64,000 nt of DNA from Candidatus Curtissbacteria bacterium. Lineage in GTDB: Bacteria; Patescibacteriota; Microgenomatia; Curtissbacterales; GWA2-41-24. Made by a program: the position numbers and the translations under genes. The DNA is taken from positions 472 through 64,471 of the forward strand of contig JACPEV010000008.1 of NCBI GenBank assembly GCA_016183325.1. Reading direction: 5' to 3'. The notes below the pieces were generated by a model. That model was not told the origin of the DNA. It ran no database searches and worked only from the letters and a program-made list of their open reading frames with translations. Positions within the stretch are counted from its first letter, which is position 1; each line of letters opens with the position of its first letter. This document shows, one piece after another, positions 1 through 64,000 of the stretch.

Positions 1-1
1 A

Positions 2-199
2 AAGACTATTTGGGGAAGATGGCAGGGCCTACAGATTCCCGACAAAATTACAATTTACAAAGGACCGATCGAGTTTTTGGCAAGAGGAGATAGGAAGAAA
101 ATTCGAAAACTGATTATTGACACAGTAGTGCATGAAATCGCCCATCACTTCGGAATTTCCGACAGAAGAATCGGAGAAATTGAAAGAAAGACTAAATAG
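2..199 (+). CDS. zincin-like metallopeptidase (small 'possible Zn-metallopeptidase'/DUF1025-type), C-terminal part; 5' end lies outside the window
   Basis: Frame 2 reads KTIWGRWQGLQIPDKITIYKGPIEFLARGDRKKIRKLIIDTVVHEIAHHFGISDRRIGEIERKTK*. The HExxH motif (HEIAHHFG) sits in the context typical of this family. Stop TAG at 197-199. Absent from the ORF track because no start codon lies inside the window. Confidence 0.55.
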   Translation, partial: KTIWGRWQGLQIPDKITIYKGPIEFLARGDRKKIRKLIIDTVVHEIAHHFGISDRRIGEIERKTK

Positions 200-205
200 C
201 AGTCT

Positions 206-311
206 ATAATTGTTCAAGAGTACCACGGGTTTTTACCCGTGGGTGAATTGAATAATTACGTACTCGCCGAAGGCGTAGCCTGAGGATACCACGACTGTAA
301 AGTCGTGGTAG
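206..311 (+). repeat. structured three-hairpin element, copy A; near-identical inverted copy at 13441-13549
   Basis: Three hairpins: ccacgggt-tttt-acccgtgg, cgcc-gaa-ggcg and ccacgact-gtaa-agtcgtgg (GNRA loop). An outer pairing joins taattgttc and gaataatta. The reverse complement matches 13441-13549 at about 95%. The element lies between the metallopeptidase gene and cutA. Confidence 0.5.
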
Positions 312-312
312 T

Positions 313-618
313 TCATTTTGTTTCAGAGATCAGCCAGTTAAGATAAGTCTCGCTGACTTTTGAGGATTTGATCGCAACAACTTCTGGAACTTCATAACCT
401 GAATGTTCTTGGATTATTTCTTTGATTTTTTCGAAATTAGAATCTTTCGTTTTCAAAATTATTAAAACTTCGTTGCTTTTTTCAATTTTCCCTTTCCACA
501 AGTAAGCTGATTTAACGGGGAACAAATTGTAACAGGCAATAAGACGTTCTTTTAACAACAGATCGCCGATTTTTCTAGCTGTTACCAATTTGTGGAAGGT
601 GGTAAAAATCAAAATCAT
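313..618 (-). CDS. cutA: divalent-cation tolerance protein CutA
   Basis: The 101-aa translation (…LIACYNLFPVKSAYLWKGKIEKSNEVLIILKTK…HSGYEVPEVVAIK…NWL) shows the CutA1 fold signature. Confidence 0.7.
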   Translation of the reverse strand: MILIFTTFHKLVTARKIGDLLLKERLIACYNLFPVKSAYLWKGKIEKSNEVLIILKTKDSNFEKIKEIIQEHSGYEVPEVVAIKSSKVSETYLNWLISETK

Positions 619-662
619 TTCATTTATTTCCTATTCTTTCAATTTTATGTACATTTTAAATC

Positions 663-696
663 ATCACATTTTACGACATGTCGAATTTTGTGATGG
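663..696. promoter_or_regulatory. 34-nt palindromic operator-like site, copy 2 (ATCACATTTTAYGACATGTCRAA-TTGTGATGG)
   Basis: Perfect inverted arms TCACAATT/AATTGTGA (TCACATTTT/AAAATGTGA in copy 1) around a GACATGTC core. It sits about 45 nt upstream of the cutA start, immediately after the regulator gene's stop. The twin copy is at 1307-1340. Confidence 0.45.
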
Positions 697-698
697 TA

Positions 699-1295
699 TT
701 AAATTCCAAAATATTTTCTGTAAGCAGTTTCGTTCTCTAAACTCCCAACTGTTAATATTTGAACTTCATTTCCAATAGCAAACAATTGTCTTAGATATTC
801 TATTTCATCTTCACATTTAAATGGTGTTAAATAAACGCTCTTTTGAAGCTTTAGCAAATTTAATTTTTTAATTGATATCCTAAATAATTCACTATTTGCC
901 TTTTTTGACTTTACAATATCGTATATTACAAGTCTCCATTTGCCGTCCCATTTTGATTCGTCCAGTTCCATTTCTTCGATCTTGTATCTGAGCAATTTCC
1001 TCTTGCCTTTTTCGGTGATTTTGATAAGCGGATTTCCATTTTCCTCTTTGATCTCAACTAGTTTTGCCTGTTGCATTCTCTTGATGACTTGCCGCAGCCT
1101 CCACAAGTTAAACTTTTCCCATTCCTTTTGTCTCTTTTGCAGCTCTGATTCTCTTTTGGCATCAATAAGGGGTTTGGCAGCCAAAGGCAAACCAGGAAAA
1201 ATAATGCTTCCAACAAGAAAGGTTCCGGCACCGAGAAGTATTAGAACTTCTTTAACCTTCGGATCAATTTTTGGTATTTCTACTATTTTAGGCAC
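699..1295 (-). CDS. membrane-anchored PaaX-like / Cas2-fold domain protein, putative transcriptional regulator
   Basis: N-terminal TM segment (ILLGAGTFLVGSIIFPGLPLA). The C-terminal block WRLVIYDIVKSKKANSELFRISIKKLNLLKLQKSVYLTPF resembles the Cas2/PaaX C-terminal fold (YDI…R…Q-SV). The gene is flanked on both sides by the 34-nt palindrome. Confidence 0.4.
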   Translation of the reverse strand: MPKIVEIPKIDPKVKEVLILLGAGTFLVGSIIFPGLPLAAKPLIDAKRESELQKRQKEWEKFNLWRLRQVIKRMQQAKLVEIKEENGNPLIKITEKGKRKLLRYKIEEMELDESKWDGKWRLVIYDIVKSKKANSELFRISIKKLNLLKLQKSVYLTPFKCEDEIEYLRQLFAIGNEVQILTVGSLENETAYRKYFGI

Positions 1296-1306
1296 GGTTT
1301 TATATT

Positions 1307-1340
1307 ATCACATTTTATGACATGTCAAAAAATGTGATGG
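1307..1340. promoter_or_regulatory. 34-nt palindromic operator-like site, copy 1
   Basis: atcacattttatgacatgtcaaaaaatgtgatgg lies 12 nt upstream of the start of the 699-1295 gene, which suggests autoregulation. It has the same architecture as 663-696. Confidence 0.45.
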
Positions 1341-1387
1341 TTATGCTATAGGGTGCCATTAAGAAACTGTTCTGTTTTAGCTGACAG

Positions 1388-2251
1388 TCATGAGCTGAAG
1401 ACGGAAAGAAGAACGATACCGATTAAAGTAACAATAATGCCTACGATTTGTTGTTTGGTGATCTTGTCTTTGAAAACAAAGAATGCTAATACAACAAATA
1501 AAGTAGGGTATGAGCCGGCAATAGGAGCAATTATCGAAACTAGGCCTTTTTCAATAGCTACATTATAGGTAAAATCCCCCACTCCAACAAGTATAGCAGC
1601 ACCTAATGTTGGAATAAGAGATTGTTTGAGTAGTTTCTTTGAGATTTGAAATTCTCTAAATTTCCAAAATAGCAAGATTAACGGGGTCAGCATTAGGGGA
1701 ATGTACGAAGGCCAAAACCAGCCGATTTCTCGGACGGGAATTTTTACAAATGTGATATATATTGCCCAACACAGCATAGCAATAATTGCAAAAGTAATTC
1801 CACGATCGATGGTTACTCTTCTATTTATGATTTCTTTAAGATTTAAAAGTGAAAAAGTTAAACCAGTAAAAATAATTAAAATTGCCAGAATTTGATTAGA
1901 AGTAATCTTTTCTTTTAGAAAAATTATTGAAAGGAGTACCACTAAAGCTGGAAAAGAGCCAGCAATACTACCAACTAAGGGTGCGTTACCGACTCTTAAC
2001 CCTTCAAAAAAGGCGAGAAAACCTATGATGAGAATAAAACCAATTACTATGTTTAAGATTAAAAGCCCTAAAGTGATATTTTGAAGTTCGTTCAACTGGG
2101 TGAATCCATAAAAGCTGAATAGTACTAAACGGATTATCCGTGTCCAAAAAGTAGTCTGGACACCACCTATTTTTCTAGTAGAAATCGCTCCGAATATATC
2201 ACCTATCCCCAATCCAAAATAAGAAATAAAAGCAAAAAAGATCGCTGGCAT
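1388..2251 (-). CDS. DMT/EamA-family permease
   Basis: 287 aa, about ten hydrophobic helices, EamA-like duplicated topology. Confidence 0.6.
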   Translation of the reverse strand: MPAIFFAFISYFGLGIGDIFGAISTRKIGGVQTTFWTRIIRLVLFSFYGFTQLNELQNITLGLLILNIVIGFILIIGFLAFFEGLRVGNAPLVGSIAGSFPALVVLLSIIFLKEKITSNQILAILIIFTGLTFSLLNLKEIINRRVTIDRGITFAIIAMLCWAIYITFVKIPVREIGWFWPSYIPLMLTPLILLFWKFREFQISKKLLKQSLIPTLGAAILVGVGDFTYNVAIEKGLVSIIAPIAGSYPTLFVVLAFFVFKDKITKQQIVGIIVTLIGIVLLSVFSS

Positions 2252-2276
2252 TTTTTGATTTTATCAGAATTTCAAT

Positions 2277-3572
2277 TTAAGTTTTGGAAAGGTTTGTAAA
2301 AATTCCTTTGAAGTAAAAGGTTGCTCCGACTAAAAGCGAAACTGCAGCACCAAGGCCAATAGAAAAAAGGGCAGAAGTGTAGTGCGCTACTGTTCCGGCG
2401 AGAGCATTGCCTAAAGGCATCATGCCGATGAACATCGTTAAGTAAACCGCCATGATTCTGGCGCGCATTTGATCAGGGGATGCAAGCTGGACGAGGGTAT
2501 TAACAGTTGAAACCTGGGTTAACATTCCAAACCCGGAAAAAAATAACAGGACGTGGGCAAGCGCAAAATTTCTGTTAACGGAAAAGAGGATAAGACTGAT
2601 TGTTGAAATCAGGATGCCTACCATAACAAACGATATTTTATTTTCCTTTCTTGAATTTGCGGAAACAAAGACTGCTCCCATAAGACTGCCGGCACCGGTT
2701 GCGGCCAATAATGATCCAAGACCCGAAGGTCCTGAAGAAAATACTTTCTCGGCGACAGGCGGCATTAATGTTTGGTAAGGCCAGACGAAAACAGCGGAAA
2801 CAAATCCTAGAATTATGAAATATAGAATTTTAGGGTGAGTAAATGCATATTTTATTCCTTCTTTTAAGGAATCCATTGGGCTGTTAGCGTGGTCGGGTGA
2901 AAAACTATAAATCGGCCTAATTTTTATGATAGCCCAGATGCCCGCAATGAAACTCAGGCCGTTTAGAATAAACGGCCAGCCGACACCAAAAGATACGATC
3001 AGTGCTCCGGCAATAGCAGGGCCAATGAAGCGAGCGGCATTAAAAAGACCGTTATTGATTGGAATTGCGGAGGCAAGATCGCGTTTGCCGACCATTTCGA
3101 CTATGAACGTTAATCTTGCCGGTAAGTCGATCGCGGCAATCGTGCCGCTTATGAAAAATAAGAGCAAAACAAGCTCAAGGTTTGCTTTTTCAAATAGGAC
3201 TAAGACGCCTAAGGTGATGGCCACTACAGCTTCCGCAACTTGTGTCCAAATCAATAGCTTTCGCTTGTCAACTTTGTCGACAAATACTCCAACGAAAGTC
3301 GTAAAAAACAAAAATGGAAGTCCGCCTACTGCCGCCGCGGCCCCGACCCAAAAGACGGAGTTGGTCAGCAAAAAAACAAGCCAGCCGATAGCAACTTGCT
3401 GGAGCCAAAAACCGATTAAGGAAATGGCTTGGCCAAATACATAGAGCTGAAAATTCCTGTGGGCAAGCGCAGGGAATATAGAGATAATTTTTCCAGGGAG
3501 CTGTACTGGCGCCGTACCTGAAGTAAGAGCTATTTCTATATCTTCTTCAATTAGTTGATTTTCTTTTTCCAT
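2277..3572 (-). CDS. MFS transporter
   Basis: 431 aa, 12 predicted TM helices, MFS-like loop motifs (GxxxDKxDKRK). Confidence 0.7.
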   Translation of the reverse strand: MEKENQLIEEDIEIALTSGTAPVQLPGKIISIFPALAHRNFQLYVFGQAISLIGFWLQQVAIGWLVFLLTNSVFWVGAAAAVGGLPFLFFTTFVGVFVDKVDKRKLLIWTQVAEAVVAITLGVLVLFEKANLELVLLLFFISGTIAAIDLPARLTFIVEMVGKRDLASAIPINNGLFNAARFIGPAIAGALIVSFGVGWPFILNGLSFIAGIWAIIKIRPIYSFSPDHANSPMDSLKEGIKYAFTHPKILYFIILGFVSAVFVWPYQTLMPPVAEKVFSSGPSGLGSLLAATGAGSLMGAVFVSANSRKENKISFVMVGILISTISLILFSVNRNFALAHVLLFFSGFGMLTQVSTVNTLVQLASPDQMRARIMAVYLTMFIGMMPLGNALAGTVAHYTSALFSIGLGAAVSLLVGATFYFKGIFTNLSKT

Positions 3573-3696
3573 TCTTTATTAGTCTTTCATTTTAACCTAT
3601 TTTATATCTGACTTTTGAATGGTATATTCTAAAATGGCACGAAAGTCCTCCTTCTCCGGCTTCGCCGGATTCGGAGGGTAAAGGAGGCGAATTTTA

Positions 3697-4116
3697 ATGC
3701 TACCATTTGAATCAAATTTTGTAGCCATTATAGTTGCTGCTGTTGCGAATATGGGTTTGGGCGCTTTTTGGTATTCGATGAGCGGACTGGGCAAAACTTG
3801 GATGAAACTTTCCGGCATTTCCAAAGAAGATATTGAAAAAGCTAAAAAAGCCGGTATGACCCAATCATATGTAATAGCCTCAGTAGGTTCACTGGTTATG
3901 GCTTATGTTTTGGGCGTCTTAACCTATTACCTTGGAGCCATGACTTTAATGGGCGGAATGAAAGTTGGAATTTTAGCCTGGCTTGGTTTTATTGCGCCGG
4001 CGATGCTGGGATCAGTTCTCTGGGAAAATAAGTCGTGGAATCTTTACGCAATTAACGCCGGGTATTATCTTGTGTCGCTATCAATTATGGGCGCGATTTT
4101 GGCTCTTTGGAAATAA
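3697..4116 (+). CDS. DUF1761-like small membrane protein
   Basis: 139 aa, four TM segments, conserved W/Y pattern. SD-like ggagg sits 12 nt upstream of the ATG. Confidence 0.45.
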   Translation: MLPFESNFVAIIVAAVANMGLGAFWYSMSGLGKTWMKLSGISKEDIEKAKKAGMTQSYVIASVGSLVMAYVLGVLTYYLGAMTLMGGMKVGILAWLGFIAPAMLGSVLWENKSWNLYAINAGYYLVSLSIMGAILALWK

Positions 4117-4128
4117 TTTTAATTTCTT

Positions 4129-4320
4129 TCACCAACCGAGAGCTTTTACGACCTCATCAGCAGAGTTGTAAGATCCTGCCGGCAAATTCTCTGAGAATTC
4201 TTTTTTATCTTCTTCTGAAAAATCAGAAAGGCCGTCGCACTCTTTAACTAAATCAGCTTTTGAAGCCGGATAGCTTTGATGATTTTTAAGATGGTCAATG
4301 GCACCTGATTTGTTTTGCAT
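4129..4320 (-). CDS. DUF2795-like small protein
   Basis: 63 aa (…YPASKADLVKECDGLSDFSEEDKKEFSENLPAGSYNSADEVVKALG). A strong SD (AAGGAGGTG) lies 8 nt upstream of the ATG. Confidence 0.5.
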   Translation of the reverse strand: MQNKSGAIDHLKNHQSYPASKADLVKECDGLSDFSEEDKKEFSENLPAGSYNSADEVVKALGW

Positions 4321-4430
4321 GTTTATTCACCTCCTTTACTTTAAGGGCAAACCTGACGGTTTTCCCTTAATATTCCCTTTCCCTACATGGAGTAAATTTT
4401 ACTGGCACAGCCAGATAAAATTTACATATT

Positions 4431-4826
4431 TTAGTTTGCGCGGACCTGGACTAGTTGGAAATAGTTGCCGTCTATATCCTCAAAGGTTGAAATCCAGCCA
4501 TAACCCTCTACGTGATAAGTATCCTGAATTTGTTTTACTTTTGCTTTCTTAAGTCTGGCCGCTTCCTTTTTAATATTATCCACTTCTAAATTGAAGATTA
4601 TTCTATCCGGGTTTTTATTTTTGCCTTTGACTTTTGAATGATCAATAACATAAATGCTGGGTCCTTTACCGAGTTTCAACTCGTAAAGTTCCTCGCCTTT
4701 TTCACCCATTACTCCCTCAAAATTAATTTCCAAACCGACTTTTTCCATATAAAAGGTTGCGAGTTTTTTGGCACTTTCGCTGAAGAGATTGATGCTTTCT
4801 AGGCTTGTGATCATAAAATTTATCAC
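4431..4826 (-). CDS. VOC-family (glyoxalase/bleomycin-resistance fold) protein
   Basis: 131 aa with a βαβββ-type pattern and conserved His/Glu positions. SD GAAGGAGGTG lies upstream. Confidence 0.5.
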   Translation of the reverse strand: MINFMITSLESINLFSESAKKLATFYMEKVGLEINFEGVMGEKGEELYELKLGKGPSIYVIDHSKVKGKNKNPDRIIFNLEVDNIKKEAARLKKAKVKQIQDTYHVEGYGWISTFEDIDGNYFQLVQVRAN

Positions 4827-4911
4827 CTCCTTCTATACTTACCGTGGATTCACAGTTTAACTCTAAGGTCGCCAAAATTCAATTGGGATTTTTTTAAGCA
4901 TTCCCTTAAAG

Positions 4912-4958
4912 GTCCGACCTTTTGCAGCTTCAGCTTTTTTTCAAGGTCGGACCTTTTA
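4912..4958. promoter_or_regulatory. 14-bp perfect inverted repeat (AAAGGTCCGACCTTT … AAGGTCGGACCTTT) in a divergent promoter region
   Basis: The two arms are exact reverse complements separated by 17 nt. The site lies between the divergently oriented 4431-4826 and 5054-5467 genes. TTGACA at 4974 and taataat follow it. Confidence 0.3.
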
Positions 4959-5010
4959 AAAATAAGACATTCATTGACAAATTAATAATATAGAGAATAA
5001 TGTATGTGAG

Positions 5011-5052
5011 AAGAAAAGTTTTATTTCATAAAAGAAAAGTTTTATTTCATAA
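5011..5052. repeat. perfect 21-nt tandem duplication (aagaaaagttttatttcataa x2)
   Basis: Read directly. It ends 1 nt before the ATG at 5054. Confidence 0.6.
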
Positions 5053-5053
5053 A

Positions 5054-5467
5054 ATGGAAAAAATTGTTCAGCTTTTGGCAGACCCGAAAATTAAGATTAT
5101 TTTGATAGCCGGCCTTATTATTATTTCCTCAATCATTTATTTTGGAGTCAAAAATCCCCAAATTGAAAATGCGACGGTTGTTAGTCAAACTTCTTCCCCG
5201 TCACCACAGACACCGGCCCCTGAAATTGATGCGGAAATTTTGAAAAACGCCCTGAATCTTTATATTGACAAAAGAGCGGAGAGTATAGACTTGAAAGATG
5301 GTCCATGTCTGGGCAAAATCGCAGAAGATTGGGTTTTGGACATTGCACACAGACCCCGAACTGCCGTTGATGATCTTCCGGAAAATCAGTGCGCGGACTT
5401 TCGCGAAGGCCGCGCTCATCACTTTATAGAACTTGACCCTGACGGACAATTAATCAGAAGCTTTTAA
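5054..5467 (+). CDS. hypothetical membrane-anchored protein
   Basis: Start MEKIVQ chosen after the tandem duplication. N-terminal TM segment, then a Pro/Ser linker and a C-terminal domain containing Cys residues. Confidence 0.35.
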   Translation: MEKIVQLLADPKIKIILIAGLIIISSIIYFGVKNPQIENATVVSQTSSPSPQTPAPEIDAEILKNALNLYIDKRAESIDLKDGPCLGKIAEDWVLDIAHRPRTAVDDLPENQCADFREGRAHHFIELDPDGQLIRSF

Positions 5468-5593
5468 TCCCACAATTTCTTTGTGGCCTTTATTTTGGCG
5501 GGGTTAGTGTTGCCAATGGCAATGATCATAAAAACTTCACCTTTAGTTTATCAACAAAGATAGTAATTGCTCAGTCTCTTTGACAAAGTTTTA

Positions 5594-5672
5594 TTGTTCG
5601 AGCGTAGCCAAGTCTGACTTGGCGTAGTCGAGAACTTCTCGGCTCCCGAGTCTGACTCGGTCGCTCGAAGAA
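5594..5672. repeat. compound palindromic intergenic element (outer stem ttcgagcg/cgctcgaa; inner hairpins gccaag…cttggc, cgagaa…ttctcg, ctcgg…ccgag)
   Basis: Read directly. A related element occurs at 33371-33420, and a ttattgttcgaac start at 62476. Confidence 0.4.
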
Positions 5673-5708
5673 TATTGTGTCAAGGACTCTGAGTAGTTAC
5701 AGATTTAG

Positions 5709-5745
5709 TGCGTCGCACAATCAATGCAGTGCGACATGATATAAT
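5709..5745 (+). promoter_or_regulatory. inverted repeat gtcgcac…gtgcgac overlapping a -10 box (gatataat) upstream of hicB
   Basis: GCGTCGCACAAT-N8-GTGCGAC-ATGATATAAT lies 10 nt before the hicB ATG. The same GCGTCGCACAAT 12-mer recurs at 10184. Confidence 0.4.
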
Positions 5746-5754
5746 ACTAGTAAC

Positions 5755-6042
5755 ATGAAATTACCATTGACCATAAAGGTTTTCTATGAAGGGACCTCTA
5801 AAGACGCACCGTGGGTTTCTTTTAATCCCGAATTTAAAGTTGCATCTTGTGGACCTACACCTAAAAAGGCCGAAGCAAATTTAAAAGAGGCCGTTAGAGG
5901 AGTTTTGAAAACTTGTGAAGACATTGGTACCTTGGAGGATGTTTTGAATGACGCGGGATTTTTAATGGAGGATAAGAAAGTTAAACTAACAAAGGCTACG
6001 GCAAAAATTGAAAACGTCGAAGTTGCCATTCCTGTTCTTTAA
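5755..6042 (+). CDS. hicB: HicB-family antitoxin (UPF0150 fold)
   Basis: 95 aa; …YEGTSKDAPWVSFNPEFKVASCGPTPKKAEANLKEAVRGVL… is typical of the HicB N-domain. It lies immediately upstream of hicA. Confidence 0.55.
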   Translation: MKLPLTIKVFYEGTSKDAPWVSFNPEFKVASCGPTPKKAEANLKEAVRGVLKTCEDIGTLEDVLNDAGFLMEDKKVKLTKATAKIENVEVAIPVL

Positions 6043-6057
6043 TTTTGGAATCTTCTT

Positions 6058-6288
6058 GTGTCTCGCATCATACCAATCCACTACCGCAAATTAGTTAAAG
6101 TTTTCGAGAAGGATGGCTGGAAATTCCATAACCAGACAGGTAGTCACATTCATTTCGTAAAGTCGGGGTTCGAAAGACCTGTGACGATCCCAACATACAA
6201 ATTAGTCCCTGTTTTTATAATTAAGAACAATATGGAAACTGCAAAAATGTCAAGACAGCGATACTTGGAACTTTTACAAAAAGTTTAG
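6058..6288 (+). CDS. hicA: HicA-family mRNA interferase toxin
   Basis: YRKLVKVFEKDGWKFHNQTGSHIHFVKSGFERPVTIPTYK matches the HicA/YcfA dsRBD-like motif (GW…GSH). GTG start. Confidence 0.6.
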   Translation: MSRIIPIHYRKLVKVFEKDGWKFHNQTGSHIHFVKSGFERPVTIPTYKLVPVFIIKNNMETAKMSRQRYLELLQKV

Positions 6289-6321
6289 ACTAGCGGATTT
6301 GACGAAAGAAAATGGGAATTA

Positions 6322-6963
6322 CTAAGTAGTCTTCGTCTTTTGTGTTTCAGGCTCTATTTTTTTAATAGTTATAAAGCTTTTAAGTACAGTGTCGTACATG
6401 TCATGAAAGTTCATAAGTGAAATTACTAGAGAATACAGAATGCAAAAAATGAATATCGTGTAATTTATTTTTATATCCGTTGCAGGTAATTCTATTTTAG
6501 TTTGGTTAAAAATTAAATCATTAATTATAAGCGAAATCGATAGAGCGAAGAATATGTTTGACCAGAAAGCAAATCTTGCAGAGAAATACTCAGGTAATCT
6601 TTCTCGACCTACGCTTGCTAAGTAATTGTGCATTAGGTAAAAATTATTTACAGTATCACCTGGTTTCTTTCGATTAATTTTTTTTAACTCTGAAACTGCT
6701 GCATCATATAAATCTAAATCGCTAAACTTTATCCATAAAAATATGATTTTATTGAGGAAAATTTGTCTGAGAAGTTTAGTAAGAGACTGAAATATAAAAC
6801 CCATAAATAATCCAAACGCTATTAATAGAAGAATCTTAAGAGCATTACCAGCGGTAGCGCTTTCTATATTAATTATTTTTAAGTTTCTATCGTTAATGTA
6901 GAAAAAAAGCAGACCGGGAATTATATTATAGAAAAAACCAATCACTGAGTTTAGATTATCCAT
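6322..6963 (-). CDS. hypothetical polytopic membrane protein (very AT-rich)
   Basis: 213 aa with five or more TM helices. Composition is lower-GC than its neighbours. Confidence 0.35.
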   Translation of the reverse strand: MDNLNSVIGFFYNIIPGLLFFYINDRNLKIINIESATAGNALKILLLIAFGLFMGFIFQSLTKLLRQIFLNKIIFLWIKFSDLDLYDAAVSELKKINRKKPGDTVNNFYLMHNYLASVGRERLPEYFSARFAFWSNIFFALSISLIINDLIFNQTKIELPATDIKINYTIFIFCILYSLVISLMNFHDMYDTVLKSFITIKKIEPETQKTKTT

Positions 6964-6983
6964 TTTTTTTCTATAACTATTAC

Positions 6984-7007
6984 GTCCACTCCCGATGTGA
7001 ATTAGGT
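6984..7007. promoter_or_regulatory. conserved 24-nt motif CCACTCCCGATGTGAATTAG, copy 1
   Basis: It lies 20 nt upstream of the 6322-6963 gene start. On the transcribed strand it reads TAATTCACATCGGGAGTGG and contains a -35-like TTCACA. Confidence 0.35.
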
Positions 7008-7070
7008 TGACACATTTCAGCTACTCGTCGGTAGATTAGGTCTTATCCCTCTTCAAGAAATTGCTTTTTC

Positions 7071-7631
7071 TCAAGATGCTATTTCGCACTGCCTTACTTC
7101 AATAACACCTATTGTTTGTGTACCAACGACTCCACGGACCGTAACTGTTTGGCCATTTTTGAGTGGTAAGAGTTGGGTTTTATCTTCAACACGGCAACTG
7201 ATTTGGGTTAGTGAAAAGTCTTTCGTGGCTACATTATGGAATGATATCCCCGATTCTGTGATATTTGAGATTGTGGCCGAAAACTCGACAAACTTATCTT
7301 TCCACTTTACTTCGGCTGCTACCTGATTAGCGTCGAAGTCATCAGCCAGATCCCTTACGGCAATTTTCATCGGTGTTGGTTTAGGTAACTCTTGCTGTAC
7401 TTCACTTTTGGGTTGTTGAGTAGTTGAGGAAGTGGCTGTATCTTTCTTCTGACTGCTACTACCGGTCACAAATAACCCTACTACCGGTGGTATTACTACA
7501 AAAGCTAAAATTAGAGCCAATATCGGGTGTCGTGCTGGCCAGCTTCTAAGATCAGTTTGGCAATGAGGGCATTTTTTGGCCTTCGCATCAATTTCCGACT
7601 GGCAATCCTTACATTTTTTTGTTGCTTCCAT
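7071..7631 (-). CDS. zinc-ribbon / TM / OB-fold (tRNA_anti-like) protein
   Basis: N-terminal CKDCQ…CPHCQ zinc ribbon, one TM segment, a Ser/Thr/Gln linker and a C-terminal β-rich OB-like domain. Confidence 0.4.
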   Translation of the reverse strand: MEATKKCKDCQSEIDAKAKKCPHCQTDLRSWPARHPILALILAFVVIPPVVGLFVTGSSSQKKDTATSSTTQQPKSEVQQELPKPTPMKIAVRDLADDFDANQVAAEVKWKDKFVEFSATISNITESGISFHNVATKDFSLTQISCRVEDKTQLLPLKNGQTVTVRGVVGTQTIGVIEVRQCEIAS

Positions 7632-7740
7632 GTTTCACCTCCTTCGGCAGATTACCTCTTGGACAATATAGTAACTAATTTAGGCCGACATATCAATCAT
7701 TTTAGTACTTTTTATTGTCTTTGCGCTAATAGAATTTTAC

Positions 7741-7766
7741 ATCCACTCCCCGATGTGAATTAGCTT
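7741..7766. promoter_or_regulatory. conserved motif CCACTCCCCGATGTGAATTAG, copy 2
   Basis: 23 of 24 positions match 6984-7007. It lies about 110 nt upstream of the 7071-7631 gene start. Confidence 0.35.
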
Positions 7767-7770
7767 GGAA

Positions 7771-8331
7771 TCAGATCTGAATTTGAATTTGTGTCTGTGA
7801 TTTTAGAAGGCCAGAAGTGGCATTTCTTACTCTTGTAACCAAATCAGGTTCTTCCCCTCGATACTTTATTTCTATTGAAATTTTAGTTATTTCAATTGTT
7901 CCTTGCCTATCTTCTAACACCCACTCAGCTTTTTGAAGTTGGGCAACAACTCCTTCGTTTCCTCGATCAGCTCCCTCTTGGTTTATCTGCTCACGTAACA
8001 AAGGATCTCTTTCTCGATTGTATCTGTCCCGCCAATCTTGAGCCTTTTGCTCTCTTTCCTGCGCGTCTCTTAGGAGCTTTAAAATATCGGCCTTCGTTCC
8101 TCCTTCAAGCTTGAAGCCGCCAAATTGAAGGGGGTCGAAAGTTGCCCTACCTTGAATCCCGATACTTTCAAATACTCTCTCAAACGAGTTTCTGAATAGA
8201 TCAGCTTTGGCTTCACCGAATAAATATATCGTGACTCTTGTTGGCTCAGGAAGTACAGCAAGTACACGTTCAATGTTCTCGTGAGGGATCTCTGGAACAC
8301 TTCTTATGCTTCTAATTGCCTCTCTATCCAT
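7771..8331 (-). CDS. hypothetical protein
   Basis: 186 aa, charged and Arg/Glu-rich, higher GC than its neighbours. Family not recognised. Confidence 0.3.
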   Translation of the reverse strand: MDREAIRSIRSVPEIPHENIERVLAVLPEPTRVTIYLFGEAKADLFRNSFERVFESIGIQGRATFDPLQFGGFKLEGGTKADILKLLRDAQEREQKAQDWRDRYNRERDPLLREQINQEGADRGNEGVVAQLQKAEWVLEDRQGTIEITKISIEIKYRGEEPDLVTRVRNATSGLLKSQTQIQIQI

Positions 8332-8382
8332 TGTGAGGGAAAAATATCATGAATCATGCTTTTTGTCAAAAGAAAAACTGAA

Positions 8383-8530
8383 AGCGCCGCGCAATAGATA
8401 AACGCGACGTAAAATATTTAGCTTCAATTAGCCTCAATAATACAAAGGGGCAAAAATTGTCAATTTTAGAATTTAGCCCTTCCACTTTGCTCAGGATCTA
8501 TGATCTCGACTCCCCTGTCGATACCATTCC
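8383..8530. repeat. ~150-nt intergenic repeat family, copy R1
   Basis: Aligns with 10183-10327 (…ttagcctc-a-aata…ttttagaatttagcccttc…actcccctg-t-g-tacc). It begins with gcgccgcgcaat. Confidence 0.5.
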
Positions 8531-8600
8531 AAAGTTTTATCTCATTCATTTGGACGTATATTGTTTGTGACAATTGAAGACTGGCTGGTATAATTAATCT

Positions 8601-8897
8601 ATGAAAACGAATGTTGAGCAAATTAAAGAGACTTTAGACCAAAACATGAAACTTCTTAGGGACAAATATGGTGTAAAACAACTCGGGGTGTTTGGCTCAG
8701 TCTCTCGCGGAGAAAATATTGAAACAAGTGATATTGATTTACTTGTTGAATTTTCAAAGCCAATCGGTCTTTTTAAATTTATCGAGCTAGAGGAATATCT
8801 TGGTGAACTTTTAGGTAATAAGGTCGATCTAGTCACAAAGGACGCCCTAAAACCAGCAATCAAAGAAGATGTTCTAAGGGAAGTGATTTATGTCTAA
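8601..8897 (+). CDS. mntA: MntA-type nucleotidyltransferase antitoxin
   Basis: GVFGSVSRGENIETSDIDLLVEF matches the GSxxRG…DxD minimal NTase motif. It overlaps hepT by 8 nt. Confidence 0.75.
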   Translation: MKTNVEQIKETLDQNMKLLRDKYGVKQLGVFGSVSRGENIETSDIDLLVEFSKPIGLFKFIELEEYLGELLGNKVDLVTKDALKPAIKEDVLREVIYV

Positions 8898-9228
8898 AAA
8901 GAGATATAGAGTTTATCTAGACGATATATTAACTTCGGTAGAAAGAATAAAAGATTACACAAAGAATTTATCCAAAGAAGATTTTCTCAAAGATCTGAAA
9001 ACTATAGATGCTGTTGTGAGAAACATCGAAATACTAGGCGAAGCGGCAAGAAATATTCCAGAAGATTTTAAAGAAAAATATCCCGAACTTCCATGGTCAA
9101 AAATGATAAGTATGAGAAACAAGGTGATTCACGAATATTCAGGGATTGATCTTGAAATACTTTGGCAAACGGTCCAAGAGGATATACCAAGCCTAGAAGA
9201 TCAGGTTAAAGAATTAGTAGAAAATTGA
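8890..9228 (+). CDS. hepT: HepT-type (DUF86) toxin
   Basis: RNKVIHEY matches the Rx4HxY motif near the C-terminus. 112 aa. Confidence 0.75.
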   Translation: MSKKRYRVYLDDILTSVERIKDYTKNLSKEDFLKDLKTIDAVVRNIEILGEAARNIPEDFKEKYPELPWSKMISMRNKVIHEYSGIDLEILWQTVQEDIPSLEDQVKELVEN

Positions 9229-9245
9229 GGCAACTTATCGAATCT

Positions 9246-9336
9246 GCCTGAGGAATGTGGGAATTCCTAAGTCGTCTACCATTTTTAGGTTCAAAACCAA
9301 TCAATAACTCCAAGAATGTATTAAGCCATTCTTCAG
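9246..9336 (+). repeat. decayed copy of the ftsZ 3' end (att-like direct repeat, copy 1) plus hairpin ccaagaatg…cattcttc
   Basis: ttatcgaatctgcctgaggaatgtgggaattcc matches ttatctaatttgtctgaggaatgtggggatgtc at 13614-13646 in 27 of 33 positions, same orientation. It is about 85% identical to 11042-11142 over roughly 85 nt. Confidence 0.55.
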
Positions 9337-9400
9337 TTCTCAAAAGGTAAGACTAGAATAACCAATAGTAGGGAAAATAGCAACAAGTTTAAAGGCTGCT

Positions 9401-9769
9401 CTAGGGAGTAGGCTGGCTTGCCTGTGGCTTGTTACTTGAAAATTGACCAAAAAGGTCAGAAAGATTTTTGATCTGATCAGAAGATAAGCTAGTTTTGATA
9501 TCATCAAACCATTCACTCAATAAGGCATCGTATTCATTTTGAAAGGCTTGCTCTAGCTGCTCTGCACTAGCCACTTGATCTATTGAGGGATTTGTATCGG
9601 TGGTGGCACTTTCTTCGAAAACTTGTAACTTTTCTTGAGGAATTTCCTGTAACATTTTTGTAGCGGTTCTTTGCTTGATTGTTGTAAAAAAATCCTCTAC
9701 GAATGCTTCTTTATCGTCTTGATACCCAATTATCTCAAGAATTTTTAAAATAAACTCTTTTCTTTGCAT
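9401..9769 (-). CDS. hypothetical acidic protein
   Basis: 122 aa, no recognisable family. Adjacent to 9772-10128. Confidence 0.3.
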   Translation of the reverse strand: MQRKEFILKILEIIGYQDDKEAFVEDFFTTIKQRTATKMLQEIPQEKLQVFEESATTDTNPSIDQVASAEQLEQAFQNEYDALLSEWFDDIKTSLSSDQIKNLSDLFGQFSSNKPQASQPTP

Positions 9770-9771
9770 TA

Positions 9772-10128
9772 TTAGCTTCTTTTTGTAAATCTTCCTTTTT
9801 CATCTCTAGGTTGTTCATATCTGTGAGGAAAAAACCTTCGACTACCTCCAAGAATGAAGTAATTAGCTCCTACCGCTGATGAAATAAGTCCAGCTGCCTT
9901 TACAATATCTCCTTCAGCAATAGCAATGGACCCGAACGTGGCGGCAGCAGAATCCAGCGCAGTCATAAAAACAAGACCAGCTTTTGTCAGTCCAGTTTTA
10001 TTCTCTATAACCTGCAAGGCATTTTTTGCTGATGTCGTTGCTTTTTCTAAAAAAGATTTTGACGAATCTGTAGGAGATTTTTCGGAAAGACCTTGATTTT
10101 CGCTAAATTCACTGTTACCTTCGCTCAT
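9772..10128 (-). CDS. hypothetical protein
   Basis: 118 aa, Ala/Gly-rich central region. No family recognised. Confidence 0.3.
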   Translation of the reverse strand: MSEGNSEFSENQGLSEKSPTDSSKSFLEKATTSAKNALQVIENKTGLTKAGLVFMTALDSAAATFGSIAIAEGDIVKAAGLISSAVGANYFILGGSRRFFPHRYEQPRDEKGRFTKRS

Positions 10129-10182
10129 TACATATATTATAACATTTTCTTACTTAATACGATTTTTAAAAAAGCGTCGCAC

Positions 10183-10327
10183 AATTATGTTTGTGCGCCT
10201 ATGAAAAATTAGTCTCGTTTAGCCTCGAAAATAAATAGTCGCAAAACGGGTGGTTTTTAAATTTTAGCCCTTCGATAAACTCTGGATTTTCAGCCTCAAC
10301 TCCCCTGCTCGGACTACCCTGTAGTTT
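10183..10327. repeat. ~150-nt intergenic repeat family, copy R2
   Basis: See 8383-8530. It begins gcgtcgcacaattatgtttgtgcgcc, a hairpin also found upstream of hicB. Confidence 0.5.
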
Positions 10328-10329
10328 TC

Positions 10330-10710
10330 CTATCGGAGCGGATTTAGGGTTTTTATGTCTTGCATGGGGAAATGCTTGGTATTCAGAGAGACCAGTTCAA
10401 GATCGTTTACATTGGCACAACCAGCAATTAAACAATCATCTAAGGTGAGATTTTTTAGTTGTTTTGAGTATTGCTGGCAGTAGAGACCGCCAATTTTTGC
10501 GGTTTTTTGGTCTAGATTGAAAATTATATGCTGGTTTAAAAAATCCTCCGTAGTTGACAATTCAGATGGAAAAACATTTCTGAAAATTTCTGCGATTGAA
10601 ATAACGGATATTGCCAGTGGTGATTTTTCTTTGAGTTTTGAGACTTTCTCTTTAACATCCTTTTTGCCTCGCAAAATCCAAATTAAGATATCTGTGTCTA
10701 GGAGAAACAT
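10330..10710 (-). CDS. vapC: VapC PIN-domain toxin
   Basis: MFLLDTDILIWILRG… carries the PIN acidic residues (D5, E, D). 126 aa. Confidence 0.75.
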   Translation of the reverse strand: MFLLDTDILIWILRGKKDVKEKVSKLKEKSPLAISVISIAEIFRNVFPSELSTTEDFLNQHIIFNLDQKTAKIGGLYCQQYSKQLKNLTLDDCLIAGCANVNDLELVSLNTKHFPMQDIKTLNPLR

Positions 10711-10713
10711 TAT

Positions 10714-10992
10714 TTAGAATGTTCGTTGGTTTTTGATGCGATTATTCTTGACCCAATCTATTACTTTCTTCTTTGTAGCCCATTCGGGATGATTTTTAGC
10801 AGTAAAAACACCGCTTGCTTTCCTAAGCGCTCTTTCATACGCGTCTTTGTCAAAAGTAAAGGTCTGAGTTATTTGGGCAATAGTCTTATTCTTTTTTTCG
10901 TCACGAATGAGCACACGGTTTCCTTTTATTACTTTATCCAAATAGCCAGATATATTTTTCCTGAGCTCGCTCACAGATACTGTTAGGGTCAT
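10714..10992 (-). CDS. Phd/YefM-like antitoxin partnered with VapC
   Basis: The N-terminus SVSELRKNISGYLDKVIKGNRVLI is Phd/YefM-like. A 4-nt spacer separates it from vapC. Confidence 0.6.
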   Translation of the reverse strand: MTLTVSVSELRKNISGYLDKVIKGNRVLIRDEKKNKTIAQITQTFTFDKDAYERALRKASGVFTAKNHPEWATKKKVIDWVKNNRIKNQRTF

Positions 10993-11041
10993 ATTTTCAT
11001 ATTAGTACAATATGTACAGATAGTCAATTATTGAGGAAGGA

Positions 11042-11142
11042 TTATCGAATTTGACGAAGGAATGTGGGGATTCCTAGGTCGTCTATCCTATTTAGGTTCA
11101 AAGTAGTTAAGACTGCCAAGAATAACGATTGTCATTCTTGGG
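11042..11142 (+). repeat. decayed copy of the ftsZ 3' end (att-like direct repeat, copy 2) plus hairpin ccaagaat…attcttgg
   Basis: gaaggattatcgaatttgacgaaggaatgtgggga matches gaaggtggttatctaatttgtctgaggaatgtgggga at 13605-13641. Confidence 0.55.
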
Positions 11143-11495
11143 TCATAAAAGATAGGTTAATACTAACCAATAGGTCAAGAAATATCAACAAGCTTCAGCA
11201 TTAGCCAGCTGAAGGTAAATATCGTATAATTTAACTGTGAAATACAAGTTTACAGCTTTAACCTTGTTTGTAGTTTTACTGTTGGGTATTGCCCTAGAAT
11301 TTAGCGAAAGTAAAGAGCACTTCAACACAGATAGAATTTCGATAATCCCTCTCAAGTTAGAAATTCCGAAACAACCACATGAACCAGTTCAGCAATATCC
11401 CATAACTCAAATTAGGTTGTCTGGCATGGCAAATATTGGAACTTCATCTATCAACCCAACGAGAATAAATTCTTCTGGAACAAATTTAACCTAAG

Positions 11496-11873
11496 ATGAA
11501 ATCAAAAGTAGAGACACAAAACGCACCAAGTGCCCCTGGTCTTTTGTCACAAGCAGTTGTAAATAATGGAATTATCTATGTAGCAGGCCAAATACATAGC
11601 TCTCCTAATGGAAAGTTAGTCGAAGGAACAACTGAAGCTAAAGTAAAACTGATAATGAAAAATTTACAAGCTATTCTTAAAGCTGCTGGTGCAGATTTTG
11701 ATGATGTACTTAAAGTAAATGTGTATGTCACGGATATTTCAGACTTACCTAAACTAAACGCAATTTATAAAACTTATTTCACGCAGGAACCTTTACCAGT
11801 TCGTGAAGCTGTTTGTGTTAAAGCCTTGCCACTTGGTGCAAGTATTGAAATGAGTTTAATGGCAGCAAAGTAA
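11496..11873 (+). CDS. ridA: RidA/YjgF-family reactive-intermediate deaminase
   Basis: 125 aa with the typical YjgF signature (…VYVTDISDLPKLNAIYKTYF…PVREAVCVKALPLGASIEM). Confidence 0.8.
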   Translation: MKSKVETQNAPSAPGLLSQAVVNNGIIYVAGQIHSSPNGKLVEGTTEAKVKLIMKNLQAILKAAGADFDDVLKVNVYVTDISDLPKLNAIYKTYFTQEPLPVREAVCVKALPLGASIEMSLMAAK

Positions 11874-11972
11874 TAAGTTAGGCTGTTAAGAATCAGTACG
11901 GTACACCCCTACCCACCCAGTTTTTCTGTATCCCAAAACCTATTAGACCTCGAATAAATCTGCGATGTGATT

Positions 11973-12755
11973 TTAGGTTTGACTGAAGAATCTAGCTATC
12001 ATATCCACCACTTCAGATTCATAGGGCTCATCGTGAAATCCGTGCTTTGACCCCTTGATAACGCGAAACTCCTTGCTGGCGTTAGATAACTCATCAAATC
12101 TATGTTGCACATGTCTAATGTCAACTTTTTCATCTCGGCTACCATGAACAGCAAGTAGCGGACCCATATAATTTTCCAACTCTTGGTACGGATAATAACT
12201 TCTCATTTCATCTATTAGGGGTTTACCCATTTTGAATCTCCTTGAGGCTACTTCAATAAAACCAAATCTTTTTAATCTATCGGTTAAATTGATAAATGTT
12301 CTCATTGCCCAAACCGTGGTTGGGTGTAAAAATGCTTTATCGTAATCGAGCACGGGATTTGCCAAGAACAGCATCTGAACTGCATCTGGATTGCGTCCGG
12401 CATATAGGGCAGCAATACTGCCGCCAAAGCTGGCACCTGCCAGACCTAACCAGTCAATTCCCTTTGCTCTCATAAAATCAACAACTGCTCCCAAATCTCT
12501 TACCTCACCAGAAATAGTGAAGTCCCTAATTGAATCTCCAGAACTTTTACCATGTGCCCTGAAATCAAACCTGATAGTAGAAAACCCGAGTCTATTTAGT
12601 TCTGGTTCTGCACGAACAAATATTCCTTCGTCATCTTTATTTACAGTCATTCCATGAGCAAAAATTATCCCTTTCGAGGAATCTTCGACTTGGATAAATA
12701 CTCCATCCAAACTAAACTTATCCGCAGTTTTTATTTTTATATCTTTACGCTCCAT
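11973..12755 (-). CDS. alpha/beta-hydrolase (dienelactone-hydrolase-like)
   Basis: GxSxG nucleophile elbow (LAGASFGGSIA) and a C-terminal His (GSKHGFHD). Confidence 0.65.
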   Translation of the reverse strand: MERKDIKIKTADKFSLDGVFIQVEDSSKGIIFAHGMTVNKDDEGIFVRAEPELNRLGFSTIRFDFRAHGKSSGDSIRDFTISGEVRDLGAVVDFMRAKGIDWLGLAGASFGGSIAALYAGRNPDAVQMLFLANPVLDYDKAFLHPTTVWAMRTFINLTDRLKRFGFIEVASRRFKMGKPLIDEMRSYYPYQELENYMGPLLAVHGSRDEKVDIRHVQHRFDELSNASKEFRVIKGSKHGFHDEPYESEVVDMIARFFSQT

Positions 12756-12816
12756 AATTTATTTAATCCCATTAAAAGGTACAGATTTGCTTTGTCCGAA
12801 ATTTAAAATCTTTGAT

Positions 12817-13245
12817 TTAGATTGAAATAATGATTTCTTCTTCTTTTCTGTTGAATAATACCTTATGGCACTTGTCGAAAAAGCCATTTTGACCCAAAAG
12901 CGGAATTTGCTGTTGGTAGCTAAAATAGGCGTTTGTTTCGATTTTGTGGCCTTCTATAAAAATTCCGATGCCTTCATGAAGGAAGCTGTCAATCTGGATA
13001 TCGCCAATTCCTGCGATTTTGTGTTTTTTGCCCTTTGGAATATTAATTCCTAACTTTTCTCCAAGTGATGCTGGGAATAAATTGACGCTCGCTCCTGAAT
13101 CGACAAGTGCCAGAACATTGAACATCTGTCCTCTTTTGTAATTAATAACAACGTCGATCAACGGAATGGGAACGTAAATTACTTTTTCATTTTGCTGTCG
13201 TGGAGCTTGAAAATATCTAAATTTGTGAGCGGACATCAAGGACAA
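12817..13245 (-). CDS. retropepsin-like (clan AA) aspartic protease, cassette 1
   Basis: LALVDSGASVNLFP matches the D-S/T-G-A catalytic motif. A likely true start is the Met at 13236, whose ATG overlaps the upstream stop (TGATG). Confidence 0.6.
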   Translation of the reverse strand: MSLMSAHKFRYFQAPRQQNEKVIYVPIPLIDVVINYKRGQMFNVLALVDSGASVNLFPASLGEKLGINIPKGKKHKIAGIGDIQIDSFLHEGIGIFIEGHKIETNAYFSYQQQIPLLGQNGFFDKCHKVLFNRKEEEIIISI

Positions 13246-13430
13246 TAGGGCACTAGAGGGGGAACTGCCATAAAAATTACTTTTTCCCTATCAACTTTTT
13301 TTGATACTTCCTCAAGGCTTTTTCCGTGGGCAACTATTTTTGTCTTATTTTTATCCAGAGCTACCCACTGCTTTGCATATTTTTCTAATCCTTTAATTGG
13401 TTTCTGTTTCATAAACCTATTATACTCCAA
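13236..13430 (-). CDS. small partner protein of the retropepsin cassette (KYxxxWVAL…V-A-G motif)
   Basis: 64 aa; KYAKQWVALDKNKTKIVAHGKSLEE aligns with the 61746-61943 product (KYKGKWVALKDDEKTVVASGSTAKE). Translationally coupled to the protease. Confidence 0.5.
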   Translation of the reverse strand: MEYNRFMKQKPIKGLEKYAKQWVALDKNKTKIVAHGKSLEEVSKKVDREKVIFMAVPPLVPYCP

Positions 13431-13440
13431 TTTTCAAATG

Positions 13441-13549
13441 AACTACCACGACTTAACAGTCGTGGTATCCTCAGGCTACGCCTTCGGCGAGTACGTAATT
13501 GTTCAATTCACCCACGGGTAAAAACCCGTGGTACTTGCGAACAATTATA
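13441..13549 (-). repeat. structured three-hairpin element, copy B (inverted relative to copy A at 206-311)
   Basis: About 95% identical to the reverse complement of 206-311. It lies between the ftsZ stop and the cassette 1 start. Confidence 0.5.
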
Positions 13550-13615
13550 AATCCTGAATCCTTAACAGGTCGGAGTCGTTAGACTCCAGACAAGTCCAGG
13601 ATGACAAGAAGGTGG

Positions 13616-14695
13616 TTATCTAATTTGTCTGAGGAATGTGGGGATGTCGAATTCATCCTCGTCGATTGAGGTTGGAGTTTCTTCAGAAGGTTGAGCTGTC
13701 TCCCCATCTTGCTGAGGAGTCACCTGAACGAACTTTCGTCTGGTTTCATCAAAACCTGTGGCAATAACTGTGACTTTAACCTGGTCGATGAGCTTTTCGT
13801 CGATAGTGGCACCAAAGATAATTTGGGCATCGGGATCGGCTTGACTGGTGATGACTTTGGCAGCTTCGTCAACTTCACTCATGGTCATATCGCTACCGCC
13901 AGTGATGTTGAAAAGAATGCCTCTTGCGCCGTCGATTGACGAATCTAAAAGCGGTGAGGCAATAGAAGATCTGGCTGCAGTTGATGCTCGATTTTCACCA
14001 GAGGCGGTACCTACACCCATCAATGTTGTACCGGCACTGGTCATGATAGTCTTAACATCGGCAAAATCAACGTTGATTAAGCCCGGCATGACGATGATAT
14101 CTGAAATTCCCTGAACACCTTGAGAAAGAACAGAGTCGGCAAGTTTAAACGCCTCAAGGAGAGAAACGTTCTTATCGACAACTTCAAGTAATTTTTGATT
14201 GGGAATAACAATCAACGTGTCGACTTTGTCTTTAAGACTTACAATGCCATCATCGGCGACAACCATGCGGCGAGTACCTTCAAATCCAAAAGGTTTGGTG
14301 ACTACGGCAACAGAAAGAATACCAAGTTTTCTCGCCAGCTCGGCAATAACTGGACCAGCACCTGTCCCGGTACCTCCTCCGGCACCGTAAGTTAGAAAAA
14401 CCATGTCGGCACCAGTTATTACTTCTTTGATGCGCTCTAAAGATTCTTCTGCAGCTTTTTTGCCAATCTCAGGGTCGGCACCTGCCCCAAGACCCTTGGT
14501 CAGGCCATCGCCGATTTGAACTTTAGTTTGAGCTTGATTTGCCAAGAGATGTTGTTGATCAGTGTTAACAGCCACAAAATCTACACCTTGGATTTGAGCA
14601 TTGGCGATCATGGAGTTTAAAGCATTGCAGCCACCTCCACCAATGCCAAGAACTTTTATTTTGGCGAATCTATTGACGTCGGGTTTAATTAACAT
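13616..14695 (-). CDS. ftsZ: cell-division GTPase FtsZ
   Basis: GGGTGTG tubulin signature, NTDQQ, acidic C-terminal tail …DEDEFDIPTFLRQIR. Confidence 0.95.
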   Translation of the reverse strand: MLIKPDVNRFAKIKVLGIGGGGCNALNSMIANAQIQGVDFVAVNTDQQHLLANQAQTKVQIGDGLTKGLGAGADPEIGKKAAEESLERIKEVITGADMVFLTYGAGGGTGTGAGPVIAELARKLGILSVAVVTKPFGFEGTRRMVVADDGIVSLKDKVDTLIVIPNQKLLEVVDKNVSLLEAFKLADSVLSQGVQGISDIIVMPGLINVDFADVKTIMTSAGTTLMGVGTASGENRASTAARSSIASPLLDSSIDGARGILFNITGGSDMTMSEVDEAAKVITSQADPDAQIIFGATIDEKLIDQVKVTVIATGFDETRRKFVQVTPQQDGETAQPSEETPTSIDEDEFDIPTFLRQIR

Positions 14696-14758
14696 TGAAG
14701 CGGTGACAATTTAACATAGAGGCAGGTGATTTGCAAGCGTTTTTTGCGTAAGAGAAAT

Positions 14759-16036
14759 TTACGGCAAGAGTGATTTAATCCAGTTAATACCTTTGTTAAC
14801 TACACCTTTTATTTCGATTCTTCCTACCAGAGGAAGTCTGACTTCTTCCTGTTGAAATTGAGTACCGTAGATAACTAGCCCAAGAGCAGCAGCAAAAGCC
14901 GGCGAGGCAATTTCATCAACAAGGCCTGTTGCGCCTTGCGGCAAGCCGAGCCTAACGGGCATCCCGAGTTCTTGCTTGGCGATATCAATCATACCAACTG
15001 TCGATGCTCCCCCGCCAGTTAAAACTACGCCAGAAGGAGTAAGACCAGTTGCGCCTGATTTTTGAAGCTCGAGTTTAACCATGTTGATAATTTCGCGAAT
15101 TCTAGGTTTAATGATTCCATCACTAAGAGTTTTTCTGGAAACTTGCCTTAAATCTTCCTCAATACCAAGGCCTGAAATATCTAAGTTATCTGGTTCTTTT
15201 TTATCTTGAGCCTTCCCGTTTGCACTGGATTCAACGGCGATTTTAGGAGGCTGAGACAGAGCAAGTTTAATTTTTTCAGCGGATTCAAGGGAGATGCGCA
15301 AGCCGATTGCCAAATCGTTGGTTACGTTTCTGGCGCCAATAGGTAGAACAGAGCAATAGGCGGGAGCTCCATCGGTGAAAACACAGATGTCAGTGGTACC
15401 ACCTCCGAAATCTACTAAGATTACTCCGAGTTCCTTTTCAGTATCAGTTAAAACTGAATAGGAGGAAGCAAGACCAGAAAAGACCATCCCTTCGACGTCA
15501 ACACCAACCTGACTAATGCATTTGGCGATATTTCTGAAAGCGGTGGCTGCACCGGTGACAATATGAGTTTCAACCTCCATCCTGACACCGTTCATGCCAA
15601 TTGGATCTTTAATACCGCTTTGGGAATCGACAACAAAATATCTCGGGATGACATGAAGAATTTCTCTAGACGAAGGTAAAGATATTGCCCTGGCAGCTTC
15701 AACTACTCTAGTAACATCTTCTGCTGAAATCTCTCCGTTTCTTTCAGAAACAGCAACGACTCCTTTGCTATTTTGTGAATCAATGTGAATACCGTCAACT
15801 GAAACGAAAGATGCACCAACTGAATACCCAGCCATTCTCTCAGATGATTCCAAAGATTGAGTTATGGAAGTAACGGCTTCATCAATATCGACAACCTGGC
15901 CTTTTCTTAAACCTCTTGAGGGAACCGAGGAAACTCCAATTATATTAACCTGGGACTCATTCTGGATGGTAGCAATAATGGTGGTAATCTTCGACGATCC
16001 AACATCAATACCAACAATAACTTTATCTTTAGACAT
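14759..16036 (-). CDS. ftsA: cell-division protein FtsA
   Basis: Actin-like ATPase motifs (VGIDVGSSKI, DFGGGTTD). 425 aa. Confidence 0.9.
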   Translation of the reverse strand: MSKDKVIVGIDVGSSKITTIIATIQNESQVNIIGVSSVPSRGLRKGQVVDIDEAVTSITQSLESSERMAGYSVGASFVSVDGIHIDSQNSKGVVAVSERNGEISAEDVTRVVEAARAISLPSSREILHVIPRYFVVDSQSGIKDPIGMNGVRMEVETHIVTGAATAFRNIAKCISQVGVDVEGMVFSGLASSYSVLTDTEKELGVILVDFGGGTTDICVFTDGAPAYCSVLPIGARNVTNDLAIGLRISLESAEKIKLALSQPPKIAVESSANGKAQDKKEPDNLDISGLGIEEDLRQVSRKTLSDGIIKPRIREIINMVKLELQKSGATGLTPSGVVLTGGGASTVGMIDIAKQELGMPVRLGLPQGATGLVDEIASPAFAAALGLVIYGTQFQQEEVRLPLVGRIEIKGVVNKGINWIKSLLP

Positions 16037-16158
16037 ATTTCCTTTTTCTAGAAATTTGTTAAGTGGAAATTAGAAATTGGTATTGAAATTCGAAATTTCC
16101 AATAACTAATTTCTTTAAATTTCGGCTTTCATGCTTCGAGTTTGGGATTTATTGTTAA

Positions 16159-16836
16159 TCATTGGAATTCCTTGTACTCCACAACTGGCTTGTCAAAGCG
16201 TAGATCAATTTTTGCGATTTTTGACGAATTTATTTTAGATACTATCAAGACCTGCTGTAAAGAGTCAACCTGCTCATCTGGTGATTTTTTAGAGGAAAAG
16301 ATGGCGATAGTTCCCTGTTGATTGTAAGCGGCCAGATCCTCGTTTGATATGATTCTAATATTCTGGACATTATAATCAGATTTCATAAGGGGCATTGCTA
16401 ATTTTAGCGCAAAGACTATAATTTCGTCAGTGATTTTTTGCCCAAGTTGAAGTTTTAAATTTTGAGGCAAATAAAGAGTAGGCAGATTTTGATTATCATT
16501 TTGGACTATTTGGCCGTCTTCTGTTAGGGAAAGATTACTTGCTTCAATTTTGACGACAGGTTTTTTGACTGTAATATCCAAGACAATTTTTGCCGGGAAT
16601 TCTCTTTTGAGGCTGACTTTGTCGACACAAGAATACTGGTTTTTGATTTGGGCCTCCAAGGTTTTCTGGTCAATTAAAAGAATGTTTTGATTGCCTAAGT
16701 TCAGATCGTTTAAAAGATTCTGATTTGGAATACATTGTTGACTCTGGTTTGTGACAACTTCTTTAATTTTAAGAAGCGGGGAGAAAAAGATAGATACTAA
16801 AATAATAATAACCAAAACGGGCAGCACTTTGGCCAT
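16159..16836 (-). CDS. ftsQ: FtsQ/DivIB-type cell-division protein (TM + POTRA)
   Basis: N-terminal TM segment, POTRA-like β-rich domain, position between ftsA and murG. Confidence 0.55.
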   Translation of the reverse strand: MAKVLPVLVIIILVSIFFSPLLKIKEVVTNQSQQCIPNQNLLNDLNLGNQNILLIDQKTLEAQIKNQYSCVDKVSLKREFPAKIVLDITVKKPVVKIEASNLSLTEDGQIVQNDNQNLPTLYLPQNLKLQLGQKITDEIIVFALKLAMPLMKSDYNVQNIRIISNEDLAAYNQQGTIAIFSSKKSPDEQVDSLQQVLIVSKINSSKIAKIDLRFDKPVVEYKEFQ

Positions 16837-16882
16837 ATATTAAGTATAACTCTACTGGTTAATAGTTAACAGTGAATAGTTA

Positions 16883-17045
16883 ATGGAGCTTGCTGAAAAC
16901 CTGTTAGCCTCGCAACAATGAGAAAAGACTACTTTGACAAACCATTAGTTTGTCATTCTGGCTTGTCCAGAATCCTTACTAGAATCAGATTCTGGAGTCG
17001 CTTCGCTCCCCAGAATGACAGTTTAACTTAGGTTTTCAGCAAGCT
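16883..17045. repeat. MITE/REP-like nested hairpin element in the ftsQ-murG spacer
   Basis: Outer 15-bp inverted repeat gcttgctgaaaacct/aggttttcagcaagc. Inner element 16952-17019 is bounded by GTCATTCTG/CAGAATGAC. A related element lies inside the glycosyltransferase gene at 60736. Confidence 0.45.
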
Positions 17046-17054
17046 CGTTAATGA

Positions 17055-18164
17055 TTAATAGTTAGTATATATAAAACGGGTGAGGATTTTTGCAGCGTCT
17101 TTGGGGAAGAATTTGGCGAGCTGATGAGCGCCTTTTTGATATTTTGAAAGATTTCGAGACATGTTTTGAACGGTTTTGATGAAAATTTCATGGGTTAGCA
17201 CTTCTTGTTTTAAGATAACCGCGCTTCCGGCTTTTTCCAAAATTTTGGCATTTGCCTGCTGTTCACCACTAGCTGACGCAGGCAAAGGGATTAGGATGGC
17301 AGGTTTTGCAACAGTTGCCAGTTCCCAGACAGTATTTGCACCGGAGCGGGAAATGACCAATAACGACTTTGAAAGTATGGACCCAATATCATCTGGATCA
17401 ATATCGGTAACTGGTAAGTAATTTTGTTTTTTTATTTGCTGGGCTTGTAGATGATCTTTTTTGAAGTTGGCAGTACCCAGTTGGTGAAGAACAGAGAACT
17501 GATCTAATTTATCAATTGTTTTGAAAATTAACTGATTGATAAAATGTGAGCCTTGATTGCCACCAGTAACAAAAACGAGACTTTGAGAATTTTGAAGAAA
17601 TTTTTTAATTTTAGTGTTAGAAGAAACAGTTTTGAAGATAGATGTTCTCAATAAATTACCTATAACTTCTGTCTTTGACGGGTCGAAAAATACTTTTGTT
17701 TGAGACCAGGTAAGAAACACTTTCTTAACGAAGAGTGCATTAAATTTATTGGCGAGACCTGGAACAACGGCTTGTTCATGAGTAATGGAGTCAATTCCCA
17801 AAAGCCATCCAGTAAAAACAATCGGTGATGAAACGTAGCTTCCGAAGGAAACAATTAGACTAGGTCTGATTCTAAGAAGAAAATAAAAACTTTGGAGAAA
17901 GCCAAGGGGAATTTTTAAGAGAGATAAAATTGTATATCTTGTGAATTTTCTTTGTAATCTACCTGTTACAATTTCAATAAACTCAATATTATTTTTAGTA
18001 ATTACTTGATATTCAGCAGAATAACTTTTTGAACCTTCTGTAGAATATTTACGTCCGAAAAAGTATATTTTTACTGATTCTTTTAGACGATCTTTTGATC
18101 TTAGCTCTTCTATGAGGGCGAGGGCTGGAGTGAGATGACCTCCGCAAATAACTATTTTTTTCAT
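17055..18164 (-). CDS. murG: MurG UDP-GlcNAc:lipid I GlcNAc transferase
   Basis: N-terminal G-loop ICGGHLTPALAL, GT28 fold. 369 aa. Confidence 0.8.
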   Translation of the reverse strand: MKKIVICGGHLTPALALIEELRSKDRLKESVKIYFFGRKYSTEGSKSYSAEYQVITKNNIEFIEIVTGRLQRKFTRYTILSLLKIPLGFLQSFYFLLRIRPSLIVSFGSYVSSPIVFTGWLLGIDSITHEQAVVPGLANKFNALFVKKVFLTWSQTKVFFDPSKTEVIGNLLRTSIFKTVSSNTKIKKFLQNSQSLVFVTGGNQGSHFINQLIFKTIDKLDQFSVLHQLGTANFKKDHLQAQQIKKQNYLPVTDIDPDDIGSILSKSLLVISRSGANTVWELATVAKPAILIPLPASASGEQQANAKILEKAGSAVILKQEVLTHEIFIKTVQNMSRNLSKYQKGAHQLAKFFPKDAAKILTRFIYTNY

Positions 18165-19270
18165 GACTGTCTTTTAATATTTAGCAAAATGCCGATTGAT
18201 GTCATGGTGACAAAAAGTGAAGAACCTCCGTAAGAAATGAATGGCAAGGGAACGCCAGTCAAAGGAACCAAGGCAACTACTGACGACAAATTAAAAAGGA
18301 TTTGGACGGAAAGTAAACCAATTATACCCATGGCCAAAATTTTACCTTGGTAATCAGGTGCTAATCGGGCAATATGGATGGATCTTTTTATTAAAAACAA
18401 AAAAAGACAAATCAGGAAAACTGCTCCTACAAAGCCCAGTTCTTCGACCACCACTGCGAAAATAGCATCGCTTTGTATTTCAGGAATGAAATCAAATTTA
18501 CTTCTGGAACCACCTAATCCAACCCCTAAAAGTCCTCCAGACGAAAGAGCAATTAAAATTTGATAAATCTGGTAAGAAGCACCTTGAGGATCGTGAGTTG
18601 GGTCAAAAAAAGATTTAACTCTTTCTATTCTGTAAGGGTGAGTAAAAACGGCCATAACAGCGGCCAGTATAATGGGGGGGATTATCAGAATAAAGTGAAC
18701 AATTGGGCCTCTGCCGACGAAATAAAGAATTAATGCGACAGCAATAAAAATTAGTGATGTGCCAAGATCGGGCTCTAATAATACTAAAGCACTGATAACA
18801 GCCGCTGGTAAAAAAATAACAACCAGAGCATCTGTAAATTTAATCTTGTACTTTTCAAATTTAGAAATTATGGCTGTTTCGTATAAAACGAGAGCAAGTT
18901 TGGCAACTTCTGAAGGCTGAAAAGTGAAACCTGCTGCGCTGATCCAACGTCTGGCCCCGTAAATTTTGGTGCCAACTCCTGGAATCAAAACTATCAATAA
19001 TAAAAGTATTGATATAGCCAAGAGAAAAGGCGCTACACGAATAAGTTTACGATAATCAAAAAAGCTAAAAAATCCCAAAGAAAAGAGACCAAGACTTGCC
19101 CAGATGAGCTGATTTTTAAAGTAATAAAGCTTATCGCCAAAATCCCTAAAGGCGGCAACCACTGAGGCTTCATAAATAATCACTAAGCCAAAGATAACAA
19201 GCAAGATTGTCACAACAATTAAAGGGATATCAAAGGCGCTTTTTTGAGAAAATAGATTCACCTGTCTCAT
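18161..19270 (-). CDS. ftsW: SEDS-family lipid II flippase/polymerase FtsW
   Basis: 369 aa, 10 TM helices, SEDS motifs. Positioned between murD and murG. Confidence 0.85.
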   Translation of the reverse strand: MRQVNLFSQKSAFDIPLIVVTILLVIFGLVIIYEASVVAAFRDFGDKLYYFKNQLIWASLGLFSLGFFSFFDYRKLIRVAPFLLAISILLLLIVLIPGVGTKIYGARRWISAAGFTFQPSEVAKLALVLYETAIISKFEKYKIKFTDALVVIFLPAAVISALVLLEPDLGTSLIFIAVALILYFVGRGPIVHFILIIPPIILAAVMAVFTHPYRIERVKSFFDPTHDPQGASYQIYQILIALSSGGLLGVGLGGSRSKFDFIPEIQSDAIFAVVVEELGFVGAVFLICLFLFLIKRSIHIARLAPDYQGKILAMGIIGLLSVQILFNLSSVVALVPLTGVPLPFISYGGSSLFVTMTSIGILLNIKRQS

Positions 19271-20622
19271 CTTTTTATTTTTTTGACTTCCGCCATAAAC
19301 TGCTCTCCTCTGTCTTGGTAATTTTTAAAAAGATTAAAGCTCGATGATGCCGGAGACAGGAGACAAATCTTTCCCTTTTGTGTAACTCTTCCAGCGGTTT
19401 TTACGGCTTCTTTCATATTTTTTACAAAGAAATGTTTTGGCTGATATCCCTTCTGAATTTTTATGCCGTCTAAAATTATTTTACCTGTTTGAGGGAAAAG
19501 TATTACATTTTGAATTTTTTCATCGATTATTTTTTTTGACAGCTGGGAATAATCTACCCCTCTATCATATCCTCCAACGATTAGAGTGACTACATTGGGG
19601 CTGAGAGTTTCAAGCGCAGCAATTGTAGCTTCTGGTATCGTTGCGATTGAATCATTGTAAAAATCGATTCCTTTGAAATTGCCAATATATTGAAGACGAT
19701 GTTTTACCGGTTCAAACTTCTTAACAGAATAAGCGATGGACTGGTTTGAAACTTTTAATATCTTCGCTACAGAAACGGCAGCTAAGATATTGTTTAGGTT
19801 AAATATCCCTTTTAGCTTTGTCTCATTTATTTTTAAAATTTTTTCTCCATTATAAAATACCCATTCTCCGCTTATATAAGCACCTGTTTTCAATTTTCTA
19901 CTAATGCTAAACGGGATTTTAACAGAATTCCCTTTTTCAACAAGTTCGGTTACGAGTTCTGAATCATTATTGTAAATTACAAAATCTTCTTTTTTCTGCC
20001 ATTTGATAACATTCGTTTTTGCTTTTTGGTAATTTTCAAATCCGCCGTGATAATCCAAGTGTTCTTTATAAAGATTCAGAAAAACGGAAATGTGAGGACT
20101 TGTTTTTAAATCTTGCAATTGAAAACTTGAAAGCTCGTAGACGAAGAGGCTCGTACTACTTATTTTATCTATAAAATCAAATGGCGGATTACCTATATTT
20201 CCAACAAGTTCAACGTTTACCTTCGCATCTTTTAAGATTTTATATATTAATGAGCAAGTAGTAGTTTTTCCTTTTGTGCCTGTTACACCAATAATTTTAT
20301 CTTTGTAGTTTTCAATAAATATTTTTGTCTGGGAAGTAACTTTCACTGTTGTAGACTTTGGCAAGCGCATTCCAGGTGACCTAAAAATCACCTCATAAAG
20401 ATTTAAAGATCCCATGTATTTTTTGCCCAAGTGAGGCTTTAATTTCTTATCTCTGGTTATTATTTTCTGTAAATTTGCCTCGAGTTGTTTTGGAGTTTTT
20501 TGATCAGCAATCCCTATTATTTTATAGGGAAATTTTTTTCTAATAAATTTAAGGGTTGAGACTCCTTCTTTTCCTAAACCTAAAATCAGTACTTTTTTAT
20601 CTTTCAACTCATTGAGATTCAT
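19267..20622 (-). CDS. murD: MurD-type UDP-MurNAc-L-Ala:glutamate ligase
   Basis: Mur-ligase P-loop (GVTGTKGKTTT). 451 aa. Start overlaps the upstream gene's stop by 4 nt. Confidence 0.8.
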   Translation of the reverse strand: MNLNELKDKKVLILGLGKEGVSTLKFIRKKFPYKIIGIADQKTPKQLEANLQKIITRDKKLKPHLGKKYMGSLNLYEVIFRSPGMRLPKSTTVKVTSQTKIFIENYKDKIIGVTGTKGKTTTCSLIYKILKDAKVNVELVGNIGNPPFDFIDKISSTSLFVYELSSFQLQDLKTSPHISVFLNLYKEHLDYHGGFENYQKAKTNVIKWQKKEDFVIYNNDSELVTELVEKGNSVKIPFSISRKLKTGAYISGEWVFYNGEKILKINETKLKGIFNLNNILAAVSVAKILKVSNQSIAYSVKKFEPVKHRLQYIGNFKGIDFYNDSIATIPEATIAALETLSPNVVTLIVGGYDRGVDYSQLSKKIIDEKIQNVILFPQTGKIILDGIKIQKGYQPKHFFVKNMKEAVKTAGRVTQKGKICLLSPASSSFNLFKNYQDRGEQFMAEVKKIKR

Positions 20623-22061
20623 TTTTTGATTTTTGTTTTTAAGTTTTCAGCTATCTCTCTAGGCAAAAAGTTGTCATCATCCCAAGCAGTCAATATTTCC
20701 GGTCGATGTGAATTTTTATTCGCAGAAAAGTTCTGCTTATTTAATATATTTTCTTTTGCGTATCCAAGAAGATAAGGGAGAGATTCATTTTCTTCATTTA
20801 ACTTTTTGATACTTAATCTTATACCTTCCAATATCTCTTCATATGTTCCAACACATTCAAATGGCTTTGGCTTTTCTATTCCAGTTATGTACAAGAGCAA
20901 ATTCGATAGGTCTTTTTTTGCATAGAGATCTTCATTGAAAATTCCGCTCAATTCTTTTTTATTAACAAATGGATATAAAGAGATGTAAGTGGAAAGGCAC
21001 TTGGGGCATTTCCCACACCAACTGTCAGTTACCTGGCCCCTGTTGCAGCTTTTGAATACTTTGAAATATTTATTGTATGTTGAAAATAATTTTGAAATCT
21101 GAATTTCATAAAGGGGTCTAAGCAAACTTATGTACTCGATATCATCTGCAAGATTTTCTTTAAGATAGACTCTAAACGATTTTTCAAATTCAAAACTTTT
21201 AGAATACTGATGGTTTATCTTCTCACCCAAAAATTCAATATTCTCTTCGTTTGAGCTCCTTTCGTTTGAAGATATAACGAATTTGTAATCGAAGAGTAAA
21301 GCACAGAGAACTGAAAGGAAAGCAAGGTATGCGGAAAAAGGGGTGTGTCCATTTAGGTATCCGTTTGCGTTAAGTTCTAAAAGCTTTTTATCGATTTCTC
21401 TTGTTACCACTATCTGATCCTTAGCTTGCGATTCATTTTTCACTGCAATCGACGCAACAGTAGGATTGAGCATAAGAACAGACACTTCCTTTTTTAGCTC
21501 TTTAAGTACTTCCAGAGAAACAGTCGAGTCACGGCCGCCGCTATTCAAGACAACATATCTATCTTTATGTGTATTCTTATCTTTTTGATAATTATTTTTT
21601 GCATCATTTATGATATTTACAAAATTACCTTCATTGAAGTTTATATTGTTCCGGTAAAAGAATTCGCCTAGTCCTTCAATCAGTAAATTCTTCCACCATA
21701 CAATTTGATTTCGGTCTAAGCTACCCGTTTTTATCTCGATAGTTGGAGAACATGTTGCCTTCCAATAACTTATCATCTCGATCAGTCCCAAATTAAAGAC
21801 AAAATTTTTAACTATTGCTTCGTCTAAAGTGGAAAAAACTGCCTGATTGATATTTTCTATTGTTACTTTCGGATTAAATTTTATGCTTGGAGGAATTTCG
21901 AACAAAAAAGAAATTACAAGAGAATCACCTTCTTTTTTATAGTCAAAGCTTTCATACAAAAATGTAGGATGTTTATCTCTTAAAGAAGCAACTTTATCCA
22001 TTTGCTTTAAAAAAATGACAGCCAGAGGCCAAAAGTTGCAAATATCATTTGTGCAAGCCAA
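20619..22061 (-). CDS. PP-loop ATP-pyrophosphatase-family protein (QueC-like Zn ribbon) embedded in the division/cell-wall (dcw) operon; candidate MurL-type epimerase
   Basis: VVLNSGGRDSTVSL matches the SGGxDS PP-loop. CNRGQVTDSWCGKCPKC is a QueC-like Cys cluster. 480 aa. It overlaps murD by 4 nt and mraY by 55 nt. Confidence 0.5.
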   Translation of the reverse strand: MACTNDICNFWPLAVIFLKQMDKVASLRDKHPTFLYESFDYKKEGDSLVISFLFEIPPSIKFNPKVTIENINQAVFSTLDEAIVKNFVFNLGLIEMISYWKATCSPTIEIKTGSLDRNQIVWWKNLLIEGLGEFFYRNNINFNEGNFVNIINDAKNNYQKDKNTHKDRYVVLNSGGRDSTVSLEVLKELKKEVSVLMLNPTVASIAVKNESQAKDQIVVTREIDKKLLELNANGYLNGHTPFSAYLAFLSVLCALLFDYKFVISSNERSSNEENIEFLGEKINHQYSKSFEFEKSFRVYLKENLADDIEYISLLRPLYEIQISKLFSTYNKYFKVFKSCNRGQVTDSWCGKCPKCLSTYISLYPFVNKKELSGIFNEDLYAKKDLSNLLLYITGIEKPKPFECVGTYEEILEGIRLSIKKLNEENESLPYLLGYAKENILNKQNFSANKNSHRPEILTAWDDDNFLPREIAENLKTKIKK

Positions 22062-23038
22062 AATCTAAAAACTATTTTAGGTTCTTCCCAGCCTTTATTT
22101 TGGAGCCAAAGATGGATGGGAGCGACTTCAAACAACTTTTTGCCCCTTAGTTTTTTGGAGAGAAGTTGAAGAAGTGATGAGGTGACTTCTATGACAAAAA
22201 CTCCACCAATTACGGCCAGGGCAATAGGCTTACCTAGAAGTAAACCGGACACGGCTAAGGTCGCCCCAAGAGAAAGAGCGCCTACGTCTCCGAGCCAAAT
22301 TCTGGCGGGCCAAATATTAAAATATAAAAAAGCAATGAGTGAACCAATTAATAATCCTATGAATGACGAGAGGGTTGTATCCAGTATTGAGCGAGACATA
22401 ATTAAAAAAGCAATTAAGGAGATGACTAATAAGCCTGCCGCCAGTCCATCCAGTCCATCTGATATGTTTACAGCGTTGGCAAATGAAACAATTACAAAAG
22501 CTGCAAAAGGCACATAGAAAATTCCTAGATCAAAAACATCAAAGAACCTGATATTAACCACATCAATTCCCAGATCTTTATAGAGTATCCAAGAAATTAC
22601 AAGTGCTAAAATCCATTGAATTAAAAATTTATATCTGAATCTTAAGCCCCAAAAATGTGCTCTTTTAAATCCAAAAGTTTTCCTTAGATCATCATATAGG
22701 CCTAAAATCCCGAATGAAAGAAAGGTGAAGAGAATTAATTGGATTTCACTTTTGTATGGATATATAGAAGTTCTTTCTATACCAAAAATTGGGGATAGGC
22801 TTGTTACAAAGAGAAATAAGATTGCAACGACAAAAATAATCAGGGTACCGCCGCCGACAGGAGTTCCAATTTTGTGGGCGTGGAGTTTGTCAAAAATTGG
22901 GGTTCTGGCTTCGAAGATATCTCTGGTTTTTTGCTTTTGGCGCTGAAATTTTATCTTGTAAAGTATATTAATGAATGGGACCAAAAGAACGCTGATGACA
23001 AAAAAAGACAAGAGGACTAATCCTAACAGTTGGACCAT
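22007..23038 (-). CDS. mraY: phospho-MurNAc-pentapeptide translocase MraY
   Basis: 343 aa, 10 TM helices, DDxxD-type motifs (NAVNISDGLDGLA). Confidence 0.85.
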   Translation of the reverse strand: MVQLLGLVLLSFFVISVLLVPFINILYKIKFQRQKQKTRDIFEARTPIFDKLHAHKIGTPVGGGTLIIFVVAILFLFVTSLSPIFGIERTSIYPYKSEIQLILFTFLSFGILGLYDDLRKTFGFKRAHFWGLRFRYKFLIQWILALVISWILYKDLGIDVVNIRFFDVFDLGIFYVPFAAFVIVSFANAVNISDGLDGLAAGLLVISLIAFLIMSRSILDTTLSSFIGLLIGSLIAFLYFNIWPARIWLGDVGALSLGATLAVSGLLLGKPIALAVIGGVFVIEVTSSLLQLLSKKLRGKKLFEVAPIHLWLQNKGWEEPKIVFRFWLAQMIFATFGLWLSFF

Positions 23039-23150
23039 AAATTAAAAATTCGAAATCAGAAGCTCGAAATACGAAACTTTTTGAAATTGGAAAATTTTAA
23101 TTTTGAATTTGTTTCGATATTCGATATTCGGATTTACCCTTCATTATATC

Positions 23151-24377
23151 TTATTCCAGTGTCCCACAGTGGTAGCAATTAATCCTGGTCGATTTGCCAA
23201 GTAAACCTGAGATAATTCTCTCAAGGTGGGCATGACGAGAGCCTTTGACTAAAATTATAGTATTTGCAAGAGGAATTTTTTTTAGCTCCTTGATAACTTC
23301 ATTTGTACTCTTAGTGGCTGATGTTTTGCCTTTAAAACCATTTCTCTTGGTACTTTTGTTAATTTCTTCGGCTACGCTACCAACAGTCATCAGATAGTTG
23401 ACACTGCTTCTGGCGACTTTTTGACCTAGTAATCGATGTTCTTCTTTCGATATCTTGCCTAAATCTTTCATTTCACCAAAGACCGCGATTTTCTTCTTTT
23501 TCTTTCCAAGATCAATTAAAGTGTTGAGTGCTTCTTCTGCCGCTTTCGGTGATGAATTATAAGTATCGTCTAAAATGCAAATTTCTCCTTTTTTAATCGG
23601 GTTGAGCCGGTGCTGTGGAGGTTTAACTTGGAACAAACCTCTGGCAATTTGCTTCAGAGTCAGACCACAGATAATTCCAACTGTGGCAGCAGCATACGCT
23701 GAAAGCAATTGGTGACGACCGATTATTTTCCAGGAAACAGAAGCTTTTTGGCTATTATAGTGCATACGGAATCTGGATCCTTTCAGATTTTGTGCGAAGT
23801 GAGAAATTTTTATTCCATCTTTTGCTTTTTGGCCAAACCACCAAACACGAGCATGAGTCATTGGAGCCACTTTGACTACTTCTGGATCATCTGCATTTAA
23901 AACTGCATAGCCACTTTTAGGAAGACTTTTAACGAGTTTTGCTTTTTCACTGGCAACACCTTCAAGGCCGCCAAAGTATTTTGTGTGGGTTGGGGCTATT
24001 ATTGTGACGACAGCTATTTTAGGAGTGACTATTGATAGATAGTGATCCATATCGCCAACTTGTTCAACACCAAATTCTAGAATCATCTTTTGGTCCCAAG
24101 GTTTGGCAGAAAGTATAGTTTTAGGAATACGAAATGTTGGGTCCAAATTTTCTTCTCCGACGACTGTTTTGAATTTCTGAGAAAGAACGCTCGCAATAGC
24201 GTTTTGAGTTAAGGTCTTACCAACACTGCCAGTTATGGCGATTATTTCAAGATTTGGCAGAAGCTTCAGGTAATGTTTGGCAGCAAGAGTCCTGGAAATA
24301 TGAATCGGTTTTTTCCAGGCTTTGACTTGGCGATAAACATCCAAGTTGAACATATATTGAAAAACTATTATATACAA
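23151..24377 (-). CDS. murF: MurF UDP-MurNAc-tripeptide:D-Ala-D-Ala ligase
   Basis: ITGSVGKTLT P-loop, Mur-ligase central and C-terminal domains. Short N-terminal domain. Confidence 0.75.
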   Translation of the reverse strand: MYIIVFQYMFNLDVYRQVKAWKKPIHISRTLAAKHYLKLLPNLEIIAITGSVGKTLTQNAIASVLSQKFKTVVGEENLDPTFRIPKTILSAKPWDQKMILEFGVEQVGDMDHYLSIVTPKIAVVTIIAPTHTKYFGGLEGVASEKAKLVKSLPKSGYAVLNADDPEVVKVAPMTHARVWWFGQKAKDGIKISHFAQNLKGSRFRMHYNSQKASVSWKIIGRHQLLSAYAAATVGIICGLTLKQIARGLFQVKPPQHRLNPIKKGEICILDDTYNSSPKAAEEALNTLIDLGKKKKKIAVFGEMKDLGKISKEEHRLLGQKVARSSVNYLMTVGSVAEEINKSTKRNGFKGKTSATKSTNEVIKELKKIPLANTIILVKGSRHAHLERIISGLLGKSTRINCYHCGTLE

Positions 24378-24406
24378 TAATCTCCATTAACGCAAACTAT
24401 GGGGCA

Positions 24407-25420
24407 TTACGAACTCTTGAATGCGAAACGAATGATTTTGTCTAAGAGCTGCGGGTAGGAAATACCATCAGCTTGCGCGGCCTTGGGCAGAAGAGACATG
24501 GGGGTTAATCCTGGAATAGTATTAACTTCTAAAACACAGACGTTATTCCCTTTTATAATCATGTCTACCCTACCGAAACCTCTACATCCAAGAGATCTAT
24601 ATGCATCAAGCGCTGCTTTTTGAGCTATCTTGGTTAATTTTTGGCTGAGCCTGGCTGGGACGATTTCTTTAGTTTGATTGTCGAAGTATTTGGCATTGTA
24701 ATCAAAAAATTGGCGAGTTGGCACAATTTCAACTAAGGGCAAAGCCGTTGGATTATCGTTACCAAGGATTGATCCGGTGAGTTCTATGCCTTTTATATAT
24801 TCCTCGACCAGAGCAAAACGACTAAAGCTTAAGGCTATCTCTAGAGCTTGTTTTAACTCTTTTCTTTTATTCACTTTGGAAGATCCAATTGATGATCCCT
24901 GGTTAGACGGTTTAATAAAAAGAGGGAAAGAAAATTGTCTCAAGACTTTTTTAAGACTGTTACCTTTTTCGAAAACGAGATATCGCGGGGTTTCCAAGCC
25001 TGCCTGAGTAAACAATTTCCTTGAGTAAATTTTGTCCATTCCGAGAGCTGAGGCTAAAACCCCGGATCCAGTGTAAGGAATGTCTATCAATTCTAAAAAT
25101 CCTTGAATAGTTCCATCTTCCCCAAAGTGTCCATGCATAGCTATAAAAAACAATTGACAATTGACAATTGACAATTGACCAAAATGATAATTTACTTTAC
25201 CAAGAATAAAAGATTTTCCATCTTTTGAAATTACAATGGGTAAAACTTCGTATTTTTGGAGATCCAAATTCTTGACCACTTCCCTACCCGAAATCAGAGA
25301 GATTTCATGTTCGGGAGATTTGCCGCCCATTAAAACGGCAACTTTGATTTTGCCAGTTTTGTTATTTTGTTTCTTTGATTTTGGCTCCAATGGTTGAGAG
25401 CCTTTCGACGATGTTTTCAT
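24407..25420 (-). CDS. ddl: D-alanine--D-alanine ligase
   Basis: ATP-grasp signature, EHEISLISGREV, C-terminal NTIPG. It contains an in-frame (caattgaca)x4 insertion, see 25151-25180. Confidence 0.85.
   Translation of the reverse strand: MKTSSKGSQPLEPKSKKQNNKTGKIKVAVLMGGKSPEHEISLISGREVVKNLDLQKYEVLPIVISKDGKSFILGKVNYHFGQLSIVNCQLFFIAMHGHFGEDGTIQGFLELIDIPYTGSGVLASALGMDKIYSRKLFTQAGLETPRYLVFEKGNSLKKVLRQFSFPLFIKPSNQGSSIGSSKVNKRKELKQALEIALSFSRFALVEEYIKGIELTGSILGNDNPTALPLVEIVPTRQFFDYNAKYFDNQTKEIVPARLSQKLTKIAQKAALDAYRSLGCRGFGRVDMIIKGNNVCVLEVNTIPGLTPMSLLPKAAQADGISYPQLLDKIIRFAFKSS
25151..25180 (+). repeat. tandem nonamer (CAATTGACA)x3.3 inside the ddl coding sequence
   Basis: Read directly. In frame, it encodes …QLSIVNCQLFF… just before the conserved HG.FGEDG of Ddl. 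Confidence 0.6.
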
Positions 25421-26615
25421 ATCCCCTCTCTATTAATTCCGCTCTTTCTATGCGGCTTTCCCCTTGTGCAGCCAAAGCTGCTATAACAAGTGCAATGCCT
25501 GCCCTGATGTCTGGTGTGTCAAGTCTCTGGCTGTGAAGCTTAGTGGGGCCGTAAACTAAAACACGATGAGGATCAGCAATTTCTACTTTTGCGCCCATAG
25601 ATAGAAGTTTATCAACGAAAAACATACGTGATTCGTACATCCAATCATGAAGTATAGTGACACCTTCCGCTTGAGTTGCCAAAACAATCATTGGTGCCAT
25701 TAAGTCCGTTGGGAATCCGGGCCAAACATCAGTGACAACTTTTTCGATCGCAGTTAATTTGCCATCTCTGACTGTAAGAGTGTCTTGCTCGGTTTTGAAG
25801 TTAACACCAAATCTTGAAAGGGTTAAAAGGATCATATCTAGATCTTCTTCGATTACTGGAGAAATGTTGACTGTACCCTTAGTCACGGCAGCAAGAATCG
25901 CAAAAGTTCCGACTTCGATGTGATCAGGGCGGATAGTATGACGAGTTCCAGAAAGTTCATCAATACCCGTGATGGTAAGGATATTAGAACCAACCCCAGA
26001 TATAAGAGCTCCCATTTTAATTAAAAAATTACATAGATCGACAACATGCGGCTCTGAGGCAGCACGTTTAATAACAGTCTGCCCCTCTGCAAGACAAGCG
26101 GCCATGATGGCATTTTCGGTTGCGGTAACTGACGATTCCTGCAAAAAAATGTTTGCTCCCTTAAGTTTTCGAGCTTCCGCAACATAATAATCATCTTCCT
26201 TTTTAACAACTGCTCCGAGAGCTTCAAGCGCTTGAACATGGGTTTCAAGAGGACGTCTGCCGATTATATCTCCGCCAGGGTATCCCATTTTAACTTCACC
26301 AATCCTTGCTAACATCGGGCCAAGAAGAAGAACGGAGGCTCTTAACTTTTCTGTTAATTGGGAAGGGAATTGAGTCGCCTTGATTTTTTGGCAATCGACA
26401 GTTAAAGTCGATTTATCTTGAGTAATTTTTGCGCCGCAAGCTTCGAGCAGCTGAATCATCACGGAAACGTCGGAAATATTGGGAACGTTTTCTACTATAC
26501 AGGTGTCTTTGGTTAAAAGACAGGCAGTCATAATGGGAAGTACTGAGTTTTTATTACCAGCGATTTTGATGTCTCCTGAAAGCCTGTTTGCACCGATTAC
26601 TTCAAAGGTAGCCAT
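25362..26615 (-). CDS. murA: UDP-GlcNAc 1-carboxyvinyltransferase MurA
   Basis: 417 aa, EPSP-synthase-like fold, catalytic Cys region (…RPLE…). Confidence 0.9.
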   Translation of the reverse strand: MATFEVIGANRLSGDIKIAGNKNSVLPIMTACLLTKDTCIVENVPNISDVSVMIQLLEACGAKITQDKSTLTVDCQKIKATQFPSQLTEKLRASVLLLGPMLARIGEVKMGYPGGDIIGRRPLETHVQALEALGAVVKKEDDYYVAEARKLKGANIFLQESSVTATENAIMAACLAEGQTVIKRAASEPHVVDLCNFLIKMGALISGVGSNILTITGIDELSGTRHTIRPDHIEVGTFAILAAVTKGTVNISPVIEEDLDMILLTLSRFGVNFKTEQDTLTVRDGKLTAIEKVVTDVWPGFPTDLMAPMIVLATQAEGVTILHDWMYESRMFFVDKLLSMGAKVEIADPHRVLVYGPTKLHSQRLDTPDIRAGIALVIAALAAQGESRIERAELIERGYENIVERLSTIGAKIKETK

Positions 26616-26620
26616 TATAA

Positions 26621-26656
26621 AAAATTGAAAATTGAAAATTGAAAATTGAAAATTTC
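26621..26656 (+). repeat. tandem octamer (AAATTGAA)x4 in the murA-murB spacer
   Basis: Read directly. Related to the CAATTGACA repeats. Confidence 0.5.
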
Positions 26657-26662
26657 ATTAAT

Positions 26663-27664
26663 TTAATCAAAGTCTCCGATGTAAAAGATTTCTTCCTTTA
26701 GATCAAGGCCATATGTTTGTTTAGCTTTAACCTTGATTAGATTAATTAATTTTATCACGTCGGCGGCCTTTGCTTCAGCTGTATTGATTATGAAATTGGC
26801 ATGGTGCTCTGAGACTTGGGCGCCTCCAATTTTTGTACCTTTAAGGCCAAGGCTCTCGATAATATAACCAGTAGACGTCGTTAAATTGGGTGTTGACAGC
26901 CTGATCGCATCTTTGTGGTTAATATTCCTAAAGGTACATCCAGAACAGGCAATTCCAATTGGTTGTTCTGCATTTCTTCGCTTGACTCCTTCCATGGCTT
27001 TTTGCCAAAGAACTGCCTTATCTTGAGCGGCGTCTAGCCTGAAGGTAGCATCCAAGACAATTTCGTCAGTATCTTGTATCGTTGAGTGGTCGTATGAAAA
27101 TTTGAAATAATCTTGAGCAACATTTTTTTTCTGGCCATTTTTAGGATCGAAAAGTGTTGCAGATACTAGGCGATTGCCAAGAAATTCTGCTCTTTCCACT
27201 TCAAAGTGTGCATTGATCTTTAAACCGCCGCCAACTGTTCCTGGAACAGAAAGTAAAAATTCCAGGCCTTCCAGGCCTTGGTCGATAGTAAATCTGGCAA
27301 GTTGATTCATGGGGGTACCGGAAGCTGTCCAAACCAGAGCGCTTTTAATACCTTGGCCATTTTTATTAATAGTACCTTTAATACCAACGAGTTTAACTTG
27401 AGCTGCCCTATTTTTGACAACAAGACCATCGAATCCTTTGTCACTGACTAAAACATTGGCTCCTCCGCCCAGAACAACAAATGGGACTTGGTACTCTAAA
27501 ACAGTTTTTAAGGCAAGTTTCAGGTCTTCGATGCTTTTGGCTTCGAATAATAACCTTGCTGGTCCACCAATTTTAAAGTAAGTATGCTTTGAAAGAGACT
27601 CGTTTTCGCGGACTCGCAGTATTCCGAGAATATTCTTTATTTCTTCTGTGATTTGCTGATCCAT
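26663..27664 (-). CDS. murB: UDP-N-acetylenolpyruvoylglucosamine reductase MurB
   Basis: FAD-binding PCMH motifs (KIGGPA…, GGGANVL). Start set at MDQQITEE; the ORF track extends the frame 20 codons further upstream. Confidence 0.8.
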   Translation of the reverse strand: MDQQITEEIKNILGILRVRENESLSKHTYFKIGGPARLLFEAKSIEDLKLALKTVLEYQVPFVVLGGGANVLVSDKGFDGLVVKNRAAQVKLVGIKGTINKNGQGIKSALVWTASGTPMNQLARFTIDQGLEGLEFLLSVPGTVGGGLKINAHFEVERAEFLGNRLVSATLFDPKNGQKKNVAQDYFKFSYDHSTIQDTDEIVLDATFRLDAAQDKAVLWQKAMEGVKRRNAEQPIGIACSGCTFRNINHKDAIRLSTPNLTTSTGYIIESLGLKGTKIGGAQVSEHHANFIINTAEAKAADVIKLINLIKVKAKQTYGLDLKEEIFYIGDFD

Positions 27665-27755
27665 CTCTTTATTATTATCCTTGACTATATGGTATCTTGC
27701 ATAACATCCCCTAGGTGCGTGCATATTTCACCCCGGGGGTGGGTTAGCTTCGCAC

Positions 27756-29843
27756 CTACGGAGTGTGGTTTTTGACTAGATCGAAAAGTTTGTAAACATC
27801 CCCGGCACCCATGGAAAGAATCACTCCAAAACCACTAAGGTGTTTAGATAGGTAACGAGCCGTTGCCTCCAATGATCCCGAGTATTGTGCCTTAGAACCG
27901 ACTGATCTGGCAAGTTTTTGGGCGAGTATGACTTTATCCCCTTTTTCCCTTGCCGGGTAGACATCGGTTATTAAGATTTGATCAACTTTGCTTTCTTTTA
28001 GGCTTTTGACGAAATCCGCAAAGAAAGTTTCGATTCTGGAAAAAGTATGGGGTTCAAAAACGAGAACCACTTTTTTATTTAGAGATTTTTCTTTTAGGGC
28101 ATTTGAGGTTTTGAGAATTGTGTATGGTTGTACAGCGTAATCATCGTAGACTCTAACTTGATTGATTGTCCCCTTATATTCCAATCGGCGACAGAGTCCA
28201 GAGAAAGATTCAACTGATTTTTTTGCAAGTTTTGGATCAATTTTAAGAATTTTAGCAACAGTCAGTGCGGCCTTTGCATTTTCTTTTCTAAAGTCGCCGA
28301 TTATGGAAAGTTTCAGTTCTGTGAAATCTTTGACCTTAACGACTCTTGTTTTTGCAGGGTCCGTCCCTTTTATTGGTGCTCTTGTCGACTCAATAAGCTC
28401 TTTTGTCGTAGGGACGGACCCTAAAATTATGGTCCCGCCTGGTTTAATATTTTCGATAAACTTTTTGTATGAGTTTATTACTGCCTCTCTTGTCTTGAAA
28501 AAATCTGGGTGATCCCAACCGATGTTGAGGATGACGGCGATGTCGGGATGATAATATAAAAAATTATCATTATATTCATCTGCTTCACAAATATAGTATT
28601 TTGACTTCCCTACTCTGAAGTTTGTCTCCCAACCGAGTACTTTGGCTCCTATTTCGCAAGTGGGATCAAGTCCTGCATCGATTAAAATTTGGGCAATCAT
28701 CGCCGTTGTGGTTGATTTACCATAGGCTCCGGCAACAGCGATGACAAATTTATTCTTTTGAAGATATTCGCCTTGGAATTTTTGCCAGCTAATAATAGGT
28801 ATTTTGCCCTTGCTGGCATAGACCAGCTCCAAATTTTGTGAATTAAATTTTTCCACTGCAGGAGAAATAACGAGAAGATCAATACCGATCAAGTGACTTC
28901 GGCTATGACCTTTGGCGATGTCGATTTTTAAATTTTGGGTATAAGGAGAAGCTGGATTTAAATCGCAACCGGTAACTTCATATCCATAACTCTTAGCAAT
29001 TGATAAAATTGCTGAAGCTCCGGCGCCAGCAGCGCCCATGATGTGGATCTTTAGCTTTTGAAGTTCAACCTCTTTGGCGCTTGAATCTCTGATCTGGCTT
29101 GTTGCGATAAGCTTATTGGCAATTTCGAGTTCTTCTGGGGTATTGATTCCATGCCATTCTGACGGATCTTCGAGTTTATAGGTTTGTACCTTATCGCCTT
29201 GATTTAGCGCAATGGAAATAAGGTCTGTTAGATATAATTCGCCAGTCACTGAAGAAGGCTTTATTTTTAGCAAATTATCACCAAGCCAGTTTTTATTAAA
29301 AAAATATAATCCGTCATTGACTTCCTTAATTTTTTTTTGAGTGGGAGAGGCGTCCTTTTCTTCAATGATTCCGAAAAGTCTGTCGTTTTTCCTAAGTATT
29401 CTGCCAAGTCCAAATGGGCTCTCTTTGTCTAAAGTGACAAATGTGATTTTCGACTTTGATCTCCGGTGGAATTCAAAAATTTTTTTAATCGTTTCAGGTT
29501 TGTAAAAGGCAGTATCGTCACCATACATAACGGCAACAATTTGAACATTTTTATCAGTTTTCCTGAGTCCAATCCTTGCGGCGTCGGCTGTTCCAGCAGG
29601 TGATTGTTGATTAGCAAAGGTGTACTGATTTCCGACCGTTTTTTTAATTTGAGATGAGTTATTTTGATTGATCACTATAATTATTTGACGGGGTCTCACT
29701 TTGTCTATAATTTCCAAAGTTCTTTTGAGTAGTGGTTTTTGGTCGACAGGGTGAAGAACCTTAGGCAAGGAAGACCTCATTCTTTTACCCTCTCCGGCTG
29801 CCAGAACTATGGCTGCAAAAGATTTCTGCGAATTATTGTTCAT
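27756..29843 (-). CDS. murC: bifunctional fusion: GlmU-type sugar-1-P uridylyltransferase N-domain + MurC UDP-MurNAc:L-Ala ligase
   Basis: Residues 1-240 read AIVLAAGEGKRMRSSLPKVLHPV…, the GlmU pyrophosphorylase domain without the LbH acetyltransferase. Residues ~260-695 carry the Mur-ligase motifs (GAAGAGASAI, AVAGAYGKSTTTAMI). Confidence 0.75.
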   Translation of the reverse strand: MNNNSQKSFAAIVLAAGEGKRMRSSLPKVLHPVDQKPLLKRTLEIIDKVRPRQIIIVINQNNSSQIKKTVGNQYTFANQQSPAGTADAARIGLRKTDKNVQIVAVMYGDDTAFYKPETIKKIFEFHRRSKSKITFVTLDKESPFGLGRILRKNDRLFGIIEEKDASPTQKKIKEVNDGLYFFNKNWLGDNLLKIKPSSVTGELYLTDLISIALNQGDKVQTYKLEDPSEWHGINTPEELEIANKLIATSQIRDSSAKEVELQKLKIHIMGAAGAGASAILSIAKSYGYEVTGCDLNPASPYTQNLKIDIAKGHSRSHLIGIDLLVISPAVEKFNSQNLELVYASKGKIPIISWQKFQGEYLQKNKFVIAVAGAYGKSTTTAMIAQILIDAGLDPTCEIGAKVLGWETNFRVGKSKYYICEADEYNDNFLYYHPDIAVILNIGWDHPDFFKTREAVINSYKKFIENIKPGGTIILGSVPTTKELIESTRAPIKGTDPAKTRVVKVKDFTELKLSIIGDFRKENAKAALTVAKILKIDPKLAKKSVESFSGLCRRLEYKGTINQVRVYDDYAVQPYTILKTSNALKEKSLNKKVVLVFEPHTFSRIETFFADFVKSLKESKVDQILITDVYPAREKGDKVILAQKLARSVGSKAQYSGSLEATARYLSKHLSGFGVILSMGAGDVYKLFDLVKNHTP

Positions 29844-31039
29844 TATTTTAATCGATTTTTAATGGCTTTTTTGACGACGGCAAATTCATTCCAGGGATAG
29901 TCTTTTTTGCCATAGGTCATTGATTTTTCATGAGATTTGCCAAAAGTTGCCACGACGTCATCTTTTTTGGCCAAGTTAATGGCAAACTGGATAGCATCTT
30001 TTCTGTCGACAATTACAAAATACCCTTGACCTTCCTTTTTACTGGTGATTCCTCTTGTTATTTGTTCACAAATCTCATCAACTTTTTCCGAACGGGGATC
30101 TTCGGCAGTAAGAACAATTATATCCGAAATCTGGTCTGCGACCTTTCCCATCAGTTGCCTCTTCGGCTTATCTCGCTCCCCTGCGGCTCCAAAAACTGCA
30201 ATAAGTTTGGATTTGTTAGATTCCAGTTGTGCTTTTAATGTTGTAAGGGCGTTTTTAAGACCGTTGGGGGTGTGGGCAAAATCAATAATAACCCTAAAAT
30301 CTTGCCCCAAGTCTACTTCATCAAGTCTCCCGATCACACCTTTGAAATTAGAAAGGGAATCTAATATTGTCTCTCTGTTAACTTTAAGCGCTTTACAAAC
30401 GGCCGTCGCCGCCAAGGCATTTGACAAATTAAACGAGCCGGGAATTTGAAGTTTGAGCGGGTATTTTTTTAAGCTGACATCAGCCTCATTGCTTTTTGCG
30501 TATGAAATAATTTGTCCGCCAACTTTATCTTTTAAAAAGAGAAAGGATTTTTTTTCATCCTTATTCAAAATTGAAATTTTGGATTTTGTGAAAAGTTTAC
30601 TCTTTGCAAGGGCATAATTTACCCAAGTTTTATGATAATCAAGATGCTCGTGAGTGATATTGGTAATAGCTCCTATTTTGAAATCCACAAAAGCTAACCT
30701 GTTTTGATCAAGTCCATGCGAAGTTGCCTCAAGAACAAAATATTGACTGTCAGATTCAACTGCCTGTTTTAGGTATTTTTGAATTTGCCATGGATCGGGA
30801 GTAGTAACATGGAAGCCTGTATCATAGATCTTATCTCCAATTTGGGCATTCACTGAGGAAATCATGGATACTTTTTTACCCGCTTGCTTCAAGATGTGGT
30901 AGATCATGTTGACAGTGGTAGTCTTGCCGTCGGTGCCGGTAACACCAATGACAGTCAATTTTTTCGAAGGGAAATTAAAATAGGCGGCAGCGACAAACGC
31001 GGTTAGTAAATGATAAATATTCTTTATCTTTTGCCACAT
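29843..31039 (-). CDS. murE: MurE-type UDP-MurNAc-dipeptide:diamino-acid ligase (short N-terminus)
   Basis: VIGVTGTDGKTTT P-loop, C-terminal GERDKPKR motif. 398 aa. Confidence 0.7.
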   Translation of the reverse strand: MWQKIKNIYHLLTAFVAAAYFNFPSKKLTVIGVTGTDGKTTTVNMIYHILKQAGKKVSMISSVNAQIGDKIYDTGFHVTTPDPWQIQKYLKQAVESDSQYFVLEATSHGLDQNRLAFVDFKIGAITNITHEHLDYHKTWVNYALAKSKLFTKSKISILNKDEKKSFLFLKDKVGGQIISYAKSNEADVSLKKYPLKLQIPGSFNLSNALAATAVCKALKVNRETILDSLSNFKGVIGRLDEVDLGQDFRVIIDFAHTPNGLKNALTTLKAQLESNKSKLIAVFGAAGERDKPKRQLMGKVADQISDIIVLTAEDPRSEKVDEICEQITRGITSKKEGQGYFVIVDRKDAIQFAINLAKKDDVVATFGKSHEKSMTYGKKDYPWNEFAVVKKAIKNRLK

Positions 31040-31101
31040 CTAATGTAATTGTACACAGTTAAGCAACATGCGTAGCTTATGATGATGTTTTTTCAGTAGG
31101 C

Positions 31102-31926
31102 TTATGGCCGTTTAACAGAAGATTGATAACTCAACCAGCTTGCCAAAAGATAAGGATCTTGGCCGCGATATTGATAGAAAGATCCGTAACTTAACCAAAC
31201 TTCGCTCCAAACAATATCTACCCCTTGAGATGTTTTCCATTGATTGGCTGACACATAGTCTTGCACTTCTAGAAAAGGATGGATTTTTTGATAATGACGA
31301 ATCCCATGGTAGAGATAAAGAATAAAGTCACGCTCGGATAAGTTTCCGTTAGCCAGATTATTTAAGTCTCCTTCTGAGATTAAAATGCGATCGTTTGATT
31401 CAGATTTACCCATCAAATTACCCACCATAACAGGTCGTTCAAGATATTGAGATGGAGCAATTTGCCAGATTTTAGCTGGTCCATGTTCTTGCTGATTGAA
31501 ATAATCCGCCGCTTCTCTGATTTGGGGTGCCGTCGACTTTTCCATATCTGAAAGAATACCTTGGAATACTTCTAGTTGCCTTTGAGAAGGAGCAAGATCC
31601 AGCTCGTTTGGCCCTATCCCTAGGTTGATTTGCGGACTAAAATCTCCAGGATTTGAAATCACTAGTTGGGAATTTGGCGAATCTTGCGTGAGTGAACTAA
31701 CGTGATTATCTGTCAACCGATTGTCGTTTTGTGGCTGGTTGAGGTTGACACGATCTCGATTCAAAGATGCCATTAGAAACATTACGGAACCAACAGCACC
31801 AGCAACTCCAACAACTACCCTCCTTTTAATTTCTCTCAAGGTCGAAAGAGCATGCTTACTAGGCCTTATGACTCGATAGGTGTCTGGGGCAATTTTTTGC
31901 AAAGGCAATGGTCTTTCTTCGCTCAC
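31102..31926 (-). CDS. hypothetical membrane-anchored protein inserted in the dcw cluster
   Basis: 274 aa, one N-terminal TM segment. No family recognised. Confidence 0.35.
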   Translation of the reverse strand: MSEERPLPLQKIAPDTYRVIRPSKHALSTLREIKRRVVVGVAGAVGSVMFLMASLNRDRVNLNQPQNDNRLTDNHVSSLTQDSPNSQLVISNPGDFSPQINLGIGPNELDLAPSQRQLEVFQGILSDMEKSTAPQIREAADYFNQQEHGPAKIWQIAPSQYLERPVMVGNLMGKSESNDRILISEGDLNNLANGNLSERDFILYLYHGIRHYQKIHPFLEVQDYVSANQWKTSQGVDIVWSEVWLSYGSFYQYRGQDPYLLASWLSYQSSVKRP

Positions 31927-32017
31927 AATAAAAACCGCCTTAAAGCTTGGACGGCCCTCCGTAATTTATGCGCCCATTTTAAACCAGGCCGAGTCTAAAA
32001 GTCAAGCGGACTATGGG

Positions 32018-33121
32018 CTAGACAATCTTCTCCCAGGGAAAGCCGGGGCGGCCGAAGTGGCCATAGGCCGCGGTTTGGCGATAGATAGGTCTTCTTAAGT
32101 TGAGACCATCTAAAATGCCTTTGACGGAAAGTTCAAGTAGACTCCAGGCGAATTTTTCAATCTCGCCAATTGCAACTCTATTGGTACCGAATGTTTCGAC
32201 TGATTTGGAAACTGGCCTTGGTTTACCGATGACATAAGAAAGCTGGACTTCACACCTTCTGGCCAATTTTTTAGCCACAATATTTTTGGCAATAAATCTG
32301 GCAGCGTACGCTCCCGAGCGGTCGACCTTCGTTGGGTCTTTTCCGGAAAAACAGCCTCCGCCGATTCTGGCCATGGCCCCATAAGTATCAACTATGATTT
32401 TGCGGCCCGTAACGCCCGTATCAGAGGCCGGTCCACCGATTTCCCACTTACCGGTGCCGTTGCAGACAAAGTCATCAAAAGCTACATTGAAACCATATTT
32501 TCTAAGAACGGGAGTTACTACAGCTTCATAAATATCCCTGGCGACTTTTGCGCTCTTAACTTTGGGATCGTGAGGAACGGCAGTTATAACCTTGACCACT
32601 TTTTTGGGATGACTATCTTTATATTCAACTGTTACTTGGGATTTACCATCGGGCCTGAGATATTTAAGGTTTGACTGGCGGGCTTCGTCTATTGCTTTTG
32701 CAATTTCGTGGGCAAGAGTTATTGGGAGAGGCATCAACTGGGGAGTTTCTTGGCAAGCGTAACCATACATCATACCTTGATCTCCAGCGCCAAAGTTTTC
32801 AACCCCAAGCGCAATGTCCAGCGACTGTTCGTGAATGTAGACTTCTACGCTAGAATTTTTGTAATCGAAGTTATAGATCTCTTCTGTATAACCCAAATCT
32901 TTGACTACGTCTCTGGCAACTTTTTCAAAGTCTACTTTGGCTTTGGTAGTAACCTCCCCAGCTAAAACAACTTTATTAGTCGTTACTAACGTTTCTACAG
33001 CTACTCGACTGAAAGGATCTTGATTGAGACAAGCGTCCAAGATAGTATCTGATATTTGATCACAGATTTTATCGGGATGGCCAGCGCAAACCGATTCAGA
33101 GGTAAAAAGTTTATAATTCAT
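32018..33121 (-). CDS. metK: S-adenosylmethionine synthetase
   Basis: Signatures GAGDQGMMYGYA and GGGCFSGKD. 367 aa. Confidence 0.9.
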   Translation of the reverse strand: MNYKLFTSESVCAGHPDKICDQISDTILDACLNQDPFSRVAVETLVTTNKVVLAGEVTTKAKVDFEKVARDVVKDLGYTEEIYNFDYKNSSVEVYIHEQSLDIALGVENFGAGDQGMMYGYACQETPQLMPLPITLAHEIAKAIDEARQSNLKYLRPDGKSQVTVEYKDSHPKKVVKVITAVPHDPKVKSAKVARDIYEAVVTPVLRKYGFNVAFDDFVCNGTGKWEIGGPASDTGVTGRKIIVDTYGAMARIGGGCFSGKDPTKVDRSGAYAARFIAKNIVAKKLARRCEVQLSYVIGKPRPVSKSVETFGTNRVAIGEIEKFAWSLLELSVKGILDGLNLRRPIYRQTAAYGHFGRPGFPWEKIV

Positions 33122-33130
33122 AAATTAAAA

Positions 33131-33152
33131 AAACTCTCCCGAAGGAGAGTTA
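33131..33152 (-). terminator. intrinsic terminator / attenuator hairpin of the metK leader
   Basis: On the minus strand: AACUCUCC-UUCG-GGAGAGUU followed by UUUUUUAAUUU. It sits 9 nt before the metK ATG. Confidence 0.65.
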
Positions 33153-33157
33153 AAGTT

Positions 33158-33268
33158 TGTATCTTCCCCTTACGGGCTTGGATGTGGCACCTTCTTTGAC
33201 TTTTTGAGACAAAGGGTTGCCAGACGGATCATTGGGCCAAGTCCCATACCGTCATTCTCGATACTTTG
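33158..33268 (-). ncRNA. SAM-I (S-box) riboswitch aptamer controlling metK
   Basis: The minus strand reads UAUCGAGAAUGACGG…GGGACUUGGCCCAAUGAUCCGUCUGGCAACC…AAGGUGCCACAUCCAAGC…GGGGAAGAUA. This matches the S-box core elements (GGGA-CUGGCCC-AUGA-CCC-GCAACC, AAGGUGC-AA-UCC, closing P1 UAUC/GAUA). The terminator follows. Confidence 0.7.
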
Positions 33269-34956
33269 CAAATATTAAAGTTCTAACTATTAATTATCCT
33301 ACAACAGTACCTCAATTTGTTGCAAGTATCTAAAAAAGGTAACTGTTCACCGTTACTGACACAACGCATATTGTTCGAGGCTGGAAGCCGAGAACTAAAC
33401 TTCTCGCTCACGCTCGAAGAGTAATAACGTGTCAGCGATTGTGAACTCTTACTAAAAAAAGAAAGACGTCTAATCAGCTGAGCGATGAATTTTTATGTTC
33501 AATCGGGATAGAAATTTAGCCGTGGAAATAATGAACATAATATTTATTCATAGATAAATATTATCTTTCTTGTTTCACGGCCTCTAAAAAGCTTGCCGGC
33601 AGTTAAATCTGAGAGATTTTTTGCAAGATTTTTTGCTAATAATGTCTAATGCCACGGCACTTCTTATTAGATCGCAAGGGGTAAGAATGCAAATCGAAAT
33701 AATAGGGGGGTTAATTTTAAAGAAGAGGTTAGAATTAGTAATTCTCTTTGACCTAGTGGCTTGTTTTTCTTAATATTTGCCGTAAAGGTTTACGCTAATG
33801 TGCATACTGGGACATGTTTGGCAGACACACTTGATGCTACTTGGATTTTGGACCCAGACAATTACACTTCAGAAGGAACACATGTAATACGCAATTTACG
33901 ACGGTTTTTATGGTAATGAACCTAACGTTCTTAATGCAGGTGATGCCAGTTTAGGAGCTGGTGAAGTAGCGCTAGGTTCTGGGGCAGGGCAAATAGAACC
34001 TGGGCAGTTCTCGGGACCCCATTTGCCCTTCGGGGATTGAGCAGTATAGGAAGTTTCACGAGAGGTGCAATACCAAATAACTGCGGCTTAGGGCAATAAA
34101 TAGCAAAGTCGACTAAAAAATTATTAATTTTTTGTAATTATCTTGAAGATCAAATAGGAGACGCCATATTTGGCGCTTTATGGTTTTGAGTGCTAAAGGC
34201 ATATTAAAATGAGTTGAGACCGTAATAACAGGCTTAATCATCTATAAATCTAATAAGGAACAAGTCTGGATGTAACAGAGAGTTGTTTTTATAGAAAACA
34301 GCAATTTAAATCTTTTAAAACAAACATCTACGCACAGGGCGGGGCTTAAATCCAATCTAATACTATTTTTTGATAATTTCAAGCCCCCAAAAAGCATCTC
34401 AAAAAGTGTCCAGACTTTGTTAAATTTGTTTAAAGATAAATTATTATAAAATTGGGCACAAGGATTATAAAAAGCAAATTTTTAAGTGCAAAAATCATAG
34501 AATATTTAAACATTAGTTATTGAAAATCTTGAAGATAGATGTTTTTTTGCAAGAAAAGATAACCTTTTGGTAGGAGGTCGTCTAAAGAACATACGGTTTA
34601 TCTTTTGGGATTGTGGGGGGGACAAAGTCGCAGGGAAATAGTCAACGTTCTTAAAGGCAAATTTGATCTGAGCTGTTAAGGGGCATGAGTCATTTGTGAC
34701 AACTAGTATTCTGCCTGTTTTTTTAATCTTGTTCTTATAGGTATGATTTCATCGTAGGTTTTGGTAAATTTTGCTCTTTTGTGAATTTTATCGAATTTAT
34801 GGAAGATTTTCTCGAATTCTAGCAATTATAGTTAAATATTTTTTATTAACAGTATTTAAGCAATTTTTGAACTTGATTCGCCATTTTCGTGAAAATTTAT
34901 GTATTTTCACTCGTTGCTTGTCAATAAGCACATCTTTGGTATGGAACAATTTTGAA

Positions 34957-35202
34957 TTAATGGCGTTTTAGCAGAGTTTTAAGGTTTAACCTTGGTGTAG
35001 CAAAAACAAATAGGTAGAGAATTTCTAGAATACCGAGAGAGTTGACTACAAGCAAGGCTACAAACCAATATTTTTGTCTGGCGGTTGCGGCATACCACAT
35101 GGCAATACCTTTTATTGAAAGCGCCCAAATAGTTAAAAGAATTATTAAAAGGGCATTAGCGGGATCTTTTGGAAGATTGAAATAGTTTGAGAAGAAGCTC
35201 AT
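34957..35202 (-). CDS. small two-TM membrane protein downstream of ftsI
   Basis: 81 aa with the conserved-looking motif WALSIKGIAMWYAA…KYWF. Family not recognised. Confidence 0.4.
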   Translation of the reverse strand: MSFFSNYFNLPKDPANALLIILLTIWALSIKGIAMWYAATARQKYWFVALLVVNSLGILEILYLFVFATPRLNLKTLLKRH

Positions 35203-35244
35203 TGATGACCATAATAGATCTTATAACTAGGATTTTGCAACAGA

Positions 35245-36990
35245 CTAATTCTTGGAGGGAAGAATGCCGAAATAATTAAAGAGTTCTTTGGCAACTTCAA
35301 AGAAAGTGGGAGCCGCAGTTTCTGAGCCGAAGGGAGATGAAGTTGGTTCTGTGAAACGAACTAACATAACAAATCTAGGGTCATCGGCAGGAACGAATCC
35401 AACGAAGCTAGTAATTGTTTTATTGGGGTCATAATGTCCAGCCACAGGGATTTGAGCAGTTCCTGTTTTACCGGCGATTCTGAAACCTTTCGGGGCAAAA
35501 GCTTTTGCTTCACCATTTTGGACCGCATTGACCATCATTTCAGTCATTAGAGTAGCGGCTTGTGGCGAAATTACTTGTCTTATTTGATTAGGTTTGACTT
35601 CTTCAGTTTTTTTGCCGTCTTCGATTCTTGCGACGACTTTAGGAGTGATAAGTTTGCCGTGATTAGCAATAGTGGCGACTGCCTGAACCATTTGGATTGG
35701 AGTAACTGCTATGCCCTGGCCAAAAGAAGCTGTAGCAAGATCAATCGGTTTCCAATCTTTTTTGGCACGGACAAAACCTGTTGATTCTCCCTGAAGATCG
35801 ATTCCTGTTTCCTTGCCAAAACCAAACTTGGAGATATAATCGTAAAATTTGTCTACTTGAAGTTTAGCCGCAACATAGGTCATACCAACATTATCTGAAT
35901 GCTGGATGATTTCTGTCATAGTAGAATTTGGGTAGTATTTTTTATTCCAAGTGGAAATTTCAAAACCTCCAATCTGTCTTGCACCTGAACAATCCTCACA
36001 TCTGGTTTGAGGATCTACCAGTCCAAGATCAAGTGCAGCGGACATGGCTATTAACTTAAATGTAGATCCAGGTTCATATGTTTCTGCAACCGCTGGGTTT
36101 TTATAAAGGTTTTCATTATATTCAGAGTACAAAGCTGGCTGATAGGTCGGGCTGTTTGCCATTGCCAAAATGTGCCCATTTTTGGGGTCTGAGATGATAA
36201 TTGTGCCGCCTTTGGCATCATATTTTTCAATCGCAAGTCTTAATTTTTCCTCAACCATAAACTGAATTGATCTGTCAATCGTAAGGTGAAGCGAAGTTCC
36301 TTTTTGAGGCTGGTGGGGCCGAAATTTTCCAATCAGGATCGGGAACCCGAAAGGGTCGATAATTTTACCTGATTTACCAGGTTTACCTCTGAGTCTGTGA
36401 TCATAGTAACCTTCAAGGCCAAAATAGCCAGTATCTTCTCCAAATTTGTCCGAGCCTACAAACCCTATGACGTGGGCGGCTAGTGACGCCTCTGGGTAGA
36501 ATCGTTTATCATCTCGTTCAAATCCCAAACCGTTAATTTTAGTATCTTCGATTTTATATCTTGTTTGACGAGGTACTTTTCTGGCGAGTTGGATCCAGAA
36601 AAAGTTTTTGTTTGCTAGTTTAGCCGTTAAAGATTCTTCTTTGGTTTTGATCTCTTCTTCTTTTTGTTGCTTTTCATCAGCTGAGAGCCGGGCTTCCCTC
36701 GTTGAATATTTTTCTGATATTAGAAAGGGAGCAAGTATTCTCGCAAGATCTTTTGGGTCTTTATCAATTTCCCGGGGGTGTGCATAAAGGAGTGATGCAT
36801 TTTGATTGGTAACAATTGGAAAATTGTCAGCCGTATAAATTTCCCCACGAGTGGCTGGAAGAGTATCTGATGAAACATCTGCTCCAAAATTCCCCTCTAT
36901 TTTGGCAACAAATTGCCAGTAAAATAGTCTTAGAATTATAATAGCCGCTAATAAAAAAACACAGAGTTGGAATATGCGAAATCGGTCCAT
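35245..36990 (-). CDS. ftsI: class B penicillin-binding protein / FtsI transpeptidase
   Basis: Motifs STFK (PGSTFKL), SDN (HSDN) and KTGT (GKTGTAQ). N-terminal TM segment. 581 aa. Confidence 0.9.
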   Translation of the reverse strand: MDRFRIFQLCVFLLAAIIILRLFYWQFVAKIEGNFGADVSSDTLPATRGEIYTADNFPIVTNQNASLLYAHPREIDKDPKDLARILAPFLISEKYSTREARLSADEKQQKEEEIKTKEESLTAKLANKNFFWIQLARKVPRQTRYKIEDTKINGLGFERDDKRFYPEASLAAHVIGFVGSDKFGEDTGYFGLEGYYDHRLRGKPGKSGKIIDPFGFPILIGKFRPHQPQKGTSLHLTIDRSIQFMVEEKLRLAIEKYDAKGGTIIISDPKNGHILAMANSPTYQPALYSEYNENLYKNPAVAETYEPGSTFKLIAMSAALDLGLVDPQTRCEDCSGARQIGGFEISTWNKKYYPNSTMTEIIQHSDNVGMTYVAAKLQVDKFYDYISKFGFGKETGIDLQGESTGFVRAKKDWKPIDLATASFGQGIAVTPIQMVQAVATIANHGKLITPKVVARIEDGKKTEEVKPNQIRQVISPQAATLMTEMMVNAVQNGEAKAFAPKGFRIAGKTGTAQIPVAGHYDPNKTITSFVGFVPADDPRFVMLVRFTEPTSSPFGSETAAPTFFEVAKELFNYFGILPSKN

Positions 36991-37062
36991 TAGAAATTTT
37001 CCCCAAACAGTTTAGATGCGACTATGTTTAGTTTACCAAATTACTAGGGGGTATTTATTTTT

Positions 37063-37374
37063 TCAGTTTTTTTCAAAACCTAGAGTTTTTGCCTTCTCTT
37101 TTAGAGTTTTGAACGATGATTGTTGGGTTATCTGCACTTTCAGATTAATGTTTTCTATTTCGAGTTTTTCAATTTCCTGATCAATTTGTGATATTTTTTG
37201 GCCATCTGTGGCAAGACTTGCGGCAAAAACCATTTGGGTAGCTAAAACTACCAAGATAATAATTGCAGTAACAACTAAAACTTTGACCTTAACTCTTCCG
37301 ATAAGGTTAATATTTTGATTATTATTCTTAATTTTAAAAGCAAAGTTTTTATCGAAAACTGATATGGGCAGCAT
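37063..37374 (-). CDS. ftsL: FtsL-type septum-formation initiator
   Basis: 103 aa with a TM segment and a coiled coil (EIEKLEIENINLKVQITQ). Positioned between rsmH and ftsI. Confidence 0.6.
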   Translation of the reverse strand: MLPISVFDKNFAFKIKNNNQNINLIGRVKVKVLVVTAIIILVVLATQMVFAASLATDGQKISQIDQEIEKLEIENINLKVQITQQSSFKTLKEKAKTLGFEKN

Positions 37375-37417
37375 ATTGTCAAATTTTCAACAGGCGAAGC
37401 CTGATTGAAATTTGTAT

Positions 37418-38365
37418 TTATAATTTTTCGGCGGCCCGGAGCTTTGCGCTTCGGGAACGCGGATTATTTTCTATTTCCCAAAAGGTGGGGCCGACTGGTT
37501 TTTTAGTCAATACCTTGAGCCTTCTTTCTTTTTTGAAGAACCGTTTGACTAAACCGTCTTCAAGTGAATGAAAACTGACAATTACCAATCGGCCTCCTTT
37601 TTTTAAAAGATCTACAGTCTGCGGTAATCCTTCTTCTAAATTTAAAAGTTCGCTGTTAACCACTATCCTCAGAGCTTGAAAAATTCTAGTTTTTATCCCG
37701 ATTCCATGGCTTGCAAATTTCAACCCCCATTGACTTGGCCTTATATATTTTCCTTTTGTATCTCCTGTCGCTTCGTCTATTATTTGGGCTAATTCTTTTG
37801 TTGTTGTTATTGGTTTCACTTCACGGGCGCGACAAATAGCTTCACTAATTGTCCGACTAAACTTTTCTTGACCATACGTTTTAAAAATTTCATATAACCT
37901 CCTTTTGTCAAAATTGTTGACAATATCGTATGCTTTTACGCTTAAGCCTGGATCCATGCGCATATCTAGTGGTCCTTCGCTTGCGTAGCTAAATCCCCTT
38001 TCGGCTTTTTCGATCTGATGACTCGAAATACCAAGGTCAAATAGGATCCCAGAAACGTCGTTGAATCTGTGATCGTTGGCAATTTGACCAACGTTGGCGA
38101 AATTTCCCTGGACAAGGAATAGATTTTGACCAATTTGACAATTGACAAGAGAAGTTTCGCTCTGCGAAATTGACAATTGACATTGATTTTTAAGGTATTC
38201 GATAGCTTCGGGATCACGGTCAATTGCTAAGACTTTCGCTCCTCGTTTTAACAGCTCAAACGTGTGTCCCCCACCGCCTGCAGTCGCATCTATAATGAAA
38301 TCGCCTGGTTTAGGATTCAGGAAGCTAACAATTTCTTGTAAAAGTACGGGTGTGTGATATTTCAC
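37418..38365 (-). CDS. rsmH: 16S rRNA m4C1402 methyltransferase RsmH
   Basis: SAM motif DATAGGGGH, DLGISS, C-terminal PSRRSAKLR. It contains an in-frame CAATTGACA-repeat insertion, see 38131-38185. Confidence 0.9.
   Translation of the reverse strand: MKYHTPVLLQEIVSFLNPKPGDFIIDATAGGGGHTFELLKRGAKVLAIDRDPEAIEYLKNQCQLSISQSETSLVNCQIGQNLFLVQGNFANVGQIANDHRFNDVSGILFDLGISSHQIEKAERGFSYASEGPLDMRMDPGLSVKAYDIVNNFDKRRLYEIFKTYGQEKFSRTISEAICRAREVKPITTTKELAQIIDEATGDTKGKYIRPSQWGLKFASHGIGIKTRIFQALRIVVNSELLNLEEGLPQTVDLLKKGGRLVIVSFHSLEDGLVKRFFKKERRLKVLTKKPVGPTFWEIENNPRSRSAKLRAAEKL
38131..38185 (+). repeat. CAATTGACA-family repeats (two doublets flanking a gaagtttcgctctgcgaaa hairpin) inside the rsmH coding sequence
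   Basis: Read directly. It encodes the extra segment …NQCQLSISQSETSLVNCQIGQN… in RsmH. Confidence 0.55.
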
Positions 38366-38763
38366 TTCGTTATTTTAGACAAATTGCTTTGATACTTTTG
38401 CCAACTAGCCTCTTGCCAAATTTCGAAGTGATCACCAGCACCGATAATTACCGGCTTTGAGATCTTTGCGTATGCCAGTAAATTGCCAGGTATAACAAAC
38501 CGGCCCTGATCATCAAGATTGGTACGCTCGGCTGAGGAGAAAAAGAAGCGGCGTATAGAACGGGAACGCCTCTCGGTGAGTGCGCCAGCCAATTGCTTCG
38601 CCGACTCATTCTCCCAAGTCTTTGTGTCGAAGCCGAAAATACATTTTTCAAAACCCAAAGACAGAATAATTTCGCTTGTTGTAAGCTCATCGCGGATTTT
38701 TTTTGGTAAAGCAATTCTTCGAGATTTTAAATCAAATGAAGGTCTGTAGCTGCCCAGAAACAC
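38362..38763 (-). CDS. mraZ: transcriptional regulator MraZ
   Basis: 133 aa with a duplicated MraZ fold. 4-nt overlap with rsmH. Confidence 0.85.
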   Translation of the reverse strand: MFLGSYRPSFDLKSRRIALPKKIRDELTTSEIILSLGFEKCIFGFDTKTWENESAKQLAGALTERRSRSIRRFFFSSAERTNLDDQGRFVIPGNLLAYAKISKPVIIGAGDHFEIWQEASWQKYQSNLSKITK

Positions 38764-38889
38764 TTTTTACCCTTACTCTCTACTCCCAGGCAGCTATGTG
38801 CAATTAGGAGTACCGATAATGATTCACCAAAAATCACCATCTATTTCCATTTTTCACCATGATTTGGTTGTTGTCAAGGGGGGAAAGTA

Positions 38890-38921
38890 AACAATTAACA
38901 ATTGACAGTTAACAATTGACT
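38890..38921. promoter_or_regulatory. three direct AACAATTRAC repeats at ~10-11-nt phasing upstream of mraZ (candidate MraZ operator)
   Basis: acaattaacaattgacagttaacaattgac lies about 130 nt upstream of the mraZ start. It is the same motif as the intragenic CAATTGACA repeats. Confidence 0.4.
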
Positions 38922-39025
38922 ATGAGCTAGCGGTTAGAGAGTAATTTGGAAGATCAAAAGTGAAATTAGGACAATAAGTGTTACTAGGATTCCAATTATT
39001 GTTAAAATTTGCTTAGTTAAATCAG

Positions 39026-40621
39026 TCATACTAATTGAGCCGTCAATTTAGGCTGTATAACTTCTGGTAAATTTACTTTTTGAAATTTGGCGTAGGGGGT
39101 TTTTGGGTATTCAGGGTCGTAAGGACGCATATCAAAAGGGTTGTTATAGTCAAGACAGCCTGTACAGTGTGATGAATGCATTTCTTCCTGGGTCATGTTA
39201 AGCGACCTGGCCATACCACCAAGAGTAAGATAGTGCAGTGAAGATACATTCAGTTTACGCTTGATTTGATCTTCTGACAGAGTTTTATAATTACCATGCT
39301 TATCCTTTGTAACTGCTCCAAGCTCATCTCTTGAACCAATATTGACACCCAAAAAACAAGGATTGACAAACCGCGGGGCTAAAAATCGACAATGGATAGT
39401 TTTTACTCCAATTTTCAGAAGATGGGCGACCAGAATACTGAAGGTAGTCAGACGAACTGCCGTATCGTCGATTAAGTATATGGATTTGCCGATGAGGCTG
39501 GGCGATATAAAAAACTTTTTTTCGACATCTTTTTTCCTAAGATACGGATCGTCTTCAATGAAAGAACGTTTGGCGTGATCATATCTCTCTTTAACCAGAC
39601 CTCTTTTGTATCTAAATTTGAGTTTGGGGGACAGTTTATTTGCCAGCGATTCGTAAAAAGCGTAAGCTCCGGGATTGGCGGTATCTGGTACGGCAACCAC
39701 ATAATCGATGGCTTCGATAGTCTCTCTTCTAATCTTTTGTGATTTGATCCTGGCGTATTCTTCATTTGCTAGTTGACTGCCCAAACTTTCCCGATTTTGG
39801 CCAATGACTCCATCCCAAATAGAAGTCTCATGGGAAAAATACAGTTTTTCAAAAACACAAAAACTTCTTTTTTGAGGCATCAAATACTGGGCGATTGTAA
39901 CGCCGGTGCTATCTGCAATTAACATCTGTCCGGCTTCGATTTTTTGGCTGTGAGGAATGTTAATCCTGTCAAGTGCACAAGTTTCAGAAGCAACGAAGGC
40001 ATGGCCGTTGTCTTGGCTCCAAACCAGCGGTCTGACTCCCCAAGGATCTCGAAGTGCAATTAACTTGTCGTCACCGGTGACCATAACAAGCGAGAAAGCT
40101 CCTTTGACGTCGCAGAGGCTCTGGGCGATTTTTTGCCGCCAGGTAAAGCCGGGAGCCGTGACAATTAGCCAGGCAAGAATTTCTGAATCGGAATCAGATT
40201 CGAGTCTTATTCCAAATTTAGCCAATTTTCTGCGATGTTTTTTCAAATCGACAACATTACCATTGTGACCAAGTGCCACCTCCCAACCTTGATGTGAAGC
40301 GTGAAATGGTTGAGCGTCACAATCGCGACGCCGGCTGCCTTCTGTAGGATACCTTAGGTGGGCAATAGTAATTTCGCCTTTTAGAGAATTCTGATCCACA
40401 ATTTCTGTAGAACTAAAGATTTCGTTGAAAGCTCTGGCTTCTTTGTAAACTCTTAAGATTTGCCCTTGGGGCTTGACAGCGATTCCTCCACCGTTTTGGC
40501 CACGATGTTGAAGGGCCTTGCCCATTTCGATTGCTACAGCCGAGGCGTTAACGCCCTGAGGCGCTAAGCAACCGGCTACTCCGCAGCGATCGTAGGGTTT
40601 GTCAGGAAGATCCAGATTCAT
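39026..40621 (-). CDS. amidophosphoribosyltransferase-like protein (class II GATase + PRTase domains)
   Basis: N-terminal propeptide then CGVAG nucleophile. PRTase motif IYLIDDTAVRLTT. C-terminal Cys cluster. 531 aa. Confidence 0.55.
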   Translation of the reverse strand: MNLDLPDKPYDRCGVAGCLAPQGVNASAVAIEMGKALQHRGQNGGGIAVKPQGQILRVYKEARAFNEIFSSTEIVDQNSLKGEITIAHLRYPTEGSRRRDCDAQPFHASHQGWEVALGHNGNVVDLKKHRRKLAKFGIRLESDSDSEILAWLIVTAPGFTWRQKIAQSLCDVKGAFSLVMVTGDDKLIALRDPWGVRPLVWSQDNGHAFVASETCALDRINIPHSQKIEAGQMLIADSTGVTIAQYLMPQKRSFCVFEKLYFSHETSIWDGVIGQNRESLGSQLANEEYARIKSQKIRRETIEAIDYVVAVPDTANPGAYAFYESLANKLSPKLKFRYKRGLVKERYDHAKRSFIEDDPYLRKKDVEKKFFISPSLIGKSIYLIDDTAVRLTTFSILVAHLLKIGVKTIHCRFLAPRFVNPCFLGVNIGSRDELGAVTKDKHGNYKTLSEDQIKRKLNVSSLHYLTLGGMARSLNMTQEEMHSSHCTGCLDYNNPFDMRPYDPEYPKTPYAKFQKVNLPEVIQPKLTAQLV

Positions 40622-40723
40622 ATTTGTGGCCTTTTCCAGTTCTTAGTATCTGCTGCAAAATACTTTTTGTCAATTTCCAACACCTAGTTTTGTTTCTAAT
40701 TTTTTCGCCAGTCCCCCTGTCTT

Positions 40724-40795
40724 GACTCTCTCCTGCCTTGCACTGTCACGCTCCCGTATCGTGGCAGTATCGTCCTCGAGGGTCTGGAAATCAAC
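40724..40795 (-). repeat. decayed copy of the glyS 3' end (left island boundary)
   Basis: gactctctcctgccttgcactgtcacgctcccgtatcgtggcagtatcgtcctcgagggtc is about 70% identical to glyS 3'-end sequence at 51913-51975 and 51024-51085. The cacg-tcccg-atcgtg palindromic core is retained. Confidence 0.45.
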
Positions 40796-40878
40796 TTATT
40801 AAGGAAACGTTCCGCGAGTCAAGAGAGGAAAATTAGGGCAGGAAAACTGAAAGAAAAATTGCTTGAACTTTATTAATC

Positions 40879-41487
40879 TTACAGCCTTTCCATTTCTCTA
40901 TTTGCTTGTTCCGGACTAATGCTAGCAATCTGTTGGCTTTCTTTTGTCACGTAAAGGGTATCAGAATCATCGAGAAATTTGAGTTGAGATCTTTCGTATT
41001 TTCCCAGGCCAAGGTATTTGGCAATATCTCCTTCTCGTTGTTTAAATTCTTGGTCTTCAATTCTCAATTCCGGAACGTATGAATTGTTTGTAGGATCAAA
41101 ATATTCTACTTTTAATAATCTGACACAAGCCCCAACGCCGGTTTCATCCTGGGATACGATTAGCGACTGGCAAATCTGCCGCATCGGAGGATTCCAAAAA
41201 TCGCCAGGCTTCATATCGTTCATTGCTCTATACCTGAAACCTACCCTATTTTTTTCAAAAGCTTCAGCTTCGGAAATCCTCACCCGCCTATTGATTCCAA
41301 TAAGAGAGATTACTATTCTGCCATCTTTTGAAAGCTCTTCAGTTAATTTTATGACATTATTTTGGAATAATTGTGACGTTCTTGATTCAGGTGATTTGTC
41401 TTCTGGTCTTTCAGCCATTTTTTCATCCTCTTCCATTCCCGCTGATAAGTTGTCGTCTTGCTTCTCTAATGATATAAGAAAATGCAT
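40879..41487 (-). CDS. hypothetical protein ending in the shared C-terminal tail (ISPEQANREMERL); island gene 6
   Basis: The annotated start overlaps the helicase by 64 nt. Likelier starts are MEEDEK at 41436 or MAERPE at 41418, the latter 5 nt after the helicase stop and preceded by GGAAGAGGA. Confidence 0.5.
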   Translation of the reverse strand: MHFLISLEKQDDNLSAGMEEDEKMAERPEDKSPESRTSQLFQNNVIKLTEELSKDGRIVISLIGINRRVRISEAEAFEKNRVGFRYRAMNDMKPGDFWNPPMRQICQSLIVSQDETGVGACVRLLKVEYFDPTNNSYVPELRIEDQEFKQREGDIAKYLGLGKYERSQLKFLDDSDTLYVTKESQQIASISPEQANREMERL

Positions 41488-44400
41488 TCAACCTATCTTT
41501 GGGCATTCTATCGGTAACTGATAAATCTTGCAAAATCCGAATGCAGAATTCTTCTGCTTGAGGCCAATCCCATCCTGTGATTCTCGAAATTGGTCGGATT
41601 AAGTTTGTCCTGTAATCTCTGAAGTCTTGTATGGAAACTCCTCGTAAGAAATCTAAAATTGAGTTTTCCCTTTTAATAAGGGGTTCACCAGTCAAGATAA
41701 GTTCAACATCTTTATCAGTATCCACACTACGAATCTCTATTTCCGGCTTCTGTGTAGTTGTGACGTTTGGATTATATATTTCAAAGTGATCAAGCTCTAA
41801 ACGGAGCTGTGGCGACGGATAATCTGTTCCAGGACTCTTCCTCACTCTGCGGTTTGCCTTGGGACCTATGCTTAACCAGGCGCGTGAATCAGTAAGTAAT
41901 TCCAAGTCAGACAGGGTTAGACCTTTTAAGTCTACTTCTCCAACTTTTTGCGCCAAAATCGACCATCCAAGGCTTTTCTTGGTGCCGAGCTTACTAATTC
42001 CAATTGCACGCCCGCTATATTCTTGGTCAACCTTAAAACCAAAATGTTCTTCAAGAGCTGCTGTAAATTTTCTGAACTTGTCATCGTCTAAAACTCTTTC
42101 CGGTAAAGTTAGGGAGAAATAACCACTATTTTTAAGGACTCGGTTGCTTTCCCTTAGTATCTTCGTTCTTTCGGAATCTTCTGCCTTCACAGAACCTTTA
42201 TTTGAAAGTGAGGAATAATGTAGAACAAAAGCATTATCCAAAAAGTCATACGTATCATCCCGAGACTCTAGCTCATCGGCTCTTCCGAATTTTGCAGTAC
42301 CACCAAATATTCTTGCTTTTTCCCATCCTACTTGCAAAATATATGGATTAATGTCGACGTTATCAATACCCCTTTTTAGCTTTCTTTGCAGAAGAAGGGT
42401 CCCTGCGCCAACGCTCAAAATTTGACTTTCCTCTTCTGATTTAGTTTTAATCAGATGGCTTACGAAGTCAGCATTATATCCTGTTATATGATACTCATCT
42501 CTTCCTTCATCATAAAATTTAACCGCGATTCTTTGCGGATCTATCTCGTTTGTATGAAACATTTCAAGCGTCCTCTCTGCCCCCGCACCTGTCATGTTAT
42601 GGAAAGCTGTTGAGAGATATAATGAATCTTTGCTTCTAATTTCAATCCTATTCCCAAGTCTTTTAGAATCAAAAAATTCTTGTTGATCTGGATGTAAAAC
42701 AATTCCGGAAAGTGCCATTCTTGAAAGTAGATATGAGTAAACAACTGCTTCACCTTTACCTTGATCAACCATATCTTTAACTTCCAAAACCAGATTTTCG
42801 ACAGGGACAAGTTGTCCTTGTCTTTGCGATCTTCCTACCATCTGTTTTAACTGTTGAAAATGCCAGGGGGGTCCTAAGAAAATTTTTCTTACACCTACAA
42901 TCTCCCTGTCTTGTTCGTCCTTCAGGGCGTTTAATGTGTAATCCCTACTTTGATAGGTGGCTTCAAGCGTGACCAACATAAGCGCAGAACTTGGATTATT
43001 GACCCATCGAGAAATGACAGCTTCCCGCGGCCTTCCCACCCCGATTGTTCCATCTATCATTAATATGTCTTCAGGTGAACATAGACCGCTTACCCAAGAT
43101 TTTAGGAGAGTCATCAACTTAAAATCATTTATCGTATCCAATTCGTAACTTGTATATAAATTTGTTACTGACCCATCCTCTTGATTTATTGCTCGCTGCA
43201 AGACATCACCAGTTCGCCCTTGTCTACGTGAAGGAGAAATAATAAATACTTTGTCTCTAACTATTCTTCCATCTTCTGACTGCCTCCATGTCAACGAATC
43301 CGTGACGAGTCGTTTTAACGTTTTATATTTGGTTGATAACTTCCGACTCATCCAAAATTTTCTTAATTCAGCCAGGTCGGCATCAGAAGAATCTTTGGTA
43401 AGTTCTTCTACTAATGTATCCACTCCATTTTCTAAAAGCTCACTAAAGAAACAGGATAGTACTAAATCTCCCATTCCAATTTCGACTAGTCGATCTGCGC
43501 TTAAAAAATCTTCAGATTTTTGTGGAGAATCTACTCCCTTGAACTCTTTCCATTTGGGAACTATGAGTTTTAATATATTCAAAGTTTCGTCAATATCCAT
43601 TTCCTGAATTTTATCTTTTGCCATTCTTCGAATCTCCACTTTAGTGAGAAGTGGGTTCAGCAATGCATCTTCCAATAACCTAATCTTATTAAGAGGATTT
43701 GTTTGTATGTTGTCTTCAATGAATTGATGCAAATATTCTTCAAAGGGAGATGCTTGAATACTAAAAGGTGTGTATCTGAATTCTTGTACTCCGGTGGCCT
43801 GTTCCCACCTAAACATTCTTTTTTCTCCAATTAATGACATGTATACCAGGTCAGGGCGATTTAAATGGGCATCGCTAAAGGTTTTTCTTCTTGCAGTCGA
43901 AAATTCATGAACAGGAACATATTCAGATGGATATAGAATTGACATAGGCACATTTAAGTTGGCAAGTTTACTTCTGATTGGAGTGGCAGTAAGTCCCAGG
44001 ATCGGCGCATCTTCGTTTCCGGTTCTTTCTTGATAATTTTGACGTATTTTGCCGATTAAATGGAGTAATGCCTTAGAAGAAATTGCATCGTAATTATTGA
44101 AGTTATCAATCTCGTCAATTATTGAAGCGTCTACTTTTGCTGATTTAATTAGGGTTTCCTCAAGCAAAGGAAGCAAATTTGAATCACTTTGCGTGTCTTC
44201 CAGTAATTCTTGGCTAATAACTATATATTTCTTGCCTGAGTTTGCCGCATTTTTCAGCTCACCAGATCCTTTGACAATGTAAACTTGATCCGGATTGGTA
44301 AACGCAACATTTGATTCAATTTCCCATGTTTCTTTCCCTGCTGCTGTTGCAAAAACCAACACTCTTGCAGCATCCGAGTTTTCCATAGCTAGGTAAGCAG

Positions 44401-45394
44401 CGCTAGTTTTTCCAAGTCCCGTATCAGCTGCCAAAAGCCTTGTATTATGCCTTACAAAGTCGTAACAAAATGTTCTCTGTTCAAATGAGGGGAATGGCCT
44501 GGTTTGGTCTTTGACTTGAATTTGGGATTTAAATTCTCCTTTCAGCGGGAAAGTGGCTATATCATAAAATCGTTCGTGAATTTTTTCCAAAAATTGTTTT
44601 TTATCGGGATCTGTGCATTGCTTGATCACCTCTTCAAATTGTTTCATTCCCTCTTGAAGCCCGGCGTCCGTAATACTTCTTGAAAGGCTTTGTTCCAAAT
44701 AATTTTGAACTAAGTTGTATTTAATTGCATATATATTTCTAAAAATTTTCTTGGGGACTCTGTCTATCATGTCAACGATATCCATGTCTCTTTGAGGCAT
44801 AGTTCCAGTAAGAAGTCCAATATAAGGTCTGATAAGAGCAGTGGTTACCCAGGCACGGAGTTCTTCAATTTTTTTGGCATCCGTGACATTCTCGAATAAT
44901 TCCAATGTCATGATTTGACCTACTACCTCTAGAGGCCAACCGGCATCGACAAGCTCTTTGACATTAATATTCTCTGCCAACTTTGTTTCTACGACCTTTT
45001 GCGCTTCTTCATCCTCATGAGTCCCTCGCTTTATATGTCCTTTTTCTACTAGTAAAAGCTGCAAGTCTTCATACAATTCTTTGCCATGTGCTTTAATTTC
45101 TGCTTCTGCTTGCAGGCGTTCCTCATCAGATTTGAGTTGAATTACCATATCATCTCGAGGGATAAAATTCCTGAGAAGGAAAAGGGGGTCTTTTTGTTGC
45201 GCGTATATTCCACCTTCAATAAGCTTTTTCGCATAGTAAAATTTATGTCTAAGACGTGTTGAAGATGCGTAATTAGCTTCAAAAGTGCTACTTCCTTGCC
45301 AGTTTAGAACCCGATCTTCAAAATCGGGTGGTAGGATTATTTCTCCTTGTGGAGCCTCGTTCAGTCTCTCAATCATTAGGACTGATTTTATCAA
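41423..45394 (-). CDS. large SF2 helicase fused to a class I SAM-dependent methyltransferase-like domain (N-terminal ~320-aa unknown domain, C-terminal ~250-aa unknown domain)
   Basis: Helicase motifs I ADTGLGKTS, III LTATP and VI QMVGRSQRQGQ. MTase motifs I ILSVGAGTLLL, II DDTYDFLDNAFVLH and the RVLKNSGYFSL block. The annotated start is TTG; the ATG at 45376 (MIERLNEAPQG) is likelier. Confidence 0.7.
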   Translation of the reverse strand: MIKSVLMIERLNEAPQGEIILPPDFEDRVLNWQGSSTFEANYASSTRLRHKFYYAKKLIEGGIYAQQKDPLFLLRNFIPRDDMVIQLKSDEERLQAEAEIKAHGKELYEDLQLLLVEKGHIKRGTHEDEEAQKVVETKLAENINVKELVDAGWPLEVVGQIMTLELFENVTDAKKIEELRAWVTTALIRPYIGLLTGTMPQRDMDIVDMIDRVPKKIFRNIYAIKYNLVQNYLEQSLSRSITDAGLQEGMKQFEEVIKQCTDPDKKQFLEKIHERFYDIATFPLKGEFKSQIQVKDQTRPFPSFEQRTFCYDFVRHNTRLLAADTGLGKTSAAYLAMENSDAARVLVFATAAGKETWEIESNVAFTNPDQVYIVKGSGELKNAANSGKKYIVISQELLEDTQSDSNLLPLLEETLIKSAKVDASIIDEIDNFNNYDAISSKALLHLIGKIRQNYQERTGNEDAPILGLTATPIRSKLANLNVPMSILYPSEYVPVHEFSTARRKTFSDAHLNRPDLVYMSLIGEKRMFRWEQATGVQEFRYTPFSIQASPFEEYLHQFIEDNIQTNPLNKIRLLEDALLNPLLTKVEIRRMAKDKIQEMDIDETLNILKLIVPKWKEFKGVDSPQKSEDFLSADRLVEIGMGDLVLSCFFSELLENGVDTLVEELTKDSSDADLAELRKFWMSRKLSTKYKTLKRLVTDSLTWRQSEDGRIVRDKVFIISPSRRQGRTGDVLQRAINQEDGSVTNLYTSYELDTINDFKLMTLLKSWVSGLCSPEDILMIDGTIGVGRPREAVISRWVNNPSSALMLVTLEATYQSRDYTLNALKDEQDREIVGVRKIFLGPPWHFQQLKQMVGRSQRQGQLVPVENLVLEVKDMVDQGKGEAVVYSYLLSRMALSGIVLHPDQQEFFDSKRLGNRIEIRSKDSLYLSTAFHNMTGAGAERTLEMFHTNEIDPQRIAVKFYDEGRDEYHITGYNADFVSHLIKTKSEEESQILSVGAGTLLLQRKLKRGIDNVDINPYILQVGWEKARIFGGTAKFGRADELESRDDTYDFLDNAFVLHYSSLSNKGSVKAEDSERTKILRESNRVLKNSGYFSLTLPERVLDDDKFRKFTAALEEHFGFKVDQEYSGRAIGISKLGTKKSLGWSILAQKVGEVDLKGLTLSDLELLTDSRAWLSIGPKANRRVRKSPGTDYPSPQLRLELDHFEIYNPNVTTTQKPEIEIRSVDTDKDVELILTGEPLIKRENSILDFLRGVSIQDFRDYRTNLIRPISRITGWDWPQAEEFCIRILQDLSVTDRMPKDRLNAFSYIIREARRQLISGNGRG

Positions 45395-45413
45395 ATTTAG
45401 CCTATAGTTTCAA
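45385..45413 (-). promoter_or_regulatory. promoter P2 for the helicase gene: TTGAAA-N17-TAAAAT, 8 nt before the ATG (near-leaderless)
   Basis: Minus strand reads TTGAAActataggctaaatttgaTAAAATcagtcctaATG. It is almost identical to P1 at 50852-50880. The shared upstream motif CTAACAAGTGCCTTA is at 45498-45512. Confidence 0.5.
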
Positions 45414-45529
45414 ATCTGAAAAGTGATGTCTGCTCTTCTGTTTGCAAAATCTCAAATTAATTTTACGGTCCATGCTGATCCTTTGCATGATATTTACCTA
45501 ACAAGTGCCTTAGAGAGCATTATTGATTT

Positions 45530-47524
45530 TCATGCCTCTAAAAGCTTTACTAGTTGTTCGTTTGCCTCATCAGGAGAAATTGGTTGTGCTTTATCTCGAT
45601 TATTTTGTTTTTCTATTATTTCAACTATTAGTTGAATCAGCTCAGGAGCGTAGTGCTCAATAGGATGTCCTCCCTGATCGAGGTAAATCTCAAACCATTC
45701 TTGATGATCTTTCCTAAATTCTTTCGCTATCTGATCAATTACTCTTGAATTTTTTTTACGTAAATGATCCATTATGCCTCCTCTTGTCATCCAACCTTCC
45801 GGTGCTCGGCCATATCGTGTGAGCTCTTTGATAATTAACTCTTTCAATTCTGGTGAGTAATGCTCACGAATTCTGCCGTTTGAATCTACATAAAACTGAT
45901 GCCACTCGGGATGATTTTCTTTAAATTTATCGGCTCTATTACCCACAATTAAAGTGCTTCTCTTAATTTCTTTTGCTAAAGCTTCTTTTGTTATCCAGCC
46001 ATCTGGTTGATTTTTAAAGTTTGCGACATGCTCGATAATTAATGCAACGAATTCTGGTGAGTAATAATTATTGGGATGACCAGTCCGACTCAGAAATGTT
46101 TTGAACCAATCCAGATGCTCTTTTTTATATTTTTCTGCTAACCTTTCAACAAATTTCGGCGATTTTTCAACCAGTTCTGCTAAGCGCGCATTTGGGACCC
46201 ATCCTTCAGGAACAATATCGTATTTTGTAAGTTCATTTGTTAAGAAGGATACGAATTCGGGTGAATAATGATCCCGAAGAAACCCATTTCTAGCAACATA
46301 ATTTTTGGCCGATTCCGGATGTTGATCTCCAATTTGTTTAATTAATCTTTCAATAGGCCTCCTGGTTTTTCCTAATCGTTTTGCCAATTCTGTAATCGTT
46401 ATCCACCCTTCAGGTGCTTCGGTACCACCCTTTAATTCTTCTTCGGAAAATTCTATACCCAAAGGACTAAATGCAGATTTGAGGATCTCAAGCCGTAAGT
46501 TTTCGAATGATGGGTGCTCGCGACGAGGATTTCCAAACATTCTGCTGAAGTTCTTTTTTGATCTAACTTTTTCCCTAACGAATTGCTTTGCTTCTTCAAT
46601 TCTTCCTGTAATGACTGTCCCGTCTTTATCTAAGAAGGTTTCTATAAAATCTGGAAATTCTTGCAAAAATATCTCTCTTACGGCTTCAAAAATTTCTTCT
46701 CTATCTCTAGTATGCCAAATCCTCGGGTGAGCAAAATCGCTGTTATTAAATTGTACTCCCCAGGGTTTAAATGCTTTTTTAATAGCAGTTATGTAGCTTC
46801 CCTGGAAATAAGGTACTGCACCTTTTTGAACGGGTGTTCCACCAATAATTTGCGCAAATTTAATCTGATTTCCAATTTTCTCTTTAATAAATTCTTTCGC
46901 CGTTTCTTGGAAATTACTTTTTATTTGTCCATCATCATCTCTTGGAAATAAATCATTAAATTCAGGAAAGTTTTCAAGAAATAATCCTTGAATGTTGCCA
47001 ATGCCTATTTGTTCATTCTCTTCGGTGGTTTTGTCTGGAAATTTCCAGCGAACTTGTCCTATTGCATCTTTTAAAATTATTGGCCTATTTTTATCGCCAT
47101 TTGGTGAAGTATCTTTTGCAATTTCATTTCCTGGTAGCTCAATTCCCCAAGGAGCGAAGGATTTTTTAAAAACAACTAGGTAAGAGCCTTCAAAATATGG
47201 GCAAGATCTCTTATCACAAGCAACTCCAAAAGACATATAAAATTGTCTATTTTTGAAGACGTGGCTAAGTATAAATTCTCTTGCTTGTTCTACCCTGTTA
47301 CCATCAACTTTACCATCCTGATCTCTAAGAAATTGTAAATTAAAATCTGGAAACTTTTCTAGAAAAAGCGCTTGCACATTTCTAATGCCCAGCCGCTCAT
47401 TTTCCTCCAAGGTGTTGCCAGGTAGATGCCAACGTATTCGGCCTCCTCTATCCCTAAGAACTGTTGGCTTAGATATAGGAGAATATTCTGATAGTGACTG
47501 AGGATTTTCTTCTTCTTTTATCAT
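45530..47524 (-). CDS. repeat-rich protein with shared C-terminal tail (…PISPDEANEQLVKLLEA); island gene 4
   Basis: 664 aa. Two N-terminal copies of a ~110-aa 'RDRGGRIRWxLPGN…FLExFPxFN' domain plus a degenerate third. Then four tandem ~68-aa 'PEGW-T…LA…R…HxEW…HYSPE' repeats that look HTH-like. Confidence 0.55.
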   Translation of the reverse strand: MIKEEENPQSLSEYSPISKPTVLRDRGGRIRWHLPGNTLEENERLGIRNVQALFLEKFPDFNLQFLRDQDGKVDGNRVEQAREFILSHVFKNRQFYMSFGVACDKRSCPYFEGSYLVVFKKSFAPWGIELPGNEIAKDTSPNGDKNRPIILKDAIGQVRWKFPDKTTEENEQIGIGNIQGLFLENFPEFNDLFPRDDDGQIKSNFQETAKEFIKEKIGNQIKFAQIIGGTPVQKGAVPYFQGSYITAIKKAFKPWGVQFNNSDFAHPRIWHTRDREEIFEAVREIFLQEFPDFIETFLDKDGTVITGRIEEAKQFVREKVRSKKNFSRMFGNPRREHPSFENLRLEILKSAFSPLGIEFSEEELKGGTEAPEGWITITELAKRLGKTRRPIERLIKQIGDQHPESAKNYVARNGFLRDHYSPEFVSFLTNELTKYDIVPEGWVPNARLAELVEKSPKFVERLAEKYKKEHLDWFKTFLSRTGHPNNYYSPEFVALIIEHVANFKNQPDGWITKEALAKEIKRSTLIVGNRADKFKENHPEWHQFYVDSNGRIREHYSPELKELIIKELTRYGRAPEGWMTRGGIMDHLRKKNSRVIDQIAKEFRKDHQEWFEIYLDQGGHPIEHYAPELIQLIVEIIEKQNNRDKAQPISPDEANEQLVKLLEA

Positions 47525-48871
47525 TCATTCCTCTAAAAACCTTCTTAATTGTTCGTTGGCTTCGTCGGGGGAGATTGAATCCTTTTCTATCTTTTCTTTT
47601 GGTGAATAGTTGCCCCCTTTGAGCGCGTCCATTATATCTTCTTGATTGTAAAGCTCAACAACTTTACCAGAAATGTCGCGACCGGTAATAACATTAATAT
47701 TTCTTCCACGAAGGTGGCGACGCATAGTTGCTGTTTGAAGCCCAAATGATTTTCGAAAATAAAATTGGGGCACCCATGTTTGATTGTTTTCATCGGTGTA
47801 GAGTCCCGTCACCTTATCCACTCGGGGTAAGTTTAAAAATTCGCTGATCTTTTCTGAAGCTTTCGATTCGTCGAAAAGGACTACTTCCGCACCAACCCTA
47901 CTTCTACCTTGTATCTGGGGGACATCAACAAGTAATGATGATAACGAAGTTCCACTAACCTGGAATCTGCTTCGAAGCACTCTTCTAGATACCCAACTGG
48001 AAGTACTGTTTTCTGTATACGAGCCTGTTTCGTTATTTACCCTAGGTAGCAGCAAAAAATTATTTATTTGACTTGTCACTTCGGGCACATTGTAGAGAAT
48101 GGTTTCGTGGCCAACCCCATCTCTGCCAGCTATAGATCGAACTCCTTGCATGAACTTTGATAGTTTTTCAGCACTAAGACCGTGATTAACTTTAAAGTAA
48201 TTAGCAGGGGCCCAACATTCTCCGTCTTCGTTTTGATATTGACCGATTGAACTATCAACTTGCGGGAGCGCAAAAAATTCGTTAATTCTTCTTGAAACTT
48301 CAGCTTCATTGTAGAGTCTAATTTCATGACCTTTAAGACCTACTCCTGCTCTTGATGGAACGCCGATCAAACGTTTAGACAAAGTTGGTCCGTTGATTTT
48401 AAAATTCTTTCTAAAAAAATAGGAGGAGGCCCAATTATTACCGTTTGCGTCCGTCCAGCGAGTTTCCTTATCAACCTTCGGTAAAGAAAGGTCGAGTCCC
48501 CAAGGATTGAAAGATTTTTCTAAAACGAAGTGATATGATCCTTGAAAATACGGGACTGTATTTTTCGAAAAAGGGGATTCTCCTGTTAGAGCAACAAACT
48601 CTTGTCTTTTACCTATTCTATCTAATATAAATTCTTCTGCTTGACCTCTTTTATCCTCTATAATTTTTTCATCTTCGCCCTTGGGGAAAAGTTCATTAAA
48701 CTCTGGATATCTTTCTAAGAAGATTGCTCGAATGTTTTTTATTCCAAGCATTAAGTTCTCTTCTTCAGAGTTGCCTGGAAGCGACCAGCGAATTCTGCCT
48801 CCTTTATCACGAAGAATTGACGGTACTTGGATTTCTTGATTTTGTGTTAGTAATGTTTCTTTTGCCATCAA
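47525..48871 (-). CDS. repeat-rich protein with shared C-terminal tail (…SISPDEANEQLRRFLEE); island gene 3
   Basis: 448 aa. One RDKGGRIRWSLPGN domain, then four ~70-aa 'W…YF-K-F…LS-L…GR-GVG-E…LYNE-EV…I-EFL-LPRV…TG-YT' repeats. The true start ATG overlaps the upstream stop (TGATG). Confidence 0.55.
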   Translation of the reverse strand: MMAKETLLTQNQEIQVPSILRDKGGRIRWSLPGNSEEENLMLGIKNIRAIFLERYPEFNELFPKGEDEKIIEDKRGQAEEFILDRIGKRQEFVALTGESPFSKNTVPYFQGSYHFVLEKSFNPWGLDLSLPKVDKETRWTDANGNNWASSYFFRKNFKINGPTLSKRLIGVPSRAGVGLKGHEIRLYNEAEVSRRINEFFALPQVDSSIGQYQNEDGECWAPANYFKVNHGLSAEKLSKFMQGVRSIAGRDGVGHETILYNVPEVTSQINNFLLLPRVNNETGSYTENSTSSWVSRRVLRSRFQVSGTSLSSLLVDVPQIQGRSRVGAEVVLFDESKASEKISEFLNLPRVDKVTGLYTDENNQTWVPQFYFRKSFGLQTATMRRHLRGRNINVITGRDISGKVVELYNQEDIMDALKGGNYSPKEKIEKDSISPDEANEQLRRFLEE

Positions 48872-49728
48872 TTCTCCAAAAGTCTTTTTAGCTGTTCGTT
48901 AGCTTCGTCGGGGGAAATAGTTGATTCTGCAGGTCTGTAAAGTCTTGTGTCTCCTTTGTGAAATATCCTGCGATCGATTAATTTTTGTTCTCCTTCTTGA
49001 TTAACTAAGAAAATTTCTAAAAATGTATTGCTTTTTTCATCGACTTTTGGTTGAAAAGCTAGCTCTTTTCCGTAAGACGTTCGTATTTCTTTATTATTTA
49101 ATACGACGGCTTTACCTCTAACCATTCCTATATGAAAGCTGTCTGTTCGAGTGAAATTCCACGTCCAAAATTCTTTCAGCATGTGTGGTTCTATCTCTTT
49201 TCTTCCACCGAGGTAATCTAAAAAAATCTGTCTTTCAAAACCATGCCAACTTTCTACTTTTAGGTTTTGAGCGTCAATCCTAAACGATTGAATTAGTTCA
49301 TTAAAATCTACTACATCCCTTAATCCTAATTCGTGGAAATCAATCCATTGATATAATTTATTTTCGTCTTCTCTAGGAAAAGCTAAGATTATTCCGCTGT
49401 TGCGGATAATTTTTTGCGATAATGGATTGAGGCTAAAGATTACTGTCCTTCCTTGAATTCTGCCACCTATGTAAAATCTTGTTCCGACTTTATTATCACC
49501 TCTGGCTTCTTCTATCAAAAACGGTGGAATTTCTTCAAAAGGAAATCTTCCTCTGAGAAAAGCGTGCAGAAAAGCTACGCCCTCCTCCTGGTCTACTGCG
49601 TATATGGGTGAAGGTTTCCATGGATCTGGCTCTACTTGCGAAGGATCAGACCTGTCTCCCAATTCCAAATCTATTATTTTAATGAATCGTTTACTATTGG
49701 GACTTTTTGGTTGCATCTCTGGATTCAT
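48868..49728 (-). CDS. hypothetical protein with shared C-terminal tail (…TISPDEANEQLKRLLEN); island gene 2
   Basis: 286 aa. The upstream gene's final GAGGAA (Glu-Glu) codons form the SD, and its TAA stop overlaps this ATG (TAATG). Confidence 0.5.
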   Translation of the reverse strand: MNPEMQPKSPNSKRFIKIIDLELGDRSDPSQVEPDPWKPSPIYAVDQEEGVAFLHAFLRGRFPFEEIPPFLIEEARGDNKVGTRFYIGGRIQGRTVIFSLNPLSQKIIRNSGIILAFPREDENKLYQWIDFHELGLRDVVDFNELIQSFRIDAQNLKVESWHGFERQIFLDYLGGRKEIEPHMLKEFWTWNFTRTDSFHIGMVRGKAVVLNNKEIRTSYGKELAFQPKVDEKSNTFLEIFLVNQEGEQKLIDRRIFHKGDTRLYRPAESTISPDEANEQLKRLLEN

Positions 49729-50843
49729 TATTCCTCCAAAAGTCTTCTTAACTGTTCATTGGCTTCGTCAGGGGAAATGATTACATCTACCGAATTTTTA
49801 TTTGTGTCACTAAGACCTAGCTTTGCTCTCAAAGCTCTAATACGACCTGGATAAGCTCGAATTGCACCCCATAGGTCATACCTGTTTTTTGCTTGCAATG
49901 CATTTCTTGTAAGTAATCCTTCCTGCTGGAAGAATTCCCAAGCCTCTTTTTCTATTACTTCTGAAGTCCAATATCCTTTCTTCCTTATTAGTCTAATATC
50001 AAGCCCTAGATCTCTTTTTAAGCCTGTCATTTTCCCAGGATAAAATTTACCAATAGCTGTTCTAAGATCGCCCCTTCCTTGCCTAGCTAATAAATTTGTT
50101 GTTAAATGTTCCTCTTCTCCTAAAAAAGCTAAAGCTGCTTTTCGGATTTCTTCTGGGGTCCAGTAATGATATGGCTTTGCAGATGGTCCTAAACCTAAAT
50201 CTTGTTTTAACTGCCTTATTCCACCTGGATAATGTCGTAGGATAGCATTAAGTAAGTCATTTCTATGGCCCTCGAAAAGCAATCGGGCGCTAATTTTTCC
50301 TTCTTGATCTAGAAACCCTTTGGACTCCTCGAAGATCATTTCCTTTGTCCAATAATTTCCAGGTTTTTTAATTATCTTAAGACCAAGATTTCTTCTGAGC
50401 CCCACCATTCCATCTGGATAATATTTAGCTACTGCAGCGACAAAGCTTGATAAGCCAGCTTTTACCAATGTTCGTTGTTTTAAGTCTGAGCCTTCTGTAT
50501 CCAATCTACGACCCTCGTGTTCTATATTGGTTAGCTCCCGCCAGAATCCGGATGGTCTTGATGATGAAGGTACGCCAAGATTCACTTTTAAACCTGAAAA
50601 ACCTCCAGGATAGTAATGAACAATACCATAAAGCAGATCAAACTTTCCTGCACGGCTCAAGTTAACTCTTGTAAGATCATTTCCTTGTTGAATAAATCCA
50701 GTTGCTTCTGCAAGAACAACCGCGCCTAATAATCCTTGATCTTCTAATAACCTCCAACGGATCCTACCTCTATCATCTCGCGGTATGTCAATAGATTGGA
50801 AATCTTCCTCGGTCTTAGTAGCAAAAACAGTTCTTTCAGCCAT
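49728..50843 (-). CDS. repeat-rich protein with shared C-terminal tail (…IISPDEANEQLRRLLEE); island gene 1
   Basis: 371 aa. N-terminal RDDRGRIRW motif, then about five ~68-aa 'L…AI…YPGG…L…LGL…YWT-EEI…F…EG-L' repeats. Confidence 0.55.
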   Translation of the reverse strand: MAERTVFATKTEEDFQSIDIPRDDRGRIRWRLLEDQGLLGAVVLAEATGFIQQGNDLTRVNLSRAGKFDLLYGIVHYYPGGFSGLKVNLGVPSSSRPSGFWRELTNIEHEGRRLDTEGSDLKQRTLVKAGLSSFVAAVAKYYPDGMVGLRRNLGLKIIKKPGNYWTKEMIFEESKGFLDQEGKISARLLFEGHRNDLLNAILRHYPGGIRQLKQDLGLGPSAKPYHYWTPEEIRKAALAFLGEEEHLTTNLLARQGRGDLRTAIGKFYPGKMTGLKRDLGLDIRLIRKKGYWTSEVIEKEAWEFFQQEGLLTRNALQAKNRYDLWGAIRAYPGRIRALRAKLGLSDTNKNSVDVIISPDEANEQLRRLLEE

Positions 50844-50851
50844 GATGAGGA

Positions 50852-50880
50852 ATTTTACAATATTTGGCCTATAGTTTCAA
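50852..50880 (-). promoter_or_regulatory. promoter P1 for the island operon: TTGAAA-N17-TAAAAT, 8 nt before the ATG
   Basis: Minus strand reads TTGAAActataggccaaatattgTAAAATtcctcatcATG. The shared upstream motif CTAACAAGTGGCTTA is at 50947-50961. Confidence 0.5.
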
Positions 50881-50973
50881 GTGGGCCCATGATATTATTA
50901 CTGCCTGTAGTTTATTAAACGAGTATATTACTCGCTTGATAGTTATCTAACAAGTGGCTTACTGAGTAGGCGG

Positions 50974-51140
50974 TTAATGATATATGGATAATTTTTGCGC
51001 AAGTTCTTTTTGGAGATTTTCGACCTTCACTCTTTCTTGTTTAGCCGTATCACGATCCCGAATCGTGACGGTGTCGTCTTCGAGTGTCGCAAAGTCTATG
51101 GTTATGCAGTAGGGTGTTCCGATTTCGTCCTGGGTGGAGC
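50974..51140 (-). pseudogene. displaced 3'-terminal fragment of glycine--tRNA ligase (att-like duplicate; right island boundary)
   Basis: The minus strand encodes …[52 protein letters not shown]. The intact glyS ends …[49 protein letters not shown]. Nucleotide identity is about 85% over ~110 nt. The fragment has no start codon. Confidence 0.65.
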
Positions 51141-51180
51141 CTTGAATAGGCTTAAGGAATGTTATATTATTATCTATATC

Positions 51181-51372
51181 ATGGGAATCATTGATCTAAG
51201 AAGAGTCTTGAAAAATCGTCGTTCCGGGTGGATCTCTATTTCGAAAGACTACAAAAGGGTTATTGCCAAAGACCAAACCTTAGGGGGTCTTGTCAAAAAA
51301 CTGCAAAGGCTTGGCAATCCCGAAGGATATCTTGTCAAGGCAGCGAACGATTATTCCAGATATGTGGGCTGA
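51181..51372 (+). CDS. small partner protein of the retropepsin cassette, copy 2 (divergent)
   Basis: 63 aa (…[19 protein letters not shown]…). It occupies the 3' part of the ORF-track frame 50995-51372. Its stop overlaps the next ATG (TGATG). Confidence 0.4.
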
Positions 51373-51899
51373 TGAAACCTGTTATTTTGCAGCCACCAAT
51401 AAAGATCTGGTATAAAACGCTTCCCGGATTTTCAAAAATCATTTGGCCAATACTTGATATCAAATTGTCTATAAATAGTTTCGTTCTTCCTCAACCTATC
51501 TTTTCGCTTGTAGATTCCGGTGCGAGTATTTCTATAATCCATCCACAGATAGCCGAGATATTAGGATTTGACCGAGAAAGATTAGGCAAATCGCGATCGT
51601 CAGGAAAATCAGCCAGCGGTGATTATAAATCTTGGATTTTACCGAATCTTGTTGAAGTAAATATTTATGGCCATTTGTTTAATTTTAGGTTCGAAGTATT
51701 AGATAATCCAAATCTTATGTGGCCATGTATTTTGGGAGAAGATTCAATCTTTCAAGTTGCCAAGGTTGATTTTTCAAAATTCAGAGGTTATTTTGAATTG
51801 AGGATTAGACTAAAAGAAGATAAATCTAGGAGTTTGGCCGAACTTGCTAAAAACACGTACGGTGCATGGAAAGAACCGGTTAGGAAAATTTCTTCATAA
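51372..51899 (+). CDS. retropepsin-like (clan AA) aspartic protease, cassette 2
   Basis: FSLVDSGASISIIHPQIAEILGFD. Start MKPVIL is coupled to the upstream stop. The ORF-track N-terminus (51228-) is probably not translated. Confidence 0.55.
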   Translation: MKPVILQPPIKIWYKTLPGFSKIIWPILDIKLSINSFVLPQPIFSLVDSGASISIIHPQIAEILGFDRERLGKSRSSGKSASGDYKSWILPNLVEVNIYGHLFNFRFEVLDNPNLMWPCILGEDSIFQVAKVDFSKFRGYFELRIRLKEDKSRSLAELAKNTYGAWKEPVRKISS

Positions 51900-53409
51900 G
51901 AATATTTGCAAGTGTGTCCACTTTTACTCTTTCCTGTTTGGCCGTGTCACGATCCCGGATCGTGACAGTGTCGTTTTCCAAAGTTTCGAAGTCGATGGTG
52001 ATGCAATAGGGTGTGCCGATTTCGTCTTGGGCGAAGTAGCGTTTGCCGATGTTGCCGCGATCGTCCCAAGCAACAGGTTGCAGTAAATGGTGAATGGATA
52101 ATTGTGAATAGAGCAAGCGGGCTTTTTTGACGAGATCGGGTTTATTGGCAAGAAGCGGGAAAACGGCGGCTTTAAAGGGGGCGAGTTTGGGGTGGAGTTT
52201 AAGAATTACTCTCTTTGCTATATCCCCCGAACCCGGTTTGGAGGATTTTTGCAAACCGGGTTCGTCTTTTGCTGGTTCCTCTGTATAAGCATCGATTAAG
52301 AAAAAAAGCGCGGCGCGATCGACTCCTCCCGAAGTTTCGATGATATATGGAAGGTATTTTTTATTTTTCGCAGGCTCAAAATAGGTCATATCGACGCCGG
52401 AATGTTTTTGATGCTGAGACAGATCCCAGTCTCCCCTATTGTGAATTCCTTCAAATTCTTTCCAGCCTCCGCCAGAGGCGGATAGATCGTATTCAATATC
52501 CCAGGCGTCTTTGGCGTAGTGAGCACGCTCGCCTTCTTCGTGCTGACGAAACCTAAGTTTGTCTTTTTTCATTCCGAGCTCCAAGTACCATTTCATGCGC
52601 TCGTTTTTCCAGTATTCGTACCATTTTTCGGATTCTTCCTTTTCTGGTTTGACATAATATTGAAGTTCCATTTGTTCAAATTCACGGGAGCGAAATGTAA
52701 AGTTACCGGGAGTAATTTCGTTTCGGAAGGCCTTGCCGATTTGGGCAATTCCGAAAGGAATTTGGACTCGAGTGGAATCGAGGATGTTTTTGAAATTGAC
52801 ATGGACACCTTGAGTGATTTCACCGCGAAGATAAACTTTTTGTTTGGCGTCTTCAACAACGCCGAGTTTGGCTTCAACAAGGAGATTGAATTTTTTAGGT
52901 TCTGTAAAATTGTGCTCTTTATCTTTGGTGGGATTTTCTACGATTTCTTTAAAATCATGCTTATTTTTACCATCCATGCAGTAAATGAACGGTAAAATTT
53001 CGCTTTGCTCTTGAGATAATGACCAAGAAGTTACATTTGTTGAGATCGAACTTGTCTTTGTAAAAACCATGTGCTTCAATTTCTCTTTTGCTTCTGTAAC
53101 ATTATCAGCCCTGAACCTCTTATGACAAATTTTGCATTCTACAAGTGGATCAGTAAACGCTTTGACATGACCGGAGGCTTCCCAGACTTTGGGATTCATG
53201 AGAATTGCAGTGTCGATGCCCACTACATCGTCCCTACCGTAAACCATCGACTGCCAAAAAGCCTTTTTGATGTTGTTTTTGAGCTCGACTCCGAGAGGAC
53301 CATAATCCCAAGTTCCCCCAAGTCCGCCGTAGATTTCAGAACCGGGATAAATAAAGCCACGACGCTTTGCGAGAGAAACAATTTTTTCTAAATTCGTAAT
53401 TTTATCCAC
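51880..53409 (-). CDS. glyQS: glycine--tRNA ligase (dimeric class II GlyQS type)
   Basis: 509 aa with class II motifs and an anticodon-binding C-terminus. Confidence 0.9.
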   Translation of the reverse strand: MDKITNLEKIVSLAKRRGFIYPGSEIYGGLGGTWDYGPLGVELKNNIKKAFWQSMVYGRDDVVGIDTAILMNPKVWEASGHVKAFTDPLVECKICHKRFRADNVTEAKEKLKHMVFTKTSSISTNVTSWSLSQEQSEILPFIYCMDGKNKHDFKEIVENPTKDKEHNFTEPKKFNLLVEAKLGVVEDAKQKVYLRGEITQGVHVNFKNILDSTRVQIPFGIAQIGKAFRNEITPGNFTFRSREFEQMELQYYVKPEKEESEKWYEYWKNERMKWYLELGMKKDKLRFRQHEEGERAHYAKDAWDIEYDLSASGGGWKEFEGIHNRGDWDLSQHQKHSGVDMTYFEPAKNKKYLPYIIETSGGVDRAALFFLIDAYTEEPAKDEPGLQKSSKPGSGDIAKRVILKLHPKLAPFKAAVFPLLANKPDLVKKARLLYSQLSIHHLLQPVAWDDRGNIGKRYFAQDEIGTPYCITIDFETLENDTVTIRDRDTAKQERVKVDTLANILMKKFS

Positions 53410-53507
53410 GATAATTTGTCAGCTTGCTGAATTATGAAGATAGAATTATGAATCAAGGGTAAAACTTTCAAGGAACATAATTCATACTTCTTAATTCACT
53501 ATTCAAT

Positions 53508-54341
53508 TTATTGTGACGATACTACTACAAATGTGGCGAAGTTGGAAATGACGGCGCTTATGGTCTTGTTTTTCTCGTTGAAGGTTGACTCTAACTCTTC
53601 TATCTGCCCGTCATTATGATTATATGCATATATCTTTGCGTCCTCGTCTGATTTTATTTCGAGCTTGGCATTTTGTAAGAACTTAGGAGGAATTGAAAAG
53701 ATTCCGTAAACCGGAAGCTTGGCTGATTTAAATTTATCGTCTTTGGGAATTCCTACTGTGTCTGCTGTAATAACCCAATAATCTTTATCGAGACTTAAGC
53801 TAGAAACCGTGATATTTCCGAGTGAATCATGGATTGAGTTTGTTTGACCTGTGACACGCATTATGTCCCACTTTGTTTCAGAAAGATATTCGGTTTCACC
53901 CTTGAACATGTGCATCGTAAGTTTGCCGTCTGTAATGCCTTGATCAGGGCTTCTGACTTTCTTAGAAGCAGTGCCTAAAAGAATCGATTTTTTGAATTTC
54001 GCGTCTTTAGTATTAACATCTGTACCTGTTGCGCCCCTTTCTAATTTTTGTCCAGGAACCTGAGGGTTATCTGCAAGATAAATCAGTTCATATTCGATTT
54101 TGTCAAAACTGGCCATATTTTCAACAGAAATGACAATTTCTACACCGTCTGATGTCGGGGTTAAAGTTACATATGGTCTTTCTTCTGTTTTAAGGTTTGC
54201 GACTTCTTTTACCTCGTTTGAGGCAACATCTGTTTCGATTTCTTTTGGTTTTTTTTGGAAGATAAAGAGAAAATAAATGGCAGTTATTATGACCAGTAAA
54301 CTTATAGCGGCAATAATATAGGTGCTGCGCTTAGATTCCAT
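53508..54341 (-). CDS. hypothetical membrane-anchored extracytoplasmic protein
   Basis: 277 aa, N-terminal TM segment, β-rich. Confidence 0.35.
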   Translation of the reverse strand: MESKRSTYIIAAISLLVIITAIYFLFIFQKKPKEIETDVASNEVKEVANLKTEERPYVTLTPTSDGVEIVISVENMASFDKIEYELIYLADNPQVPGQKLERGATGTDVNTKDAKFKKSILLGTASKKVRSPDQGITDGKLTMHMFKGETEYLSETKWDIMRVTGQTNSIHDSLGNITVSSLSLDKDYWVITADTVGIPKDDKFKSAKLPVYGIFSIPPKFLQNAKLEIKSDEDAKIYAYNHNDGQIEELESTFNEKNKTISAVISNFATFVVVSSQ

Positions 54342-54963
54342 TTAAAAATCGTGAGGTGGTTAGCTTTGATTGTGTCAGGCCCTCAATTAATCTATCAAGA
54401 AATAATAAAATGTTGGAGTAAGAATTTTGAGTCAATTTAATTTTTCCCTTGATGGTTTCAAAATTGTCTTTCTCAAATGTGGCAAGGATGTACTTTACTT
54501 TTGGATTTTTAAGATAATGACTAGTAAAAAAGCCAAGGCTTGAAAGAAGTTTAATTTTGAATACACACGAAAGCAGAGAAAATTGTTCGTCTTTTTCTAT
54601 TCTTTTTAAGAACTGCACAAGAAGAATGAAAACTTCTAGATTCTTTTGATGGGATGCTGTCAAATTTTCAACGATTTCCAAAAGATGATAGATGCGATTG
54701 GCGCGCTCTTCGGTGAAATTGGCGATGCCAAAAGCGCGTTTGGTTTCGGCTTCTGTCACGAGATCAATGTTTTTACCGCGGGCAACAAAAAGTTTGCACC
54801 AATTGCCAAGTTCAATGTGGCCGGCCTTTTTAGATCGTGGACGACGGGCACCTTTGGCGATTGCCGTGATTTTGCCGTGGTCGCGGGTGAAGATTGTCAA
54901 AAGCCTGTCCGCTTCCCCAAAGTTGCGCTTTTTGAGAATTACTCCCTCGGTCGCAAAGTACAT
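54331..54963 (-). CDS. recO: DNA repair protein RecO
   Basis: The N-terminal OB fold (GVILKKRNFGEADRLLTIFTRDHGKITAIAKGARR) is typical of RecO. Confidence 0.8.
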   Translation of the reverse strand: MYFATEGVILKKRNFGEADRLLTIFTRDHGKITAIAKGARRPRSKKAGHIELGNWCKLFVARGKNIDLVTEAETKRAFGIANFTEERANRIYHLLEIVENLTASHQKNLEVFILLVQFLKRIEKDEQFSLLSCVFKIKLLSSLGFFTSHYLKNPKVKYILATFEKDNFETIKGKIKLTQNSYSNILLFLDRLIEGLTQSKLTTSRFLNGI

Positions 54964-55092
54964 ACCACTATTGTATCAAGTATCATGGATCAAGTTTCAA
55001 GTTTTGATAAAATCAGCATTACCTACTTATCAAGGTATTCTAAATCCGGTTTGGAATAGCTTTACAAATCAGGATTTCGACGGTATCTAATT

Positions 55093-55146
55093 CCCTACTC
55101 GCCAAGCTAATCCGAACCCGGTTTGGTCTACGTTGGCGAGCAAGGG
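55093..55146. repeat. REP-like hairpin flanking the RAYT gene (left)
   Basis: ccctactcgccaagctaatccgaacccggtttggtctacgttggcgagcaaggg is the near reverse complement of 55844-55896. ctcgccaa/ttggcgag forms an internal stem. Confidence 0.55.
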
Positions 55147-55821
55147 TTATTCTAGGGTGAGATGTTTGATTATGTTAAGTTTTTGCTGATAGCCGGCTTG
55201 ATCATAAACGAATTTTCTGTAATCTTGAATGGATTTAAAGTAATTTAAAATTACCTGCGTGTTTACAAAGCTTTGAACATTTCCTTCATTTAAATAACTT
55301 CTAAATGACGACCACGGATAGTTATCTAAATCCCCTATTCTGATAATAAAAGCAGACACGGGATTCAAGTGAATATATCTTGAGACATGTAATAATTGTT
55401 CATCATTTTCAATTCTCACTGCTTTGAACATAGATTGAAATAGTGAGCCAGTTCTTTCATTTTTAGTATTAAAGTATTTCGAGCAACTATGCTGAAAGTT
55501 TGTCATAAAATTGGAAATTGATTTTTCCTCTAAAGCTTTTAACAAGAAATGTACATGGTTTGGCATAATACAAAAAGCAATAATTTCTAAGAAAGGTTTA
55601 TAACTTCGTGCTAAATTTTCTAAAAAAACAGCCCTTTGAGCTGCTGGTAATTGTTTATACTTGGAAAACTTTAATGGCGGTTTTGGGTATCGATAAAAAC
55701 TGATAACCTCAAGAGCTCGCTGATAATCCTTTTGGCTTAGAAAAATTGGCTGTTTGGCAATACTTCTGTTAAAAACATGATAAACTTCTCCAGGAACTAA
55801 AGGTATTTTGCGATAAGGCAT
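55147..55821 (-). CDS. IS200/IS605-like Y1 (HUH) transposase of the REP-associated tyrosine transposase (RAYT) type
   Basis: YHVFNRS N-terminus, HUH motif MPNHVHFLL, C-terminal SRYIHLNPV with a candidate catalytic Tyr. 224 aa. Flanked by REP-like inverted repeats. Confidence 0.7.
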   Translation of the reverse strand: MPYRKIPLVPGEVYHVFNRSIAKQPIFLSQKDYQRALEVISFYRYPKPPLKFSKYKQLPAAQRAVFLENLARSYKPFLEIIAFCIMPNHVHFLLKALEEKSISNFMTNFQHSCSKYFNTKNERTGSLFQSMFKAVRIENDEQLLHVSRYIHLNPVSAFIIRIGDLDNYPWSSFRSYLNEGNVQSFVNTQVILNYFKSIQDYRKFVYDQAGYQQKLNIIKHLTLE

Positions 55822-55843
55822 ATCTTGATCTTAATCGAGTATT

Positions 55844-55896
55844 CCTTACTTGTCAACGTATTCCGAACCGGGTTCGGACTAGCTTGGCGAGTAAGG
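55844..55896. repeat. REP-like hairpin flanking the RAYT gene (right)
   Basis: ccttacttgtcaacgtattccgaaccgggttcggactagcttggcgagtaagg contains the perfect palindrome ccgaaccgggttcgg. Confidence 0.55.
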
Positions 55897-55972
55897 ATAA
55901 GGCAGTTTGCAAGTTTTGCGGGCTTTGATTTGTTCAAGACCTCTGTATCAAGTATCATATATCAAACGGCAT

Positions 55973-56512
55973 ATGAAAACTGGGGAAATATATGATGTAG
56001 TGGACAAACGAGGCAGGAAAATCGGGTCTGCTACTTGGGTTGAATGTCATACAAAGGGCTTATTGCATCAAGCTGTTCATGGAATTTTATTTAAAGATAA
56101 GTCAAGAAAAGAGGTTTTAATCAAGAGAAGAAGTCTCGGAATGGTTCAGGGACCAGGTCAATGGGAAATTGCCGTGGCAGGACATATGATTTCCGGTGAT
56201 ACACCAAAACAAGCAATATTAAAAGAAATTGAAGAAGAACTCTTCTGTGAGAATAAAGTACCAAGTGACATAATCGTAAAAAGGATTTGTTCTTATTTTA
56301 ATAACGATATTTTGGATAATCATGAAATTGCTTACCTATTTGAAATAATATACCCTGGGCCATTTTATATTGATCAAGAAGAGTCAAGCGGAGAGCCGAA
56401 GTGGGTAAACTTGATGGATTTAGTAAATGATACGAAATTTAATCCAAAAAAATATGCTCAGTTTTCAATTAATGCAATTAATACTTATCTTTCAAGGAGT
56501 CCACAAACTTAG
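55973..56512 (+). CDS. NUDIX hydrolase
   Basis: GHMISGDTPKQAILKEIEEELF matches the Nudix box. Start set at MKTGEIYDV; the ORF track starts 22 codons earlier. Confidence 0.7.
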   Translation: MKTGEIYDVVDKRGRKIGSATWVECHTKGLLHQAVHGILFKDKSRKEVLIKRRSLGMVQGPGQWEIAVAGHMISGDTPKQAILKEIEEELFCENKVPSDIIVKRICSYFNNDILDNHEIAYLFEIIYPGPFYIDQEESSGEPKWVNLMDLVNDTKFNPKKYAQFSINAINTYLSRSPQT

Positions 56513-58323
56513 AGTTTGACAATCAATTCTTTGTCGGTTGTTAGCGGGAAGGGTTTTTGTTTTTTGCCGAAGGCGTCGATTTCGTAAGTTGGACCCGCTG
56601 TTCCGGGCTGTTTTTGCATTAGGAGTTTATAAACTTTGTCCGCTTTAATGGGAACTGTGTATTCAATCTCAATTTTGCCGGTGCCTTCCGGACGCAGGGT
56701 GAAAAAACCTTCAAAAACGATTTTACCAAGATCTTCAGTTGCCGTAATTGGTACTTCAGTCCCTGATGCTTTTATAAGGCTCGAACCTTTCGGCACGTAG
56801 ATTCTGATCCAATCCCTATAAATTCCTGCTAAACAAAGACCACCTTTTCTCTCGAGTGAACAATTGTCCATGCGTCTGGGGTATTTATATTCGATGGTTA
56901 GAGTTTTGTGGATATTGCCGTCTTTATCTTTTTTGGCCACCTGCCTAACCTTTTGTTGTATATAAAGATTGCTTTTGGCACCGCCAAGATTAGCCTCGTT
57001 GATGTTTAAATAATCGCCATCATATTCGTAAAGCCGACCGGCAAAATTGATGCGCTCGACAGCTTCTTGAGACTGGGAATCGTGGAAGTATAAAAGCAGA
57101 TGTTTTTGTCTGAGAGAATCAATGGCAGTCCCCAAGAGATTTGGCCAGGTCGATTTGGGAGCATTAAAAGCTTGATCCATCATTTGTTGCATCAAAACCC
57201 CAATGATGCCTTTTCTGGAACCTTTTTCGTAGGCCACCGGCTCGTCGGCAAACTTTTCCAGCTCGTAAATGATTTGCGGACAATCACAAACGTCGACTTT
57301 ATCGGTGGTAAATTTGGTGCCATAGGCTTCGATAGGACCTAAGACTTCCATCATACTTAAAACAAACTGCGTATCGAGTGCGATGATACCGTCAATAACT
57401 TTTTTATCGCCAGCGGCCTCATAGAGCTTTTCAAATTGTTTCATGGAAGCAAAAAAGTCGGGAGACCAATTGGAATCGCGTAAATTAAGATTGGAAACGT
57501 TAAGATATGTGGCAATTGGCCCGGGGGGAGGAACTCTTTTTAATAAAGTGTTGTCTAAATTGTAAATGTCATTTGATCCCTCTGAAGCAATAGTGCCCTT
57601 GTTGATTCTGAAAACGGCATAAGCGGTGATAAAACCACCGGTGGGGCGCAGTTCTTTGTCGTTCTGAAAAAGGATGAGGTATTTCTTTTCTTTTTGCTGA
57701 CCCATAATTTCCGGTAGAACTAAAAGGAGAGGCTTGGTATCAACCACCAGAGACTCAAGTTGATCGACAGTTTGTTTTGCCTGCGCAAGCAAAGTACCAG
57801 GTTTACCTGGCAAGAAATTGGGGTAACGCCAAGATTCAATTCTATCGATTTGATCTCTGGCTTTTTGAAGACTTTTGCCTACTTCGTCAATTTGGGGAGT
57901 AACAAGAGAGAGCGTCTCGATAGCTTTTGCCAGTCTTTCGGCAGCAGTCCCTCCCAAAAATGTGCCTTGGCCCACCAGTCCAAGAACATCGGCATAGGGA
58001 GTGATAGCATCGGCAAAAGTAATAGCCGCACCAAGTCCATCAATGGCAGCACCAATACCTCTTTGGACGTCCGCAACGTACCAACCCAAAAGCGGGACGA
58101 TTCTGAGGGGGGTAAAAACTGAAACCCACTTTTTGGTGGTATTAAACTCTTTTTTTGCATCTTTTAAATAAGCCTTAGTGGCATCCAGGTCCTGAAGTTT
58201 GGCGGCTCCGACGGCTTTTTGGGTGGTTGAGATGGCGCGCTTGGCAGAGAAAACGGTGAGGATGGCAAAAATACCGTAGAATACTACTAATATTAAGATA
58301 ATTAAGGTTATTCTTTTTCTCAT
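56509..58323 (-). CDS. DUF4012-like membrane-anchored protein of the glycan-synthesis cluster
   Basis: 604 aa, N-terminal TM segment, large extracytoplasmic domain. It neighbours the sugar-transferase genes. Confidence 0.45.
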   Translation of the reverse strand: MRKRITLIILILVVFYGIFAILTVFSAKRAISTTQKAVGAAKLQDLDATKAYLKDAKKEFNTTKKWVSVFTPLRIVPLLGWYVADVQRGIGAAIDGLGAAITFADAITPYADVLGLVGQGTFLGGTAAERLAKAIETLSLVTPQIDEVGKSLQKARDQIDRIESWRYPNFLPGKPGTLLAQAKQTVDQLESLVVDTKPLLLVLPEIMGQQKEKKYLILFQNDKELRPTGGFITAYAVFRINKGTIASEGSNDIYNLDNTLLKRVPPPGPIATYLNVSNLNLRDSNWSPDFFASMKQFEKLYEAAGDKKVIDGIIALDTQFVLSMMEVLGPIEAYGTKFTTDKVDVCDCPQIIYELEKFADEPVAYEKGSRKGIIGVLMQQMMDQAFNAPKSTWPNLLGTAIDSLRQKHLLLYFHDSQSQEAVERINFAGRLYEYDGDYLNINEANLGGAKSNLYIQQKVRQVAKKDKDGNIHKTLTIEYKYPRRMDNCSLERKGGLCLAGIYRDWIRIYVPKGSSLIKASGTEVPITATEDLGKIVFEGFFTLRPEGTGKIEIEYTVPIKADKVYKLLMQKQPGTAGPTYEIDAFGKKQKPFPLTTDKELIVKL

Positions 58324-58486
58324 AACAATTCTTGGTATTTAGAAAATAGTTACCAGAAATTGGAATTTAGTTATATGAGAGCATATTTTCTTTAAGAAAA
58401 GAGAAATTTGGAACTGGAAATTTGTTTAGGTCCATTTTCTATTATCTAATTTCCAATACTATTTTCTATTTTCCATTTACTATTTT

Positions 58487-59137
58487 CTATATTGCTCCCC
58501 TAGCGGTAATCATGGCAATTGGTGTTTTTAAAATAATCCATAAATCATAAAGGATCGATCGTTTCTTGATATAGGCGGCATCCATGACAACACGTTTGTC
58601 AAAATTGATAAAAGATCTTCCAGAAACTTGCCAAGGACCGGAAGCACCGGGCCGAGCCTGAAGAATTATTCTAACGTATTTTGCTGTTTTAGGGTAAACT
58701 TTCTGCTGATGCGCAAGCTCATCCGCTTGATATGCCCGGGGGCCAACAAGAGACATATGACCCATTAGGACATTGATTAGTTGAGGCAGTTCGTCAAAAG
58801 AAAACTTTCTTAAAAATTTGCCGACAGGGGTAATTCTGGGATCATTTTGCAGCTTGTAACTGTTGAGCTGATATTCTTTCATCAACTTTGGATTACTTTC
58901 TAGATATTTTTCGGCATGAACCAGTTCGCCTTTGATTTCATACATGTACATACTTCTAAACTTAAGCATTTTAAAAAGCTTGCCACCTTTGCCTACTCTT
59001 TGAGGACCATAAAGAACTGGGCCTTTTGAGGTGAGTTTAATAAGAATCGAGACGATGATAAAGATTGGCGAAAAGACGAACAGGGCAACGGTGCTGCCGA
59101 TAATATCGATAGTACGTTTCAGGGAATCGTAAAGCAT
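58487..59137 (-). CDS. PglC/WbaP-type polyprenyl-phosphate sugar-phosphotransferase (small form)
   Basis: Motifs KFRSM…DELPQLINVLMGHMSLVGPRA. 216 aa, N-terminal TM segment. Confidence 0.85.
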   Translation of the reverse strand: MLYDSLKRTIDIIGSTVALFVFSPIFIIVSILIKLTSKGPVLYGPQRVGKGGKLFKMLKFRSMYMYEIKGELVHAEKYLESNPKLMKEYQLNSYKLQNDPRITPVGKFLRKFSFDELPQLINVLMGHMSLVGPRAYQADELAHQQKVYPKTAKYVRIILQARPGASGPWQVSGRSFINFDKRVVMDAAYIKKRSILYDLWIILKTPIAMITARGAI

Positions 59138-59245
59138 ATCTTTGGAATTTCTAATTTCTAATTTATCTAATTAACCTAAATTTGTTTGACTCTTGACTCA
59201 TTGGGAATTGTTTAGAAATTAGAATAATTAGACAAATTAGGTTAA

Positions 59246-60349
59246 TTACAAATACTGCTCTTTTTTCTCTTCTTTTAACTTTTCAATTATTTTTTTGACA
59301 TCATGAGTTCTGTCTTTTGTGCAAACAAGTAGAGCATCCTCTGTATCAACTACAATAAGACCTTCGAGGCCGATAGCTGCTATTATTTTTTTGTCCGTTG
59401 ATGAATAGATTAAACAATCTTTCAGATCAAGATCAACAACATTCCCCTGCAGAATATTTTCCCGGGGCTGTGAGGACATTTCTTCTTTTAATTCGTCCCA
59501 AGTCCCGACGTCTCTCCATCCAAGATCAGCTGAGATTACAACTTGATCTGTTCCTGTAAGATGAGAGTTGATGGCATAATCAATCGAATTTTTGGGAATT
59601 TTTTCGTATTCTTTTTGAATAACCGCCTGCTGCTGATGTGTCCCCCAAGCCTTCTGGATTTTCATCAAAGCCTCCCAACCCTCTTTGAAATGTTTTTCGT
59701 AAAGGTTCAGCATTTTTTGGGCACTCCAGACAGAATATCCAATATGCCAAAGGTATTCCCATGACTGGACAAATTTTTTGGCCGTCTTGTAATCGGGTTT
59801 TTCAATCTGGCTGACGAATTCAAAAATGGCTAGACCATCGTCGCTTTTAAGCATTTTCCCAACCTTCAAATAACCTAAGGCGATGCTGGGGAGAGTTGGG
59901 CGGACTCCGATTTCCACAAATTTGTCCATCTCCTTGACAGCTTTATCGGCAAGCCGTATAGCCTTTAAAAATTCCTGTTCGTTTCTAACTACATGATCGC
60001 TCCAAAGCCCCAGTACATTAGGATTATCAAATTTTTTATCTAGAACTGCGGCTGATAAGCCAACGGCGGCGGCTGTATCGCGCATTTGGGGCTCAATGAT
60101 GATATTCTCAAGGGGAATAGCTGGAGCTAGCTTAACAATCCATTGTACGTTATCACGCGTTGTAACCGGAAAGATATCATGCATTTGAAATTCAGGTTTA
60201 AGACGGTTGATCATCATTTCAAATGTAGATTCGCCTTCTATTAACGGCTGAAACTGCTTGGGTAAATTTCTGCGGCTCATTGGCCACATGCGAGTTCCGC
60301 TGCCGCCACAGAAAAGAGCAATTTTTAAATCTTTATGAGAATTTTGCAT
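59246..60349 (-). CDS. mannose-1-phosphate guanylyltransferase-like NDP-sugar pyrophosphorylase
   Basis: LFCGGSGTRMWPMSRRNLPKQF is the ManC-type signature. 367 aa. Confidence 0.7.
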   Translation of the reverse strand: MQNSHKDLKIALFCGGSGTRMWPMSRRNLPKQFQPLIEGESTFEMMINRLKPEFQMHDIFPVTTRDNVQWIVKLAPAIPLENIIIEPQMRDTAAAVGLSAAVLDKKFDNPNVLGLWSDHVVRNEQEFLKAIRLADKAVKEMDKFVEIGVRPTLPSIALGYLKVGKMLKSDDGLAIFEFVSQIEKPDYKTAKKFVQSWEYLWHIGYSVWSAQKMLNLYEKHFKEGWEALMKIQKAWGTHQQQAVIQKEYEKIPKNSIDYAINSHLTGTDQVVISADLGWRDVGTWDELKEEMSSQPRENILQGNVVDLDLKDCLIYSSTDKKIIAAIGLEGLIVVDTEDALLVCTKDRTHDVKKIIEKLKEEKKEQYL

Positions 60350-61637
60350 ACTTTGTGACTTGAAGTTTAAGTTTGCTGACGAACTCAGCTTGCGAAAATC
60401 TTAGAGTGTTATTTCTACAGGCTGTGCTATTCCATTTTACCTTACTTGCCCTAATAATTGCATCTTGAAGAGATATTGCGCTTTGGTCGCTGAAAAAAAG
60501 ACCTGTTTGCCCTTCAATTATGATTTCTCTAACTCCGCCTTTACTGTAAGCGATAACCGGCAGACCACAAGCTTGGGCCTCAACTGCGGCAATGCCAAAA
60601 TCTTCTTCCTGCGTTACGATTAACGCCTTGGCATTTTGATAAAGGTTGCGAAGTTGTTCCTTAGAAACAGCACCAAGAAACTCGATATCGTTTGTTATTG
60701 TTCGAGCTTGTCGAGAACTTACCTTATTCCCTTCTGTCATTCCGAACTTGTCTGATTTTATCGACCCGAATGGGTTTCGGAATCTTAGCGTAGATCCTGA
60801 AACGAGTTCAGGATGACGTGGCGTGGTATGGTAACTTCTCGACTCCCCTGCACCATACGGTGCAGGGTCGCTCAAAGAATAATTAAGTGAAGATGTATTC
60901 TTGGCTATATTTTGCAGCCTCCTCTCGTCCGGTCCGGTTCCCACAATTTTGAGGTTAACTTTAAGAACTTGGGCCGCTTTTATGGCAATTTCTACTTTTT
61001 TCCACTTCACCAGTCTCGTGACGATTAGAAAAAAATCATTTGACCGTTTACCTTTGGTCGCTTGGAAAAAATCTGTATCGACTGCGGGGTAAACCACTTC
61101 ACTATCTATACCGTAATGTTCTTTGACTAGTTGGGCGACATTTTTGGAATTGGCAATATAGCGATCTACTCTGGTTGAGGCAATTTTATCCCATTTCTCA
61201 AGCCATTTAAGAAGCGGAGAAAAAAGTATTCTTAAAATTTGGGGCAAATATTCCATTTTGGCTTTTTCACTCCAGAGGAATCTGGGAACGCTATTGATAT
61301 AGCAGATATGGAGAGTTTTAGGTTTGGTAATAATACCTTTGGCAAATCTGGTTGTTGATGAGATAACCAGATCAAAATCGTTGAAATTGAAACTCTCAAA
61401 GGCAATTGGGTAAAGCGGCAGGAGAAATTTATACCACTTTCGCGCAATAGCGTATTTTTGGAATATTTGCAGGAATGAGGGTCGGACCCTATTTCGGCTT
61501 ATTGTGGCGGGCAGTTTATTCCAATCAACAAGCGAGGTATAGATAGGAGCCTCGGACCAAATTTGAGCAATTGCGGCAAACAAATTCTCCGCTCCCCCAC
61601 TTTGGATGAAGTCATCGTGGACGAGGGCAATTTTCAT
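60333..61637 (-). CDS. GT4-family glycosyltransferase with an in-frame ~50-aa element-derived insertion
   Basis: N-terminal KIALVHDDF…GGAE and C-terminal EFLGAVSKEQL…EDFGIAAVEAQACGLPVIA are the GT4 cores. The insertion SDPAPYGAGESRSYHTTPRHPELVSGSTLRFRNPFGSIKSDKFGM lies between them. Confidence 0.75.
   Translation of the reverse strand: MKIALVHDDFIQSGGAENLFAAIAQIWSEAPIYTSLVDWNKLPATISRNRVRPSFLQIFQKYAIARKWYKFLLPLYPIAFESFNFNDFDLVISSTTRFAKGIITKPKTLHICYINSVPRFLWSEKAKMEYLPQILRILFSPLLKWLEKWDKIASTRVDRYIANSKNVAQLVKEHYGIDSEVVYPAVDTDFFQATKGKRSNDFFLIVTRLVKWKKVEIAIKAAQVLKVNLKIVGTGPDERRLQNIAKNTSSLNYSLSDPAPYGAGESRSYHTTPRHPELVSGSTLRFRNPFGSIKSDKFGMTEGNKVSSRQARTITNDIEFLGAVSKEQLRNLYQNAKALIVTQEEDFGIAAVEAQACGLPVIAYSKGGVREIIIEGQTGLFFSDQSAISLQDAIIRASKVKWNSTACRNNTLRFSQAEFVSKLKLQVTKYAKFS
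60736..60870. repeat. GC-rich hairpin element inserted in frame in the glycosyltransferase gene
   Basis: gtcattccgaa…ttcggaatc, cctgaaacgagttcagg and ctgcaccatacggtgcag. It is bounded by GTCATTCCG/AGGATGAC, as the 16952-17019 element is bounded by GTCATTCTG/CAGAATGAC. Confidence 0.5.
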
Positions 61638-61745
61638 TTGTAAAGATTATATATCAGCCTTGAACTTCGCTCAATCTGATATATGTCGCTCTGCGAAGCA
61701 GAGGAAGACATATCAGCGATGCTAAATTGGTGTATAATTGTTTTT

Positions 61746-61943
61746 ATGGCAATCGACTGGACCAAAATATTTCAAAAGTATAAAGGTAAGTGGGTGGCAC
61801 TAAAAGACGATGAAAAGACTGTTGTAGCTAGTGGCAGCACTGCAAAAGAAGCTTGGGACAGGGCACAAAGCAAAGGTTTTAAGAAACCAATTCTAAGTCG
61901 TATGCCCACCAAACTCATTCCCTATGTTGGCTTCGGGGTATGA
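61746..61943 (+). CDS. small partner protein of the retropepsin cassette, copy 3
   Basis: MAIDWTKIFQKYKGKWVALKDDEKTVVASGSTAKEAW…; 4-nt overlap (ATGA) with the protease gene. Alternative starts lie upstream at 61683 and 61719. Confidence 0.5.
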   Translation: MAIDWTKIFQKYKGKWVALKDDEKTVVASGSTAKEAWDRAQSKGFKKPILSRMPTKLIPYVGFGV

Positions 61944-62335
61944 AATTTCGCTATAAGAAATACGGCCCTCAAGTTCTGCGTCCAGTTATTCCAATCGAAG
62001 TTATCTATGAAAGTATAGCTGTACCATATGAAGTTCTAGTTGATTCGGGCGCAGATTCTAACATTTTTGATGCTCAAATTGCTCAGATTTTAGGCTTAGA
62101 TTTACTTCTAGGGAAGCATGCTGAAGTTTCTGGAATCACTGGAGTCGAAGAATCTATGTATATTCACAATCTCGATCTATTGGTTGGTGGTCATTTATTT
62201 AAGAATGTGGAGGTTGGTTTTCTTAAACATATGGGGCATCTTGGTTACGGTGTCGTTGGGCAAAAAGGCTTCTTTGATTTATTCGTGGTGAAATTTGACT
62301 TAAAGAAAGAAATTATTGAATTAAAGCCTCGGTAA
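61940..62335 (+). CDS. retropepsin-like (clan AA) aspartic protease, cassette 3
   Basis: EVLVDSGADSNIFDAQIAQILGLD. 131 aa. Confidence 0.6.
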   Translation: MKFRYKKYGPQVLRPVIPIEVIYESIAVPYEVLVDSGADSNIFDAQIAQILGLDLLLGKHAEVSGITGVEESMYIHNLDLLVGGHLFKNVEVGFLKHMGHLGYGVVGQKGFFDLFVVKFDLKKEIIELKPR

Positions 62336-62775
62336 GTGCTTTTCGGATTTCTCTTCTTAATTCTTGCTTCGCTTTTGTATCAGTTTGCTTCCATTTCTTG
62401 TCGGGTTTACAAAGGCCACAAGTAGATTTTCTTTTGACCATAAGAAAATATATTAACACACATTATGATTATTGTTTTATGATTATTGTTCGAACTTAAT
62501 GAGAACTTTCCTGACTTCACTTTAATGATTTAAATCATTAAAGTATTCAGCTTTAAAAACCATCACTGCTTGTGACATATCATAAACAATGATGGTAAGC
62601 CGACGTTGGAATTTTGAGGTCTTCGACTCTGAGGAATGAGCCCTCAGGCTCAGACTCGAGCGAGCTAATTTGAGGCTAAAATTCAAACTTGTCGAAAATT
62701 GTCAATTTGTAATTTTAGGCACGGGGGAATTTTGAAACTATCCTGTAGTTCTCTTTTTACAGGTTACTAAAACGG

Positions 62776-64000
62776 TTATTTTAATATAGAGATTTTTAAA
62801 CTTTCTGTATCAATGCTAACTTTTGGTCTTGCATTTTCATCATTTAATGTTAAGACATTTTGTTGTTTGCGAAGAGTCCACTTGTCTAGTGAGAAGAAAC
62901 TATTGTTTGCTGAATCTGATTTAAATACAGAGTTGAAATCTTTCAAAATTTTTGCATTTTTTAAATCGAGTAACCAGATTTTAGATTCGCCACAGAAGCT
63001 AGAAGGACCACATCCAGAGTCGATAACTACTCCTAATAGGCTCTCGGGGTCTATAAGCAAATTAATTGTTCCTTGGTTAATTGAATGTGGACTTCCTCCT
63101 TCAATATTTTTACCAAGTTTTATATAAAGTTCGGGAATATTTAAAGAGCTGTCTAATAAGTCTACAGTGGCATTGGTTAAAATGTATCTTTTGCCATTTA
63201 TTATGGGGGATAGAACCAGGTTGGCGCGCCCATCTAGTTGGTAGTTGCTTACTTCCCCAGATGGATTTGGCAGCGCTAATTGATTTAAGCCGTCTTGGTC
63301 AGTTTTGGTATAGTAAAAATATTGAGGAAATTGAGGTTTTAATAAATCCTCGCAATTAGTAACATATTTCACTTGCTGAGAAAATACTGTGCTCCATTGT
63401 TTAGCGGTGTAGTCATATTTCCTAATCAAACAATTATCTGTGGCTTGATCTCCTGCGTAAATACCTGCTTCGAACCCACCTTGTACTAGTTTAATACCTC
63501 CACGAAAGTCTAACCTTGTCTCTCCTTGCCCACCGATGGTTTCTTCAGACGTAAACTTTCTCCAAGTCTTGGCAGCTTTATCAAAAAGTGCCAAGCCTGT
63601 ATCCAATGAGTGGCCCCAAACATAGTCCTTATCAGGCAGTATTGAACCGAGCCCGAAACTAACCCCTATTTGAGATTCAGGATAAAATGATACCTCGTTT
63701 GTTTTACTATCAATTCTACCAATTCCTTTGAAAGTTTCTATCCAAACAGTGTCGCCATCTGCAACAAGTTCGTAATTATAACCATTCTGCAATCCATCTT
63801 CTTTTGAAAAAACATGTTCTACTTTATGCGTTAGAGGGTTGATTTTGAAAACTGCGTAATGCCCAGCGTATATTTTACCTTCTAGTTGTTCGGTGTGCCC
63901 AAAAGCATCTTCTATATTGTCTATGTGGCAGGGAACAAAAATGAAATTATTCACTAAGACTAGGTTACGATCACAATTTGCTTTAATAGGGTCACTATAG
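62776..64000 (-). CDS. hypothetical β-rich protein; 5' end runs off the window
   Basis: The open frame continues upstream of the annotated start (a GTG at 63954) to the window edge with no stop. Family not recognised. Confidence 0.4.
   Translation of the reverse strand, partial: YSDPIKANCDRNLVLVNNFIFVPCHIDNIEDAFGHTEQLEGKIYAGHYAVFKINPLTHKVEHVFSKEDGLQNGYNYELVADGDTVWIETFKGIGRIDSKTNEVSFYPESQIGVSFGLGSILPDKDYVWGHSLDTGLALFDKAAKTWRKFTSEETIGGQGETRLDFRGGIKLVQGGFEAGIYAGDQATDNCLIRKYDYTAKQWSTVFSQQVKYVTNCEDLLKPQFPQYFYYTKTDQDGLNQLALPNPSGEVSNYQLDGRANLVLSPIINGKRYILTNATVDLLDSSLNIPELYIKLGKNIEGGSPHSINQGTINLLIDPESLLGVVIDSGCGPSSFCGESKIWLLDLKNAKILKDFNSVFKSDSANNSFFSLDKWTLRKQQNVLTLNDENARPKVSIDTESLKISILK

What the first reader, a model, noticed from the sequence alone, without database searches (positions are those of the whole stretch)
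206..13549. Pair of ~105-nt three-hairpin elements in inverted orientation, 13 kb apart
206-311 and 13441-13549 are near-perfect reverse complements, with 2-3 substitutions and one 1-nt indel. Each folds into three hairpins: an 8-bp stem with a UUUU loop, a 4-bp stem with a GAA loop, and an 8-bp stem with a GUAA (GNRA) loop. There is also a 9-bp long-range closing helix. The first two substitutions (a UUU/UUA change in the GUAA-hairpin flank and UAUU/UGUU) leave all three hairpins intact; the remaining UUGCGA/GAGA difference lies in the connector between the UUUU hairpin and the closing helix. In both copies the same sense lies directly after a gene stop on the transcribed strand. One follows the metallopeptidase gene and one follows ftsZ, ahead of retropepsin cassette 1. 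It is a candidate small structured RNA, 3'-UTR element or mobile miniature element. There is no transposase between the copies, so a composite-transposon reading is unlikely.
Basis: seen in the sequence. Interest (0 to 1): 0.55.

Follow-up and report, generated by a model that had tools for sequence, protein, structure and literature searches.

The report
Conserved three-hairpin RNA-like element, duplicated
The two inverted 114-base sequences are copies of a previously undescribed, structurally conserved RNA-like element. It occurs in ultra-small (CPR) bacteria from at least two major lineages, sits at different genome positions in different genomes, and matches no catalogued RNA family.

Summary
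Window 205-319 (+) and 13436-13549 (-) are 114-nt inverted copies, 96% identical, with 5 substitutions and no indel. They are the only two copies in the 64 kb.

This is not a private duplication. An exact 20-mer scan of metagenomes found 12 further copies (11 distinct). These show compensatory changes in two helices (14 pairs changed on both sides, 96% of cells paired). They also share invariant positions beyond the searched 20-mer, inside a ~45-nt segment (ACUYGCCGAAGGCGUAGCCUGAGGAURCCA) and a ...GUAGUUCA tail.

Hosts include Candidatus Curtissbacteria (this window) and a Nealsonbacteria contig whose RsmH and FtsI are only 41% and 36% identical to the window's. No Rfam family matches, and there are no phage or plasmid hits.

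The unit has sharp ends and low copy number. Its position varies: the ftsZ-DUF5678 junction is empty in three related Curtissbacteria.

Best reading (about 0.45): a new structured RNA module, transcribed with the upstream gene, whose invariant core is a binding platform.

Main rival (about 0.2): a single-strand-DNA element moved by a Y1/HUH transposase. A RAYT-like gene lies at 55147-55821, but its own flanking hairpins differ from the element's.

Function is unproven, and no expression data were available.

The parts
205..319 (+). Copy A of the element. The family-defined unit is 205-316 (TAT...GTTCAT). Identity with copy B runs to 318.
   Evidence: (130.6 bits)
13436..13549 (-). Copy B of the element. 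The family-defined unit is 13438-13549. Coordinates map as B = 13754 - A.
   Evidence: (123.2 bits)
207..258 (+). P1 bipartite hairpin of copy A: lower helix 207-217 / 248-258, purine-rich 5x5 internal loop 218-222 (GAGUA) / 243-247 (GUGAA), apex helix 223-230 / 235-242, loop 231-234.
   Evidence: Fold. Covariation: 6 of 10 lower-helix pairs and 3 of 7 apex pairs change on both sides.
259..288 (+). Linker and core CGUACUCGCCGAAGGCGUAGCCUGAGGAUA, mostly invariant across the family. It forms either CGCC-GAA-GGCG, or CC-GA-AGGC / GCCU-GA-GG with a GUA loop and tandem G-A.
   Evidence: Positions outside the searched 20-mer are also invariant.
287..310 (+). P3 hairpin of copy A: 10 bp, loop GUAA. 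The CCACG/CGUGG base is conserved and the inner pairs covary. It scores as terminator-like together with the tail GUUCAUUUUG.
311..316 (+). Conserved 3' tail GUUCAU. The stop codon of the convergent CutA1 gene (313-315) overlaps it.
13444..13467 (-). P3 hairpin of copy B (loop GUUA). Terminator-like by the simple scan.
13496..13547 (-). P1 bipartite hairpin of copy B. The lower helix has G-C where copy A has G-U, and its top two pairs are weakened by GCA replacing AAG.

Best explanation
The two sequences are paralogous copies of a new family of ~112-nt structured, strand-specific elements found in CPR/Patescibacteria. The window is Candidatus Curtissbacteria.

Most likely the element works as RNA. 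It is transcribed in the sense of the gene on its 5' side. No conserved promoter precedes it, it starts 4-66 nt after stop codons, and in some genomes it lies inside operons.

It folds into three parts: a bipartite hairpin P1 with a conserved purine-rich internal loop, a short central hairpin, and a 3' hairpin P3 followed by UAGUUCAU and usually U/A-rich sequence.

The helices are a scaffold: they covary. The invariant ~45-nt segment, together with the two similar 'UA-CCACG...CGUGG' hairpin bases, would be the recognition surface for a conserved cellular factor, either protein or RNA. P3 would help form or protect the 3' end, so that a discrete ~110-nt RNA, or a stabilised upstream mRNA, results.

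The unit is duplicated or relocated as a discrete piece on the time scale of species and genus divergence. This explains two near-identical inverted copies 13 kb apart, bordering a variable island rich in toxin-antitoxin genes.

What is shown: the repeat, the family, the covariation, the invariant core, the variable position, the absence from Rfam.
What is inferred: transcription, the binding platform, the 3'-end role.
For: The repeat is real and limited to two copies in the window.

Twelve further copies (11 distinct sequences) were found in metagenomes. All score 81-125 bits with the model.

Covariation: 14 of 33 pairs change on both sides and 96% of cells are paired, against 28-44% when the partners are slid. 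No shuffle of 500 reaches the observed value.

About 20 positions outside the searched 20-mer are also invariant.

In P1 the 3'-strand changes are wobble-compatible on this strand (10 G-U pairs).

Hosts are deeply diverged. The window FtsZ is 100% identical to a Curtissbacteria protein. The L028 host RsmH is 100% identical to a Nealsonbacteria protein, and only 41% (RsmH) and 36% (FtsI) identical to the window's.

The exact core occurs once in an 864-kb contig and once in a 1.02-Mb contig, so copy number is low.

No copy lies between divergent genes. In every tandem-gene context the element is co-oriented with its neighbours: window B, L018, L022, L025, L028, L036.

In L023 it lies between two tRNA genes.

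The reverse-strand ORF MNYH... changes frame between homologues, so the element is not coding.

No Rfam match at gathering score or at E<=10 / E<=1.

P3 with its tail passes the terminator scan in both copies.
Against: There are no expression data.

No conserved promoter was found. In most copies a TATAAT lies inside the P1 5' strand, which would truncate P1 if it were used as a promoter.

The U-rich tail is not uniform across the family. The element also lies inside essential operons, ftsL-ftsI in L028 and murI-murD in the divergent L036. So it cannot be an efficient terminator everywhere.

The G-U excess over A-C mismatches is modest (about 11 vs 7).

Core invariance is partly imposed by the exact-match search.

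The site is empty in close relatives, and a different structured insert occupies the ftsL-ftsI site of an 85%-RsmH relative. This looks more like a mobile insertion than a fixed RNA gene.
Confidence: 0.45

Rival explanations
1. It is a non-autonomous single-strand-DNA transposon, like an IS200/IS605-derived PATE or a REP-like unit. A Y1 HUH transposase moves it in trans, for example the RAYT-like protein encoded at window 55147-55821. The two similar subterminal hairpins would be the transposase binding sites, and the structure would be selected in ssDNA rather than RNA.
For: The window encodes a 224-aa Y1_Tnp protein: Pfam E=1e-11, and its best NCBIfam hit is REP-associated tyrosine transposase. 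It has an HUH motif (NHVHFLL) and the motif RYIHLNP. The gene is flanked by inverted ~54-nt palindromes.

Homologues are widespread in Microgenomates.

The element has two similar hairpins (UACCACG...CGUGG). One lies 18 nt from the left end and the other 8 nt from the right end. From my own knowledge, this resembles the IS608 geometry of 19 and 10 nt.

There are no terminal inverted repeats and no target duplication. The unit ends are sharp, and the left junction is T-Y-TAT in 11 of 13 copies.

Insertion polymorphism is seen.

L023 and L027 are 98% identical with unrelated flanks.

There is weak similarity between the element and the RAYT downstream flank: TAATTNCNTACTCGCC(G)AAG, 10 of 2000 shuffles. 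TACTCGCC occurs 6 times against 0.6 expected.
Against: The hairpins flanking the RAYT gene (TCCGAAC-CCG-GTTCGGA) differ from the element's. These flanks score only ~10 bits, E about 1, with the element model.

RAYT flanks in other genomes (L040, L045) differ again, while the element core stays invariant.

No element lies near RAYT genes in 47 kb of such loci.

Copy number is low: one exact core in each of two ~0.9-1 Mb contigs.

In the element the hairpin interiors vary while the linker is invariant. This is the opposite of what transposase recognition of hairpins predicts.

Covariation of the P1 lower helix has no role in that mechanism.

The GTAG lies 3' of the hairpin, not 5' as in REPs.

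Genome-wide, chance similarities to the core reach the same score (22 vs 23).
Confidence: 0.2
2. It is an independent trans-acting small RNA gene with its own promoter and terminator. It would be a CPR-specific housekeeping or regulatory RNP RNA present in one or two copies per genome. The sharp ends of homology would simply reflect purifying selection on the RNA while the flanks drift.
For: There is one exact core per 864-kb and per 1.02-Mb contig.

The core is invariant between Curtissbacteria and Nealsonbacteria hosts.

In L023 it lies among tRNA genes. In L022 it lies ~2 kb from the RNase P RNA gene.

L028 has an extended -10 (TGTATAAT) 14 nt upstream.

The differences between copies A and B are structure-neutral.
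Against: No promoter is conserved at a fixed distance.

Several copies abut the upstream stop codon. In L022 the element directly follows a terminator hairpin.

A 677-kb Curtissbacteria contig has no exact core.

Position is not conserved even among genomes with 85-93% FtsZ identity.
Confidence: 0.2
3. It is a regulated attenuator, in the manner of a riboswitch or protein-dependent terminator. It would control read-through into the downstream gene through alternative pairing between the nearly identical P1-apex and P3 stems.
For: The P1 apex and P3 share the CCACG/CGUGG base and are identical in L017 and L028. An apex-3': P3-5' antiterminator helix is therefore possible.

In five copies the start codon of a co-oriented gene follows within 6-25 nt.
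Against: The downstream genes are functionally unrelated: DUF5678, frr, comM, ftsI, and a T4SS pilin.

At least five copies face a convergent gene, so nothing lies downstream to regulate.

In L035 the apex covaries within itself (CCAUG/CAUGG) and not with P3.

L025 lacks the apex hairpin altogether.
Confidence: 0.07
4. It is a plain local duplication with no function of its own: the ends of a composite transposon, or merely the substrate of a 13-kb inversion.
For: There are two inverted copies 13 kb apart, bordering a variable island rich in toxin-antitoxin genes.
Against: Homologues with covariation exist in unrelated contexts in other genomes.

No transposase lies between the copies.

The genes in the island that are shared with L038 keep the same orientation relative to ftsZ, so the segment is not inverted.

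The duplicated unit coincides exactly with the conserved family unit.
Confidence: 0.03

Closest known systems
Orphan structured non-coding RNA motifs found by comparative genomics (the kind catalogued in Rfam without a known function)
   Same: It is about 110 nt long, with covarying helices around an invariant single-stranded or irregular core. It is intergenic, strand-specific and restricted to one lineage.
   Different: No Rfam 15 model matches. Its position varies between close relatives, and the unit is duplicated with sharp ends. This is unusual for a fixed RNA gene.
REP / BIME / REPIN elements with their RAYT (Y1 HUH) transposase
   Same: It is extragenic and lies at the 3' ends of genes, never between divergent genes. 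It forms hairpins. A RAYT-like gene flanked by inverted palindromes is present in the same window.
   Different: It is 112 nt with three different hairpins, not a 20-40-nt palindrome or an inverted pair of them. Its GTAG is on the wrong side of the hairpin. Copy number is low. The RAYT gene's flanking repeats are a different sequence.
IS200/IS605-derived miniature elements (PATEs)
   Same: It has subterminal hairpins near both ends, no terminal inverted repeats, no target duplication, strand specificity and a conserved short motif at the left junction.
   Different: No cognate full-length element with these ends was found. The linker is invariant while the hairpin interiors vary. The extra P1 lower helix covaries. 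There are only one or two copies per genome.
Transcribed intergenic repeats that act on mRNA: Correia elements of Neisseria, ERIC, and BOX/RUP of pneumococcus
   Same: It is a 100-150-nt structured insertion in intergenic spacers. It is co-transcribed with neighbouring genes, is sometimes terminator-like, and is present or absent between relatives.
   Different: Those elements have terminal inverted repeats and/or target duplications, occur in tens to hundreds of copies, and are confined to one genus. This one is low-copy and conserved between CPR superphyla.
Intrinsic (Rho-independent) terminators
   Same: P3 is a GC-rich 8-10-bp hairpin followed by U-rich sequence, and passes a simple terminator scan in both copies.
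   Different: The U tract is offset by GUUCA and is absent in several homologues. The element sits inside operons. Terminators do not carry a 45-nt segment conserved between superphyla.

Membership tests
Any Rfam 15 family (including 5S rRNA, SRP RNA, 6S RNA, tRNA, self-cleaving ribozymes, riboswitches) | Covariance-model score at or near the family's gathering threshold | tested here: not met
   The only window hit at gathering score is a SAM riboswitch elsewhere. At E<=10 on 150-400, and at E<=1 on five homologous loci, nothing overlaps the element except sub-threshold noise. ARAGORN finds no tRNA or tmRNA at the element.
REP elements (RAYT-associated) | Short (20-40 nt) imperfect palindrome with a conserved GTAG 5' of the stem | tested here: not met
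   The unit is 112 nt with three different hairpins. GTAG follows P3 (CGUGGUAG) instead of preceding it.
REP elements (RAYT-associated) | The same repeat flanks the RAYT gene | tested here: not met
   The RAYT flanks are ~54-nt palindromes with a TCCGAAC/GTTCGGA hairpin. They score ~10 bits, E about 1, with the element model. Only a weak 20-nt similarity exists, p about 0.005.
REP elements (RAYT-associated) | A RAYT (Y1 HUH transposase) is encoded in the genome | tested here: met
   Window 55147-55821 (-): PF01797 E=1e-11. NF047646 scores 59.6 bits, below the cut-off of 80. HUH and catalytic Tyr motifs are present.
REP elements (RAYT-associated) | High copy number, dispersed through the genome | tested here: not met
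   There are 2 copies in 64 kb and one exact core in each of an 864-kb and a 1.02-Mb contig. The whole genome of this organism was not available.
IS200/IS605-derived miniature element (PATE) | Left and right ends each carry a similar subterminal hairpin; no terminal inverted repeats and no target duplication | tested here: met
   UACCACG...CGUGG hairpins lie 18 nt from the left end and 8 nt from the right end. The flanks show no duplication.
IS200/IS605-derived miniature element (PATE) | A cognate full-length element (tnpA +/- tnpB) carries the same ends | tested here: not met
   None is present in the window or in any fetched locus. The Y1 gene in the window has different flanks.
IS200/IS605-derived miniature element (PATE) | A fixed tetra- or pentanucleotide target lies immediately 5' of the left end | tested here: inconclusive
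   The left junction reads T-Y-TAT in 11 of 13 copies. TAT may belong to the element itself, since its last T pairs in P1.
Classical MITE | Terminal inverted repeats and a target-site duplication | tested here: not met
   The termini TATAAT... and ...GTTCAT are not inverted repeats, and no duplication flanks either copy.
Composite transposon | Insertion sequences with a transposase at both ends | tested here: not met
   The arms are 114 nt and non-coding. No transposase domain appears among the genes between them.
Intrinsic terminator | GC-rich stem-loop directly followed by a U tract | tested here: inconclusive
   Both window copies pass the simple scan. The tail is not U-rich in L023, L025 and L033, and the element lies inside the ftsL-ftsI operon in L028.
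Riboswitch or cis-regulatory leader | Conserved aptamer upstream of a functionally coherent set of genes | tested here: not met
   The downstream genes are unrelated, or are convergent.
Integron attC site | R''(RYYYAAC)...R'(GTTRRRY) arms in that order, one per cassette in direct orientation | tested here: not met
   P1 has GTTCAA 5' and TTGAAC 3', which is the opposite order. There are only two sites and they are inverted.

The most novel reading that the evidence does not exclude
The element is a previously unrecognised small RNA of CPR/Patescibacteria. It would be the RNA part of a conserved ribonucleoprotein, or a ligand of a conserved enzyme. Its sequence core is held invariant between Microgenomates and Parcubacteria to a degree otherwise seen in universal RNAs, yet the gene moves and duplicates as a discrete unit.
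Probability: 0.2. Interest if true: 0.8.

Novelty: new member of a known kind. Interest (0 to 1): 0.58.

Why it matters
CPR bacteria make up a large share of bacterial diversity, and almost nothing is known about their non-coding RNAs.

This is a ~112-nt element with clear covariation and a core unchanged between hosts whose housekeeping proteins are only 36-41% identical. That makes it a concrete, testable candidate for a lineage-specific functional RNA.

If instead a Y1/HUH transposase moves it, it would be the first REP/PATE-like system described in CPR, and an unusual one: composite, low-copy and with an invariant linker.

Either outcome can be tested directly by model searches of complete genomes, by metatranscriptomes and by simple biochemistry.

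Tried and rejected
- A loose two-hairpin pattern against IMG/VR gave only GC-rich chance hits and a CRISPR-like array.
- The exact core and a P3-plus-tail pattern gave nothing in IMG/VR.
- The P3 hairpin pattern against GTDB species genomes found only one isolated match in a Chloroflexota MAG and an unrelated multi-hairpin element in Ignavibacteria/Chlorobiota.
- blastn against plasmids and phages found no match.
- Literature searches by taxon, by topic and by the core sequence found nothing relevant.
- A small ORF on the reverse strand (MNYH...) was rejected, because hairpin-length differences shift the frame between homologues.
- Several identities were considered by eye and rejected: kink-turn (GA is not adjacent to the C-stem), hammerhead core (no GAAA after stem II), SRP domain IV, 5S loop E, a tRNA-like cloverleaf, attC, dif, parS, a DnaA box, and a dimeric-operator palindrome (this cannot explain the covariation of inner stem positions or of the P1 lower helix).
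- A long-range helix GAACU/AGUUC was rejected because only 3 bp are consistently kept.
- Promoter use of the TATAAT at the element's start was rejected because it would truncate a helix that covaries.
- Similarity to the RAYT flanks is real but weak, and is not supported by the model or by other genomes.
- One look-up only repeated.

Full report
**The observation**

Window 205-318 and 13436-13549 are inverted copies of 114 nt, 96% complementary. The alignment shows five substitutions and no indel:
- AAG vs GCA at 216-218
- T vs C at 253
- A vs T at 299

Sub-patterns of 20 and 33 nt occur only at these two places, against 0.00-0.02 expected by chance. A family model run with all filters off finds only these two copies in the 64 kb.

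The sense strand folds at -51.2 kcal/mol with z = -6.7. The structure has four parts:
- A bipartite hairpin P1. It has an 11-bp lower helix (207-217 / 248-258), a 5x5 internal loop (GAGUA / GUGAA), and an 8-bp apex helix with a UUUU loop.
- A short central hairpin inside ACUCGCCGAAGGCGUAGCCUGAGGAUA.
- A 10-bp hairpin P3 (287-310).
- The tail GUUCAU.

The GUAA loop is GUUA in copy B.

- Copy A starts 5 nt after the stop of a Zincin_1 peptidase. The stop codon of a convergent CutA1 gene overlaps its last bases.
- Copy B starts 66 nt after the ftsZ stop and ends 25 nt before a DUF5678 + retropepsin-like pair.

**The organism**

The FtsZ protein is 100% identical to one from Candidatus Curtissbacteria (Microgenomates, CPR), on a 67,095-bp NCBI contig. 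Short Logan contigs that are 100% identical to the window all break at or inside the element. This is expected for a repeated sequence.

**It is a family, not a private duplication**

An exact scan of JGI/ENA metagenome contigs with the central 20-mer GCCGAAGGCGTAGCCTGAGG returned 19 loci. Twelve of them (11 distinct sequences) carry the whole element. They score 81-125 bits with a model built from the alignment.

P1 and P3 covary:
- The AT-rich P1 (UAAUUGUUCAA / UUGAACAAUUA) is replaced by GC-rich helices (UUCCGUUCCGC / GCGGAACGGAA) in other copies.
- The inner pairs of P3 change in step.
- 14 of 33 pairs change on both sides.
- 96% of cells are paired, against 28-44% when the partners are slid.
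- No shuffle of 500 reaches the observed values.

About 20 positions outside the searched 20-mer are also invariant. These are ACU before it, AU.CCA after it, and G.U.G.AGUUCA at the 3' end. So the core conservation is only partly imposed by the search.

A reverse-strand ORF (MNYH...) is not conserved in frame. Rfam 15 has no match, either at gathering score or with permissive E-values, on the window or on five homologous loci. Plasmid, phage and IMG/VR collections have no match.

**Breadth and copy number**

The L028 copy lies in a contig whose RsmH is 100% identical to a Candidatus Nealsonbacteria protein (Parcubacteria). That host's RsmH is 41% and its FtsI 36% identical to the window's. 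The family therefore spans two CPR superphyla.

The exact core occurs once in an 864-kb contig and once in a 1.02-Mb contig. Pairwise identity of the element:

| Pair | Identity |
|---|---|
| The two window copies | 96% |
| Window A to L033 / L034 / L024 | 90-93% |
| Window copies to the GC-rich clade (L017, L022, L028) | 67-73% |
| L023 to L027 (same aquifer site, unrelated flanks) | 98% |

Weak model hits with the same architecture but a different centre occur in L036 (E=1e-4), L025 (second site, E=0.004) and L039 (E=0.008). They have a hairpin flanked by GAAAA...AUGAAGC, a purine-rich tract, and a CCAYGG hairpin followed by a U-rich tail. I treat these as possible distant relatives only.

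**Position is not conserved**

The ftsZ-to-next-gene spacer is 42-52 nt and lacks the element in three related Curtissbacteria, with FtsZ 93%, 85% and 87% identical. No copy is found elsewhere in those 56 kb.

In the Nealsonbacteria lineage, the ftsL-ftsI spacer varies in the same way:

| Locus | ftsL-ftsI spacer |
|---|---|
| L028 | Holds the element |
| Relative with 85% RsmH identity | A different 214-nt structured insert |
| Relative with 65% RsmH identity | Only 5 nt |

Contexts across the family are unrelated:
- after prmC
- before frr, comM, ftsI and a T4SS pilin gene
- between tRNA-Lys and tRNA-Gln
- near an IS110 transposase and a helix-turn-helix transposase

The element is never found between divergent genes. 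In all six tandem-gene contexts it is co-oriented with its neighbours (about p = 0.016 if orientation were random). The boundaries of homology between paralogues coincide with the family boundaries (T-Y|TAT ... GTTCAT).

**What it most likely is**

I favour an RNA-level function (0.45). The supporting points are these:
- The helices covary while the linker is invariant in sequence.
- The wobble changes in P1 fit this strand.
- The element is low-copy.
- It is conserved across hosts far more diverged than selfish repeats usually survive.

I infer, but have not shown, the following:
- It is transcribed with the upstream gene, because no promoter is conserved.
- The core and the two similar hairpin bases bind a conserved factor.
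- P3 helps form or protect a 3' end. Both window copies pass a simple terminator scan.

It cannot be a strong terminator everywhere, because it lies inside operons.

**The main rival**

The window encodes a RAYT-like Y1 HUH transposase at 55147-55821. The gene is flanked by inverted ~54-nt palindromes. The protein belongs to a family that is widespread in Microgenomates and sits at fixed loci.

The following features fit a single-strand-DNA element moved in trans:
- the geometry of the element, with similar hairpins 18 nt from one end and 8 nt from the other
- no inverted termini and no target duplication
- a semi-conserved left junction
- insertion polymorphism

Against it:
- The transposase's own flanks have a different hairpin.
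- Those flanks score only about 10 bits with the element model.
- They share only a weak 20-nt similarity with the element.
- Flanks in other genomes differ, while the element core does not.
- Copy number is low.

I give this rival 0.2.

A stand-alone small RNA gene (0.2), a regulated attenuator (0.07) and a mere duplication or inversion substrate (0.03) are discussed in the rival section.

**Verdict**

The finding is real and more interesting than a local duplication. It is a new, covarying, CPR-wide structured element absent from Rfam. Its function and its mode of spread are unresolved.

Noticed in passing
window 9235-9282 (-); also 11042-11102, 6290-6350 and 13616-13676: A 15-aa mini-ORF, MVDDLGIPTFLRQIR*, repeats the C-terminal FtsA-binding peptide of the window's own FtsZ (...DEFDIPTFLRQIR*). 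Two more copies of this 61-nt repeat lie in the island. One lacks an ATG (DDLGIPTFLRQIR*). The other is one frame off the end of the 213-aa ORF 6322-6963. They could be FtsZ-tail mimics.
   Followed up: partly
window 55147-55821 (-), flanks 55085-55140 and 55845-55895: A RAYT-like Y1 HUH transposase gene (224 aa) is flanked by two inverted copies of a ~54-nt palindrome (CCYTACTCGCCAAGCTARTCCGAACCCGGTTYGG...). Homologues of ~222 aa are common in Microgenomates and sit at fixed single loci.
   Followed up: yes
window 13552-13609 (-): A strong extended hairpin lies between the ftsZ stop and copy B. It has no alignable counterpart in the 42-52-nt spacers of related genomes. Three Logan contigs all end at 13566, inside it and 17 nt before the element.
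   Followed up: partly
window 654-697 and 1298-1341: A 44-nt palindromic sequence (ATCACATTTTAYGACATGTC...GTGATGGT) occurs on both sides of the PaaX_M / Cas2-like gene at 699-1295. It looks like an operator.
   Followed up: no
window 13236-13412 + 12817-13245; 61683-62335; 51228-51899: There are two DUF5678 + retropepsin-like aspartyl protease gene pairs and one lone retropepsin-like gene. The same pair follows ftsZ directly in related Curtissbacteria.
   Followed up: partly
window 4200-13400: The 13 kb between the copies is a variable island of small modules: HicA/HicB-like, HepT + nucleotidyltransferase, and a PIN gene with an adjacent small putative antitoxin gene, plus internal repeats (e.g. 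8413-8482 / 10204-10273). Its gene content differs from L036, L038 and L039.
   Followed up: partly
window 33156-33267 (-): A SAM riboswitch scores just above the gathering threshold (44.7 vs 44.4 bits), upstream of the 367-aa gene at 32018-33121. The next 1.7 kb (33.3-34.9 kb) has no ORF of 70 aa or more.
   Followed up: no
L048 5295-5508; L050 5241-5245: The ftsL-ftsI spacer of a Nealsonbacteria relative holds a different 214-nt hairpin-rich insert with CUUUAG-type loops. A more distant relative has only 5 nt there. This spacer seems to collect structured insertions.
   Followed up: partly
L036 604-710 (+); L039 20324-20463 (-); L025 8615-8727 (-): These are weak model hits with the same layout as the element but a different centre: a hairpin flanked by GAAAA...AUGAAGC, a purine tract, a CCAYGG hairpin and a U-rich tail. 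They may be distant subfamilies.
   Followed up: partly
L013 ~539, L015 ~2754, L016 ~4049: Ignavibacteria/Chlorobiota MAGs carry an intergenic multi-hairpin element (TTACCACGACTTTTAAGTCGTGGTAAGA, then GGGCTTTAGCCC and other hairpins). In L013 and L015 these further hairpins include GGACTAAAGTCC. It shares the P3 stem sequence by exact match, and has no Rfam hit.
   Followed up: partly
L011 5788-6019: A 543-kb IMG/VR contig has a CRISPR-like array with the repeat GCACCACGGGCGAATTGCCGTGGTATTGCTTC.
   Followed up: no
L023 265-338, 798-869, 1243-2388: In this Hainich aquifer contig the element lies between tRNA-Lys(UUU) and a convergent tRNA-Gln(CUG). An IS110-family transposase gene lies 0.5 kb away.
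   Followed up: partly

What the first reader, a model, noticed from the sequence alone, without database searches (positions are those of the whole stretch)
9246..13660. Two decayed direct copies of the ftsZ 3' end upstream of the intact one: serial insertions behind ftsZ
Positions 9246-9336 and 11042-11142 are ~85% identical to each other over ~85 nt. Their first ~35 nt match the last codons plus stop of ftsZ (13605-13646; 27 of 33 and 30 of 36 identities) in the same orientation. The segments between successive copies carry cargo-like genes: two hypotheticals and vapBC in one, and a small ORF, ridA, a hydrolase, retropepsin cassette 1 and the structured element in the other. This mirrors the glyS architecture and suggests that the 3' ends of essential genes (ftsZ, glyQS) are used as integration sites in this genome.
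Basis: seen in the sequence. Interest (0 to 1): 0.65.

Follow-up and report, generated by a model that had tools for sequence, protein, structure and literature searches.

The report
Mobile-element insertion scars behind ftsZ
Behind the cell-division gene ftsZ of this Curtissbacteria (CPR) genome lie three gene cassettes, each ending in a spare copy of the ftsZ 3' end; these copies are the footprints of mobile elements whose dedicated integrase, found next to ftsZ in related genomes, inserts into the last codons of ftsZ and supplies replacement codons.

Summary
ftsZ (13616-14695, minus strand) ends ...DIPTFLRQIR*. There are three same-orientation copies downstream, not two: 11035-11218, 9225-9401, and a decayed one at 6283-6348.

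The first two match the ftsZ tail at 28 and 29 of 36 bases; the maximum in 300 shuffles was 26. They encode DDLGIPTFLRQIR*, and every base difference within IPTFLRQIR* is synonymous.

Each copy is a hybrid. A roughly 150-nt sequence unrelated to ftsZ (promoter-like hexamers, a hairpin) is joined at ATYCCCAC to an ftsZ-like tail.

The same unit bounds different cargo behind ftsZ in relatives. The tail variant travels with the cassette downstream of it.

A Xer-like tyrosine integrase sits after a displaced tail in one relative. In 7 of 7 sampled homologues from several CPR lineages it starts 160-235 nt after the ftsZ stop. In three genomes a displaced tail closes the element.

So these are att sites left by serial site-specific insertion into the FtsZ C-terminal peptide codons. 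The window's three cassettes (vapBC, MNT-HepT, RidA, hydrolase, retropepsin-like) carry no integrase.

This is a new member of a known kind, with an apparently undescribed target.

The parts
13616..14695 (-). ftsZ, 359 aa, ending ...DEDEFDIPTFLRQIR*. This is the target gene.
   Evidence: ORF list. It is 83-86% identical to FtsZ of Curtissbacteria relatives. ftsA lies upstream at 14759-16036.
13616..13651 (-). Current ftsZ tail, read as an attL-type junction: ftsZ-derived left half (TTCGACAT), shared core ATCCCCAC (plus-strand 13638-13645), then FLRQIR* codons inferred to be element-borne.
   Evidence: Sequence. In relatives the tail variant is linked to the downstream cassette. The window tail CAAATTAGATAA resembles the L082 tail CAAATTAGGTAG, which precedes the same DUF5678/retropepsin cassette.
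11219..13615 (.). Cassette A, nearest ftsZ and so inferred to be the newest. Contents: structured insertion 13436-13600; DUF5678 13236-13430 (-); retropepsin-like 12817-13245 (-); alpha/beta hydrolase 11973-12755 (-); RidA 11496-11873 (+); 85-aa ORF 11237-11494 (+).
   Evidence: Pfam. The DUF5678 plus retropepsin genes are 80% identical in amino acids to L082, where they directly follow a displaced tail copy.
11035..11218 (-). Displaced copy 2, an attP-like site: promoter-like TTGATA-17-TAGTAT, hairpin CCAAGAAT/ATTCTTGG, then TTG AAC CTA ... GAC GAC CTA GGA ATC CCC ACA TTC CTT CGT CAA ATT CGA TAA.
   Evidence: nhmmer E = 7e-44; translation; promoter scan. Its tail plus the vapB promoter/operator matches L101 and L111.
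9402..11034 (-). Cassette B: Phd-like antitoxin 10714-10992, PIN VapC 10330-10710, hypothetical 9772-10128, DUF5663-like 9401-9769.
   Evidence: Pfam. The vapBC pair is 47-56% identical in amino acids to the vapBC directly behind ftsZ in L101. A Phd/PIN pair follows the displaced tail in L111.
9225..9401 (-). Displaced copy 1, an attP-like site: TTGCTA-17-TATTCT, hairpin AAGAATG/CATTCTT, then mini-ORF LNLKMVDDLGIPTFLRQIR*.
   Evidence: nhmmer E = 2e-40; translation; 92% identical over 40 nt to the L001 copy.
6349..9224 (.). Cassette C: HepT 8890-9228 (+), MNT nucleotidyltransferase 8601-8897 (+), hypothetical 7771-8331 (-), tRNA_anti-like/zinc-ribbon protein 7071-7631 (-), 213-aa membrane-like ORF 6322-6963 (-).
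   Evidence: Pfam.
6283..6348 (-). Terminal, decayed displaced copy (EDYLVIPIFFRQIR*). It is probably what remains of the oldest ftsZ tail.
   Evidence: the repeat finder D1; translation; nhmmer E = 9.5e-6. Beyond it the conserved flank begins: 5000-5467, glyoxalase 4431-4826 and MFS 2277-3572 are syntenic with L099 and L001.

Best explanation
The copies are attachment-site scars of a family of integrative elements that insert into the last codons of ftsZ. The crossover is inferred at ATC CCC AC/GC, the Ile-Pro-Thr/Ala codons of the conserved FtsZ C-terminal peptide.

The incoming element carries, on one side of its attP, replacement codons for (T/A)FLRQIR plus a stop, so FtsZ stays intact. 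On the other side it carries a conserved arm of about 150 nt. After insertion, the old tail is pushed to the far end of the element, now preceded by that arm. Repeated insertion gives an array of the form ftsZ | cassette | arm+tail | cassette | arm+tail ...

The recombinase is a 336-343 aa Xer-like tyrosine integrase, encoded immediately behind ftsZ in intact elements of relatives.

In this window the array holds three cassettes (A, B, C) with toxin-antitoxin and accessory genes and no integrase. They are therefore either remnants that lost the integrase or cassettes mobilisable in trans, like CIMEs.

Shown: the repeats, their anatomy, their coding conservation, the linkage of tail variants to downstream cargo, the integrase-ftsZ association, and flanking repeats around integrase-bearing elements.

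Inferred: the recombination itself, the exact crossover point, the order of insertions, and any present-day mobility of the window's cassettes.
For: (1) Four same-orientation copies, significant by shuffling and by profile search.

(2) Hybrid anatomy. Upstream of ATYCCCAC the displaced copies resemble each other, not ftsZ. Downstream of it they encode the FtsZ tail.

(3) The same arm (92% identical over 40 nt) bounds unrelated cargo in L001, which carries a GmrSD_N gene. It also occurs in metagenome contigs L082, L083, L099, L104 and L109.

(4) Ten intact tails differ by at least 20 codon changes, all synonymous. This is expected if each tail served as a real FtsZ C-terminus.

(5) The tail variant is linked to the downstream cassette. 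TTCCTGCGTCAGATAAGATAAC(C/T)TCTATTT precedes the integrase in L111 and L110, where it is the live ftsZ tail, and in L101, where it is a displaced copy. CAAATTCGATAA plus the TGTACATAATGTAC promoter/operator region precedes vapB in L101 (live tail), L111 (displaced) and window copy 2.

(6) The integrase matches Pfam Phage_integrase at 3e-29. It has 332 homologues at E<=1e-10. Seven of seven sampled, from Curtissbacteria, Gottesmanbacteria and other CPR, start 160-235 nt after the ftsZ stop on the same strand. Their cargo varies and is often phage- or plasmid-like: HTH_3, DnaB_C, Phage_CRI, Phage_capsid, Zeta toxin.

(7) Integrase-bearing segments are closed by a displaced tail in three genomes: L111 (7.7 kb), L110 (3.9 kb) and L122 (9.4 kb). 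In L122 the copy reads L*IPAFLRQRS*, differs from the live tail only synonymously, and is followed by chromosomal flank.

(8) Terminal copies next to the conserved flank are the decayed ones: window 6290 and L099.

(9) The distant CPR genome L004 shows the same architecture with a different tail.
Against: - There is no integrase or integrase fragment in the 64-kb window (tblastn), so mobility of these particular cassettes is not shown.
- No empty ftsZ site and no circular junction were observed.
- In L101 the live ftsZ core reads CCAACTTT, against CCCACATT in the displaced copy. Either it mutated after insertion or the history is more complex, for example insertion into an internal site.
- The integrase family is unusually conserved (at least 64% identity among the top 120 hits) and has a constant position. 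Taken alone, that could suggest a host gene rather than a mobile one.
- The conserved arm has features that simple recombination does not require: promoter-like hexamers, a hairpin, and an in-frame TTG/ATG start.
Confidence: 0.85

Rival explanations
1. The displaced copies are functional mini-genes. A promoter in the arm drives a 19-codon ORF, (M)NLNR[VI]DDLGIPTFLRQIR, whose product mimics the FtsZ C-terminal peptide and competes for FtsA or other partners. It would act, for example, as a division brake expressed from attP-like sites.
For: - Conserved -35/-10-like hexamers with a fixed 17-nt spacer of variable sequence.
- A TTG or ATG is kept 13 codons before the core in most Curtissbacteria copies.
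- The arm-encoded DDLG keeps the acidic patch typical of genuine C-terminal peptides, although reconstituting ftsZ does not require it.
- Copies 1 and 2 in the window have intact ORFs whose differences are all synonymous.
Against: - About half of the displaced copies are broken. L001a has a frameshift; L001b has lost its start and has a truncated tail; L083 has a decayed tail; L099 has a frameshift; L110 has a stop inside DDLG; window 6290 has no start.
- The Gottesmanbacteria copy has a stop directly before IP and no start.
- There is no consistent ribosome-binding site.
- The synonymous-only pattern is equally explained by each tail having been a live FtsZ end.
- My metagenome pattern required an intact DDLGIPT coding sequence, which biases the sample towards intact copies.
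Confidence: 0.07
2. The copies arose locally, without any mobile element. Tandem duplication or unequal crossing-over of the ftsZ 3' end occurred, and unrelated genes were later gained between the copies.
For: Direct repeats in one orientation next to the source gene.
Against: - The roughly 150 nt upstream of the core in each copy is not ftsZ sequence.
- That upstream sequence is shared with other genomes that carry different cargo.
- The tails differ from the resident ftsZ at many synonymous sites and co-vary with the downstream cassette across genomes.
- A dedicated integrase sits at this site in relatives.
Confidence: 0.03
3. The array is an assembly chimera. Several strain variants, each with one cassette behind ftsZ, were concatenated through the shared repeat.
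For: The source is probably a metagenome-assembled genome. Logan contigs with the identical FtsZ all break 50 nt after the stop codon.
Against: - The copies are only 66-85% identical to each other, too divergent to be collapsed or bridged by an assembler.
- Multi-copy arrays recur in independent assemblies: the L001 arrangement is seen identically in about ten metagenome contigs, and the L111 arrangement in four.
- The Logan breaks are adequately explained by the two-copy 114-nt element that starts 67 nt after the stop.
Confidence: 0.03

Closest known systems
Prophage e14 / phage 21 integration into the 3' end of icd in Escherichia coli (from my own knowledge, not tested here)
   Same: A tyrosine integrase inserts into the 3' end of an essential or conserved protein-coding gene. 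The element carries a substitute 3' end that keeps the reading frame and differs largely at synonymous sites. The displaced original end remains as a pseudo-copy at the far side of the element.
   Different: - The target here is ftsZ, and only about 9 codons are replaced. Those codons are the FtsA-binding C-terminal peptide.
- The hosts are CPR bacteria.
- The integrase is a short Xer-like protein.
- The sites occur in multi-copy arrays, and the cassettes in the window have no integrase.
ICESt1/ICESt3 and CIMEs at the 3' end of fda in Streptococcus thermophilus: site-specific accretion and cis-mobilisable elements (from my own knowledge)
   Same: Tandem accumulation of elements at one protein-gene 3' end, separated by att-type repeats. 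Some units lack integrase and are bounded only by att sites related to those of an integrase-bearing element.
   Different: - No conjugation genes were seen. Cargo in the window is toxin-antitoxin and small accessory genes.
- Mobilisation in cis or trans is untested.
- The internal sites carry a conserved arm of about 150 nt with promoter-like and hairpin features.
Genomic islands in tandem at tRNA/tmRNA genes (from my own knowledge)
   Same: The integrase gene lies next to the target gene's 3' end, the 3' fragment is directly repeated at the island's far end, and serial arrays form with older copies further away.
   Different: The target is a protein-coding sequence, so the replacement must preserve a peptide. 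This shows up as synonymous-only divergence.
Integron cassette arrays
   Same: An ordered array of cassettes separated by structured recombination sites. New units are presumably added at the proximal end by a Xer-like tyrosine recombinase.
   Different: - There is no intI, attI or Pc in the window.
- The related integrase scores far below the integron-integrase cut-off (62.5 bits against 265).
- The cassettes hold several genes, on both strands, with their own promoters.
- The sites are not attC-like.

Membership tests
Site-specific integrative element / genomic island at the 3' end of a gene (tyrosine-integrase type) | Direct repeats (attL/attR) derived from the target gene's 3' end flank the inserted DNA. 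| tested here: met
   Four same-orientation copies in the window. Flanking copies surround integrase-bearing elements in L111, L110 and L122.
Site-specific integrative element / genomic island at the 3' end of a gene (tyrosine-integrase type) | An integrase gene lies inside the element, next to an att site. | tested here: not met
   No integrase homologue in the window (tblastn; Pfam on cassette ORFs). The feature is met in relatives: L101, L110, L111, L115-L122, L126 and L127. The window's cassettes are therefore integrase-less derivatives or satellites, not complete elements.
Site-specific integrative element / genomic island at the 3' end of a gene (tyrosine-integrase type) | The target gene's reading frame is restored by element-borne sequence. 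| tested here: met
   ftsZ is intact. Tail codon variants co-vary with the downstream cassette across genomes. All tail differences are synonymous.
Site-specific integrative element / genomic island at the 3' end of a gene (tyrosine-integrase type) | Presence is variable among relatives, with empty sites in some. | tested here: inconclusive
   Cargo behind ftsZ differs in every relative examined, while the flanks ftsA-ftsZ and glyoxalase-MFS are conserved. No unoccupied ftsZ site was found among close relatives.
Site-specific integrative element / genomic island at the 3' end of a gene (tyrosine-integrase type) | Excision to a circular form, and integrase-dependent recombination. | not testable with these tools
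   This needs read-level data or an experiment.
CIME-like cis-mobilisable cassettes / accretion arrays | Units are bounded by att sites of a related integrase-bearing element, lack their own integrase, and are arranged in tandem. | tested here: met
   Window cassettes A, B and C are bounded by arm+tail units homologous to the attR of the L111 and L110 integrase elements.
CIME-like cis-mobilisable cassettes / accretion arrays | Demonstrated mobilisation by the partner element. | not testable with these tools
   Indirect evidence only. The vapBC cassette occupies position 1 in L101 and position 2 in L111 and the window.
Integron | An IntI-type integrase with adjacent attI and Pc, plus attC-bounded, mostly single-gene promoterless cassettes in one orientation. 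| tested here: not met
   No integrase in the window. The related integrase scores 62.5 bits against a 265-bit cut-off for integron integrase. The cassettes hold several genes on both strands.
Elements exploiting host Xer recombination at dif (IMEX) | Insertion at a dif site by host XerC/D, with the element lacking its own recombinase. | tested here: not met
   The site lies inside the ftsZ coding sequence. Intact relatives encode their own recombinase within the flanking repeats. That recombinase scores below the XerA/XerC/XerD equivalog cut-offs.

The most novel reading that the evidence does not exclude
The attP-like internal sites are more than scars. The conserved promoter-like arm may express the 19-codon ORF (M)NLNRVDDLGIPTFLRQIR, a free copy of the FtsZ C-terminal peptide. 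That peptide would titrate FtsA or other partners and so couple cell division to the state of the element, for example by pausing division while the element is excised or when several sites are present.
Probability: 0.07. Interest if true: 0.85.

Novelty: new member of a known kind. Interest (0 to 1): 0.55.

Why it matters
- It identifies the 3' end of ftsZ, specifically the codons of the FtsA-binding C-terminal peptide, as a dedicated integration hotspot in CPR/Patescibacteria.
- It identifies a large, tightly conserved Xer-like integrase family that uses this hotspot. Mobile elements of these uncultured, reduced-genome bacteria are poorly charted.
- It gives a simple genomic landmark for finding their prophages, plasmid-like elements and defence/toxin-antitoxin islets.
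- The elements must supply a working piece of an essential division protein. They are therefore a natural experiment on which residues of the FtsZ tail are indispensable.
- Four full-text searches found no report of ftsZ as an attachment site. That library is incomplete, so this is not proof of novelty.

Tried and rejected
- Rfam. The gathering-threshold scan of the whole window found only a SAM riboswitch at 33156-33267. The permissive scan of 9150-9450 gave only chance-level hits.
- tRNA/tmRNA scan: none in the window, so this is not a tRNA-type att site.
- Viral contig scan with the arm-core pattern: no match.
- Metagenome pattern scan: 13 of 29 hits are chance matches inside an unrelated conserved gene. 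Its translation, RGDRMWEFLDRL...PRIRDFRG, looks like ribosomal protein L5 by my own knowledge. I discarded these hits.
- Covariation in the arm hairpin: 86% of cells are paired, but only one pair changes on both sides, and 65 of 500 shuffles score as well. The hairpin is conserved, but covariation does not prove it.
- Integrase search in the window: none.
- Population variation, using contigs that encode the identical FtsZ: all three break 50 nt after the stop, which is uninformative.
The real glyS repeat is 50986-51139 against 51883-52036.
- A perfect AGGAAT-N6-ATTCCT inverted repeat around the core can be reconstructed for the Curtissbacteria attP. The Gottesmanbacteria site does not show it clearly, so I do not rely on it.

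Full report
**What is in the sequence**

ftsZ lies on the minus strand at 13616-14695, with ftsA upstream at 14759-16036. Its product ends ...DEDEFDIPTFLRQIR*, the conserved C-terminal peptide of FtsZ.

The repeat finder groups the ftsZ end with three further same-orientation copies, at 11042, 9235 and 6290 (family D1).

Read on the minus strand, the copies encode:
- 11042: LNLNRIDDLGIPTFLRQIR*
- 9235: LNLKMVDDLGIPTFLRQIR*
- 6290: EDYLVIPIFFRQIR*, out of frame with the end of ORF 6322-6963

**Significance**

Against the last 36 nt of ftsZ, the copies at 9235 and 11042 have 29 and 28 identities. In 300 shuffles of the window, the best match on either strand averaged 22 and never exceeded 26.

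A profile built from displaced copies of several genomes finds:
- window 11035-11218, E = 7e-44
- window 9225-9401, E = 2e-40
- window 6283-6348, E = 9.5e-6
- the ftsZ end itself, E = 0.009
- nothing else in the window

Within IPTFLRQIR*, the three intact window sequences differ by 7 substitutions, all synonymous. Ten intact tails from five genomes differ by at least 20 codon changes, all synonymous, where about 25% would be expected by chance.

**Anatomy of a displaced copy**

Alignment of the copies from the window, L001 and metagenome contigs shows a unit of about 190 nt. In ftsZ sense it contains:
- Two promoter-like hexamers (TTGCAA/TTGCTA/TTGATA, then TATTCT/TAGTAT) with a fixed 17-nt spacer of variable sequence. 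The promoter scan calls the one in copy 2.
- A hairpin, CCCAAGAATG-loop-CATTCTTGGG. It is paired in 86% of cells, but covariation is not significant.
- TTG or ATG, then AAC CTA AAx ... GAC GAC YTA GGA ATY CCC ACA TTY, followed by the Leu-Arg-Gln-Ile-Arg-stop codons.

Upstream of ATYCCCAC the copies resemble one another, not ftsZ. Downstream of it they encode the FtsZ tail. This is the structure of an att-type hybrid site.

**Organism and relatives**

The closest genome is Candidatus Curtissbacteria RIFOXYA1_FULL_41_14 (L001; FtsZ 83% identical).

In L001 the unit occurs twice behind ftsZ, at 12650-12835 and 14374-14471. Both have decayed tails. The first cassette holds a GmrSD_N-domain gene. 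Synteny with the window resumes only at the glyoxalase and MFS genes, where window 4431-4826 and 2277-3572 correspond to L001 15685-17380.

A metagenome scan with the arm-core pattern gave these results:
- The L001 arrangement, in about ten contigs.
- Six further variants: L082, L083, L099, L101, L104 and L109.
- In L099, a decayed copy sits just before homologues of window 5000-5467, the glyoxalase and the MFS gene. This makes the window's 6290 copy the terminal one.
- In L082, a copy is followed directly by DUF5678 plus retropepsin genes 80% identical to window 12853-13413, without the window's 114-nt structured element.

**The integrase**

L101 has an FtsZ 86% identical to the window's. Its order is ftsZ, vapB-vapC (47-56% identical to the window's vapBC), a 298-aa gene, a displaced copy, and then a 338-aa tyrosine recombinase (Pfam Phage_integrase, 3e-29).

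The recombinase is Xer-like but scores below the XerA/XerC/XerD and integron-integrase cut-offs. It matches PHROG_1 integrases. By eye its sequence carries the R...K...HxxR...H...Y residues.

It has 332 homologues at E<=1e-10, and the top 120 are all at least 64% identical. I looked up seven of them, from Curtissbacteria, Gottesmanbacteria and other CPR. In all seven the gene starts 160-235 nt after the ftsZ stop on the same strand.

Their cargo varies and includes:
- HTH_3 repressors
- a DnaB_C/AAA_25 protein
- Phage_CRI
- a Phage_capsid fragment
- TerB_N
- Zeta toxin
- KAP NTPase
- RnlA-like and Macro proteins

**Both ends of intact elements**

| Genome | Element length | Far end | What follows |
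|---|---|---|---|
| L111 | 7.7 kb | arm + DDLGIPTFLRQIR* at 15380-15537 | vapBC |
| L110 | 3.9 kb | decayed copy, HD*GIPTFLRQIRKPK* | not examined |
| L122 (Gottesmanbacteria) | 9.4 kb | L*IPAFLRQRS*, synonymous-only differences from the live tail FDIPAFLRQRS* | DUF2079 and EamA flank |

In each genome, attL and attR share only ATCCCC(A/G)C. I take this as the likely crossover region. This is an inference.

**Which side brings the tail**

The tail TTCCTGCGTCAGATAAGATAAC(C/T)TCTATTT precedes the integrase in L111 and L110, where it is the live ftsZ end. It also precedes the integrase in L101, where it is a displaced internal copy.

The tail ...CAAATTCGATAA, followed by the TTGACTAT(T/C)TGTACATA(A/T)TGTACTAATAT promoter/operator, precedes vapB in L101 (live end), in L111 (displaced) and in window copy 2.

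So the codons after the core belong to the cassette downstream of them. This is what an attP-borne replacement end predicts.

**Interpretation for the window**

The array reads:

ftsZ | A (structured insertion, DUF5678, retropepsin-like, hydrolase, RidA, small ORF) | copy 2 | B (vapBC, two hypotheticals) | copy 1 | C (HepT-MNT, three hypotheticals) | decayed terminal copy | conserved flank

No integrase or integrase fragment is present. The cassettes are therefore integrase-less, comparable to cis-mobilisable elements in accretion arrays. Whether they still move is unknown.

The distant CPR genome L004 shows the same principle with a different tail...DDKWDIPAFLRQKN*, then a 376-aa ORF that I did not annotate, then ...DAWDIPAFLRNRN*.

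**Rivals**

A decoy-peptide reading cannot be excluded. In it, the promoter-like arm expresses the 19-codon ORF. About half of the displaced copies are broken, and the Gottesmanbacteria copy has a stop directly before IP. I give this reading about 7%.

Local duplication without a mobile element does not explain two findings: the arm is not ftsZ-derived, and it is shared between genomes.

An assembly chimera is unlikely. The copies are only 66-85% identical to each other, and the arrays recur in independent assemblies.

**Comparison and novelty**

From my own knowledge, the closest analogues are e14/phage 21 in icd, ICESt1/CIME accretion at fda, and tandem islands at tRNA genes. The principle is known.

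The target, the integrase family and the CPR host range are not described in any paper I could find. That library is incomplete.

I rate it a new member of a known kind, interest 0.55.

Noticed in passing
window 13436-13549 and 205-318 (with extra hairpins to about 13600): A 114-nt element occurs twice in inverted orientation at 96% identity. Each copy lies just downstream of a stop codon: ftsZ, and an ORF ending at 198. It folds very strongly (z = -6.8 and -7.1). It has no Rfam match, is absent from all fetched loci, and is absent from the homologous cassette in L082, so it is a recent small insertion (MITE-like or an RNA gene)..
   Followed up: partly
window 50986-51139 vs 51883-52036: The last ~45 codons of the class II glycyl-tRNA synthetase gene (51880-53409, minus strand) are repeated 0.9 kb downstream with coding conserved: [36 protein letters not shown] retropepsin-like gene (51228-51899) lies between. 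This is the same architecture as at ftsZ. Relatives and a recombinase were not examined..
   Followed up: partly
window 45530-50843: Four consecutive minus-strand genes (664, 448, 286 and 371 aa). All four share the C-terminal motif ISPDEANEQLxxLLE*; three of them also share an N-terminal R/D-x-GGRIRW motif (the 286-aa product does not show it). They have no Pfam family apart from a weak HTH_29 hit. This is a paralogous family of unknown function, not att repeats..
   Followed up: partly
window 8413-8482 and 10204-10273: A 70-nt intergenic direct repeat (71% identity), with one copy in cassette C and one in cassette B (TTAGCCTC...TTTTAGCCCTTC). Unexplained..
   Followed up: no
window 654-697, 1298-1341, 62553-62596: A 44-nt palindrome-containing repeat (ATCACA...TGTGAT). 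Two copies flank the PaaX_M/Cas2-like ORF 699-1295, and a third lies 61 kb away..
   Followed up: no
window 10993-11034; L101 and L111 upstream of vapB: The vapB promoter region with the palindrome TGTACATAATGTACA is conserved in three genomes directly after the ftsZ-type tail. It is probably the VapB operator..
   Followed up: no
L004 7395-8714: In a distant Patescibacteria genome, a 376-aa ORF (CorC/CNNM-like by eye; no domain search run) sits between the live FtsZ tail (DDKWDIPAFLRQKN*) and a displaced tail (DAWDIPAFLRNRN*). No integrase was seen within the ORFs listed..
   Followed up: partly
L007 13305-13661 (minus strand): A fragment homologous to the N-terminal 118 residues of the ftsZ-associated integrase (44.5% identity) lies about 2.2 kb downstream of ftsZ in another Patescibacteria genome. 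It is probably an integrase remnant..
   Followed up: no
L123-L125 (Logan contigs with identical FtsZ): All three contigs end exactly 50 nt after the ftsZ stop. The two-copy 114-nt element probably causes this, but strain heterogeneity behind ftsZ is not excluded..
   Followed up: no
window 33156-33267 (minus strand): A SAM riboswitch at the gathering threshold (44.7 bits against 44.4)..
   Followed up: no

Follow-up and report, generated by a model that had tools for sequence, protein, structure and literature searches.

A small regulator or substrate paired with its cognate protease on mobile DNA is known from the ImmR/ImmA and Xre-COG2856 systems, in which the proteases are metalloproteases and the partners HTH repressors. 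To our knowledge, clan-AA aspartic proteases are not a described class of toxin; our literature searches for one returned nothing. Characterised bacterial retropepsins, e.g. RimB, are regulatory enzymes, not toxins, and RimB works with partner proteins from its own operon (PMC11957791). In the 64-kb stretch of Curtissbacteria DNA analysed here (the window), retropepsin-fold proteases were also partnered: three related two-gene cassettes (c1, c2, and c3) each encode a DUF5678 protein (~60 aa) and a protease with the LVDSGA motif, and in each the stop codon of the DUF5678 gene overlaps the ATG of the protease gene (Table 1). A first-pass annotation had proposed three homologous cassettes, each with a small protein translationally coupled to a clan-AA protease of 130-180 aa. 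Alignment, Pfam, and hhalign agreed with all of these points; the small peptides quoted for the copies do belong to them, but in the order c1, c3, c2.

The small proteins of c1 and c3 exceeded the Pfam cut-off for PF18929 (DUF5678). The c2 small protein had no match in the Pfam scan, and hhalign aligned it with the DUF5678 profile over its full length (94.8%, E 5e-8). All three proteases matched Asp_protease_2 or gag-asp_proteas; the curated cut-off was passed by the c3 protease alone, those of c1 and c2 falling below. Because pairwise identity among the three proteases was only 17-31%, they are evidently old paralogues. The c1 protease matched NCBI protein HYU92_02665 (Candidatus Curtissbacteria) at 100% identity. 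Mechanical calling placed the c1 small ORF at 13236-13430 (minus strand) with a TTG start at 13430; its true start is probably the ATG at 13412, and orthologues are annotated at 58 aa. The c1 mRNA may be leaderless or near-leaderless, because a -10 box is read only 6 nt ahead of this ATG. The same TGnTAtAaT-then-ATG arrangement was found in most c3-type inserts. Foldseek matched the c3 protease best to Rickettsia APRc, HIV/SIV protease, and Ddi1, and the proteases are predicted to adopt the standard retropepsin fold with its catalytic motif. The DUF5678 protein is basic (pI about 10). An antitoxin or DNA-binding fold had been considered for it, and none was detected (RHH, HTH, AbrB, and Phd folds absent).

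Table 1. Coordinates of cassettes and associated features in the window.
Feature	Position	Strand	Description
HicB-like/HicA module	5755-6288	+	Beside site 3; Pfam HicA_toxin 1e-10; HicB by position only
ftsZ-end-like site 3	6290-6350	-	Degenerate; convergent HicAB pair directly next
MNT (nucleotidyltransferase)-HepT module	8601-9228	+	Beside site 2; Pfam NTP_transf_2 2e-17, HepT-like 8e-33
ftsZ-end-like site 2	9235-9340	-	Convergent HepT-MNT pair directly next
VapB (Phd-like)-VapC (PIN) module	10330-10992	-	First genes after site 1; Pfam PIN 5.9e-10, PhdYeFM weak
ftsZ-end-like site 1	11042-11150	-	Hairpin; TTTGAACCTAAATAGGATAGA; AGGAAT-CCCCAC-ATTCCT...TAA; VapBC directly next
c1 pair	12817-13412	-	Small ORF and protease, 1-nt overlap (TGATG)
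c1 retropepsin-like aspartic protease	12817-13236	-	139 aa; LVDSGAS; ATG overlaps partner TGA by 1 nt
c1 DUF5678 partner	13236-13412	-	58 aa from ATG at 13412; PF18929 E 4e-7
c1 extended -10 promoter-like box	13419-13429	-	TGGAGTATAAT; TGnTATAAT, 6 nt before ATG at 13412; read from sequence
114-nt structured repeat, MITE-like	13436-13549	-	Between ftsZ and c1; inverted copy at 205-318
ftsZ 3' end, primary ftsZ-end site	13616-13660	-	Codons for ...EFDIPTFLRQIR and stop; core CCCCAC-ATTCCT
glyS 3'-end relic 2	40670-40790 (approx.)	-	DFQTLEDDTATIRERDSARQERVK... and stop; bounds ~10-kb block
glyS 3'-end relic 1, left repeat copy	50972-51134	-	Open frame ending ...KLSIYH and stop
c2 pair	51181-51899	+	Small ORF and protease, overlap TGATG
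c2 DUF5678-like partner	51181-51372	+	63 aa; divergent; hhalign to DUF5678 profile
c2 retropepsin-like protease	51372-51899	+	175 aa; LVDSGAS; ~45-aa C-terminal extension
glyS 3' coding segment, right copy of repeat around c2	51917-52031	-	Matches 51020-51134
c3 pair	61746-62335	+	Small ORF and protease, overlap ATGA
c3 DUF5678 partner	61746-61943	+	65 aa; PF18929 E 1.5e-10; AF2 model pLDDT 88
c3 retropepsin-like protease	61940-62335	+	131 aa; LVDSGAD; ATGA overlap; Asp_protease_2 28.0 bits (cut-off 24.3); AF2 pLDDT 90
Small basic ORF	62313-62438	-	MVKRKSTCGLCKPDKKWKQ...; 41 aa; convergent with c3; retained next to c3-type cassettes

In a survey of CPR species genomes, the DUF5678 gene was immediately upstream of the protease gene at all 80 loci, and the stop/start overlap was present in some form in 65 of 77 pairs (as ATGA in 53). 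The motif [LIV][VIL]DSGA was retained in at least 72 of the 80 protease homologues. In one natural variant, P0260, a TGA-to-TGG change fuses the two proteins by read-through. Members of the family occur widely across Patescibacteria/CPR and in multiple copies (three within 64 kb here; two in a span of 3-4 kb, both in L005/L006 and in L025); no copies were found in the phages, plasmids, and viral contigs searched. These findings substantiate the fixed, translationally coupled module proposed from the window: DUF5678 and the single-domain retropepsin-like protease form one self-contained expression unit of ~600-700 nt with its own putative extended -10 promoter. Proteins of the c3 type shared 60-89% identity from one CPR group to another and frequently exceeded GlyRS of the same genomes in conservation; the cassette proteins overall equal or surpass GlyRS in this respect, which fits a retained function.

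Locus-specific direct repeats (16-169 nt, 75-100% identity) bracketed 21 of 74 cassettes vs 5 of 307 control positions (pseudo-cassettes; Fisher p = 3e-12); the association with insertion proposed from the window thus extends beyond it. The repeats derive from the neighbouring gene, whose termini are duplicated; in many genomes, a second copy of its start or stop region around the cassette keeps this gene intact. Repeat-bounded inserts were 605-785 nt long and held nothing but the two genes. Their ends were imprecise, lying 1-160 nt ahead of the ATG and -12 to +113 nt past the stop; no terminal inverted repeats were found at the inserts, and no recombinase gene was seen among the scanned window ORFs. 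At L084, a cassette splits a glyS-peptidase adjacency that is preserved in other genomes. Small inserts other than the DUF5678-protease pair were likewise flanked by duplicated gene termini, and unrelated genes show the same mode of insertion. On these comparisons, the unit spreads as a bare cassette without a recombinase of its own and lands at the ends of other genes. The mobile, TA-like cassette family is real, and its insertion junctions lie beside essential genes here and across CPR.

Cassette c1 lies 204 nt past the stop codon of the real ftsZ, and a 114-nt repeat element is inserted in this interval; the element is absent from the ftsZ-c1 junction of L172, L173, and L177. The window has four ftsZ-end sites, and directly after each comes a two-gene module (c1, VapBC, HepT-MNT, or HicAB). 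The conserved ftsZ-end-like site, with the core AGGAAT-CCCCAC-ATTCCT, separates the VapBC, HepT-MNT, and HicAB cassettes and marks strain-level cassette swaps, and some strain breakpoints fall outside ftsZ-end sites. In L172-L174 and L177-L185, c1-type cassettes always come immediately after an ftsZ-end site, either real or relic. The junctions of the ftsZ end with c1 and with VapB recur in other genomes behind real ftsZ or relic sites, the site 1-VapB junction being the ftsZ-to-VapB junction of L175. Related ftsZ-downstream arrays were rich in TA and restriction-modification genes. In Curtissbacteria, the c1 type belongs to an integron-like cassette array that has its anchor in the final ~13 codons of ftsZ, and its position there is shared with VapBC, HepT-MNT, and HicAB. 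In every Curtissbacteria lineage examined, c1 comes directly after ftsZ, where the dcw cluster ends, with divergence roughly parallel to that of FtsZ, and this placement is kept in lineages whose FtsZ is 80-86% identical. A conserved context free of any boundary association, which had been named beforehand as evidence against an insertion-linked module, was not what we found, because the boundary site is itself conserved in those contexts.

Two copies had been placed exactly at junctions with decayed ftsZ and glyS 3' ends. This holds for c2, which has the real glyS 3' end on one side and a relic on the other, but not for c1: beyond its protease gene it is a further 1.7 kb to the closest ftsZ relic (11042-11102). 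The glyS repeats around c2 were 83% identical over 115 nt (E 8e-30), and the c2 protease gene and glyS, which lie on opposite strands, share 20 nt at their 3' ends. Neither a glyS-downstream cassette nor a duplicated-glyS bracket was present at any of 80 related glyS loci. Four relics were absent from the first-pass annotation: the second glyS relic (~40670-40790) and the ftsZ-end relics at 11042, 9235, and 6290. The block beside the former (40879-50843) contains six genes with few or no Pfam matches; the three scanned (40879-41487, 47525-48871, and 49728-50843) gave none.

The two c3 ORFs were 95-98% identical in DNA to those of L009, another member of Curtissbacteria, vs 67-83% for the flanks, and the ORF differences were mostly at third codon positions. 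Across Curtissbacteria, c3 is syntenic beside the RecO-DUF4012-Bac_transf-ManC-GT1 block (glycosyltransferase operon). Judged from translations, neighbours of c3-type cassettes look mostly housekeeping, not like defence islands. The basic minus-strand ORF reported after c3 is present, but the reported 39-codon interval (62329-62448) is out of frame with the real 41-aa ORF. No Pfam or PHROG family matched this ORF, which is at most a candidate member of the module.

We tentatively favour an addictive TA-like module, mobile by insertion, in which DUF5678 would restrain a protease effector; the toxin-antitoxin mechanism itself is pure inference. The protease would act as a homodimer, as in other retropepsins. 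DUF5678, made first and in excess via translational coupling, would bind and restrain it, most likely through its conserved flexible C-terminal tail (PIL..MP...PYVG), which could occupy the substrate cleft as a pseudo-substrate or slowly cleaved substrate. Loss of the cassette or depletion of DUF5678 would leave the freed protease to cut cellular targets, and the cassette would be addictive because its loss would have this effect. Such addiction, if true, would account both for the persistence of the cassette at fixed sites and for its success as an insert, and would help to stabilise the variable arrays that host the cassette. The first-pass annotation had argued for a selfish module, TA-like or insertion-associated, over a housekeeping pair. 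Insertion association, high identity to L009 in the cassette only, and the TA-like array position support this in part; the fixed positions and strong conservation of c1 and c3 across Curtissbacteria count against a purely selfish reading, and conservation of the pair above that usual for classical TA pairs counts against a TA-like one.

The same conservation would be natural for a protease of regulatory or housekeeping function that has its own dedicated activator, adaptor, or substrate, comparable to RimB-RimK/RpsF and inherited mainly vertically, the paralogues serving different substrates and the insertion scars reflecting only how CPR genomes gain any gene. The constancy of c1 behind ftsZ, the c3 synteny, the strong purifying selection on the pair with its catalytic motif kept, the other small inserts bracketed by duplicated gene termini, and the requirement of known bacterial retropepsins for partner proteins (PMC11957791) are consistent with this explanation. 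We consider it doubtful, however, since it does not lead one to expect bare promoter-carrying 0.6-kb inserts that recur, freshly bracketed by duplications, at dozens of unrelated loci, allelic exchange confined to the cassette, interchangeability with VapBC, HicAB, and HepT-MNT behind one recombination site, or the absence of c2 from every one of the 80 related glyS loci. A module for abortive infection or other defence against phages, in which a phage cue would remove or override DUF5678 and the protease would destroy host or phage proteins, appears improbable. Cassette-only allelic exchange fits frequency-dependent selection, and restriction-modification and TA genes populate the ftsZ-downstream arrays, but c3-type cassettes are usually solitary among apparent housekeeping genes. 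The sole signal that may point to defence is weak: the proteases match the PADLOC candidate families PDC-M52B (3.6e-6) and PDC-M08B (1.1e-5) over part of their length, and the DUF5678 partners match no PADLOC model. That the two proteins themselves move the cassette, as a minimal autonomous element with new insertion chemistry, is highly improbable: the inserts hold only these two genes, DUF5678 is basic, and recombinase genes were lacking among scanned window ORFs, but the standard protease fold, imprecise ends without terminal inverted repeats, variable repeat length, and like insertion of unrelated genes point to a host or in-trans mechanism.

Among described systems, the B components of PADLOC PDC-M08 and PDC-M52 show a distant similarity to the proteases of c1 and c3, but with E values of only 1e-5 to 4e-6 and partial coverage; c2 is unmatched, and DUF5678 has no counterpart among the A components. 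This is too little for membership, and we rejected assignment to these families. Unlike the partners in ImmR/ImmA, DUF5678 shows nothing that points to DNA binding. The ftsZ-end array resembles integrons, 3'-end-restoring integrative elements, and Xer/dif IMEX arrays in its primary site within a conserved gene end followed by serial cassettes. As in integron arrays, a related, partly palindromic site (6-nt inverted arms AGGAAT/ATTCCT, 6-nt spacer) bounds each cassette, cassette order varies from genome to genome, and strain-level swaps have breakpoints at the site; large chromosomal integrons also include TA cassettes. It differs in that no integrase lies beside the ftsZ array or among the scanned window ORFs, the site is inside codons for the FtsZ C-terminal peptide, and strain breakpoints are partly outside sites. 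A single att site cannot explain c3-type cassettes, because their flanking repeats are locus-specific. The best structural and sequence matches of the cassette proteases were APRc (Rickettsia), RimB (Pseudomonas), and Ddi1-type proteins (RVP domain, eukaryotic), with which they share the single-domain retropepsin fold and the D-S/T-G-A and hydrophobic-hydrophobic-Gly motifs. Sequence identity to these is only about 20%, however; the APRc-type membrane anchor and the rimK or rimA neighbours of RimB are missing, and the proteases come in a mobile cassette with DUF5678 as their fixed partner. Relative to type II TA systems such as VapBC, HicAB, and HepT-MNT of the same array, the effector is a clan-AA aspartic protease, the partner lacks an RHH, HTH, AbrB, or Phd fold, and conservation and synteny are above the TA norm; the toxin and antitoxin roles are putative here. 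The cassette nevertheless shares with them a small upstream gene coupled to a downstream enzyme, its own promoter, several copies, and horizontal mobility, and it occupies the position of bona fide TA pairs behind the ftsZ-end site.

Three two-gene units, each consisting of a DUF5678 gene and a retropepsin-like protease gene, were present in the window, a stretch of Candidatus Curtissbacteria (CPR/Patescibacteria) DNA (cassettes c1, c2 and c3; see table). The first-pass annotation had claimed such units; all three were found in place, and the observation was borne out with minor corrections. The peptides that it quoted for the small proteins stand there in the order c1, c3, c2. The c1 protease was 100% identical to NCBI protein HYU92_02665. 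Mutual identity among c1, c2 and c3 was just 17-31%, indicating that they are old paralogues.

Directly after c3-type cassettes (homologous cassettes elsewhere that resemble c3), several lineages carried a small basic ORF, in either orientation and marked by the motif CGLCKPxKKWK. Its coordinates after c3 had initially been given wrongly and are corrected in the table. The ORF matched no Pfam and no PHROG family, and could be a third component of the cassette or a separate small gene.

Features of the window and of compared loci from other genomes (L numbers)
Feature	Position or locus	Strand	Detail
c1 small gene	13236-13412	-	overlap TGATG
c1 protease gene	12817-13236	-	
c2 small gene	51181-51372	+	overlap TGATG
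c2 protease gene	51372-51899	+	
c3 small gene	61746-61943	+	overlap ATGA
c3 protease gene	61940-62335	+	
CGLCKPxKKWK ORF, window	62313-62438	-	
CGLCKPxKKWK ORF, other loci	L001-L011; L081 8459-8569; L032 8423-8512		
End of real ftsZ (ftsZ-end site)	13642	-	
ftsZ relics (ftsZ-end sites)	11068, 9261, 6316	-	
ftsZ-end array	6290-13660		c1 + hydrolase + RidA; VapBC + 2 genes; HepT-MNT + 3 genes; HicAB...
c1-type directly after ftsZ	L172, L173, L177, L178, L184, L185		
c1-type directly after ftsZ-end-like element	L174, L179-L183		
c1-type with one gene intervening ahead	L175, L176		
114-nt repeat	13436-13549; L009 752-863		
114-nt repeat, inverted copy	205-318		
glyS 3'-end segment	51917-52031		
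glyS relic beside c2	51020-51134		83% identity to segment
Second glyS relic	~40670-40790	-	
Six large genes between glyS relics	40879-50843		
Four paralogues	45530-50843	-	664, 448, 286, 371 aa
Repeats ending the four paralogues	45528, 47523, 48866, 49726		
glyS palindrome	51945-51967	-	
Flanking repeat, start region of downstream gene	L022, L042, L046, L065, L079, L084		
Flanking repeat, stop region of upstream gene	L056, L063, L073		
Flanking repeat, stop region of convergent gene	L014, L035, L059, window c2		
Flanking repeat, terminator-like hairpins	L051, L076		
Other scar-bracketed inserts (CPR genomes)	L084 5137-5709; L069 12684-13450; L019 1762-4462		
Glycosyltransferase gene	60333-61637	-	
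In-frame insertion in this gene	60692-60887		
17-nt inverted repeats of insertion	60710-60726; 60827-60843		
Weak match to insertion	62483-62522		40 nt
SAM-I riboswitch	33156-33267	-	
S-adenosylmethionine synthetase gene	32018-33121		

The catalytic motif was LVDSGAS in the c1 and c2 proteases and LVDSGAD in the c3 protease. All three shared LVDSGA and a later hydrophobic-hydrophobic-Gly motif, and carried the clan-AA pattern hydrophobic-hydrophobic-D-S/T-G-A. The DSGA motif was kept in at least 72 of 80 protease homologues. All three proteases matched the Pfam models Asp_protease_2 / gag-asp_proteas; the c3 protease (28.0 bits; cut-off 24.3) was the sole copy above a curated cut-off, the c1 (20.7 bits) and c2 (22.9-26.1 bits) proteases being just under theirs. 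Matches to NCBIfam TIGR03698 and TIGR02281 were far under cut-off. Modelled with AF2 (pLDDT 90), the c3 protease had the retropepsin beta-barrel fold, and Foldseek assigned it a PDB probability of 1.00 against APRc of Rickettsia, HIV/SIV protease and Ddi1 (TM up to 0.70).

The small proteins of c1 (30.1 bits) and c3 (41.1 bits) passed the gathering cut-off of DUF5678 (PF18929; 23.2 bits). That of c2 had no Pfam match, yet hhalign aligned it full-length to the DUF5678 profile (94.8%, E 5e-8). Clustering at 50% identity divided the family into about 1,170 clusters; free-standing proteins of 50-100 aa made up nearly all of it. The DUF5678 protein was basic (pI about 10), and its model (pLDDT 88) showed a small helix-strand-strand-helix-strand domain followed by a floppy conserved C-terminal tail (PIL..MP...PYVG), with no resemblance to any solved fold.

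The c3 protease had 629 relatives in the protein collection, almost all from CPR where the source organism was named. A scan with one genome per species provided 80 protease loci of 41-96% identity, labelled mostly as Patescibacteria groups and in a few cases as other taxa. A DUF5678 gene lay directly upstream of the protease gene in 80/80. Some overlap of the two genes was seen in 65 of 77 pairs, and the ATGA overlap in 53. In one lineage a TGA-to-TGG change fused DUF5678 and the protease; the sequence of this natural fusion protein (P0260) is the only hint of a physical linkage between the two.

No flanking repeat was found at c3, and its position beside a DUF4012-Bac_transf-ManC-GT1 operon, with RecO nearby, was the same in other Curtissbacteria. 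Comparison with L009, a locus from another genome, revealed 95-98% DNA identity in the two ORFs, most differences falling on third codon positions, whereas identity in both flanks was down to 67-83%. High identity restricted to the ORFs indicates that the cassette, and nothing around it, was exchanged recently.

Two further observations were made in the window. A glycosyltransferase gene was lengthened in frame by an insertion (~190 nt; ~62 aa, ...HPELVSGS...) that was missing from orthologues of 372-379 aa. The insertion had 17-nt inverted repeats and an internal hairpin, with a weak match to it elsewhere in the window, and is suggestive of a small mobile element that a coding gene tolerates. 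The SAM-I riboswitch upstream of the S-adenosylmethionine synthetase gene was ordinary.

Locus-specific direct repeats of 16-169 nt (75-100% identity) bracketed many c3-type cassettes. They were present at 21 of 74 real cassettes vs 5 of 307 pseudo-cassettes, positioned elsewhere within the same loci as a control (Fisher p = 3e-12). The left copy ended 1-160 nt ahead of the DUF5678 ATG and the right copy began between -12 nt and about +110 nt relative to the protease stop; the 605-785 nt between the repeats contained hardly anything but the two genes and a TGnTAtAaT box. The repeats were duplicated termini of the neighbouring gene. One repeat boundary was usually within a few bases of a start or stop codon, so that the neighbouring gene was left intact.

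Inspection of the insert ends revealed no terminal inverted repeats and no fixed ends. Imprecise ends, the lack of terminal inverted repeats and the varying repeat length make a classical transposase unlikely; a classical transposon or IS was rejected on the same features, and on the lack of a transposase inside the insert. A single att site is inadequate, since the repeats of c3-type cassettes are specific to each locus. The flanking duplications have two candidate origins: staggered-break duplication, and Campbell-type or one-sided homologous insertion of incoming DNA that already bore the neighbour's terminus. The same scars were seen around other small inserts (a 112-aa membrane protein, a PaaX-like gene and a BrnT/BrnA-led islet), where the duplicated termini were the glyS 5' end and the 3' end of a cmk-looking convergent gene. 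This suggests that CPR bacteria in general gain genes as duplicated-terminus inserts. Because other inserts bear the same scars, the process is evidently host-owned and the cassette a very frequent passenger. A tblastn search with the c3 protease gave no match in 50,697 phage and 72,556 plasmid records, PHROGs gave no match, and IMG/VR scans were negative for both the cassette and the ftsZ-end site; these results rule against a phage or plasmid origin of the cassette.

At c2, the glyS 3'-end segment was repeated, and in the relic the last ~52 GlyRS residues were still encoded by an open frame. No cassette or glyS relic was found downstream of glyS in any of 80 related glyS loci (52-72% identical), about a dozen of them from syntenic Curtissbacteria. 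A look-up for proteins identical to that of glyS gave no match. As the closest metagenome glyS relatives were just 72% identical, this result represents cassette absence in 80 loci rather than a precise empty site. Both glyS tails around c2 resembled natural GlyRS tails, arguing against a simple in-situ target duplication, and they were less alike than the remainder of the repeat. The c2 repeat may stem from a staggered-cut duplication or from a Campbell-type or one-sided homologous insertion.

A second glyS 3'-end relic (DFQTLEDDTATIRERDSARQERVK...*), 11 kb from glyS, bounded a further ~10-kb block. The two relics indicate that the glyS end took at least two insertions and is a repeated insertion point. 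Three of the six large genes between the relics were scanned, all without a Pfam match. Four consecutive paralogues with common C-terminal ~17 codons (...SPDEANEQLRRLLEE) filled this block together with a 1323-aa gene; the two paralogues scanned belonged to no Pfam family. A perfect 10-1-10 palindrome, GTCACGATCC-G-GGATCGTGAC, was located within the glyS codons for VTIRDRD and occurred in decaying form in all three glyS-end copies of the window. Other glyS genes paired only 2-8 of the 10 positions, and the VTIRDRD codons force part of the palindrome. It was considered as a possible recombination core.

c1-type cassettes, which resemble c1, were found in Curtissbacteria only, at ftsZ or at a conserved ftsZ-end-like element. 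In this element (~110 nt), a hairpin was followed by TTTGAACCTAAAWAKGRTAGA and next by the last ~13 ftsZ codons in copy; the element had a palindromic core, AGGAAT-CCCCAC-ATTCCT, and terminated at the stop codon. Each of the four ftsZ-end sites in the window was immediately followed by a two-gene module (c1 after the real ftsZ end; VapBC, HepT-MNT and HicAB after the relics at 11068, 9261 and 6316). The ftsZ-end-to-VapB junction was identical in sequence at a window relic and, in L175, at the real ftsZ; the ftsZ-end-to-c1 junction was identical whether it followed the real ftsZ (L173, L177) or a relic (L174). Ahead of the CCCCAC core L173 and L174 were unrelated; from the core onward their identity was 99.7%. 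L172 and L173 were 99.2-99.7% identical and differed by one replaced segment with both ends right after CCCAC. Other strain breakpoints in the same island were not at recognisable sites. In our reading, the ftsZ-downstream region is an integron-like array of cassettes that has its anchor in the stop region of ftsZ. Exchange at the site would proceed either via an unlinked site-specific recombinase or via recombination between the repeated sites; we favour the recombinase in view of the repeated switch point. Pfam detected no recombinase in the 30 window ORFs scanned, including ORFs of 270-420 aa.

A 114-nt repeat was inserted between ftsZ and c1, and its two inverted window copies enclosed the whole cutA-to-ftsZ variable region. 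It was also present in L009, the copies being 96% and 91% identical, and was very stably folded (-53 kcal/mol, z -6.6). It had no Rfam match, and a known RNA was rejected on that basis; the repeat is likely to be either a MITE-like element or a small RNA of an unknown kind. Three independent assemblies with identical FtsZ (Logan contigs L089-L091) stopped about 50 nt after the ftsZ stop, which fits a repeat or strain heterogeneity beginning exactly at the ftsZ-end junction.

The best-supported reading of the DUF5678-retropepsin pair is a TA-like (toxin-antitoxin-like) or addiction module, which we infer with a confidence just short of an even chance. It draws on the pair architecture, the self-contained promoter, the copy number, the mobility and the interchangeability with classical TA pairs behind the ftsZ-end site. 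The effector would be a retropepsin dimer, and DUF5678 would restrain the protease, plausibly through its conserved tail. Against this reading, DUF5678 has no known antitoxin fold, the only PADLOC signal consists of weak protease matches, conservation is unusually strong, the positions of c1 and c3 are fixed across Curtissbacteria, the cassette neighbours are mostly housekeeping genes by our own reading of the translations, and no copies were found on phages, plasmids or viral contigs. Furthermore, RimB, a bacterial retropepsin that has been characterised, acts in regulation and does so together with partner proteins (PMC11957791). A non-toxic function of protease plus partner appears unlikely. 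A defence role is less probable still, and self-mobility of the cassette, which shares its scars with other inserts, is highly improbable. The cassette is best filed as a TA-like mobile two-gene unit with an unusual effector.

The ftsZ-end cassette platform, the stabilising protease cassette and the CPR-wide passenger role can be combined in one joint reading, which we consider possible, on the doubtful side. Curtissbacteria may have an integron-like platform whose primary site lies inside the last ~13 ftsZ codons (the FtsZ C-terminal peptide), and a recombinase encoded elsewhere would serve it. The DUF5678-retropepsin pair would be the near-constant first cassette of the platform, acting as a stabilising (addiction) module. 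The protease cassette would also be among the most successful passengers of a CPR-wide gene gain, which would bracket inserts by the duplicated start/stop region of a neighbouring essential gene.

CPR/Patescibacteria genomes are thought to be small and streamlined, with few mobile or defence functions. Clearly, a compact and very widespread two-gene cassette moves between loci and genomes in such streamlined bacteria. If the protease is a restrained toxin, an aspartic (retropepsin-type) protease would join the known TA or abortive-infection effectors, and DUF5678 would gain a function. The insertion scars (at glyS, ftsZ and many other gene termini, and the palindromic ftsZ-stop site separating TA cassettes) show where and how these uncultured bacteria acquire genes, and the ftsZ-end site is a concrete search target for finding the recombinase. 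The literature searched did not mention DUF5678 in this context, nor did it link retropepsins to antitoxins. To our knowledge, neither the cassette array at the ftsZ end nor the duplication of gene termini has been described before; they are the part of greatest follow-up value.

The cassette had the layout of a type II TA system, i.e., small, adjacent, co-directional and overlapping genes with their own putative promoter, the -10 box being just ahead of the ATG. The cassette family likewise showed the patchy, multicopy and horizontally mobile distribution of such systems; the DUF5678 partner had neither a DNA-binding nor an antitoxin fold known from them. PADLOC candidate defence systems PDC-M08 and PDC-M52 require all components; only their B (protease) models gave matches, which were weak and limited to c1 and c3, and no DUF5678 partner was matched. 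An integron has a tyrosine-recombinase integrase beside its primary site, whereas no recombinase domain was found in the window ORFs scanned, and the genes adjoining the ftsZ-end site are ftsZ and c1. As in an integron, the region contains an array with related, partly palindromic sites and cassette-level polymorphism (four window sites; compared loci L172-L185).
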